Shown here one piece after another: positions 1-20,000 of a DNA stretch of 20,000 nucleotides; within the stretch, counting starts at the first letter, position 1, and each line of letters opens with the position of its first letter. Position numbers and translations under genes: made by a program. The notes below the pieces were generated by a model. The model was not told the DNA's origin and ran no database searches. It saw nothing but the letters and a program-made list of their open reading frames with translations. The stretch spans positions 50,082 through 70,081 of the forward strand of contig QPGO01000299.1 in NCBI GenBank assembly GCA_008632985.1, given 5' to 3'. This DNA comes from Psammoneis japonica. Lineage: Eukaryota.

Positions 1-1131
1 GTCATGGATGCCTTTGGCAATGCATGGTCCTGCAAGGCAGTCACCAACAGCAGGAGTCCCATTGGTCAATGCCACGATGACAAGTGCAACATGAAGCCGA
101 TGCTGACTTGGATGCACCACAACCGAGCTCAGCTTGACTTTGCACTTCAAGACATGGACCTCCAACATGACGGTCCCACCCATCCTGACTTTGCGCTGAC
201 TGCCAGCACCTTCAAAAATCTCTCACTGGATGACAGCAGGCCATGGAATGATGTTGTCATTGGCGGAGGCGGTGACACGGGAATTCCCAAGGTGCACATG
301 GATCGGCTGAAGTTCCCTGAGCAAGCAAGGAATGCTCATAGATCCAGGCAGCATTGGAACTTAACAGCAACACACACGGGCAGGCAAGGAGAACTGATTT
401 GTGAAGGCAGTTGGTTGCACGGCTGTGACAATGATGAGATGCTAGATCTTTTAGCTGCTGGATCGAGGGGGGATGAGCTCTGTTTGGTGATTGACAAGCA
501 AGATGTTGATGCGTTGAGAGAAACGTCAACCGTTGGCTTGCCCACCTGTGGAATGGACAAAAATGGGAGGTGCAGACCACTTTCATTGGAAGACAGTCTA
601 GGAGGTGTGTGCTCCCTGGTCATGGACAGGAAAGGCATCGCATTTGATGCTGGGAAGCTTGCGGACTTGTTCGAGTGCCAAGTCAAACAAGACTCACCCT
701 ACAGGTTGTGGCGTTGTGATGAATTGGAGTTCTTTGAATTGACACCAAGGACTGTTAACAGTTGGACATTGGAGATCATTGAGAAGAAGAACTTCTGTGA
801 TGATTACAAACATTGTTGTGAAGATAAGAAGGAGATGAGACAGTGAAGACATTGTCTTAAAATGAAGAAAGAAAAGATCCGTCATGATCACGTTGAGCGT
901 TTTGTCCGTTGTGTTCGTGGGGTGATGAATGCCTTTGATCACATGACTGATCACTCTTACAATGGAAGGTACAGTGATTTTGTCATTGTCCATTTGGAGG
1001 AGGATGCCATGGAAGAATTGGACCAGAGATCGATTTTGGCACCAAGCAGCAATCAGAGGTTAGAGCACATGGATGCAAAGTTCAGACCATCACAGGGATT
1101 AATGTTCATGCACAAAACTGCACAGTTGTAA
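1..1131 (+). pseudogene. Decayed ORF of unknown function, probably open beyond the left edge of the window
   Basis: ORFs 4..846 and 862..1131 are in the same frame, separated by one TGA (844-846, plausibly CGA->TGA). Cys/His-rich and Tyr-poor like the flanking TEs. No recognisable domain. Confidence 0.45.
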
Positions 1132-1461
1132 GTTTTAAATGAGATGATCAAGCCAAACATCAAATTTGTCATTGACAATTATGTTCAACATTTGAACTGA
1201 ATGTTTCATCCCTTGATTTGGAACAAATGCAACCAGGGATGTTGTTTTCAAAGAAAAACACGTAGATTCCTAATTGTGGTTGTTTTTGAAAGCAATGCCA
1301 CCAGTTGTGAACACATGACGAAGGGAAGCAGCATCACCTTTGGAGTGTTGAGGAAGAGGTTTGAAATTTTGCAATGGCAAACTTCCTCTGAGACCTGCTG
1401 CACTGCACAATCACGGCAAACTGCAGGCCTTTGCCACAAGACATGCATTAAGTTGAGGGCA

Positions 1462-2752
1462 ATGGCAAGGAATGAGAAAAAGGTGGAGAAGGATGGGGCA
1501 ACAGCAGAGGCACCACCAAATGGCCCAAGGCCAACAGCAGCATTGCAGCAGGCGGGAGCTGCAAGTGATCACCAATCACTGAAGAGAGAGGTGGAAGAGG
1601 TGGCACGGAGAGAGCCATTCCCAAAAGCGAAATTCCTCATGAAGGCAGACATGGCAAGTGGTGGCAAGGTGTTGCAGCCAATGCAGAAAAACACAGCAGA
1701 TGGCAAGTTCACCAAGCGCGAATGGGCAGGATTGTGGGAGGACTGGGTGAAGAAAAGCTTTCTCAATGCAATCAATGCAAAAAGAAACACTGTGTGTCAG
1801 ACGACAATGAAAAGTGCAATGAGTGGCAAGCAAGGTGGAGGTGGGCATTTCCAAAATGGGCATGGGTGTGGTGCTGCTGATGAGAACCTGATTTTGCTGC
1901 AGTCGTTGTGACAAAAAAACAAACCACAGAAATCTGTGGCAGGAAGAAACCGGCAAGGACCACCAAGAAAATCAAGAAGCAGAGAAAGGACGAAGCCGGC
2001 ATTGAAGAAGAATTCGCAGCAACTTGGGAGGATGAGACAGTTGACACTGTTGTGTCTGAGAAGCAAAAGAACAGGGAGAGGTGCACGCATGGTTCTACAA
2101 AAACATCCTAAAATTCATGAAGAGCACTGCGATGTGGAGAAGGATGGTGGAGTCCAGCAGCACCAAGGCTGCAGATCTGGCTGTGGCAAGCGATGAGGCA
2201 CTGGCCCTTTTGATGATGGAAAACCACTGGAAGGTTTGGGAGCACAAGACCATGCTGGAGGGAAAGGATGAAGGGAGCGATGAGGATAAACCAGCACTGT
2301 TGCACACAGACCCGTGGTGACAGCGTGACTGGTGGAAAGATGAAGGAATGCTGCACTTCAACGCCCTGCTTTGGGAGGTAAAGGAAGACAGGGCAAGTGA
2401 GCAGGGTGTGCATTTCAACATGTGGCACACCGATGGAAAGAAAAAGGAGAGCAAAGGCAAAGGAAAAAAGGGAAGAAACACTAAAAAACCAGCGGATTCA
2501 GAGATGAGAATGCAAGCAACAACAGAGCTGTCTAGTGACGATGAGGAGGACAACAATGCAGCAGAAAAACAAGGTGACAAAAAAGATTATGAGGAAGACA
2601 ACAATGTCCAAGAAGACAGCGACAACAGCAGAGAAAGAAAAACTCCAGCACAGGCAGGTTGGAGATGTAAATCAATGGGGACCACAGCATTAACTCAGTG
2701 TTCATTGACATTCCATGTTAAAAAGGAAATGCTGTTAATCGCTGTTGGTTGA
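1462..2752 (+). pseudogene. Decayed intron-containing gene of an 'SDEA-x-ALL-x-x-EN-x-W' family, recalled as repeat-associated in diatoms
   Basis: ATG at 1462. Splicing 1826-1902 joins the 1201 frame to the 1908 frame; a frameshift near 2080 leads to ...ASDEALALLMMENHWKVW...LHTD...W(stop 2318-2320)...WKDEGMLHFNALLWEVKEDR, then a Lys-rich/acidic tail. Family recognised from memory only. Confidence 0.5.
1826..1902 (+). other. Putative 77-bp spliceosomal intron with donor GCAAGC (probably ancestral GTAAGT)
   Basis: G|GCAAGC at 1826, CTGAT branch-like motif near 1877, TTTTGCTGCAG acceptor ending 1902. Removal gives in-frame ...MS-V-V-V-TKKQ. Confidence 0.55.
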
Positions 2753-3065
2753 GGAAAGTGGCCTAAATTCATTGCACACAGCACCAAAAACACAAAAACC
2801 AGCACATGACACAAGAGTGACAAACAATGTTGATTGTCAGGTTCTATGGTGAAGGAAAGCAGACACAAAATGGGAAGAGAGGGGGGTGTTTGAAAGTTAA
2901 AGTTGATTTCTCGTAGTTAAAAAGATGTCTCCATGGATGATTTAATTAACCATCACAGATTAAAAATCATTGCCAGCTGCACAACTAACAAGATTTGAAA
3001 CTATAAAATTGTTGTCTGTAAAAGGAACAAAAATCACTGTGAAAAGGGATGAGTGGATCACCACA

Positions 3066-4472
3066 TTGCGGCCTCTGATGGGTGACCATTGTGAATGTGT
3101 GGAAGTGCACATGGATGACCCATGGCCTTCCCCATGAAAGATCCTTGGGCCTTCCTTAAAACTCTCATGGAGAAATGCAAGTTCAAGCTCAAAGGCACTG
3201 GACCATTGGAATTTCACCTTGGCTGCAACTTCTCTCGTGACTCTGATGGCACACTGTGCCTTGCTCCTCCCAAGCACATTGAGCACATGGGGTTGAAAAA
3301 TTACAAATGCCTTTGTGCAGAGAAGCCTTGCAATGGTGTGCCATCCCCTTTTAAAAAGGGAAACCACCCCAAGCTTGACACCTCCAAACTGCTGCTCCCT
3401 GATGGCATTCATCAATTTCAGTCCTTGGTTGACTCTCTGCTGTGGGCTGTGTTGCTTGGTTGCATTGTCATCACTGTGGCCATCATGTCTCTCTCTGGCT
3501 TCCACATGCCACCCCATCAAGGCCCCTGGATTGTGCCAAACGTGTCTGCAGATGCTTGTCAAAGATGCAACATGGTGCCCTGTGCATGTGCACACTGAGG
3601 AACCCAACCATTTGGACCTCCCCAAGCCTGTGTGCAACTGGGCTCAAACCATGCATGGTGATGTGGAAGAATTTTTTCCTGAAGATGCACCCAAGCCTCT
3701 TGGCAAGTTTGTCACAATGACCCACTGTGTTGATGTGAACTTGTTCTCCATAGCATGCTCACTTGATGCTCCATCACAGGCATCATTCATTTTCTTGACA
3801 AGTTTCTCGCTGATTGGTTCTCCAAGAAACAAGCCACAGTCAAGACTGCAACTTACAAATCTGAATTAGTTGCCACCAGGATGTGTGTTGAACAGATCAT
3901 TGTTCTGTGCATCACATTGCATTGCCTTGGCATCCAAATCCATGACACATGTTAAATGTTCGGGGACAACAAGTCAGTTGTGGACAGTGCTGCCACTGTC
4001 CCGCACTCCAAGTTACACAAGCGACACATGGCCCTCTTGTTCCATCATGTGCTTGTTGCAATTGCCTCCAGTTTCCTTGAGTTCCACTTTGTGGAAGGTT
4101 TCTGCAACCCTGCTGACATCCTCAGCAAACACTGGGGTTGCTCCCAGGTTTAGAACCTCCTCCATCCTCTCATGTTTTAGAACTTCAATCTGACTTTGAA
4201 TCTGTCTCTGTGGACTCCTCAAGCAAACTGGGGAGTGACAGGATTTGAACAAGATTTTAGTTTGTCTTGCAAAATTGTGTGTGCTCTCAGTTCCACATGT
4301 GATGCATGATGCAGTTTGCTTTTGAGCCACTCAGCTTGCAAGAACAACAACAGCAGTGCCGACAACATGACACACATCTTTCAGCTCCTGCAACAGTGAC
4401 TCATCTGCTGTTTAGACAGAGCAGCAAGGAGTTGTTGTTTTCTTCCACCCATTTTTTCTTCAATTTCTGTTG
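3066..4472 (+). mobile_element. 5'-truncated, decayed Ty1/copia retrotransposon (CoDi-like): RT C-terminal half, RNase H, PPT, 3' LTR
   Basis: DHCECVEVHMDD at 3084-3119 (decayed YVDD), KFKLKGTGPLEFHLGCNF, HCVDVNL, DWFSKKQATV, MFGDNKSVVDS, NPADILSKHWG; several frameshifts and stops. Colinear with the minus-strand copy at 19233-20000. Confidence 0.93.
4236..4472 (+). repeat. 3' LTR of the decayed copia, preceded by PPT GGGGAG (4230-4235)
   Basis: Starts TGACAGGATTTGAACA right after GGGGAG. Aligns with gaps to the reverse complement of 19233-19508 up to CTTCAATTTCTGT, where similarity stops. Confidence 0.8.
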
Positions 4473-5649
4473 ACAAATGCAACACACTCAATCAATGACA
4501 ACAAACTCACCATCATGCTGACACATTTAGACAGAGCACAAATGGTGTCACATGTGGAAAAACAGCTGAAATGCTCAATTTTTTGCCTGTCAGACAAAAC
4601 GTGCTGTTGATTTTTGTGGCTCTCAAAAGCTGTCAAGAAAATGCCAACTGCAGAGTTGCCATTGTGAGGTGGTTCCTGGGGCTTCTGACTGTGGCATTCC
4701 TGTGGTGAATTTGCACTGAAGCTGAGTTGTGCTTGTCAAGTTAGCATGGATGCAGCTTCACACATCACATGCCCGCCATTCTCAGCCCAGTGGCAGGGCC
4801 CGCAGCAAAAAAATGAACCATGATTCAGCACAAAAAGCTGAGGGCATGAAAGAAGTCATTTTTTATCTCCTTTTTGATCCTGGTGGCTGCAGCATGTCTG
4901 AGGATGATGATGAGACAACACTTTCATCATTTCCAATCACTTTCAGTTTGAATGAAAAGGGCCCCATTAATTCCAAGGAACTCAAGAGCTGTTTTGTGAA
5001 AGCAGCAGTCTTGTCAGGTGTTGGACCAATGTTTTGGATGCTCCAGGGAAAAGAGTGTGTGAGCGCATCAATGGCAGTCAAGGTTGAACAAACACTGAGA
5101 TGCTTGCCAACTTTGCTTGCTTGGAAAACTGGATTTCCCTGCAGGTTCACCAAACACAACTCTCCTTCTGCAAATTGTGGATCAGCCACTTGGATTGTCC
5201 AAGTCTTTTTTCTTAAGAAATTTGAGAAGCTGGGGGAGTGCCAGCCAGGTTGGAGTGCTGAGTGACAATCCCAAACATGAGTCTGGATCACCTGAGTGGT
5301 GTGGATGTTGGGATGCTTGTCTTTGGCAGAGAGCTTCCCAACAGAACATTCTCCAAGAGAGAGGAGCACCAAAAAGTGGAAAAAGTGGGCCCTGAACCAT
5401 TTACATGAGCTGCATTGAAAAACAAAAGGGAGCACAGCATGTGAGTCAGCACAAAAAAATGATGAAACAGAACTGCTGACACAGAGAGGCTGATCCAATG
5501 ACAGCTTGCACCTTCAATGTTCACAGGAGGAACTCTCAATTTTTTGGCTTGTCTTGTCGTGACATTTTGGGTTCTTCCTTTAGAATGGATGGCAGCATGT
5601 TCAAGAAGATGCTTTTGGCATCCAGCAGCATGAAATGAGCCCAATGGGG

Positions 5650-5830
5650 GTCACAAACACCACAGAGAAAGACAAGATGCAGTCTCCAACTCCAAATCCA
5701 TGGGGGGTCTTTTCCTCCAGACTGGTGGCTCTCTTTTAAATTCTGGCAACTTTTTGATGGCTGGCAAGCAGGAAGAATGGAAAAAAGCTCTGGAGATGCA
5801 CTTCAAGGCAAAAAGGGGAAAAACATGTCA
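5650..5830 (+). pseudogene. Possible fragment of a DNA-transposon protein C-terminal region
   Basis: RQDAVSNSKSMGGLFLQTGGSLLNSGNFLMA...WKKALEMHFKAK resembles a G-x-x-F-x-x-TGG-x-x-LNS-x-D-F pattern recalled from diatom transposase-associated proteins. No catalytic motif seen. Confidence 0.25.
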
Positions 5831-6409
5831 GCAACAATTGGTGCCAAACTCACACAATGCAACACAGCACACCACATGCCATGCTGCCCATGCAAGGAGT
5901 GATGACTGCCCCTGCATTGGTGTGGAAAGTGTGGTGTGATGTCATGGTGATGCAATGTTCACATGAAGGGTTGGATGACAGAACCCTGGGAACTGAACTT
6001 TTGGTTGGAATAGAGAAAATCACAATTCTTTGTTTTTTCATGCAAAATGCCTTTGCAGTGTGGTCTGCATGGCAACACAGGGGCCCTCAAGTTCCAAGCA
6101 GCTGAAAAAGCTCTGCCTGACAATGATGGCAAAATGCAACAATGGTGTTGCTCACTTGGCTTCTTTCTGTTGCAATGTTGTGCACCAGCCCACCCAGCAA
6201 ACAACAACAACAACAGAAAGTGCAAGCTTCTGCAAAGCACCAGAAGGAAGCATTTTGTGATTGATTGTTGCATGAGTTCTACAAAGAATTCTGAGCAAAA
6301 TTGATTGTCAGGTCAGGAGGCTGCAATGAACAGAAAGCTTTTTATTTCATTCTTGCAGCAAACTTGCACTGGTGTGTGTTGATTTGGTCATTGCTTTGCA
6401 ACCCCAAAA

Positions 6410-6940
6410 GAGACCAGAATGTGCTGCATCATGGTCAACCCATCTTGGCTGTCATTGGAGCTTTGTTTCTCAGTGCTTGAATCACACAGAAATTATGTAG
6501 AAAAACAAATTTTGTCAGAGTCAACAAGAAGAAACTTTGTCTCAGTGTTGCCCTCTGTTTCAATCATTTGCATCATTGGGAAGCTTTTTTCTCCACTTTT
6601 TAGTCATGTGTTTTTTGCAAAAAGTTGGAAAAACTCATTTGCCTGGGTCATGTCATCTGACAGTTCACATCAGGACATTTTCACACATCTGCCAGGTGTC
6701 ACTTCACTTGTTTTAGCATTTGCACACAATTTTCTAGGAAAAATCCACTGTTTGAGAATTTACAGAGATTCTTTGTCATTGGTTTGGGGGACATCTTCGG
6801 AAGTGAGACTGTCGAAGAAAGTTACGTAGAATTTGCACTAAAACAGTCTGTCAATCAGTGCGATTGGGGCATTTGGGATCACTGGACAGATCCCATGTGT
6901 TTTTTTGTGTGCGCACAAATTGCACTGGGAAAACCCCCAA
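6410..6940 (-). pseudogene. Possible Ulp1/C48 peptidase-like relic
   Basis: Manual minus-strand translation: VFPV..(frameshift in A run)..THGICPVIPN...KFYVTFFDSL (FFDSL at 6805-6819)...KQSSNDSQDGLTMMQHI with several stops. Motif order resembles P-x(n)-HW / FDSL / Q-x(n)-CG. Confidence 0.3.
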
Positions 6941-7035
6941 ATGCACTGGCGATCAGACCGCCTTCATTGATCTCACTTCCAAAGACGCCCCCCAGGTTGT
7001 CCTCATTTTTGAATGTTTTTTATGTTGTCCATTCA

Positions 7036-7127
7036 CAAAAGTGTGGCAGCCCACATTCAAGACAGTGATTGAATGTTCTGAAAATCCACCTCACAACTGG
7101 CTTGTCTTTTGGGAGCTCTGTGTTCAA
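7036..7127 (+). repeat. Diverged dispersed direct repeat, copy 1 (copy 2 at 8105-8191)
   Basis: Shared blocks GTGTGGCAGC, TCAAGACAGT, AATGTTCTGAAAA, AACTGGCyTGTCTTTTGGrAGCTCTGTGTTCAA in both copies. Confidence 0.85.
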
Positions 7128-7322
7128 AAGGGGTCATTTGCTGCTTTTTTTGCTTAAAGTTGGCCGAATGGCTCATGATTTGCACCATTTTTCCTGAATT
7201 TCACTGTGCTTCACCATGGTAAAAACATCAAGCCACAAATCTGTGACATGGGCAGTCTGTTTGCCCACTCTCCTTTGTTTTGTGTTCATTGTGTGTTAAA
7301 GGTCATGTGTGCTGCACCAACT

Positions 7323-7478
7323 GTTGTGGATGGAAAACTGCATTTTGCTTGGAGAACTGTCAAGATTGCGATCATCATTGTGCTTCGATCACGGCACCTG
7401 TTTGTGGATGGACAACTGCATTTTGCTTGGAGAACTGTCAAGATTGCAATCATCATTGTGCTTTGATCACGGCACCTG
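7323..7478 (+). repeat. Tandem duplication of a 78-bp unit (2 copies)
   Basis: TTGTGGATGGAmAACTGCATTTTGCTTGGAGAACTGTCAAGATTGCrATCATCATTGTGCTTyGATCACGGCACCTG occurs twice with period 78; about 3 internal mismatches, 2 at CpG. Confidence 0.95.
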
Positions 7479-8104
7479 ATGTTCTCCTTTTCTTGCACCA
7501 CTTGGTGTGAACATGAACAATTCTTGTGTTCAACAATGCACACCACAAAGAACCTCATTTAAATGTTGTGGCATTTCTGGGATGAAGGTGGGGATGACCC
7601 CCCTCAAGTGGTCATGAAACAGGCATGAAATCCATGCCCTCAGTTCAAATTTTAGGAATCCTTTCTTTCTTCAGTCTTTCTCTCACATGATGTCTTGAAA
7701 ATGTGATGTCATTTGGTGATCATGATCAATGGGAGTGGCAGCTTCACCAAGACAATGTGGCACCAGATTCTGATTAGATCACAGTGGGAAATGGTCATTC
7801 CATGGTAGAAAAATTGTGAAAAACATGAGCTCTCCAAGACATTGTCTTGTTGCCTGGCCAACAAGTGATCCCAATTGCTTCACGCAAAAGAAAAAGGAGT
7901 GAGACAAAAAAGTGGGTGTCATGTGGTTGATGCAGTCATGTGAATGAGAGGGTGGTGAACTTGCGTGCAAACAAACAAACTTGCATGCACCATCTGAATG
8001 GAATCTGGTGCCCAAATTGCATTTGAGCAACAGTGTTGGCCAACTTGGGAGGGTGGCACCAAAGCCATCCATTGAAAAAATGGGTTGATGTCAATCGTCA
8101 CAGG

Positions 8105-8191
8105 CAAACGTGTGGCAGCGGACAATCAAGACAGTCACCAAATGTTCTGAAAACTCAGAACTGGCCTGTCTTTTGGAAGCTCTGTGTTCAA
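8105..8191 (+). repeat. Diverged dispersed direct repeat, copy 2 (copy 1 at 7036-7127)
   Basis: Same blocks as 7036-7127 with a short indel. Confidence 0.85.
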
Positions 8192-8971
8192 GCATTTCAA
8201 ATTTGTGACAAACACCTGTGTGCAAAATGCAAAAAAAAGGCAAAACAACAATGAACGAGAGCTTGTGGGCTCATGTTGTTCAATGTGGTGTTCATTGTGG
8301 ACTTGTCATCCTGCCATTGCAAGAGATGACAGCCAAGCAATTGACTGGCTGCACAAGTTGGATGCCCAAAAAACTCTGCATTGTTGCTGCAATGCAGAAT
8401 TCTGCTGATGAAGGGTCTGTCCTTTTTGAGTGAAGAAAGGCCCTCTTTGCAACACTGGGGATGGCATTCAGAACCGTAAATCTCACATGCAAGGTGCTGC
8501 AGTGTTGTCAATTGACAACAGCAAAAAACAAAAGCAGCATTGAAGAGTAAAAAGCCCATCAATTTTGGAAACAAAATCAACTTTTACAGAGACACAAAAA
8601 AGGCAGAGGACAGCAGGTTTTTTCCCACTTGCAGCACTTTTTTGTGGCAAAAGCCATGGCAGCAGGCACACCAGTGCACAAAACTAAGTTGAACAGGTCA
8701 TCCAGAGTTGTGTGAGCTGGGCAACATCACAGATGTGAATGTGAACATCACCGGAATGTGCCAACTGCTGTTGGCAGCAGCAGTGTTGTCCTTTGCAACT
8801 GCAGCGCCAGCAGCTGAATTGCTGCCAACACTGCCAAACATTCTTGTGACACTTTTCTGTGGTTCTGTGCACTTTGGACCAAACAACAAGCAAATGGAGT
8901 GGGTGTCAGGTGGATTCCCAGTGTGTGTAGCTTCTTTGGGCACAGATGCAGCTGTTCTGTGTTGCAATTGC

Positions 8972-11631
8972 TGCCTCAACTGTGTCTTAGCCTCCCCTGG
9001 GGCATTGGCCGTGGCTTGATCTGGCGGGTGTGAGGCTTTCGGCTGCGGCATCACCTCTGATCATCGTGCTTGCTTCGTGGACTTTGACACATTGGCCTTG
9101 TTTGGCAACCCATCAGTGGATCTCCCAAAGGCTTTTTTCAGAAACATTTGGGCTTTGTCCAAACCTCACATCACAGCACATCTTCAGTCTCTTGGCCCAA
9201 TGCTTCAGAGTCAATCTGTGTTGGAGCAGTCCATTCAGTTGAACTAACTTGATGCCCCAGATCATGCCCTGGCAGAATGATTGGATCGTGACATTGTGCA
9301 ATTTTCTCTGGCAGCTGCCAAGAAATGCCATGTTCATTGTGAACCTGACCTGGTTGGTTGAGCTCACTGATCTGAGATGCCGGGCACACACATTCACTGG
9401 GTTGGTTTCCATGATGTGAACCAGGTTGGATTGTGTCTCACAAATTTGCTCTGTTCGAGAACATCTTCATGTCTCCTTTCTCATTCCAGACACCTTGCAA
9501 AGGTGCCAAGAGGCCCTGTGCTCCACTCAAGCAGAATGCAAGAAAGTGGCAGCCGAGAGTGTTGGCTGTCGTGAATGTGAGATGTCCACAAGGATCACAG
9601 AATTCGATTTTGAAGGTGCCAAATCCTCCCGTGCCCAGGCCACCATCCTGCAAAATGTCAGGAAAGCCAAAGAAATGAAAAAATTGTTCAAAAAGATCAA
9701 TGCATGCAATGCTCAATGGGATGATGGCATCAACAACGTGCAGGTTCCTCAAAATCCTGCTGTTCCCTCAAAGGAATGTCATGACTGGATGACCATCGAT
9801 GCACCGGAAGACATCGCCACTGCTCTTCATCAGAGAAACCAAAAACATTTTGGTCAAGCAAAAGGCACTCTACCAACTGAACCTCCTCCATCTGTGGATC
9901 CACGTTATGATGGTGACACCACAATGGCAGAACTTATCTTGGATGGCAAGTGCAATGCAACCACTCTGAATGATGCTGCCGCATTGTTCATTCAACATTT
10001 GTGGCAGCAGTCTACGGTGTCAGTTTCTAATTTGTTGTCAGCATCCGACCTTGAAGGGAAAATCAGATGTTGGAAAGAATCCACTTCCACATCAATTTAC
10101 TCCGGCCTTGACCTTGGTCATTGGAAGGCAATGCATGCATCTCATAAATTTTCTGAGTCAGTTGCCTCTGACAGCACCCCCACAGCTGACAAGGATGCTT
10201 TGGATGAGGTCCAACGTTCTCTCATTCAGGTCCGGTTGAATCTGTTGAATTGTGCTCTCAGGTGGGGTTGCTCCTTTGACTGCTGGAAAGATGTTGTGAA
10301 CATCATGATTTTCAAAGAACTGGGAAACAACAAGATTTGTCACCTCTGTGTTGTGCACACACATGAAGCAGACTTCCAGTTAATCTCAAGTGTTAAGTGG
10401 CGTGCCTTGGCTCAAAACATGGAGAAACGCAGGCTTTGTGATCCTGGCATCTACAGCACTCATCCCTTCTTAAATGCCAAAGATCCCATGCAACTTGAAG
10501 AAATGATGCTTGAGATCAGCAGAGCTTCCTGTAAGACTGCCGTGCACAGTGACGATGATTGCACATCTTGTCATGACCACAACATCCCTGCGTTGGTTGC
10601 AATTGAAAGCCAGAGCAATGGAACACCAAGGGAAGTCACCCAAGTTGCCAGATCCATGATTCACAAGGCTTGTCATTGGCTGAAAACAGTGTTGGGTTTG
10701 CCTCGTCCTTCACACTCTCACTTTGAAGAATTTCCAACATGTGGCTCAGGACAGGGCAGTGGCAACTTTCCATTCTGCTGGAACCAAATCTGCAACAGTC
10801 TGTTTGCAACATTCAATCAACATGCACACGGTGCATTTTTTGAGACTCCAGATCACTCCTTGTCCCTCAGAGTGTTTGCATGTGGATGCATTGACAATGT
10901 GGGTGCTGGACCTAGCCTTTAAGATGCAGGAGGACAGTCAACTTTGGTGTGACCTTTTTGAATGCCACTGGCCATGAGTTGGAGCTTCCAAAATGTTCTT
11001 TTCACGCAATGGAGTGGATGTTCACCAACAACAGCAAACCTTACCTTCGAGCATGCAATGATGAGATCAACATTGAAATTTCATTGGCAGATTGCATGAC
11101 TGTGAGGTCCAGCAAACAATTGTCAGCATGTTCTTCTCACAAGACACTTGGACACTGTAAAGCTCCAGCAGGAACCCAAAAGACTCAATTTTCTGCCCTC
11201 AAGAAAAAGAGTGACAATGTGGCTCTGTTTTTGTTTGATCATGTCCCCTTGACCGGCATGAGGCTTGGACTCATTGCTTTGCCTGCCATCTGTCTTTGAT
11301 CACGTGTGTTCTGCCAAACACCCACTTCATGAGAAAAGAACTGCAAGAAGTCCAAAGGAAAGCCATTCGCAGCATCTTTGCAAAGTGCGGATGCAATTGC
11401 AACATGAAACGTGACATTCTATTTGATCTGCACTCATTGGGAGGTGGCGGTTTCAGGTCTTTGGATGTGGAGGAGGGAGTGGCACAGATTTTACAGTTTC
11501 TCCGACATTGACATGGCTTGGGGCAACCACAGGCTTTGTCCCAGATTGCGGCAGCATGGACTGCAGTGAGACAATGACTGGCACATGATGGAGGTGGTGC
11601 TCGAGTCATGCACATTCACCAATCAAGAGAT
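8972..11631 (+). pseudogene. LINE ORF2 part 1: endonuclease C-terminus and reverse transcriptase
   Basis: ORF fragments 9426..10922, 10949..11299 and 11296..11511 plus upstream frames, broken by stops and frameshifts; motifs as above. Confidence 0.9.
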
Positions 11632-11789
11632 TTACGGACCAGCGGTGTCGGGACAATCTAACGGATGTCTAGGACAGATGACAATCGTGTGCTAAAGTGA
11701 GCAAAGGAGAGATCATCGGATCTCTCCATGCTGTCTATGCTAGTCTGTCCGACACAAGGGAGTGCACTCCCCATCTTGGATGTCTGTCA
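11632..11789 (-). repeat. 3' LTR (158 bp)
   Basis: Direct repeat of 13945-14113 with an 11-bp indel and about 11 substituted bases. Confidence 0.95.
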
Positions 11790-11798
11790 CCCTCCCCT
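11790..11798 (-). other. Polypurine tract AGGGGAGGG
   Basis: CCCTCCCCT on the + strand directly abuts the 3' LTR. Confidence 0.85.
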
Positions 11799-12492
11799 GA
11801 TGAGCAATGCAATGCTCAACAAGAAAGAAAAAGATGATCCGAATAAAAAGAGAGGACCAGAACAGCAGGAATGAAGAGAAAGAACCAAAAGAAATGGCCA
11901 AGACTTGGTCCGTAAACACGACAACAATCAACGACAATGTCCCATCCCCAAACGACAAGCGGCTGTCGGGAATGAGAGGCATCCAACCACAGTCAGTGCA
12001 TCGGTCTTCGACAAAAAATGTCAAAGGTAGTTCCCAATAAATCTTTTTGGATAAATTGAGTCGTGCACCAAAGGATAATTTCTTCAATCCACAAATAATC
12101 GACGGCAATGGGACATTCTGGCGAGTCACAATGTTGCCAAAAAATGTCATCAGAAGAGATGGGGCCAAAAAATGGAAATCCACCATGGCAGATGATGCGG
12201 CGAAAATGAAGCAATGGCAATCCACCTGACAAACCAATGCTTCTACCACCATTTGTGTAGCCCCTGAAAAACATGTTGGGCAAACAAAATAGATCATAAA
12301 AGTCGCTCAACGTCGGAAGAACATTTTTTGATCAGGGGAGGGATTCCTGTGGCACAGAGGAAGCATGTCAGGCCATTGAGAACTCAATCTTTGACCAAGA
12401 CACCTTGCTTGATGATCATGTTTTGCACGCCGTGCGATGCTCACCTCACATCGGCAATGGTGGACAGGTCCGGAGTGCCGTGAAAAGTGCAA

Positions 12493-13740
12493 TTAGATGC
12501 GACAACGGTCCTGACAACAGAGGAAAGAGATGAAATAGCGGGAGGTGACGAGACTCGGTGGCCCTCTTTCAGGGTCACCCTGCTTCCATTGGTCTTGATC
12601 GGACAAGAGAAGGAATGGCAGCATCGTACATCCGAAATTAATGACGGCCGAACCAAAAATCCGAATTCGAATCTCAACTTGACAACCAACAAAGTGCTGG
12701 CGGCATCCATGTGTAACAGACCACGGCGGCGCATGGGTGGCAAGCAACTCGGGTGTAACCTTGACAACAGAGGATGGTCCATAACTGGGGTGAATGTGGC
12801 CATCTTTGTATGGAACAATAGAATGGCCAGAAACAAAAAACTTTGGGGTCTTGAGCAGGCAGGAGCAGAGTTCGGCAGGAAGTGCCACTGATTTGGCAGG
12901 GATTGCAAGGGATCCCGCATCAACATCTGTAGATTGCTCACCCACAGATTCCACAACAGACATGGTAGACTCGACATTCAAGGAATGAGCATCCATGGGG
13001 TCCATCCGAGTGTCCACAGTGAGTGCATCTGTAACATGACACACAACAGCAGTGTCAGTGTCACATGCAGCAGACCCAGTAACTGGGCACAACTTGGACT
13101 CAGCACATGCATGAGAACTCGAAGTGCTCTTCAATCCATTAGTCATGGCTTGCCCATGCTCGTTTGGACCAGGCAAATGAGTTGCTAAGGCCTTGGCAAA
13201 GTCTTCAGGAGCAGGACCTGTAGCAGCAACCGGTGGAGATACAGAACTTGAGGTTTGAGATGACTTTCCATGTGGAGCATCGGACATGTCGTCCCAACAT
13301 GCAAAAGATGGAAAATCCGGACGGAAGAAGAGAAATGTGGTCTCAACATAGACCGTCATGGTGTCGTGACCGTCTGAAATTGCCTTGATCATAGCCTTCT
13401 GAAGATTGGTGAGGTTTAGACGAATCGGAGAAGCTTCAGGAGCAGCTACAAAGAGAGGAGCTTTATCCATAATCGGACCAATCTGTGTAAGATCCTTAGT
13501 CAGTGTAGCCTTGGGGATGATGAGGTCATGAACGATCTTGTGACGGAGAGTGGCAACAGCATGGCTCTTGAGGCCTTGAGGAGTAAATCCATCCAGAAGT
13601 TCTTTGGGAGCAGGCATCTCGTCGGAATTAAGGACGTTCAGGTAATGATGGGCATCTGGTGAGAGATGCTGGGGGTTGAATGCAACCAGTGTCGACTTGA
13701 TCTTGGTCAAATCGAAGGCGTTTTGATTTTTGTTCACCAT
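12493..13740 (-). CDS. 415-aa ORF in the gag position of the non-autonomous element; function unrecognised, possibly decayed gag-like
   Basis: ACCATGG start about 200 bp downstream of the PBS, sense to the element. The frame continues past the TAA as 12307..12492. No CCHC knuckle recognised. Confidence 0.55.
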   Translation of the reverse strand: MVNKNQNAFDLTKIKSTLVAFNPQHLSPDAHHYLNVLNSDEMPAPKELLDGFTPQGLKSHAVATLRHKIVHDLIIPKATLTKDLTQIGPIMDKAPLFVAAPEASPIRLNLTNLQKAMIKAISDGHDTMTVYVETTFLFFRPDFPSFACWDDMSDAPHGKSSQTSSSVSPPVAATGPAPEDFAKALATHLPGPNEHGQAMTNGLKSTSSSHACAESKLCPVTGSAACDTDTAVVCHVTDALTVDTRMDPMDAHSLNVESTMSVVESVGEQSTDVDAGSLAIPAKSVALPAELCSCLLKTPKFFVSGHSIVPYKDGHIHPSYGPSSVVKVTPELLATHAPPWSVTHGCRQHFVGCQVEIRIRIFGSAVINFGCTMLPFLLLSDQDQWKQGDPERGPPSLVTSRYFISFLCCQDRCRI

Positions 13741-13934
13741 GGTTGCGCGGGAAAAAAAATCAAATTCCTGCGTAGAGCTCTGGTGTGTGTTCTACGGTGG
13801 TCGTTTGATCACAAATCAAGAGGTGAAAAAATAGCTGTGACAATGATGACGATTTCAACAAAGAAAAGGTCGCCAAAATCACACAACAGGCGTTGCAACA
13901 GAGGAGCACAGAGGAAGAAGAACAGCGCACTGCT

Positions 13935-13944
13935 GCTCATGACC
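13935..13944 (-). other. Primer-binding site GGTCATGAGC (GGTTATG-type, complementary to an internal part of tRNA-Met)
   Basis: Abuts the 5' LTR end; one substitution from GGTTATGAGC, similar to the half-tRNA-iMet PBS of Drosophila copia (GGTTATGGGC...). Confidence 0.7.
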
Positions 13945-14113
13945 TTTTGGACTAGCGGCATCGGGACAATCTAATGGATGTCTAGGACAGATGATAATCG
14001 TGTGCTAGATGAGAAAGAAAGTGAGCAAAGGAGAGATCATCGGATCTCTCCATGCTGTCTGTGCCAGTCCGTCCGACACAAGGGAGTGCACTCCCCATCT
14101 CGGATGTCTGTCA
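13945..14113 (-). repeat. 5' LTR (169 bp)
   Basis: Begins TGACAGACATCC on the minus strand at 14113; repeat of 11632-11789. Confidence 0.95.
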
Positions 14114-14118
14114 GAGAT

Positions 14119-15704
14119 CCGTTGGGTAAACTGTTGTCATTGTATTTGAATGTTTTGACATTGTCCAACATTGCTTCACCAGATGGCATGTCTGTTGACC
14201 AGTTTAAAATTGATGGCCAGCAGTCTCTTCACAGCAGCTGCTTGACTTTGAATCCCACCGAACAGTCTCGCCCATCTGCTGGGGCCTGGAAAGTGTGGCA
14301 TTGTGCATGTTCCTTTTTCTGCAAAGAGGATTTGTTGAAGTTAAGATGTCCATTGTGGCAGTGGGTGGTGCCGACCACCGAGATGCACATGTCCCACACA
14401 GCACACTATGAGCCTTCCAAAGAGCATCTCTGCATTTGCACAGATTCAGGTTTCCAGATGTTCCCTGTGTTCAATGGAAGCACTGCATCCAACAATGCTT
14501 TGGAGACTGTCCCTGACATCTCTCCTGCAGCTTCTCCAGTGTTGGTGACTGCCACCCACGCCAGTCATTGGCGAATCATTTCCCCTGCCACATTGGTTTC
14601 CCTGCCCTCCGCTCCTCTGGTTCCACAGGATTTCATGGACATGTTGCAATCTCTCCCCAAATGGGAGTCCATCTTGTTGTTTGATGATCTGACATTGCAC
14701 ATGTCCGTGTTTGAGATTGCAGACCTGATCGTCCATCATCATGCCTCTGTGGGCAGTGACGGATCAGTTCTGAATTTTTGGGGTGCATTTGGTTGGACAC
14801 TTGCAGTTGACCGCACTCCACTGGTGGATTGTGCCGGCCTGGTTTTTGGTTTTTGACTGTCATCTTATCAAGCCGAAGCATGCGGAATGTTGTTTTTCCT
14901 CCGTTTCCTGTTCCAGTTGTTGAAATGCTGTTGCAAAATGCTCTCCAAAGGTGTGGACATGTGCTGTGATGACTCCTCACTTGTGCGCAATGTTTCCAAT
15001 TTCCAGGATTGCCCCTGTCTGACCAACAATGAGGCAGTTCAAGGTGCCAGAGACCATCACCAGCAACATCACATTGCCAATGCTCCATCCGCAGTCTGGG
15101 ATGTCTTGCATGAAATTTTTCTTTCCATGCAACAAATTTTTGAAATGTCTCATGACAAGCAGCATGGCAACAAAGTTTCTGTCCACTGGGTCAAGGGACA
15201 CCAAGATGACACGACACCCACAGATTCCTTGACCTCACCAGCTTGGTTGAATGTTAGAGCCAACAGGCTGGCAGGATGGCACCAAGGTCATTGCTCCAGT
15301 GACACCCTTTTAGCCCCTCTCATGCCCCAATTGCAATGCCAACCTGATTGTCACTGGTGCCACAATGTCAGCCACCCCCCGGTTCTGGTTCTTCACATGA
15401 AAGACAAGCATGGCTGGTCTGACAAAATAATCTGTGAGTCAATCAATTGGGCAGCACATGCCAAACCAATGTCTCAAAACATCCGTCGGAAAGTCAGCAC
15501 AGTTAAACTGGTGCAGGAACTTCTCCCCACAAACAAAATTGTCCACCGTTGCAACCCCACTTGCCTTGATTGCTGCACTCACTGTCAAGATCCAATGGAG
15601 GACAGAGACCACATTCTACATTGTCTGCACAATGAAGCATGGTGCCAAAAATTTCTGCAAGGCCTGCCCAAGAAGTGTGATGACATCCACACATCACTGT
15701 CCTT
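14119..15704 (+). pseudogene. LINE ORF2 part 2: post-RT region, RNase H, Zn finger (copy A), truncated near 15704
   Basis: LYLNVLTLSNIASPDG, SDGSV..GAFGW, AEACGML, HWVKGHQDD, EDRDHILHC; in-frame TGA at 14854-14856. Confidence 0.9.
14690..15704 (+). repeat. ~1015-bp direct repeat, copy A (copy B at 16145-17159)
   Basis: Ungapped match at offset 1455; roughly 20 mismatches by eye. Confidence 0.97.
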
Positions 15705-16144
15705 TTTTTTACACCGGCCTGAGTTTTTTGTTTTTGTTTTTGTTTTTGTTTGCATGTGCTGTGCCTTCACTTGCAACTGCACTGGCTTCAAAAAAGATTA
15801 GACACACCCTCCTTTTCTCCAGCAATGCTGGAGTTTTTCGGAGAGGACCCAAAGCGTGCTTCAGGATCTAGAGATCCATTGCCATTGCGTTTTTCTACTT
15901 CTTTTTCCGTGACGTCTTGAATCTTTCTGAATCTTCAACAGCCAATGACGTCAGATGCATTGACAGCCGTTGAAAGATCTTTTTTCGATCTTTTTTGTCG
16001 ATTTTTTTAGCTCGGAAAACAGCCTGCGGCACTGATGAGTGAAAGCGAAAGCTCACATCATCAAGCTTTGCACGCTAGGCAACTCTCTAATGGGATTGCT
16101 GTCATGCCAAAGGTTGTCTGTACATTAGACAACCCCGACACCAG
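15705..16144. other. 440-bp non-LINE insert between the duplicated segments
   Basis: Starts with a T run and (TTTTTG)n at 15724-15751; retains CpG and TpA; contains the inverted repeat CTCCAGCA-A-TGCTGGAG (15817-15833) and two TGACGTC motifs; no convincing ORF. Confidence 0.7.
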
Positions 16145-17740
16145 TGACATTGCACATGTCCGTGTTTGAGATTGCAGACCTGATCGTCCATCATCATGCC
16201 TCTGTGGGCAGTGACGGATCAGTTCTGAATTTTTGGGGTGCATTTGGTTGGACACTTGCAGTTGACCGCACTCCACTGGTGGATTGTGCCGGCCTGGTTT
16301 TTGGTTTTTGACCATCATCTTATCAAGCCGAAGCATGCGGAATGTTGTTTTTCCTCCTTTTCCTGTTCCAATTGTTGAAATGCTGTTGCAAAATGCTCTC
16401 CAAAGGTGTGGACATGTGCTGTGATGACTCCTCACTTGTGCACAATGTTTCCAATTTCCAGGATTGCCCCTGTCTGACCAACGATGAGGCAGTTCAAGGT
16501 GCCAGAGACCATCACTGGCAACATCACATTGCCAATGCTCCATCCGCAGTCTGGGACGTCTTGCATGAAATTTTTCTTTCCATGCAACAAATTTTTGAAA
16601 TGTCTCATGACAAGCAGCATGGCAACAAAGTTTCTGTCCACTGGGTCAAGGGACACCAAGATGACACGACACCCACAGATTCCTTGACCTCACCAGCTTG
16701 GTTGAATGTTAGAGCCGACAGGCTGGCAGGATGGCACCAAGGTCATTGCTCCAGTGACACCCTTTTAGCCCCTCTCATGCCCCAATTGCAATGCCAACCT
16801 GATTGTCACTGGTGCCACAATGTCAGCCACCCCCCGGTTCTGGTTCTTCACATGAAAGACAAGCATGGCTGGTCTGACAAAGCAATCTGTGAGTCAATCA
16901 ATTGGGCAGCACATGCCAAACCAATGTCTCAAAACATCCGCCGGAAAGTCAGCACAGTTAAACTGGTGCAGGAACTTCTCCCCACAAACAAAATTGTCCA
17001 CCGTTGCAACCCCACTTGCCCCGATTGCTGCACTCACTGTGAAGATCCAATGGAGGACAGAGACCACATTCTACATTGTCTGCACAATGAAGCATGGTGC
17101 CAAAAATTTCTACAAAGCCTGCACAAGAAGTGTGATGACATCCACACATCACAGTCCTTGCAAGATTTGATTCTTTCTGCCATGGAGTCATGGGCCCGGG
17201 GGGAGTTGCTTTGCGCCAAGGATCTTCACTGCAGTGTGGTGTCAGTTTTCCAGTCTCAGGAGCAAATCGGATGGCGTCAACCATCAAATGGATGTTTCTC
17301 CAAAGATTGGAACGTGACTCAAACATCGTATCTTTTAACAAGTTGCACTTGCCAGAACCTTTCTGACCATGAGAAGTGACTGGATTGGGCAGCTGCAATT
17401 GGCGCAATTGTGTTTGGGAGCAGTGGTGGGAGCCATGGGACAACCACAATGATGTAGTCCATGGGCATGATGAAGAAACCAGGCAGTCCTCCCAGCATTG
17501 GGATGCCAAGGCGGAGGTAAAAGCTGTGTGCTTGAAGTCAGATGAGTGCCTGGTGAGAGACAGGGAGCATCTGTTGGATTTGGTTGAAGAGCACTTGACA
17601 CATTCTACACATCGTCTCCACAATTGGTTGGCTGTGGTTAGGCCAATGTTCAAATCAAACATTTGAGAAGCTAAACAGTTTGCTGCCAGAGGTGCGAGAA
17701 CCATTGCAAGTTATTTTGGTGCATCATCACCCTCAGGCTA
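16145..17740 (+). pseudogene. LINE ORF2 part 3: duplicated RNase H and Zn finger (copy B) continuing to the C-terminus
   Basis: ORFs 16342..17379 and 17376..17666, then read-through to the TAG at 17738-17740. Confidence 0.9.
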
Positions 17741-18114
17741 GTCCCTGTGTGCTTTTGGTGCACTGTCAGTGTGCTGGGGGGTGGGGGTGGGTTGGCTTGT
17801 TGCCAGAGTTGCAGGGTGGAAGTGTGGCAGCACTTTAAATGTAGAAGTTTGGTTTTGTTTTGTGTTTTTGTGTTGTAATTGCTGATGGATGTTGCCAGAA
17901 CACACCAACTTGAAACACTCTTGGCTCTGTCTGACATGTCATTCCCAGTTGAGATTTTCTCCGATTGCGATGGAAAGTGGCAGTTTCTCCTGCACAGATC
18001 AAAACTGAATGTGGAATCTCCTCTTCCTCTTCCTGATTTACTTTTCTACGCAAGCACCCATTGACAGTTTCTACGTGGAATTCTGCGTGAATTTTGCACC
18101 GAAAACTCGTCACC

Positions 18115-19232
18115 ATGACGAATTTTCTGCCGCAGCAGGCTGGCCCCACCGGTGAGTCTCCCCTGAGTCCTCCCCCTGACAAGGACACTGCTCCATCCAC
18201 TCCAACCAGAACTGGATCGAGAAAGCCCAAAAGCTCTACGTTAAAAGAAATTGCCATCCGTTTTGAACTCACCTCTTCCAACGACAATGCATCCATGGTG
18301 TTGGCAATGGGCCATGCTGCGATTCTGAATGCCCTTCAACAGAAAGCTTCCCAAGATCCTTTGATGAACAAGATGACAATTGTGTTTAATTGTGGCCTAA
18401 AAATGCCCGAAATCAATGTTGTTGAGTGGACTTCTGGCTCACTCATTCTCAACACTTCGTTGTGCACCGCATTGGAGGTTCCCGCCGTCGCTCCCCCATG
18501 TTTGTGATTGCTCATCAAATCCATGCATCTCTGTCGATCGCTGATGTCAGGAAGATTCCCTTCATCAACAAAGTGCTAAAAGACCAGGGCATCCACATGT
18601 GCTGCCACAAATGGGACGAGACCATTGTGGACCTCACCTGAGTCACTCTTCCAGTTGACTTGCTCCCAAAGCATCATCCCGTTGATTTGGCTCAAAAACT
18701 GTTGATGGCCCTACTTCCTCAATGCAGCTGCTCAAAACTGCCTTTTTGCCTGATCATCCAGTCAGCTTCATCCCTGAACGACCCTTCTTTATGCACCAAT
18801 TTTTGTGCTGTCGAAACTCCCTGCGACCACACTAAAGAGATGATTTTTGCCTTGTTGGAAGTGTTGAAAGATCACCCCCCAGCACTTGTTCTATCCCATT
18901 GGCATCACTCTCAACCAGACGCCTTTGACAAAGCGGCAAGAAAACAACGAAAAACCAGTGTGCCAAGCTTCACGTCATTCCGTTGCTCTGTCATGTGGAG
19001 GCACTCTCCTTTTATTTGTCTGACACCATTAAAGCAGTTCAAGGAGTGATCAATGTTGTTCCATCCAAGAAGCTCTCTGCCATCCCCAGGTGCAACATTT
19101 TGGTGGATGAGGACTTTTTCCATCAAGCCAAACACTGCATTGCAGAACAAGCACCTTCCGGAATGGTTTCAGGCCATCACCGCAGATGCAGGTGTCCCAG
19201 AAAGCCAACCCAAACCAATGATCCCAGGCATC
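18115..19232 (+). pseudogene. Putative ORF1 of a second LINE (Ambal-like), frameshifted and cut by the copia LTR
   Basis: CACCATG start, Pro/Ser-rich N-terminus (SPPPDK), then IAHQIHASLSIADVRKIPFINKVLKDQGIHMCCHKWDE, AFDKAARKQ, FYLSDTIKAVQGVINVVPS...RCNILVDEDFF across ORFs 18094, 18426, 18660, 18983 and 19053. Pattern recalled from diatom LINE ORF1 proteins. Confidence 0.6.
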
Positions 19233-19508
19233 TGACAGAAATTGAAGGCAAATGGCAAGAATTCAAACAACAACTCCTTGCTGCTGTCTAAATGGCAGAT
19301 GAGTCTCCGCTCAGAGACCGTCACAGGAGCCGAAAGACGTGCAAGTCGGTATAATCGGGCTACTGTCATTGTTCTTGTGAGCCTTGTGGCTCGAAAGCAA
19401 ACTACATCGCGCGCAAACGCGCGGAACTAAAGCACACAAAACTGTGCACGGTGAACTAAACAGCGTGCGACATTTTGCGCGCACCTGAATCCTGTTCAAA
19501 TCCTGTCA
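19233..19508 (-). repeat. 3' LTR (276 bp), TGACAG...CTGTCA
   Basis: Perfect 6-bp terminal inverted repeat, starts right after the PPT, homologous to 4236-4472. Confidence 0.88.
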
Positions 19509-20000
19509 CTCCCCAGTTTGCTTGAGGAGCCACAGAAACAGATTCGACTTCGGATGGAATGAAGTTCCAGAACATGAGGGGGCGGAGAAGGTCCCAGATT
19601 TGGGAGCAACCCCAATGCTTGCTGAGAATGTCAGCAGGATTGCGGGAGCCTTCGATGAAGTGGAACTCAAGGTGACCAGAGGCAATTGCCTCATGCACAC
19701 GGTGGAACGATAGTGCGGTGTGTCGCTTGTGTAACTTGGAGTGCGGGATGGTGGCACTGTCTACAACCGACTTGTTGTCACCGAACATGTAACTGACATT
19801 GCGGATCGGGACGCCAAGGCAGCGCAGGGTGATGCGCAGGTCGACAATCTGCTCGACACAAGTCCTTGCAGCAACAAATTCAGACCCGCAGGTCGCAGTC
19901 TCCACGGTGGCTTGCTTCTTAGAGAACCAATCAGCCGGGAATTTGTTGAGGAAGTGGAGCATTCCCATGACAGAGCGTCCGTTGAGCATGCAATGGCACA
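19456..20000 (-). CDS. Copia Pol C-terminus (RNase H), partial; frame runs into the LTR
   Basis: ORF 19456..19989 with Ty1/copia RNase H motifs; three usually conserved Tyr appear as Cys. Confidence 0.85.
   Translation of the reverse strand, partial: CHCMLNGRSVMGMLHFLNKFPADWFSKKQATVETATCGSEFVAARTCVEQIVDLRITLRCLGVPIRNVSYMFGDNKSVVDSATIPHSKLHKRHTALSFHRVHEAIASGHLEFHFIEGSRNPADILSKHWGCSQIWDLLRPLMFWNFIPSEVESVSVAPQANWGVTGFEQDSGARKMSHAV

Follow-up and report, generated by a model that had tools for sequence, protein, structure and literature searches.

TpA loss across a nest of retrotransposon remains from Psammoneis japonica, a probable parallel to the hypermutation of viral DNA in Bigelowiella natans

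TpA depletion across the window

What has left so few TpA steps in this stretch of Psammoneis japonica DNA, in which direction did it work, and on what kind of DNA? The window (the whole stretch analysed, 20 kb) holds 226 TpA steps compared to about 1411 expected (observed/expected, o/e, 0.16; z = -42.7); in 1000 mononucleotide shuffles the expectation was 1410.9 ± 27.7 and the lowest shuffle gave 1319. TpG and CpA are abundant (o/e 1.69 and 1.64 in the whole window), so the combination of scarce TpA and abundant TpG/CpA noticed in the earlier sequence-only reading is real, while CpG is low (0.33) and ApA is not depleted (1.20). All 40 bins of 500 bp are depleted in TpA, with o/e of 0.00–0.42. 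With the cut-offs taken from a preprint on the marine alga Bigelowiella natans (Mettrop et al., bioRxiv 2026, 10.64898/2026.01.13.699255), 20 of 20 one-kb windows show rho TpA ≤ 0.43 and 16 of them also rho CpA+TpG ≥ 1.52. The median TpA o/e in 80 related Copia loci from metagenomes is 0.68, and one of the 80 falls below the 0.16 of the window; L006, an unrelated contig from a metagenome, has 3 TpA in 2766 bases (o/e 0.02). Stop triplets, counted on both strands, amount to 191 TAA, 127 TAG and 985 TGA.

Elements within the window

The window is probably best explained as a nest of dead retrotransposons, with two Copia fragments, one rearranged LINE that carries an internal 1.46-kb duplication and is split by a younger insert, and DNA that cannot be annotated (Table 1). 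Pfam matched none of 12 window ORFs at E ≤ 0.01 and none of 38 further ORFs at the curated cut-off, and the 498-aa ORF was not recognised as a reverse transcriptase (RT) by Pfam search; it is assigned to the LINE RT because of its 47 homologues at E ≤ 1e-3 (about 875–2260 aa), some of which bear APE endonuclease, RT or RNase H domains (precomputed PF03372, PF00078 or PF00075). The 5'-truncated part of the LINE matches residues ~308–1164 of relatives that are mostly 1900–2100 aa long, and the duplication is seen as 98% identity over 1015 nt between 14690–15704 and 16145–17159 (blastn). For Copia fragment 1, tblastn of 28 polyproteins (1845–1997 aa) gave HSPs across 3122–4177 in three frames, and blastn aligned it to fragment 2 with 73% identity over 3748–4470. 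Fragment 2, with 1838 homologues at E ≤ 1e-3 (top identity 76%), is more mildly mutated than fragment 1 (TpA o/e 0.19–0.28, CpG o/e 0.68–0.70). The insert has TpA o/e of 0.27–0.42 and CpG o/e of 0.49–0.76; its open frame has no more than 19 relatives, all of them weak (best E 8.9e-9), and none of the nine relatives tested with Pfam had a match. The direct repeats flanking it show nine differences, four of them TA versus TG/CA and three CG versus TG.

No host gene, 5' LTR or intron was recognised within the 20 kb. The short words GGTCATG (7 times) and GCAAGC (18 times, both strands), put forward earlier as an altered PBS and an altered splice donor, are common there, outside any recognised LTR or intron context. 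The unannotated DNA is as TpA-depleted as the identified elements in the 500-bp bins. The claim that all TE classes are affected reaches as far as Copia and LINE, the two classes identified, the remaining DNA having no recognisable protein.

Table 1. Positions of the features in the window and what each is based on
Feature	Coordinates	Strand	Basis
Continuous tract, TpA- and CpG-depleted, TpG/CpA-enriched	1..20000	.	composition, 500-bp bins, shuffles, one-kb windows
Copia fragment 1, RT end to RNase H C-terminus, frameshifted, HMDD at 3108-3119	3020..4470	+	tblastn, blastn
Tandem units, two of 77 nt, 96% alike	7324..7478	.	repeat search
LINE, 5'-truncated, including 498-aa ORF 9426-10922	9020..11562	+	47 homologues, tblastn map, alignment
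Direct repeat copy 1, flanks probable younger insert	11636..11789	+	blastn, 88% identity to 13949-14113
Insert, less mutated, probably interrupts LINE; open frame of 432 codons (12493-13791)	11790..13948	-	composition, weak relatives
Direct repeat copy 2	13949..14113	+	repeat match to copy 1
LINE continuation, residues ~1247-1767 of relatives, RNase H motif VKGHQD	14143..15693	+	tblastn map, translation
Duplicated LINE segment and LINE 3' end, residues ~1425-1954	16144..17717	+	tblastn map
Copia fragment 2, RNase H C-terminus, continues past window end	19235..20000	-	homologues, tblastn HSP 19995-19567

Tyrosine loss and the direction of change

Conserved columns, defined by at least 80% agreement among at least 15 homologues, number 304 in Copia and 274 in the LINE, where the internal duplication makes some count twice. 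Only 2 of 20 tyrosine columns are intact (nine now read Cys, eight His and one Phe), while intact columns number 23/23 for Lys, 28/30 for His, 20/24 for Phe and 12/16 for Asn. The TpA-type change at Tyr (17/20) is far more frequent than A-to-G or T-to-C at ten control residues (9/228; Fisher p = 3.9e-17), and at codon position 1 a T precedes six of seven inferred A-to-G changes compared to 5 of 88 retained A-first codons (p = 3.5e-6). Since Tyr is lost, Lys and His are kept and A-to-G occurs after T, the change is from A:T to G:C, affects TpA only and takes place on both strands. The strand symmetry is also found in the TG/CA counts of the four TE segments (172/155, 272/271, 382/385 and 67/69). 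Polarity and strandedness are thus as the sequence-only reading had them, and the TpA-specific excess of A-to-G changes, whose absence it had named beforehand as a possible refutation, is present.

The same is visible at single motifs. The 498-aa ORF contains, on recount, exactly the 3 Tyr and 26 Cys given before, along with 23 His, and its 12 listed relatives have 2.6–4.4% Tyr and 1.4–2.2% Cys. In Copia, HMDD replaces the YVDD found in four of five relatives aligned there, HCVD and KHIE both occur in the translation, and the altered residue is Tyr in 8/8 aligned relatives for ATCGSEF and LRCLG and in 5/8 for HWGC. In the LINE it is Tyr in 9/9 relatives for both HEAD and CHD and in 7/9 for EACG. 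The CGSGQGS motif is present as described but its first site is not strictly Tyr, since relatives read Tyr (5/9), His (3/9) or Phe (1/9).

Context of TpA loss and a second layer of CpG decay

Of the residual TpA, RTAY makes up 5/173 outside the insert and 3/53 inside, compared to 32% in 59 unmutated relatives, which come from other organisms and are not ancestors of the window copies. YTAR, in contrast, makes up 49% outside and 28% inside versus 18% in the same baseline. Loss therefore proceeds in order, RTAY first and YTAR last. ATAT is absent where about 26 are expected (both strands pooled). CTAC/GTAG persists above the prediction of a simple additive context model.

A separate decay of CpG to TpG/CpA is superimposed on the TpA loss and supplies part of the TpG/CpA excess: only 15 of 39 arginine columns are intact, the rest including changes to His (12), Cys (6) and Gln (5), and TpA depletion tracks CpG loss along the window (rho 0.56). 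The two are separable because several public relatives lose Tyr with Arg intact (9/9 in P0306, 7/7 in P0203 and 15/18 in P0006). Deamination of 5-methylcytosine, judged inadequate from the start, indeed accounts for the CpG component only.

Variation among copies

The copies are unequally mutated. Paralogous contigs of run X1 have TA at 11 places where the window has TG/CA and the reverse at 2, among the best-supported 40 of 2243 variant places, a non-random set; at position 19453 about 96% of X1 depth reads TAA where the window has TGA. Within the window paralogue depth correlates with residual TpA (Spearman +0.60), so that depletion is strongest where the sequence is least repeated, and the main target in B. 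natans is single-copy (Mettrop et al., 2026), which together lend no support to the idea that the process is repeat-directed. The same Tyr loss is found in 7 of 212 public relatives.

Proposed explanation and its alternatives

According to the main text of the preprint, the same signature arises live in B. natans: in mutation-accumulation lines, two integrated viral regions gained 231 de novo mutations, of which 230 are A-to-G/T-to-C changes, all at TpA, the main target being single-copy resident viral DNA that mutates in culture (Mettrop et al., 2026). Domains of RT, endonuclease-RT and DDE type are over-represented in low-TpA CDS there, an ADAT2-like candidate was found and an ADAT2-type adenine deaminase is proposed. 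The earlier remark that no description was known is thereby overtaken, while its idea of a genome-defence-like mutator with an ADAT/TadA-type deaminase recurs as the same hypothesis in the preprint, the enzyme still being a candidate.

As the signatures match, we read the window, with good though not full confidence, as dead retrotransposons bearing TpA hypermutation like that of B. natans viral DNA (Mettrop et al., 2026). A TpA to TpG/CpA process would have struck the copies after they arose, changing either member of the TA step from A:T to G:C, with resident DNA and not a transposition intermediate as target. It would be nearly saturating, with RTAY sites going first and YTAR sites last and CpG decaying in parallel, and the window would be its long-term footprint on silenced foreign DNA. 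We think it likely that the process is aimed at foreign or silent DNA and does not act on the genome as a whole. Its chemistry may be adenine-to-inosine deamination by a candidate ADAT2/TadA-type deaminase, an assignment that we make tentatively. In the natural substrate of these enzymes, tRNA A34, U33 as far as is known always precedes, which is a UpA step.

It is less probable, and on balance unlikely, that thymine is attacked at TpA instead, for example by a TET/JBP-type dioxygenase giving 5-hydroxymethyl- or 5-formyluracil, which mispairs with G and yields T-to-C (A-to-G on the other strand). Since TA is its own reverse complement, the products are identical, with TG about equal to CA, and the base attacked cannot be told from sequence; equally, the RTAY hierarchy fits RTA on the thymine strand as well as TAY on the adenine strand. 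Dinoflagellates carry hydroxymethyluracil in place of T, with a preference for TpA and TpC, and formyluracil promotes T-to-C mutation. Against this stands the ADAT2-like candidate of the preprint, whose main text reports no dioxygenase search (Mettrop et al., 2026).

A host-wide mutational or compositional bias, under which TEs drift to the host equilibrium with no targeting of mobile DNA, would fit the depletion of every part of the window, even where no TE protein can be recognised. We consider it improbable, as 11 of the 13 TA versus TG/CA places among the 40 best-supported ones still read TA in the paralogues and most Copia depth keeps TAA at 19453, and as TpA o/e ranges over the 20 kb from 0.00 to 0.42 in step with the loss of CpG, which is expected from time since insertion or silencing state.

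Editing of retroelement RNA or single-stranded cDNA before integration, ADAR-like or APOBEC3-like but acting on adenine, has in its favour that every identified target in the window is a retroelement and that one public relative (P0027) is one-sided (Tyr to His 6 and to Cys 0 of 17 conserved Tyr columns), as minus-strand-only cDNA editing predicts. It is nevertheless quite improbable here, because outcomes are balanced between Cys and His, each element has TG and CA in nearly equal numbers, the unannotated DNA is depleted just as much and four of nine differences between the direct repeats are TA versus TG/CA. ADAR prefers an edited A that follows U or A, and the undepleted ApA and the intact Lys columns are unlike that preference. 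Moreover, the viral DNA of B. natans is already resident, and single-copy, when it mutates in culture (Mettrop et al., 2026).

Error-prone synthesis by a pol-eta-like polymerase, raised by the sequence-only reading and taken here as the repair of heterochromatin at recurring lesions or nicks, is a poor fit and very improbable: the A-to-G errors of pol eta fall at WA, TA among them, but AA, which WA also covers, is spared (ApA o/e 1.20, Lys AAR codons intact), Asn turns to Asp/Ser in no more than 3 of 16 columns (after T in two of them), and the depletion comes close to saturation with a tight RTAY preference. A sequencing, base-calling or polishing artefact is hardly credible, with no evidence of one in the X1 contigs, contig L006 or the 212 public relatives: five X1 contigs, which may share the sample of the assembly, are identical to the window over 7192 bases with 0 differences, L006 is unrelated, and the relatives with Tyr loss come from ENA, JGI and NCBI sources.

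Comparison with known systems

RIP in ascomycete fungi resembles the process in the window in that dinucleotide-specific transitions inactivate mobile DNA in place and leave a strong compositional footprint. However, RIP changes CpA to TpA, so that TpA rises, while the window shows the opposite, as had been recognised (TpA/ApT 0.18, (CpA+TpG)/(ApC+GpT) 1.81), and its depletion is greatest where repeats are fewest. RIP makes stop codons, whereas here TAA and TAG are taken away, so the elements would die by missense (Tyr to Cys/His, with HMDD for YVDD as an example) and long spurious ORFs remain in all six frames. Deamination of 5-methylcytosine at CpG gives the same TpG/CpA products and is the second layer in the window, covarying with TpA loss (CpG o/e 0.33; Arg to His/Cys/Gln in 23/39 columns), but is incapable of removing TpA or turning Tyr into Cys/His. 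Animal ADAR and APOBEC editing is likewise deaminase-driven hypermutation directed at mobile nucleic acids, and its transitions are clustered and of a single type. ADAR, however, acts on dsRNA and is less strict about the neighbouring base, compared to A:T change strictly at TpA, and APOBEC on C in single-stranded DNA, compared to strand-symmetric change at A:T in what is, by analogy with B. natans, resident DNA (Mettrop et al., 2026).

The closest likeness, one of signature, is to B. natans, with the same dinucleotide, polarity, two-strand outcome and footprint (Mettrop et al., 2026). There the targets are integrated viral DNA (rho 0.45 in the NCLDV region) and mutation is seen ongoing, while in the window they are Copia and LINE elements, with o/e of 0.16 over 20 kb, and the footprint is read from sequence alone. 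The window has strong CpG loss and the RTAY-before-YTAR order, while the main text of the preprint is without the words ‘CpG’, ‘flanking’, ‘trinucleotide’ and ‘tetranucleotide’. Beyond the preprint, as represented by its main text, the window thus adds retrotransposons near saturation, the RTAY/YTAR hierarchy, covariation with CpG and Tyr loss in relatives from public sources.

Depletion of TpA throughout the window

The composition of the window (GC 46.9%) departs from expectation at four dinucleotides: TpA and CpG are scarce, with observed/expected ratios (o/e) of 0.16 and 0.33, TpG and CpA are abundant at 1.69 and 1.64, and the remaining twelve lie between 0.90 and 1.21, with ApA at 1.20. 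TpA is found 226 times against 1410.9 ± 27.7 expected from 1000 mononucleotide shuffles (z = -42.7), the lowest of which still held 1319. The depletion has no gap, TpA o/e being 0.00-0.42 in 40 of 40 bins of 500 bp, which bears out over the whole window what the sequence-only reading had claimed, namely that TpA is scarce and TpG/CpA abundant. As the baseline for the family, 80 related Copia loci from metagenomes have a median TpA o/e of 0.68 and a median CpG o/e of 0.83, and only one of them falls under the window's TpA value.

On both strands together TAA occurs 191 times and TAG 127 times, as against 985 for TGA. Since TAA and TAG are nearly absent, long stop-to-stop frames are found in all six frames, with 70 of at least 90 codons spread over them. 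With two of the three stop codons removed, gene finders report long false ORFs. The six-frame translation contains 0.34% Tyr versus 5.5% Cys and 5.0% His. The deficits amount to about 1184 TpA, whose loss leads to a gain of G:C, and about 736 CpG, whose loss leads to A:T. TpA loss raises GC and CpG loss lowers it, and GC of the window stays near 47% despite the heavy mutation; because these effects oppose each other, a scan of GC content would miss such regions.

Elements in the window

The features identified are collected in the table below. Among the relatives of the minus-strand Copia frame are many Copia polyproteins that carry PF07727 and measure about 1850-2000 aa. The 498-aa ORF has 47 relatives, the best 41% identical, and belongs to a LINE family with members mostly of 1900-2100 aa, some of which carry precomputed APE endonuclease (PF03372), RT (PF00078) or RNase H (PF00075) domains. 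Of the 47 relatives, only 2 have the Pfam RT model listed with their precomputed domains. The RT motifs of relatives read DAxSCYDRI and YGTGQGSGNSP, which look nearer to telomerase or Penelope RTs than to typical L1-type LINEs. The 432-codon frame has 19 relatives at E ≤ 1e-3 (best E 8.9e-9, none below 1e-10), with matches to their N-terminal 190 residues, and none of nine tested relatives has a Pfam family; the frame possibly encodes a structural protein of an unclassified element.

Pfam matched none of 12 large window ORFs at E ≤ 0.01 and, in a search at E ≤ 1, none of 38 further ORFs at its curated cut-off, nor did it recognise a host gene among the window ORFs. Segments 1-2900 and 4470-9020 gained no annotation from Pfam or homology searches.

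Positions of the features identified in the window
Feature	Position	Strand	Basis or remark
Copia 3' fragment	3122-4177	+	tblastn with 28 Copia polyproteins; three frames
Copia 3' fragment	19995-19567	-	tblastn with 28 Copia polyproteins
Copia frame	19456-19998	-	1838 relatives at E ≤ 1e-3, identity up to 76%
LINE	9020-11562, then 14143-15693, then 16144-17717		tblastn map
Internal LINE duplication	14690-15704 and 16145-17159		98% identical
Direct repeats bounding the insert in the LINE	11636-11789 and 13949-14113		88% alike
Open frame, 432 codons, in the least-mutated insert	12493-13791	-	without known family
Two tandem 77-nt units	7324-7478		96% alike; in unannotated DNA
Segment	6671-7337		high paralogue depth in run X1 (a public sequencing run)

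Direction and specificity of the change

The direction of the change was read from the window's codons at conserved columns (at least 80% agreement among at least 15 homologues), 304 from Copia and 274 from the LINE, part of the latter counted twice owing to the internal duplication.

Fate of conserved residues in the window
Residue	Kept	Replaced by
Tyr	2/20	Cys 9, His 8, Phe 1
Lys	23/23	
His	28/30	Asp 1, Cys 1
Phe	20/24	Cys 2, Leu 1, Pro 1
Asn	12/16	Asp 3, Gln 1
Arg	15/39	His 12, Cys 6, Gln 5, Leu 1

TpA-type changes are found at 17 of the 20 Tyr columns, compared with A-to-G or T-to-C missense changes at 9 of 228 columns of ten control residues (Fisher p = 3.9e-17), and most of these nine are themselves TpA events spanning a codon boundary. 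Where A became G at codon position 1, the preceding base is T in 6 of 7 cases, against T in 5 and C in 52 of the 88 retained A-first codons (p = 3.5e-6). The strands are balanced, with Cys and His arising from Tyr in nearly equal numbers and TG about as frequent as CA in each element. The changes are thus A:T to G:C transitions confined to TpA, on both strands, as the sequence-only reading had proposed. The Tyr to Cys or His motifs that it listed stand when taken one by one, with the YGxGQGS site holding only in part, the nine aligned relatives there being divided between Tyr (5), His (3) and Phe (1). The splice-donor and PBS words that to it looked hit too are too short and occur too often in the window to be informative. 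The Arg losses are the classical signature of CpG decay and form a layer apart from the TpA change.

Flanking context of the surviving TpA

Of the TpA steps that survive, hardly any have RTAY flanks. Under a first-order model with both strands pooled, ATAT is found 0 times against about 26 expected, ATAC/GTAT stand at 0.21 and GTAC at 0.29 of expectation, while TTAA stands at 1.64 and CTAA/TTAG at 1.51.

Flank classes of TpA steps in the window and in a baseline of relatives from other organisms
Set	RTAY	Mixed	YTAR
Baseline, 59 unmutated relatives, 220 kb	32%	50%	18%
Younger insert, 53 TpA	3 (6%)	35 (66%)	15 (28%)
Window outside the insert, 173 TpA	5 (3%)	83 (48%)	85 (49%)

RTAY is lost first, then the mixed class and then YTAR, relative to a baseline of relatives from other organisms rather than the ancestors of these copies. 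Since TA is palindromic, this order allows three readings: TAY as seen from the adenine strand, RTA as seen from the thymine strand, and recognition of RTAY as a palindrome. A single-strand model with additive context effects, TAY being good and TAR poor, gave a rough fit only, with mixed sites and CTAC/GTAG surviving above prediction, and was set aside. Candidate enzymes, and the published de novo mutations, can be tested concretely and at little cost against this order of RTAY before YTAR.

Copies in the sequencing run

Run X1 contains 79% of the words sampled from the window and is the single matching run; no RNA run with window words is listed, and X2 and X3, runs of the same sample, have almost no window coverage. 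Five X1 contigs are identical to the window over 7192 bases with 0 differences, an exact match which argues against a polishing artefact, although X1 may come from the very sample that was assembled. A total of 6895 contigs align to the window at 80% likeness and the families are therefore multi-copy, with summed depth at the Copia end above 100,000 versus about 30-36 for exact single-copy contigs.

Among the best-supported 40 of 2243 variant places, a selected sample, the window has TG or CA where other copies have TA at 11 places and the reverse at 2, so that X1 paralogues retain TA at 11 of 13; the window has TG or CA against CG at 8 places and CG against TG at 1. At position 19453 the window has TGA, where TAA makes up about 96% of the depth. 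TA thus persists in other copies of this organism, which, in a comparison of selected variants, favours a process specific to copies or regions over a host bias that is uniform.

Along the window, more TpA is left where paralogue depth is higher (Spearman +0.60, p = 5e-4) and where more CpG is left (Spearman +0.56, p = 0.001), and the younger insert is the least TpA-depleted part. These trends fit a change that builds up over time or depends on silencing state. They give no support to dependence on repeat number, the depth trend being opposite to a simple dose effect and confounded by copy age. Paralogue pairs within the window (n = 5) differ by TA versus TG/CA at 14 places, by CG versus TG/CA at 34 and otherwise at 164, too few for a spectrum. 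Double differences of TG versus CA between copies were dropped as a marker, because an ancestral CpG yields the identical pattern.

Occurrence in other public sequences

Among 212 analysable public Copia relatives, seven (P0063, P0306, P0006, P0201, P0203, P0219 and P0027, from ENA, JGI and NCBI) have Cys or His at 30% or more of the conserved Tyr columns, compared with 56 of 3215 Tyr columns in the other 205. The presence of Tyr-less relatives in several public sources suggests that the process extends beyond one culture. Several Tyr-losing relatives retain their Arg codons and therefore TpA editing occurs without CpG decay. The metagenome contig L006, a Copia fragment, holds 3 TpA in 2766 bases (o/e 0.02) with moderate CpG loss (0.44), and is an independent public case in which the signature has reached saturation. 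In P0027, a partly mutated relative on the 2561-base metagenome contig L011, Tyr became His six times and Cys never, a one-strand pattern in contrast to the balanced one of the window. This hints that some events may be one-stranded, and could have arisen on a single-stranded intermediate that was edited, or in one early event.

Mechanism

The change combines dinucleotide specificity, polarity, strand symmetry, a context order and heterogeneity between copies with a CpG layer that is separable from it. We propose that it would be driven by an enzyme acting at TpA in resident foreign DNA that is probably silenced. ADAT-type adenine deaminases have a UpA step as their natural tRNA substrate. For this reason, and since an ADAT2-like candidate is reported for B. 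natans in a preprint, deamination of adenine to inosine is the mechanism that we would rank first. Modification of thymine at TpA comes second, and the sequence cannot tell it from adenine deamination. A pol-eta-like process acting at WA fits poorly, as ApA is untouched in the window, and so does editing of RNA or cDNA before integration, since the change is strand-symmetric and the unannotated DNA is depleted too. GC-biased conversion is excluded, since A:T to G:C change outside TpA is lacking.

For retrotransposons the long-term effect is that about three quarters or more of the TpA sites are erased and catalytic Tyr residues destroyed. Should the chemistry be deamination of adenine in DNA, nature would have its own equivalent of the engineered adenine base editors. 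It is possible, and in our opinion rather doubtful as a whole, that the host is one other than B. natans and that uncultured protists widely defend themselves by TpA editing, which would read RTAY in double-stranded DNA, need no cytosine methylation and be their chief means of killing retrotransposons. If so, RTAY would provide a direct biochemical assay for the enzyme, a sequence-specific DNA adenine deaminase or thymine modifier.

Comparison with known systems

Fungal RIP is the reverse of what is found here: TpA/ApT is 0.18 in the window and (CpA+TpG)/(ApC+GpT) 1.81. RIP turns C:G into T:A at CpA and creates a TpA excess, so that by the usual thresholds TpA/ApT is high and (CpA+TpG)/(ApC+GpT) low. 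ADAR-type editing tolerates U or A at the 5' side and leaves strand-coherent clusters, whereas in the window ApA is at 1.20, all 23 conserved Lys are kept and the strands are balanced. The window does resemble CpG methylation decay in its CpG o/e of 0.33 and in the conversion of Arg to His, Cys or Gln at 12, 6 and 5 of 39 columns; such decay accounts for only part of the TpG/CpA excess and for none of the TpA loss. Literature searching on cytosine methylation in Bigelowiella yielded nothing useful.

The closest likeness is to Bigelowiella natans. The sequence-only reading knew of no description of such a process, which does not hold, since a 2026 preprint describes the same signature in integrated viral DNA (Mettrop et al., bioRxiv 10.64898/2026.01.13.699255). 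Full-text literature searching found no other description of TpA-to-TpG/CpA hypermutation, the other matches being fungal RIP papers, and this preprint gives the single known natural case of A:T to G:C rewriting at one dinucleotide in resident DNA. According to that preprint, two viral regions, one an integrated single-copy NCLDV region and the other of virophage origin, took 231 of 302 nuclear point mutations in B. natans mutation-accumulation lines; 230 of the 231 were A-to-G or T-to-C, all such GC-biased changes being at TpA, and the rate in the viral regions was about 1000-fold over background, with mutations in only some lines (10.64898/2026.01.13.699255). It further reports 324 low-TpA CDS, among which RT, endonuclease-RT and DDE domains are enriched, 124 clusters of TpA-depleted 1-kb windows, and an ADAT2-like adenine deaminase as the proposed enzyme, with a candidate in B. 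natans (10.64898/2026.01.13.699255). Our window passes the TpA cut-off, as given there, in 20 of 20 one-kb pieces and both cut-offs (TpA, CpA+TpG) in 16 of 20, and shares with the B. natans process the confinement of A:T to G:C change to TpA and the TpG and CpA products on both strands. The signature is of the kind that the preprint defines and is already described. The words 'CpG', 'flanking', 'trinucleotide' and 'tetranucleotide' are absent from the main text of the preprint (10.64898/2026.01.13.699255), and relative to the preprint the window and its relatives add saturation in retrotransposons, the RTAY rule, covariation with CpG and environmental occurrences.

What the first reader, a model, noticed from the sequence alone, without database searches (positions are those of the whole stretch)
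11632..14113. LTR pair shows TpA changes arise in DNA after integration, on both strands
Established: the two LTRs are identical at insertion. Seen, left vs right LTR: gacCAgc/gacTAgc, gaCAat/gaTAat, tcTAtg/tcTGtg, gcTAgt/gcCAgt (four TA vs CA/TG); aaCGg/aaTGg, tcTGt/tcCGt, ctTGg/ctCGg and the terminal taCGg/ttTGg (CG vs TG); ggTGtc/ggCAtc (ancestral TA or CG). Nearly every substitution is at TpA or CpG, and each LTR has its own TA losses. Inference: this argues against RNA editing or RT error, which would be strand-biased and largely copied into both LTRs. Direction is taken from the protein motifs, not from the pair itself.
Basis: partly seen in the sequence, partly recalled or inferred. Interest (0 to 1): 0.8.

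Follow-up and report, generated by a model that had tools for sequence, protein, structure and literature searches.

The report
LTR pair differs only at YpR steps
Two end-repeats of one small retrotransposon differ almost only at TA, CG, CA and TG dinucleotides, in a stretch of eukaryotic DNA that has lost nearly all its TA, which fits a recently described DNA-level TA-to-CA/TG mutation process but does not by itself show the direction of change.

Summary
Positions 11632-14113 are a 2.5-kb LTR element with 158- and 169-nt LTRs and a perfect 5-bp target duplication, GAGAT. The LTRs differ by 11 substitutions and one 11-nt indel. All 10 transitions lie in pyrimidine-purine (YpR) steps, which make up 48% of columns (p about 5e-4).

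The window is extreme in composition: TpA o/e 0.16, CpG 0.33, CpA and TpG about 1.65.

The differences between the LTRs must have arisen after integration. The general direction TA to CA/TG is supported elsewhere in the window. In two copia fragments, 6 of 9 conserved Tyr codons are now Cys or His, while 0 of 14 conserved His codons became Tyr.

Within the LTR pair the direction is not shown. Contigs of the highly repeated family have CA at the one TA site I could polarise (13995), and TG at one "CpG" site (14070). Those two therefore look like gains. Eight of the 10 transitions are C/T on one strand.

A 2026 preprint reports TpA to CpA/TpG hypermutation of integrated viral DNA in Bigelowiella natans. 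This is a likely new instance, in retrotransposons, of an organism whose copia relatives are from diatoms. The scan had noted a similar TpA/CpA+TpG skew once before, in a phage (e1-5320246).

The parts
11627..11631 (.). Left copy of the 5-bp target-site duplication, GAGAT
   Evidence: Identical to 14114-14118.
11632..11789 (-). Left LTR, 158 nt. It is the 3' LTR if the element's sense strand is the minus strand. It lacks an 11-nt stretch that the right LTR and a family contig carry.
   Evidence: table 5c shows a family contig that carries the 11 nt.
11790..11798 (-). Polypurine tract: AGGGGAGGG on the minus strand, directly abutting the LTR start TGACAG
   Evidence: Read from the sequence. That it serves as a PPT is inferred.
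11790..13944 (-). Internal region, 2155 nt, with no recognisable gag or pol. TpA o/e 0.30, CpG o/e 0.62.
   Evidence: It is repeated in the run's contigs over its whole length (table 2).
12493..13740 (-). Longest open frame of the element: 415 codons from the first Met. It matches no known family.
   Evidence: No Pfam family among 24736 models. No homologue at E <= 0.001. Atlas best score 0.83, a lead only.
13945..14113 (-). Right LTR, 169 nt. It is the 5' LTR in the element's sense orientation.
14007..14017 (.). 11-nt stretch present only in the right LTR. Its placement is ambiguous by a few bases.
14114..14118 (.). Right copy of the target-site duplication, GAGAT
9420..11626 (+). Left part of the older, heavily decayed element into which the LTR element inserted. 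It holds long open frames. TpA o/e 0.11, CpG o/e 0.28.
   Evidence: No Pfam hit. I read it as a non-LTR retroelement only from recalled motifs, so that label is inference.
14119..15801 (+). Right part of the same host element. TpA o/e 0.11, CpG o/e 0.25.
3122..4177 (+). Copia-type fragment A, used to polarise the mutation direction. TpA o/e 0.13 and CpG o/e 0.09, measured over 3122-4470.
   Evidence: tblastn with database homologues. Codon fates. Composition.
19456..19998 (-). Copia-type fragment B. It runs off the end of the window. TpA o/e 0.28 but CpG o/e 0.83, measured over 19235-19998.

Best explanation
Positions 11632-14113 are a short, non-autonomous LTR retrotransposon of a highly repeated family. 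It inserted once, making a 5-bp duplication, into an older decayed retroelement.

Since insertion its two LTRs have diverged almost only by transitions at pyrimidine-purine steps. The local DNA is subject to two context-dependent mutation pressures that act on double-stranded genomic DNA:
- TpA to CpA/TpG. This is the process reported for integrated viral DNA in Bigelowiella natans, where adenine deamination at TpA is proposed.
- CpG to TpG/CpA, presumably through deamination of methylated cytosine.

Because TA and CG are short-lived, the pair holds a mix of losses of TA/CG, fresh gains of TA/CG from the abundant CA/TG, and CA-to-TG flips that pass through a TA or CG intermediate.

Shown: the element's anatomy, the restriction of changes to YpR steps, the depletion, and the TA to CA/TG and CG to CA/TG direction in the copia fragments.

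Inferred: that the same process produced the LTR differences, the enzyme involved, and the methylation.
For: Anatomy:
- Two direct repeats with an identical GAGAT on both sides.
- A purine run abuts the TG end of the LTR on the minus strand.
- The family is highly repeated. 1372 contigs of run X1 were laid. Summed depth is 8032 and 17017 in the two fullest LTR bins, against 35 and 59 for the contigs that carry the unique junctions.

Context of the differences:
- 10 of 10 transitions fall in YpR columns and 0 in the 82 other columns.

Depletion:
- Window: TpA o/e 0.16, CpG 0.33, CpA 1.64, TpG 1.69.
- The young element has 0.33 and 0.63. Its older host has 0.11 and 0.25-0.28. So depletion grows with age.

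Direction:
- At codons where at least 60% of homologues agree, 9 conserved Tyr are now Cys 4, His 2, Tyr 2, Phe 1.
- 14 conserved His are all still His (Fisher p = 8e-4).
- 21 conserved Arg are now His 7, Cys 3, Leu 1, Arg 10.

Both strands:
- Both Tyr-to-Cys and Tyr-to-His occur.
- CpA and TpG counts are near equal in each oriented element: 240/233, 184/192, 230/206, 146/156.

Short-lived intermediates:
- CA/TG is the commonest adjacent double difference. It accounts for 13 doublets in the copia pair, 2 of 4 in the 98% identical pair and 1 of 1 in the LTR pair.
- Three window-TG versus family-CA doublets lie inside the element.

Independent precedent (Results and Discussion read):
- In B. natans mutation-accumulation lines, 230 of 231 mutations in two integrated viral regions were A-to-G or T-to-C, and the paper states that all of these fell on TpA.
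[quoted passage not shown] This window meets both thresholds.
Against: The direction is not shown in the pair itself.

Of the 40 rows shown's table, out of 760 places, four lie in the LTRs:
- 13995 has T where 95% of family depth has C, which looks like a CA-to-TA gain.
- 14070 has C where 99% has T, which looks like a TG-to-CG gain.
- 13948 has T where 88% has C, a CpG loss.
- 13947 has T where 84% has G, and the left LTR has A there.

Over the whole element, the shown rows give:
- 5 CA/TG-to-TA changes against 1 TA-to-TG
- 6 CpG losses against 3 CpG gains
- 3 CA-to-TG doublets
- 5 transitions outside YpR
- 6 transversions

The shown rows are the best-supported ones. That choice favours sites where the family is uniform, and so favours gains over losses. 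The bias is my inference, and 720 rows were not shown.

Eight of 10 LTR transitions are C/T on the + strand.

Half of the differences involve CpG, which the B. natans report does not mention (0 occurrences of 'CpG').

No host genes or whole genome were available, so I could not test whether the depletion is specific to repeats.
Confidence: 0.65

Rival explanations
1. The differences are ordinary C-to-T changes. Cytosine deaminates at methylated CpG and at CpA. The TA states in the pair are then derived gains, and the pair says nothing about TA loss.
For: - The family majority is CA at 13995.
- 5 CA/TG-to-TA changes against 1 TA-to-TG among the shown rows for this element.
- 8 of 10 LTR transitions are C/T on one strand.
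- TGG-to-TAG changes occur in copia fragment A.
Against: - It would enrich TpA, yet TpA o/e is 0.10-0.33 everywhere in the window and falls with element age.
- Conserved Tyr codons became Cys or His at 6 of 9 codons, while no His became Tyr.
- 14070 is a T-to-C change.
- The shown rows are biased towards gains.
Confidence: 0.17
2. One LTR was partly overwritten by ectopic gene conversion from other copies of this abundant family. The differences would then be imported family polymorphisms, not point mutations that arose in place.
For: - Hundreds of LTR-equivalents of contig depth exist.
- The T at 13995 carries about 5% of family depth, so other copies may share it.
- The 11-nt stretch differs between the LTRs but is present in a family contig (table 5c).
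Against: - The differences are scattered singly along the LTR and not in one tract.
- The C at 14070 carries only 0.6% of family depth, so it is essentially private.
- Conversion would not explain the restriction to YpR steps unless the family's own variation had the same cause.
Confidence: 0.1
3. The changes arose before integration, by editing of the element's RNA (ADAR-like A-to-I at UpA) or by reverse-transcriptase or cDNA-deaminase errors.
For: - The strand split of 8:2 in the pair.
- By recalled knowledge, ADAR prefers a 5' U. The B. natans preprint says the same.
Against: - By the established mechanism of LTR synthesis, both LTRs are copied from one template. Changes made before integration would therefore be shared, not different.
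- The matching target duplication excludes a recombinant of two elements.
- CpA and TpG excess are equal in every oriented element.
- Both Tyr-to-Cys and Tyr-to-His occur.
- De novo TpA changes in integrated DNA were seen directly in B. natans lines.
Confidence: 0.04
4. The TA deficit and the LTR differences are an artefact of assembly or base-calling.
For: Only one public run holds the stretch, and it may be the source of the assembly.
Against: - Contigs built from that run reproduce the left junction with 0 differences over 11000-11670.
- They reproduce the right junction with 2 differences over 14087-14700 (table 8).
- The Tyr-to-Cys/His pattern follows codon logic.
Confidence: 0.03

Closest known systems
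TpA-targeted hypermutation of integrated viral DNA in Bigelowiella natans (Mettrop et al., bioRxiv 10.64898/2026.01.13.699255; abstract, Results and Discussion read)
   Same: - Both show TpA depletion with CpA+TpG enrichment in clustered regions. This window's Rho values pass that paper's cluster thresholds.
- The direction is TA to CA/TG, with both products.
- Both affect foreign or repeated DNA. Reverse-transcriptase Pfams were enriched among that paper's TpA-poor genes.
- The process acts on integrated DNA.
   Different: - Here the targets are retrotransposons, not NCLDV or virophage inserts.
- CpG is depleted as well, and half of the LTR differences involve CpG. That paper does not discuss CpG.
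- Gains of TA/CG and CA-to-TG doublets are seen here.
- The organism is unknown. It is probably not B. natans, since the named copia relatives are from diatoms.
- No de novo mutations were observed here.
Repeat-induced point mutation (RIP) of fungi
   Same: Both are DNA-level, context-dependent transition mutagenesis that degrades repeated elements and skews dinucleotide content. Both involve the same four dinucleotides.
   Different: RIP turns CpA into TpA, so it enriches TpA and depletes CpA/TpG (recalled, and as stated in the abstract listing of PMC2621366). This window shows the opposite skew.
CpG decay by deamination of 5-methylcytosine in silenced transposons
   Same: CG-versus-TG differences in the LTRs. 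CpG o/e falls to 0.09-0.33 in older elements. Conserved Arg became His or Cys at 10 of 21 codons.
   Different: It does not explain the TpA loss. Copia fragment B has lost TpA (o/e 0.28) while keeping CpG (o/e 0.83), so the two processes are separable. Methylation was not measured.
Imprints of ADAR or APOBEC editing in retroelements
   Same: Clusters of transitions in retroelements with a neighbour preference.
   Different: Those imprints are made before integration and on one strand. Here the LTRs differ from each other and both products are equally frequent.

Membership tests
LTR retrotransposon | Two long terminal direct repeats | tested here: met
   158 and 169 nt, with 147 of 158 aligned columns identical.
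LTR retrotransposon | Short target-site duplication flanking the pair | tested here: met
   GAGAT on both sides, 5 of 5 bases identical.
LTR retrotransposon | TG...CA termini | tested here: inconclusive
   On the sense (minus) strand the LTR starts with TG. It ends ...GTAA or ...AAAA in this copy and ...GCAA in the family majority.
LTR retrotransposon | Polypurine tract next to the 3' LTR, and a tRNA primer-binding site next to the 5' LTR | tested here: inconclusive
   AGGGGAGGG abuts the LTR. No TGG-type primer site is seen after the 5' LTR, and no tRNA set of the organism was available.
LTR retrotransposon | gag and pol genes | tested here: not met
   No Pfam family for any internal frame and no homologue of the 415-aa frame. 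The copy is non-autonomous or degraded.
LTR retrotransposon | Dispersed multi-copy family | tested here: met
   1372 contigs of run X1 were laid on the stretch. All internal bins carry depth of 748 or more, against 35-59 for the unique junction contigs.
TpA-targeted DNA hypermutation (B. natans type) | Long-term signature: Rho TpA <= 0.43 together with Rho CpA+TpG >= 1.52 | tested here: met
   Window: TpA 0.16, CpA 1.64, TpG 1.69. The young element itself has 0.33 and 1.40/1.47, so it passes only the TpA threshold.
TpA-targeted DNA hypermutation (B. natans type) | Direction A:T to G:C at TpA, giving both TpG and CpA | tested here: met
   Met in the copia fragments: Tyr to Cys 4, Tyr to His 2, out of 9 conserved Tyr, and His to Tyr 0 of 14. 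Not shown for the LTR pair.
TpA-targeted DNA hypermutation (B. natans type) | Mutations fall (almost) only on TpA | tested here: not met
   In the LTR pair, 4 of 10 transitions are CG versus TG. At least one polarised change is TG to CG and one is CA to TA. A second process is needed, or the process is broader.
TpA-targeted DNA hypermutation (B. natans type) | Aimed at foreign or repeated DNA while host genes are spared | not testable with these tools
   No whole genome is held. The window contains no recognisable host gene.
TpA-targeted DNA hypermutation (B. natans type) | De novo occurrence in cell lineages | not testable with these tools
   Only one run, kept as contigs, holds the stretch.
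Fungal RIP | CpA to TpA, with TpA enrichment in repeats | tested here: not met
   TpA o/e is 0.10-0.33 in all repeats of the window.

The most novel reading that the evidence does not exclude
A strand-symmetric, DNA-level defence that converts TpA to CpA/TpG operates on retrotransposons in a lineage far from the chlorarachniophyte where it was first seen, possibly a diatom. It would be a mirror image of fungal RIP. It acts beside CpG decay, so all four pyrimidine-purine steps cycle. TA and CG become transient, CA and TG flip into each other, stop codons TAA and TAG vanish, and LTR-based dating is inflated several-fold.
Probability: 0.4. Interest if true: 0.75.

Novelty: new member of a known kind. 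Interest (0 to 1): 0.6.

Why it matters
If TpA-directed mutation of integrated DNA also acts on retrotransposons and outside Bigelowiella, it is a widespread genome-defence or mutational process, not a curiosity of one alga.

It would also have practical consequences:
- Decayed elements lose similarity to protein families. No Pfam hit was found for 15 of 16 frames tried, and the single hit was below its family's cut-off.
- They keep long open frames, because TAA and TAG disappear (162 and 156 per strand, against 521 and 464 TGA).
- LTR divergence overstates age. Here it is 11 of 158 columns overall but 1 of 82 outside YpR steps.

LTR pairs with matching target duplications are a natural, reference-free assay for post-integration mutation spectra, provided the direction is taken from sister copies.

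Tried and rejected
- **Whole genome of the window:** none is held.
- **Other copies of the LTR in public collections:**
  - A 25-nt degenerate LTR core pattern gave 0 matches in metagenome contigs.
  - The same pattern gave 0 matches in viral contigs.
  - A 19-nt LTR palindrome gave 3 metagenome loci. They share only that motif and are unrelated.
- **Sequencing runs:**
  - Only X1 holds the stretch. X2 and X3, from the same sample, hold next to none of it.
  - No RNA holder is listed, so nothing can be said on expression.
- **Laying contigs:**
  - It gave the family majority at only four LTR positions.
  - 720 of 760 'other letter' rows were not shown and the cap is one call. Seven LTR sites therefore remain unpolarised.
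  - No row appeared for the left LTR. This is uninformative, because short family contigs can sit on whichever LTR fits them better.
- **Internal 415-aa frame:** no Pfam family, no homologue, and an Atlas best score of 0.83, which is below the level that means anything.
- **Host-element frames:** no Pfam hit at E <= 0.1 or 0.01 apart from two sub-threshold chance-level hits. The 355-aa frame has no homologue. My reading of RNase H and zinc-finger motifs there is recall only.
- **Organism identity:**
  - It was not established.
  - The named relatives of the copia fragment are Fistulifera solaris (68% identity) and Skeletonema marinoi (60%). The other close relatives come from unnamed metagenome records.
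- **A single dual A/C deaminase acting uniformly at all YpR steps:** rejected on arithmetic. It predicts (TA/X)*(CG/X) = 1/4, where X = CA+TG. The observed value is 0.054*0.087 = 0.005 (counts). TA and CG must therefore each be about an order of magnitude more mutable than CA/TG.
- **Earlier scan notes:** none exist for this genome or this sequence. One note describes a TpA/CpA+TpG skew in a phage.
- **Literature:**
  - Five full-text searches were run.
  - They found no report other than the B. natans preprint of TpA-to-CpA/TpG mutation of repeats.
  - They found none for diatoms.
  - The preprint's supplements are closed and may hold details on retroelement-bearing clusters.
Full report
**1. 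What is there**

Reading the region and searching for repeats shows two direct repeats. A global alignment sets them at 11632-11789 (158 nt) and 13945-14113 (169 nt). Immediately outside them the same five bases, GAGAT, occur at 11627-11631 and 14114-14118.

On the minus strand, the repeat begins with TG and is directly preceded by AGGGGAGGG. The longest internal frame, 12493-13740 (415 codons from its first Met), also lies on the minus strand. I therefore read the element as a minus-oriented LTR retrotransposon of 2482 bp with a 5-bp target duplication.

It has no recognisable gag or pol:
- No Pfam family for any of the internal frames tried.
- No homologue of the 415-aa frame at E <= 0.001.
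- An Atlas best score of 0.83, which is not meaningful.

The family is abundant in the one public run that holds this DNA (X1). 1372 contigs were laid at 80% likeness or more. Summed contig depth was 4532 to 17017 in the LTR bins and 748 to 6968 in the internal bins. The two contigs that carry the unique junctions have depths of 35 and 59. The tool warns that depth is not copy number, so I say only that the family is highly repeated.

The element sits inside an older, heavily decayed element, at 9420-11626 and 14119-15801, that has long open frames but no detectable family.

**2. The observation**

A family contig carries the extra 11 nt, so the left LTR probably lost them (table 5c).

Ten substitutions are transitions and one is a transversion (11634 A against 13947 T). 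All ten transitions lie in pyrimidine-purine (YpR) steps:
- four are CG versus TG;
- three are CA versus TA;
- one is TA versus TG;
- one is an adjacent pair, TG versus CA.

YpR steps cover 76 of 158 aligned columns. Ten transitions in those columns against none in the other 82 gives Fisher p = 4.8e-4. The restriction to these four dinucleotides is therefore real.

**3. The setting**

The whole window is extreme in composition: TpA observed/expected 0.16, CpG 0.33, CpA 1.64, TpG 1.69. By element:

| Element | TpA o/e | CpG o/e |
|---|---|---|
| Young LTR element | 0.33 | 0.63 |
| Host element | 0.11 | 0.25-0.28 |
| Unassigned stretch 5001-9000 | 0.10 | 0.12 |
| Copia fragment A | 0.13 | 0.09 |
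| Copia fragment B | 0.28 | 0.83 |

The deficits of TA and CG roughly equal the excess of CA and TG. Depletion grows with apparent age. Fragment B shows that TA loss can run ahead of CpG loss, so TA loss is not a by-product of CpG decay.

**4. Direction**

A pair of LTRs cannot give direction, so I used two outgroups.

(a) Protein homologues.
- The copia-type frame at 19456-19998 has thousands of database relatives (9007 at E <= 0.001; the best 150 were used).
- tblastn of these 150 against the window covers two copia fragments.
- I scored codons with at least 15 aligned homologues of which at least 60% agree.
- The 9 conserved Tyr codons are now Cys (4), His (2), Tyr (2) and Phe (1).
- The 14 conserved His codons are all still His.
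- The 21 conserved Arg codons are now His (7), Cys (3), Leu (1) and Arg (10).
- Tyr to Cys/His at 6 of 9 against His to Tyr at 0 of 14 gives p = 8e-4.
- So in this window TA has gone to TG and to CA, and CG has gone to CA and TG. One Tyr-to-Cys change is shared by both fragments and one is private to fragment B.
- The reverse also happens. Two TGG-to-TAG changes and one TTT-to-TTA change occur in fragment A.

(b) The family majority.
- One search showed 40 of 760 'other letter' places. Four of them lie in the right LTR.
- 13995: the window has T, and 7518 of 7898 of depth has C.
- 14070: the window has C, and 10907 of 10970 has T.
- 13948: the window has T, and 2118 of 2405 has C.
- 13947: the window has T, 2022 of 2405 has G, and the left LTR has A.
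- Taken at face value, the right LTR gained a TA (CA to TA), gained a CG (TG to CG) and lost a CG. The left LTR gained a TA (TG to TA).
- None of the four polarised positions is a TA loss.
- Over the whole element, the shown rows give 5 gains of TA against 1 loss, 6 CpG losses against 3 gains, 3 family-CA to window-TG doublets, 5 transitions outside YpR and 6 transversions.

Two cautions apply to (b).
- The rows shown are the best supported, meaning sites where the family is nearly uniform. A TA that decays independently in many copies to CA or TG would not be uniform and would be hidden. The shown rows therefore favour gains. This bias is my inference.
- About 5% of family depth has T at 13995. 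With TA loss an order of magnitude faster than gain, a TA-bearing ancestor that lost the TA in the left LTR is not much less likely than a gain in the right LTR.
- For 14070 (0.6%), the gain reading is firm.

**5. Strands**

In the pair, 8 of 10 transitions are C/T on the + strand (two-sided p = 0.11). The four TA-related differences split 3:1. The pair alone therefore shows neither symmetry nor asymmetry.

Symmetry is better supported by composition. CpA and TpG counts are near equal in each oriented element: 240/233, 184/192, 141/130, 230/206, 146/156 and 68/67. Both Tyr-to-Cys and Tyr-to-His occur. Sense-strand RNA editing would give one product only.

**6. Doublets**

CA versus TG is the commonest adjacent double difference in the window's repeat pairs:
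- 13 in the copia pair (about 73% identical);
- 2 of the 4 doublets in the 98% identical pair 14690-15704 / 16145-17159;
- 1 in the LTR pair.

Three more doublets separate this element from its family. The simplest reading is two steps through a short-lived TA or CG.

A single deaminase acting equally on all YpR steps cannot give the observed equilibrium. It predicts (TA/X)(CG/X) = 0.25, where X = CA+TG. The observed value is about 0.005 (counts). TA and CG must therefore each be roughly ten times more mutable than CA/TG.

**7. Mechanism**

Best explanation, at about 0.65:
- After integration, the LTRs diverged through DNA-level, context-dependent transitions.
- Two pressures drive them: TpA to CpA/TpG and CpG to TpG/CpA.
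- Back-mutations from the very abundant CA/TG contribute visible gains and flips.
- That the differences arose after integration follows from the textbook mechanism of LTR synthesis plus the matching target duplication.
- The enzyme is inferred, not shown. Candidates are adenine deamination at TpA, as proposed for B. natans, or a miscoding modified base.

Rivals are ordinary C-to-T change with the TA states as gains (0.17), ectopic gene conversion (0.10), pre-integration editing or RT error (0.04) and artefact (0.03). Their evidence is given in the Rival explanations section.

**8. What is known**

A full-text search found one directly relevant paper: Mettrop et al., bioRxiv 10.64898/2026.01.13.699255. 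I read its abstract, Results and Discussion and searched its text. It reports the following.
- In B. natans mutation-accumulation lines, 231 of 302 nuclear mutations fell in two integrated viral regions.
- 230 of these 231 were A-to-G or T-to-C, and the paper states that all of these fell on TpA.
- RT and endonuclease-RT Pfams were enriched among TpA-poor genes.
- An ADAT2-like deaminase is proposed as a candidate.
- The text has 0 occurrences of 'CpG', 'LTR' or 'retrotranspos'.

Four further searches found only fungal RIP papers and unrelated work. I found no report for diatoms.

This window passes the paper's cluster thresholds. The organism is unknown. The only named relatives of the copia fragment are from the diatoms Fistulifera solaris and Skeletonema marinoi. 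No predicted protein of the collection matches the abundant LTR-element frame or the host-element frame. This makes a well-annotated genome such as B. natans less likely, though that is weak inference.

**9. Verdict**

The changes did arise after integration at the DNA level, and TA to CA/TG is the prevailing direction in this window. The LTR pair itself does not show TA loss on both strands, and at least one TA site and one CG site in it look like gains.
- The phenomenon belongs to a kind described in 2026. Here it appears in retrotransposons, together with CpG decay and CA/TG flips, and probably in another lineage.
- Interest is 0.6.

Noticed in passing
window 1-20000: TAA and TAG are rare (96 and 66 on the + strand, 95 and 61 on the - strand) against 521 and 464 TGA. 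Long stop-free frames therefore overlap on both strands, for example 14633-15190 (-) with 14857-15801 (+). They are not evidence of genes.
   Followed up: partly
window 3748-4470 vs 19996-19235; 14690-15704 vs 16145-17159: CA-versus-TG adjacent double differences are the commonest doublet in the window's repeat pairs (13 and 2). One of them turns a Gln codon into Trp in the 98% identical pair.
   Followed up: partly
window 19235-19998: Copia fragment B has lost most of its TpA (o/e 0.28) but kept CpG (o/e 0.83). Fragment A (3122-4470) has lost both (0.13 and 0.09). The two decays are separable.
   Followed up: partly
window 14690-15704 and 16145-17159: A 1015-nt direct duplication, 98% identical, with a spacing of 1455 nt, lies inside the host element. 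Both copies carry the same long frame.
   Followed up: no
window 7324-7478: Two tandem copies of a 77-78-nt unit differ at 3 positions. Two of the three are CG versus CA/TG.
   Followed up: no
window 11711-11732 and 11758-11771 (same in the right LTR): Each LTR holds two perfect palindromes: GGAGAGATC-ATCG-GATCTCTCC and GGGAGTGCACTCCC. Both are identical in the two LTRs although they contain CG and TG/CA steps. The second occurs by chance in three unrelated metagenome contigs (L001-L003).
   Followed up: partly
window 5001-9000: This 4-kb stretch has no assignable element and the strongest skew in the window: TpA o/e 0.10, CpG 0.12, CpA 1.82, TpG 1.78.
   Followed up: no

Follow-up and report, generated by a model that had tools for sequence, protein, structure and literature searches.

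The closest known case to the one described here comes from mutation-accumulation lines of the chlorarachniophyte Bigelowiella natans (B. natans), in which, as set out in the preprint text, two integrated viral regions underwent de novo, episodic A>G/T>C hypermutation confined to the dinucleotide TpA (Mettrop et al., bioRxiv 10.64898/2026.01.13.699255). The same text reports that reverse transcriptase and DDE domains are over-represented among the TpA-poor coding sequences of B. natans, and it proposes an ADAT2-like DNA adenine deaminase (bioRxiv 10.64898/2026.01.13.699255). A term search of this text returned no mention of CpG, LTR or retrotransposon, and neither TpA depletion in dinoflagellates nor hypermutation of retrotransposons at TpA was the subject of any paper that our literature search retrieved.

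Here we describe a 20-kb stretch of eukaryotic DNA (the window, by which we mean the whole stretch that was analysed), which is laden with repeats and contains a young and an old copy of one retrotransposon lineage. An earlier note on this DNA had proposed that TpA is converted rapidly and early after insertion of an element, and that decay of CpG follows. Our analysis supports the view that conversion of TpA to TpG or CpA is a real process, independent of CpG decay. However, the TpA-poor state of the young copy appears to be mainly inherited from its source element, with TpA and CpG being lost at similar rates per site after insertion. We assign this reading a probability of roughly 0.55, and the lack of a fast first phase of TpA loss following the insertion of the young copy forms a part of it.

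Depletion of TpA is a property of the window as a whole. Dinucleotide counts over the 20 kb give observed/expected ratios (o/e) of 0.16 for TA, 0.33 for CG, 1.69 for TG and 1.64 for CA, with TpA making up 1.1% of all dinucleotides, and the o/e of TA is 0.42 or lower in all 40 of the 40 segments of 500 bp. The two strands are affected alike, with 2092 TG and 2056 CA in the window and 45 of each in 19509-20000. Along the 40 segments TA is anticorrelated with TG/CA (Spearman -0.76); the o/e of CpG and that of TpA both anticorrelate with TpG/CpA, and they are positively correlated with each other (Spearman 0.53, p 4.5e-4, n=40). The single-copy flank of the young copy at 18500-19232, with a depth of about 30 in sequencing run X1, has a TA o/e of 0.14. 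Pfam, Rfam and tRNA searches detected no recognisable host gene in the 20-kb window: there were 0 Rfam matches and 0 tRNA genes, and the 22 long open reading frames (ORFs) yielded a single Pfam hit, which lay under the cut-off of that database. With no convincing Pfam match among these ORFs, the flank, too, may consist of debris from old repeats.

Such uniform depletion over 20 kb, extending into the single-copy flank, and its symmetry between the strands would also be expected if the kinetics that we favour had a different cause, namely a genome-wide modification of thymine or adenine at TpA that mispairs at replication, for example 5-hydroxymethyluracil (5-hmU), with neither a deaminase nor a defence system being involved. 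As related in the text of one study, work of the 1980s found that 5-hmU favours TA and TC contexts, and the base is enriched over the repeats of Breviolum (PMC11071213); given a dinoflagellate host, a cause of this kind is possible on what these sources state (PMC11071213, PMC5890265). On the other hand, the same text describes 5-hmU in Breviolum as being without sequence preference (PMC11071213), and TC/GA is not depleted in the window, with o/e values of 1.04 and 1.06. Further, the dinoflagellate spliced-leader motif (21 nt, allowing up to 3 mismatches) has 0 matches in the window, a point of little weight, and the flank might be debris of the kind mentioned above. We regard base modification as an unlikely cause of the depletion.

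The retrotransposon can be assigned to the Ty1/copia LTR elements on the homology of its pol region (RT/RNase H). For the young copy, tblastn of three relatives, P0004, P0047 and P0021 (1859-1886 aa), aligns their residues 1701-1877 at 19995-19552 with 73-76% identity. The frame at 19998..19456 of the minus strand, which the earlier note had correctly seen to be open, comprises 180 open codons (P0001) and continues beyond the window end; relatives match P0001 only up to about its residue 145-155, and they end at about its residue 145-150. The TG...CA termini preceded by a polypurine tract that typify Ty1/copia LTRs are present, as GGGGAG followed by TGACAG...CTGTCA at 19514..19233, and the element edge is confirmed by a jump in depth and by contigs of run X1, which break away as loose ends at 19230 and 19233. 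In the old copy, which lacks the part upstream of 3122, residues 1494-1842 of the relatives of 1859-1886 aa align at 3122-4177 with 41-58% identity. Its LTR likewise starts with TGACAGG after GGGGAG, a junction common to both copies (4230-4242 in the old one), and ends in TG where the young LTR has CA. The Pfam search of the young-copy ORF found 0 families; Pfam is silent on the copia ORFs of the window because the RNase H end lacks a model and the RT part of the old copy is decayed.

The decay of the old copy agrees with its earlier description as CpG-poor, with stops and frameshifts. There are 4 CG and 7 TA in 3700-4230, four in-frame stops (TGA at 3596-3598, TAA at 3953-3955, and TAG at 4151-4153 and 4178-4180) and two frame changes, near 3580-3600 and 3743-3767. 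The proposed homology of the two copies is also borne out: alignment of 3748-4470 with 19996-19235, reversed, gives 72.9% identity over 774 columns, or 76% over 719 ungapped columns, which corresponds to a divergence of 24-27%. The features of both copies are collected in Table 1.

Table 1. Features of the two retrotransposon copies, in window coordinates (o/e, observed/expected ratio)
Feature	Position	Strand	Remarks
Old copy pol, RT C-terminal part to RNase H, same lineage	3122..4177	+	CpG o/e 0.10, TpA o/e 0.13; stops, frame changes
Old copy 3' LTR	4236..4472	+	CpG o/e 0.09, TpA o/e 0.10 (computed on 4233-4472)
Young copy pol 3' part, C-terminal RNase H end, Ty1/copia-type by homology	19560..19998	-	Cut by window end; 23 CpG, 5 TpA
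Read-through tail of the open frame	19456..19559	-	Runs through polypurine tract into LTR to first stop
Polypurine tract GGGGAG	19509..19514	-	Directly upstream of 3' LTR; read from sequence
Young copy 3' LTR, 276 bp, termini TGACAG...CTGTCA	19233..19508	-	CpG o/e 1.09, TpA o/e 0.40
Cys codon TGC, Tyr in relatives (ATYGSEF)	19888..19890	-	P0001 residue 37; Tyr in 324/384 relatives
Cys codon TGC, Tyr in relatives (LRYLG)	19819..19821	-	P0001 residue 60; Tyr in 341/388 relatives
Cys codon TGC, Tyr in relatives (HWGYxQ)	19606..19608	-	P0001 residue 131; Tyr in 267/361 relatives
His codon CAT, Arg in 353/385 relatives	19693..19695	-	Family CGT in 97% of depth (19694 T>C); private CpG-type change
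Two private TpA>TpG changes in LTR (19453, 19487)	19452..19487	.	Family A (TA) in 96% and 81% of depth

The count of 25 CpG and 5 TpA that the earlier note gave for 19509-20000 is exact (o/e 0.71 and 0.19, respectively). In 5000 mononucleotide shuffles of this segment the mean number of TA was 25.7 (sd 3.9, minimum 12) and that of CG was 35.4 (sd 4.4). Set against the window's own segments of 492 bp, the TA o/e of 0.19 lies at the 65th percentile and the CpG o/e of 0.71 at the 94th. The unusual trait of the young copy is its CpG content, not its poverty in TpA, which the window shares.

The three conserved tyrosines said to have become cysteine in the young copy are indeed Tyr in most relatives at each of the three positions (Table 1). 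When all conserved Tyr columns are taken together, Cys or His occupies 3 of 5 columns of the young copy, 7 of 12 columns of the old one and 8 of 21 columns of a metagenome relative, L008, the corresponding figure for intact relatives being 15 of 500 (pooled over 12 relatives). At 16 of 121 conserved columns the residue of the young copy departs from the consensus of its relatives, with 7-15 differences in eight intact controls of normal TpA content and 10-15 in three TpA-poor relatives. Its 16 differences include 5 of TpA type, 2 of CpG type and 0 other transitions, and in the same copies CpG-type and other changes are present beside those of TpA type.

Both outcomes are seen at tyrosine codons, Cys when A>G falls on the sense strand, His when it falls on the opposite one. 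Given these two outcomes and the equality of TG and CA, the target of the process is DNA, in which either strand is hit, and not the RNA of the element. An exhaustive check of the codons gave 0 sense-to-stop changes of TpA type, the CpG type being capable of producing CGA>TGA. Hence, the frame of the young copy has stayed open because TpA>TpG/CpA never makes a stop from a sense codon, in line with the earlier suggestion of missense change without stops. The sequence context of the depletion is pronounced. Expressed as a share of TA+TG+CA, TA has 0 occurrences in ATAT and remains at about 1% in ATAC/GTAT and in GTAC, at 9.1% in CTAA/TTAG and at 11.7% in TTAA; this pattern indicates that the A of TAY, which is the Tyr codon, is the preferred target.

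Two other pairs of related segments in the window were compared. An LTR-like pair at 11636/13949 has 9 mismatches, among them 4 of TpA type and 3 of CpG type. The 98% direct repeat 14690-15704/16145-17159 has 20 mismatches, comprising 5 of CpG type, 2 of TpA type, 9 other transitions and 4 transversions; we rejected it as a measure of TpA loss, as background transitions at its approximately 210 TG/CA sites should by themselves yield about 2 TpA gains.

Sequencing depth provides a view of the family to which the young copy belongs. Within 19214-19519 the summed depth of run X1 climbs from about 30 in the flank to 245,000-820,000 in the LTR, and it amounts to 77,000-155,000 in the internal part; these depths correspond to thousands of copy-equivalents of the element. 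Runs X2 and X3 contain next to nothing that matches the 20-kb stretch. At 17 places listed from run X1, 52-100% of the family depth differs from the window, in every case by a transition; these are the 17 strongest places, with 34 weaker ones outside the set, and the depth-weighted majority reflects the largest subfamily, beside which minority subfamilies bearing Tyr may exist. The listed places include five private CpG losses of the young copy (19415, 19448, 19466, 19476 and 19694, the last being an Arg>His change), two private TpA>TpG losses (19453 and 19487) and one private TpA gain (19711). Three pairs of sites are seen, at 19322/23, 19414/15 and 19673/74; the sites 19639 and 19915 are neither of TpA nor of CpG type.

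When 19233-20000 is read by majority rule, it contains about 11 TA and about 47-48 CG, versus 12 and 43 in the window copy, which implies that the source of the young copy was already TpA-poor and CpG-rich. The young copy and the family majority thus keep their CpG (o/e 0.7-1.1) and are nevertheless poor in TpA, and on this ground the process is separate from CpG decay; the earlier note was right to hold that TpA conversion is not simply a by-product of the repair of deaminated 5-methylcytosine (5mC). It had also named two outcomes that would speak against its ordering of events, an equally TpA-poor intact family consensus and a proportional loss of TpA and CpG. The first is roughly what the majority counts give, and the second is roughly what is seen for the private changes. 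The latter amount to 2 of about 14 TpA and 5 of 48 CpG (Fisher p 0.65), small numbers that are compatible with a several-fold difference in rate in either direction. As a rough ratio, the 2 of 14 TpA of the young copy compare with 1-2 changes at about 650 other sites.

The agreement between copies also bears on whether the signature could be an artefact of assembly or base calling at modified bases, with true TA being read as TG or CA. Some long-read base callers are disturbed by modified bases. Nonetheless, there are 0 differences between 18500-19257 and an independent contig of run X1, the window is matched at most sites by thousands of contigs of the family, and the same signature recurs in unrelated metagenome contigs and database proteins, all of which makes an artefact exceedingly improbable.

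Comparison of the two copies of the window allows the proposed order of events to be examined. Two of the three Tyr>Cys codons, those of LRYLG (LHCLG in the old copy) and HWGYxQ, read TGC in both copies, and the young copy's three Cys codons appear to have been inherited along with its low TpA content. The Cys codons common to the old copy could alternatively represent parallel hits: TAC can go to TGC or CAC, and two matches would arise about 1 time in 4 if the hits were independent. At the third codon (ATYGSEF) the old copy keeps the TAC that the young copy has lost, and it also retains TpA at the SYM codon. Among the young copy's 38 aligned CpG, the old copy has TG or CA at 24 and still CG at 3, and its losses amount to 35 of 38 CpG versus 7 of 11 TpA (p 0.04). 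Amino-acid changes in the shared region number 3 of TpA type in the old copy versus 5 in the young, and 11 versus 2, respectively, of CpG type. Unpolarised TA differences between the copies were ruled out as a record of losses from the young copy, the old copy's TAs being partly gains: on the evidence of outgroup residues, two of them arose by TGG>TAG and two more by transversion.

These observations do not favour rapid TpA loss in each inserted copy with CpG decay next: the tyrosine lost by the young copy persists at ATY in the old one, two of the three cysteines are common to both, the old copy has lost relatively more of its CpG than of its TpA, and the private losses of the young copy are proportional. 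As an account of the history of the lineage, which became TpA-poor first and CpG-poor later, the earlier proposal stands; as kinetics within one inserted copy, it is not supported.

That proposal, read as a model in which each new copy is quickly hit by TpA>TpG/CpA after insertion, as in fungal RIP but with another target, and decays at CpG later, so that the family majority would look TpA-poor only through the independent conversion of nearly every copy, has several points in its favour. In B. natans, according to the preprint text, TpA-only hypermutation proceeds at about 1000 times the background, in episodes, and is confined to integrated foreign DNA (bioRxiv 10.64898/2026.01.13.699255). 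In the present family the dinucleotides at 19322/23 and 19673/74 are split between TG and CA among copies, and at 19352 and 19362 no more than about half of the family depth still has TA. The splits fit a single ancestral TA (or CG) that was hit independently more than once, and recurrent loss in individual copies does occur. The same Tyr columns read Cys in some relatives and His in others (HCHH in P0006, CCHC in P0319 and HYRC in P0277), and the imbalance of 5 TpA-type changes to 0 other transitions at the conserved columns of the young copy points the same way. Yet conversion copy by copy predicts a mixture of TG and CA at each former TA, and no majority alternative exists at the three Cys codons among the places listed. 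The cysteines common to the old copy, the TpA that the latter retains at ATY and SYM, and the proportional private changes of the young copy are further difficulties. Moreover, TpA loss was unfinished early on, given that the TpA o/e of the LTR falls with age, from 0.40 in the young copy to 0.10 in the old. We therefore consider conversion copy by copy to be improbable, and prefer a TpA-poor state that was mainly inherited.

Relatives of the element elsewhere are numerous. There are 1838 database relatives at E<=1e-3, with PF07727 (RVT_2) in most of the 120 listed; they are copia polyproteins of 1850-1900 aa, mostly from marine and other metagenomes. The best identity of a database protein is 76-78%, at which level no member of the same family was found among these proteins, and a scan of viral contigs for relatives found none. 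Most of 79 metagenome loci have a TpA o/e of 0.6-0.85. In the homologous 430-450 bp, intact relatives of normal TpA content contain 15-35 TpA and 5-32 CpG, and three TpA-poor relatives, L008, L056 and L023, contain 4-5 TpA and 17-30 CpG. In L056 and L023 most of the conserved Tyr are still in place and the poverty in TpA is found at silent positions, which is what functional lineages under constant TpA pressure would be expected to show. In L008 and in the database proteins P0006, P0293, P0319 and P0063 the conserved Tyr are lost; the four proteins have 0 Tyr at columns where the median relative has 5, and among the 356 relatives examined there are 9 with no more than one. As the earlier note had anticipated, annotation may call such copies genes: these sequences stand in protein databases as predicted proteins, P0006 being one of 416 aa with a PF07727 hit.

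The confinement of TpA loss mainly to silent sites in L056 and L023 would also suit selection instead of mutation, with TpA (UpA) avoided for RNA stability or codon usage by an element adapted to its host. However, the depletion is equal on both strands and present in non-coding LTRs and flanks, conserved Tyr have been removed, and the loss continues in dead copies; selection is accordingly a highly improbable cause.

In the model that we favour, two separate context-dependent transition processes would have shaped the DNA of the window. The first would be A>G within 5'-TA on either strand, with its strongest effect on an A that precedes a pyrimidine (TAY, with the palindrome RTAY). The lineage of the element would be exposed to it before insertion as well as afterwards, nearly all unconstrained TpA being stripped, and where selection on the protein lapses it would turn Tyr codons (TAY) into Cys or His. 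The second would be the decay of CpG to TpG or CpA, which would show itself in inserted copies alone, as the lineage that transposes retains its CpG. The composition, the direction of the changes, their sharing between copies and their strand symmetry are observed. The chemistry of the first process is most likely enzymatic deamination of adenine at 5'-TA in DNA, as put forward for B. natans, and the CpG decay probably reflects methylation of silenced copies.

A more tentative and in our view doubtful extension is that a genome defence similar to RIP and opposite to it in direction acts on this retrotransposon of thousands of copies: an editor of the adenine deaminase type, acting on 5'-TA in double-stranded DNA with a marked preference for RTAY, might form a first layer that is independent of, and ahead of, cytosine methylation. 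Were this so, 1) Tyr codons would be destroyed first, TAY being the Tyr codon; 2) open but dead ORFs would result, acceptable to gene callers since stops never arise; and 3) the process of viral insertions in one chlorarachniophyte, as far as the preprint text describes it, would reach LTR retrotransposons as well and probably other marine protists, a spread of which L008 and the four Tyr-free proteins would be signs.

A TpA o/e as extreme as 0.16 indicates strong mutation by a process other than 5mC deamination; going by the preprint text, a process of this kind was first measured in 2026 (bioRxiv 10.64898/2026.01.13.699255). If it is general in some marine protists, the CpG content of an element would date its insertion and the TpA content would date the residence of its lineage in the host. 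The process explains long open frames in dead elements, and it carries a warning that Tyr-poor, Cys/His-rich 'proteins' of the databases can be hypermutated transposon copies. The preference for RTAY offers a concrete clue to the enzyme.

Several known systems resemble the process seen here in part. As in the decay of silenced transposons by 5mC deamination, the CpG of the old copy has gone to TG or CA, as read from its sequence alone; unlike that decay, which leaves the loss of TpA unexplained, the present process has left the young copy and the family majority poor in TpA with CpG kept. Fungal RIP, too, is a transition hypermutation that depends on sequence context and disables repeats through missense change. 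It converts CpA to TpA, creating both TpA and stop codons, and was rejected as an explanation, since here TpA is destroyed, not enriched, and no stops can arise, which is the opposite direction. Editing of the ADAR type shares A>G (A-to-I) at an A with a 5' U/T neighbour. Such editing of retroelement RNA, fixed by reverse transcription, would mark the sense strand only; it was rejected in view of the equality of TG and CA, the occurrence of both Cys and His, and the equal effect on non-transcribed flanks.

The similarity to B. natans goes further. In both cases, as far as the preprint text describes the latter, TpA changes to TpG and to CpA on both strands, here with Tyr>Cys/His as a consequence, and the long-term signature is TpA depletion with enrichment of CpA+TpG (here, 0.16 for TA and about 1.65 for TG/CA). 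The window lies beyond the 5% cut-offs given in that text (Rho TpA <=0.43, CpA+TpG >=1.52; bioRxiv 10.64898/2026.01.13.699255), which also describes the process as independent of GC>AT bias. RTAY is far more depleted here than YTAR, a preference absent from the abstract, Results and Discussion text of the preprint. The process in B. natans was measured de novo in viral insertions, with the rest of the genome normal in TpA (6.0% of dinucleotides) according to that text, whereas the 1.1% found here applies to one 20-kb window. Finally, unlike the viral insertions described in the preprint text, the target here is an LTR retrotransposon of thousands of copies, in which CpG decay proceeds alongside the loss of TpA.

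Survival of TpA depends strongly on the flanking bases, as judged from tetranucleotide counts over the whole window. RTAY is nearly missing, with no occurrence of ATAT and with ATAC/GTAT and GTAC at about 1% of TA+TG+CA, whereas the survival of YTAR is about ten times higher (TTAA 11.7% and CTAA/TTAG 9.1% of TA+TG+CA). The effect of context on the survival of CpG, again over the whole window, spans only an approximately two-fold range.

The repeats and open frames of the window are collected in the table. The 2.2-kb segment bracketed by short direct repeats has an observed/expected (o/e) TpA ratio of 0.30, the maximum for the window, and a CpG o/e of 0.62, which is high for the window; together with its bracketing repeats, it may represent another, younger element. 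The open frame within it, P0400, had no match in Pfam. Both copies of the 1015-bp repeat are already poor in both dinucleotides (CpG o/e 0.26–0.29, TpA o/e 0.09), and the spacer that separates them has higher values (0.73 and 0.27, respectively). The two copies may have arisen by tandem duplication, or they may be LTRs that belong to a small non-autonomous element. The open frame P0399 likewise had no match in Pfam; its closest ESM Atlas clusters comprise unnamed eukaryotic proteins, with RVT_1 present in 17% of the members of one cluster, and its being part of another retroelement is only a lead.

Repeats and open frames in the window
Feature	Size	Positions	Strand	Identity	Remarks
Direct repeat	154-165 bp	11636-11789 and 13949-14113		88-94%	Brackets 2.2-kb segment 11790-13948
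Open frame P0400	432 codons	12493-13791	minus		Within segment 11790-13948
Direct repeat	1015 bp	14690-15704 and 16145-17159		98.0%	440 bp separate copies
Tandem duplication	77 bp	7324-7400 and 7402-7478		96%
Dispersed repeat	92 bp	7036-7127 and 8105-8191		83%
Open frame P0399	500 codons	9420-10922	+

In sequencing run X1, where single-copy depth is about 30, depth over 19214-20000 reaches 245,000–820,000 in the LTR of the young copia copy and 77,000–155,000 in its internal part; the family amounts to thousands of copy-equivalents. The approximately 3–8-fold excess of LTR over internal depth suggests that the family includes many solo LTRs.

Among the database relatives, P0002 and P0003, the two best-scoring "longer" ones (on contigs of 113 kb and 2.4 Mb), each contain the RNase H segment twice per gene model, and are probably gene calls spanning tandem or nested copies. 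The metagenome relative L008 (1517-1975 and a 505-codon ORF), P0006, P0293, P0319, P0063 and P0277 are TpA-poor and CpG-normal, with open frames and His or Cys at conserved Tyr positions. These independent public sequences, stored as predicted proteins, all bear the same signature.
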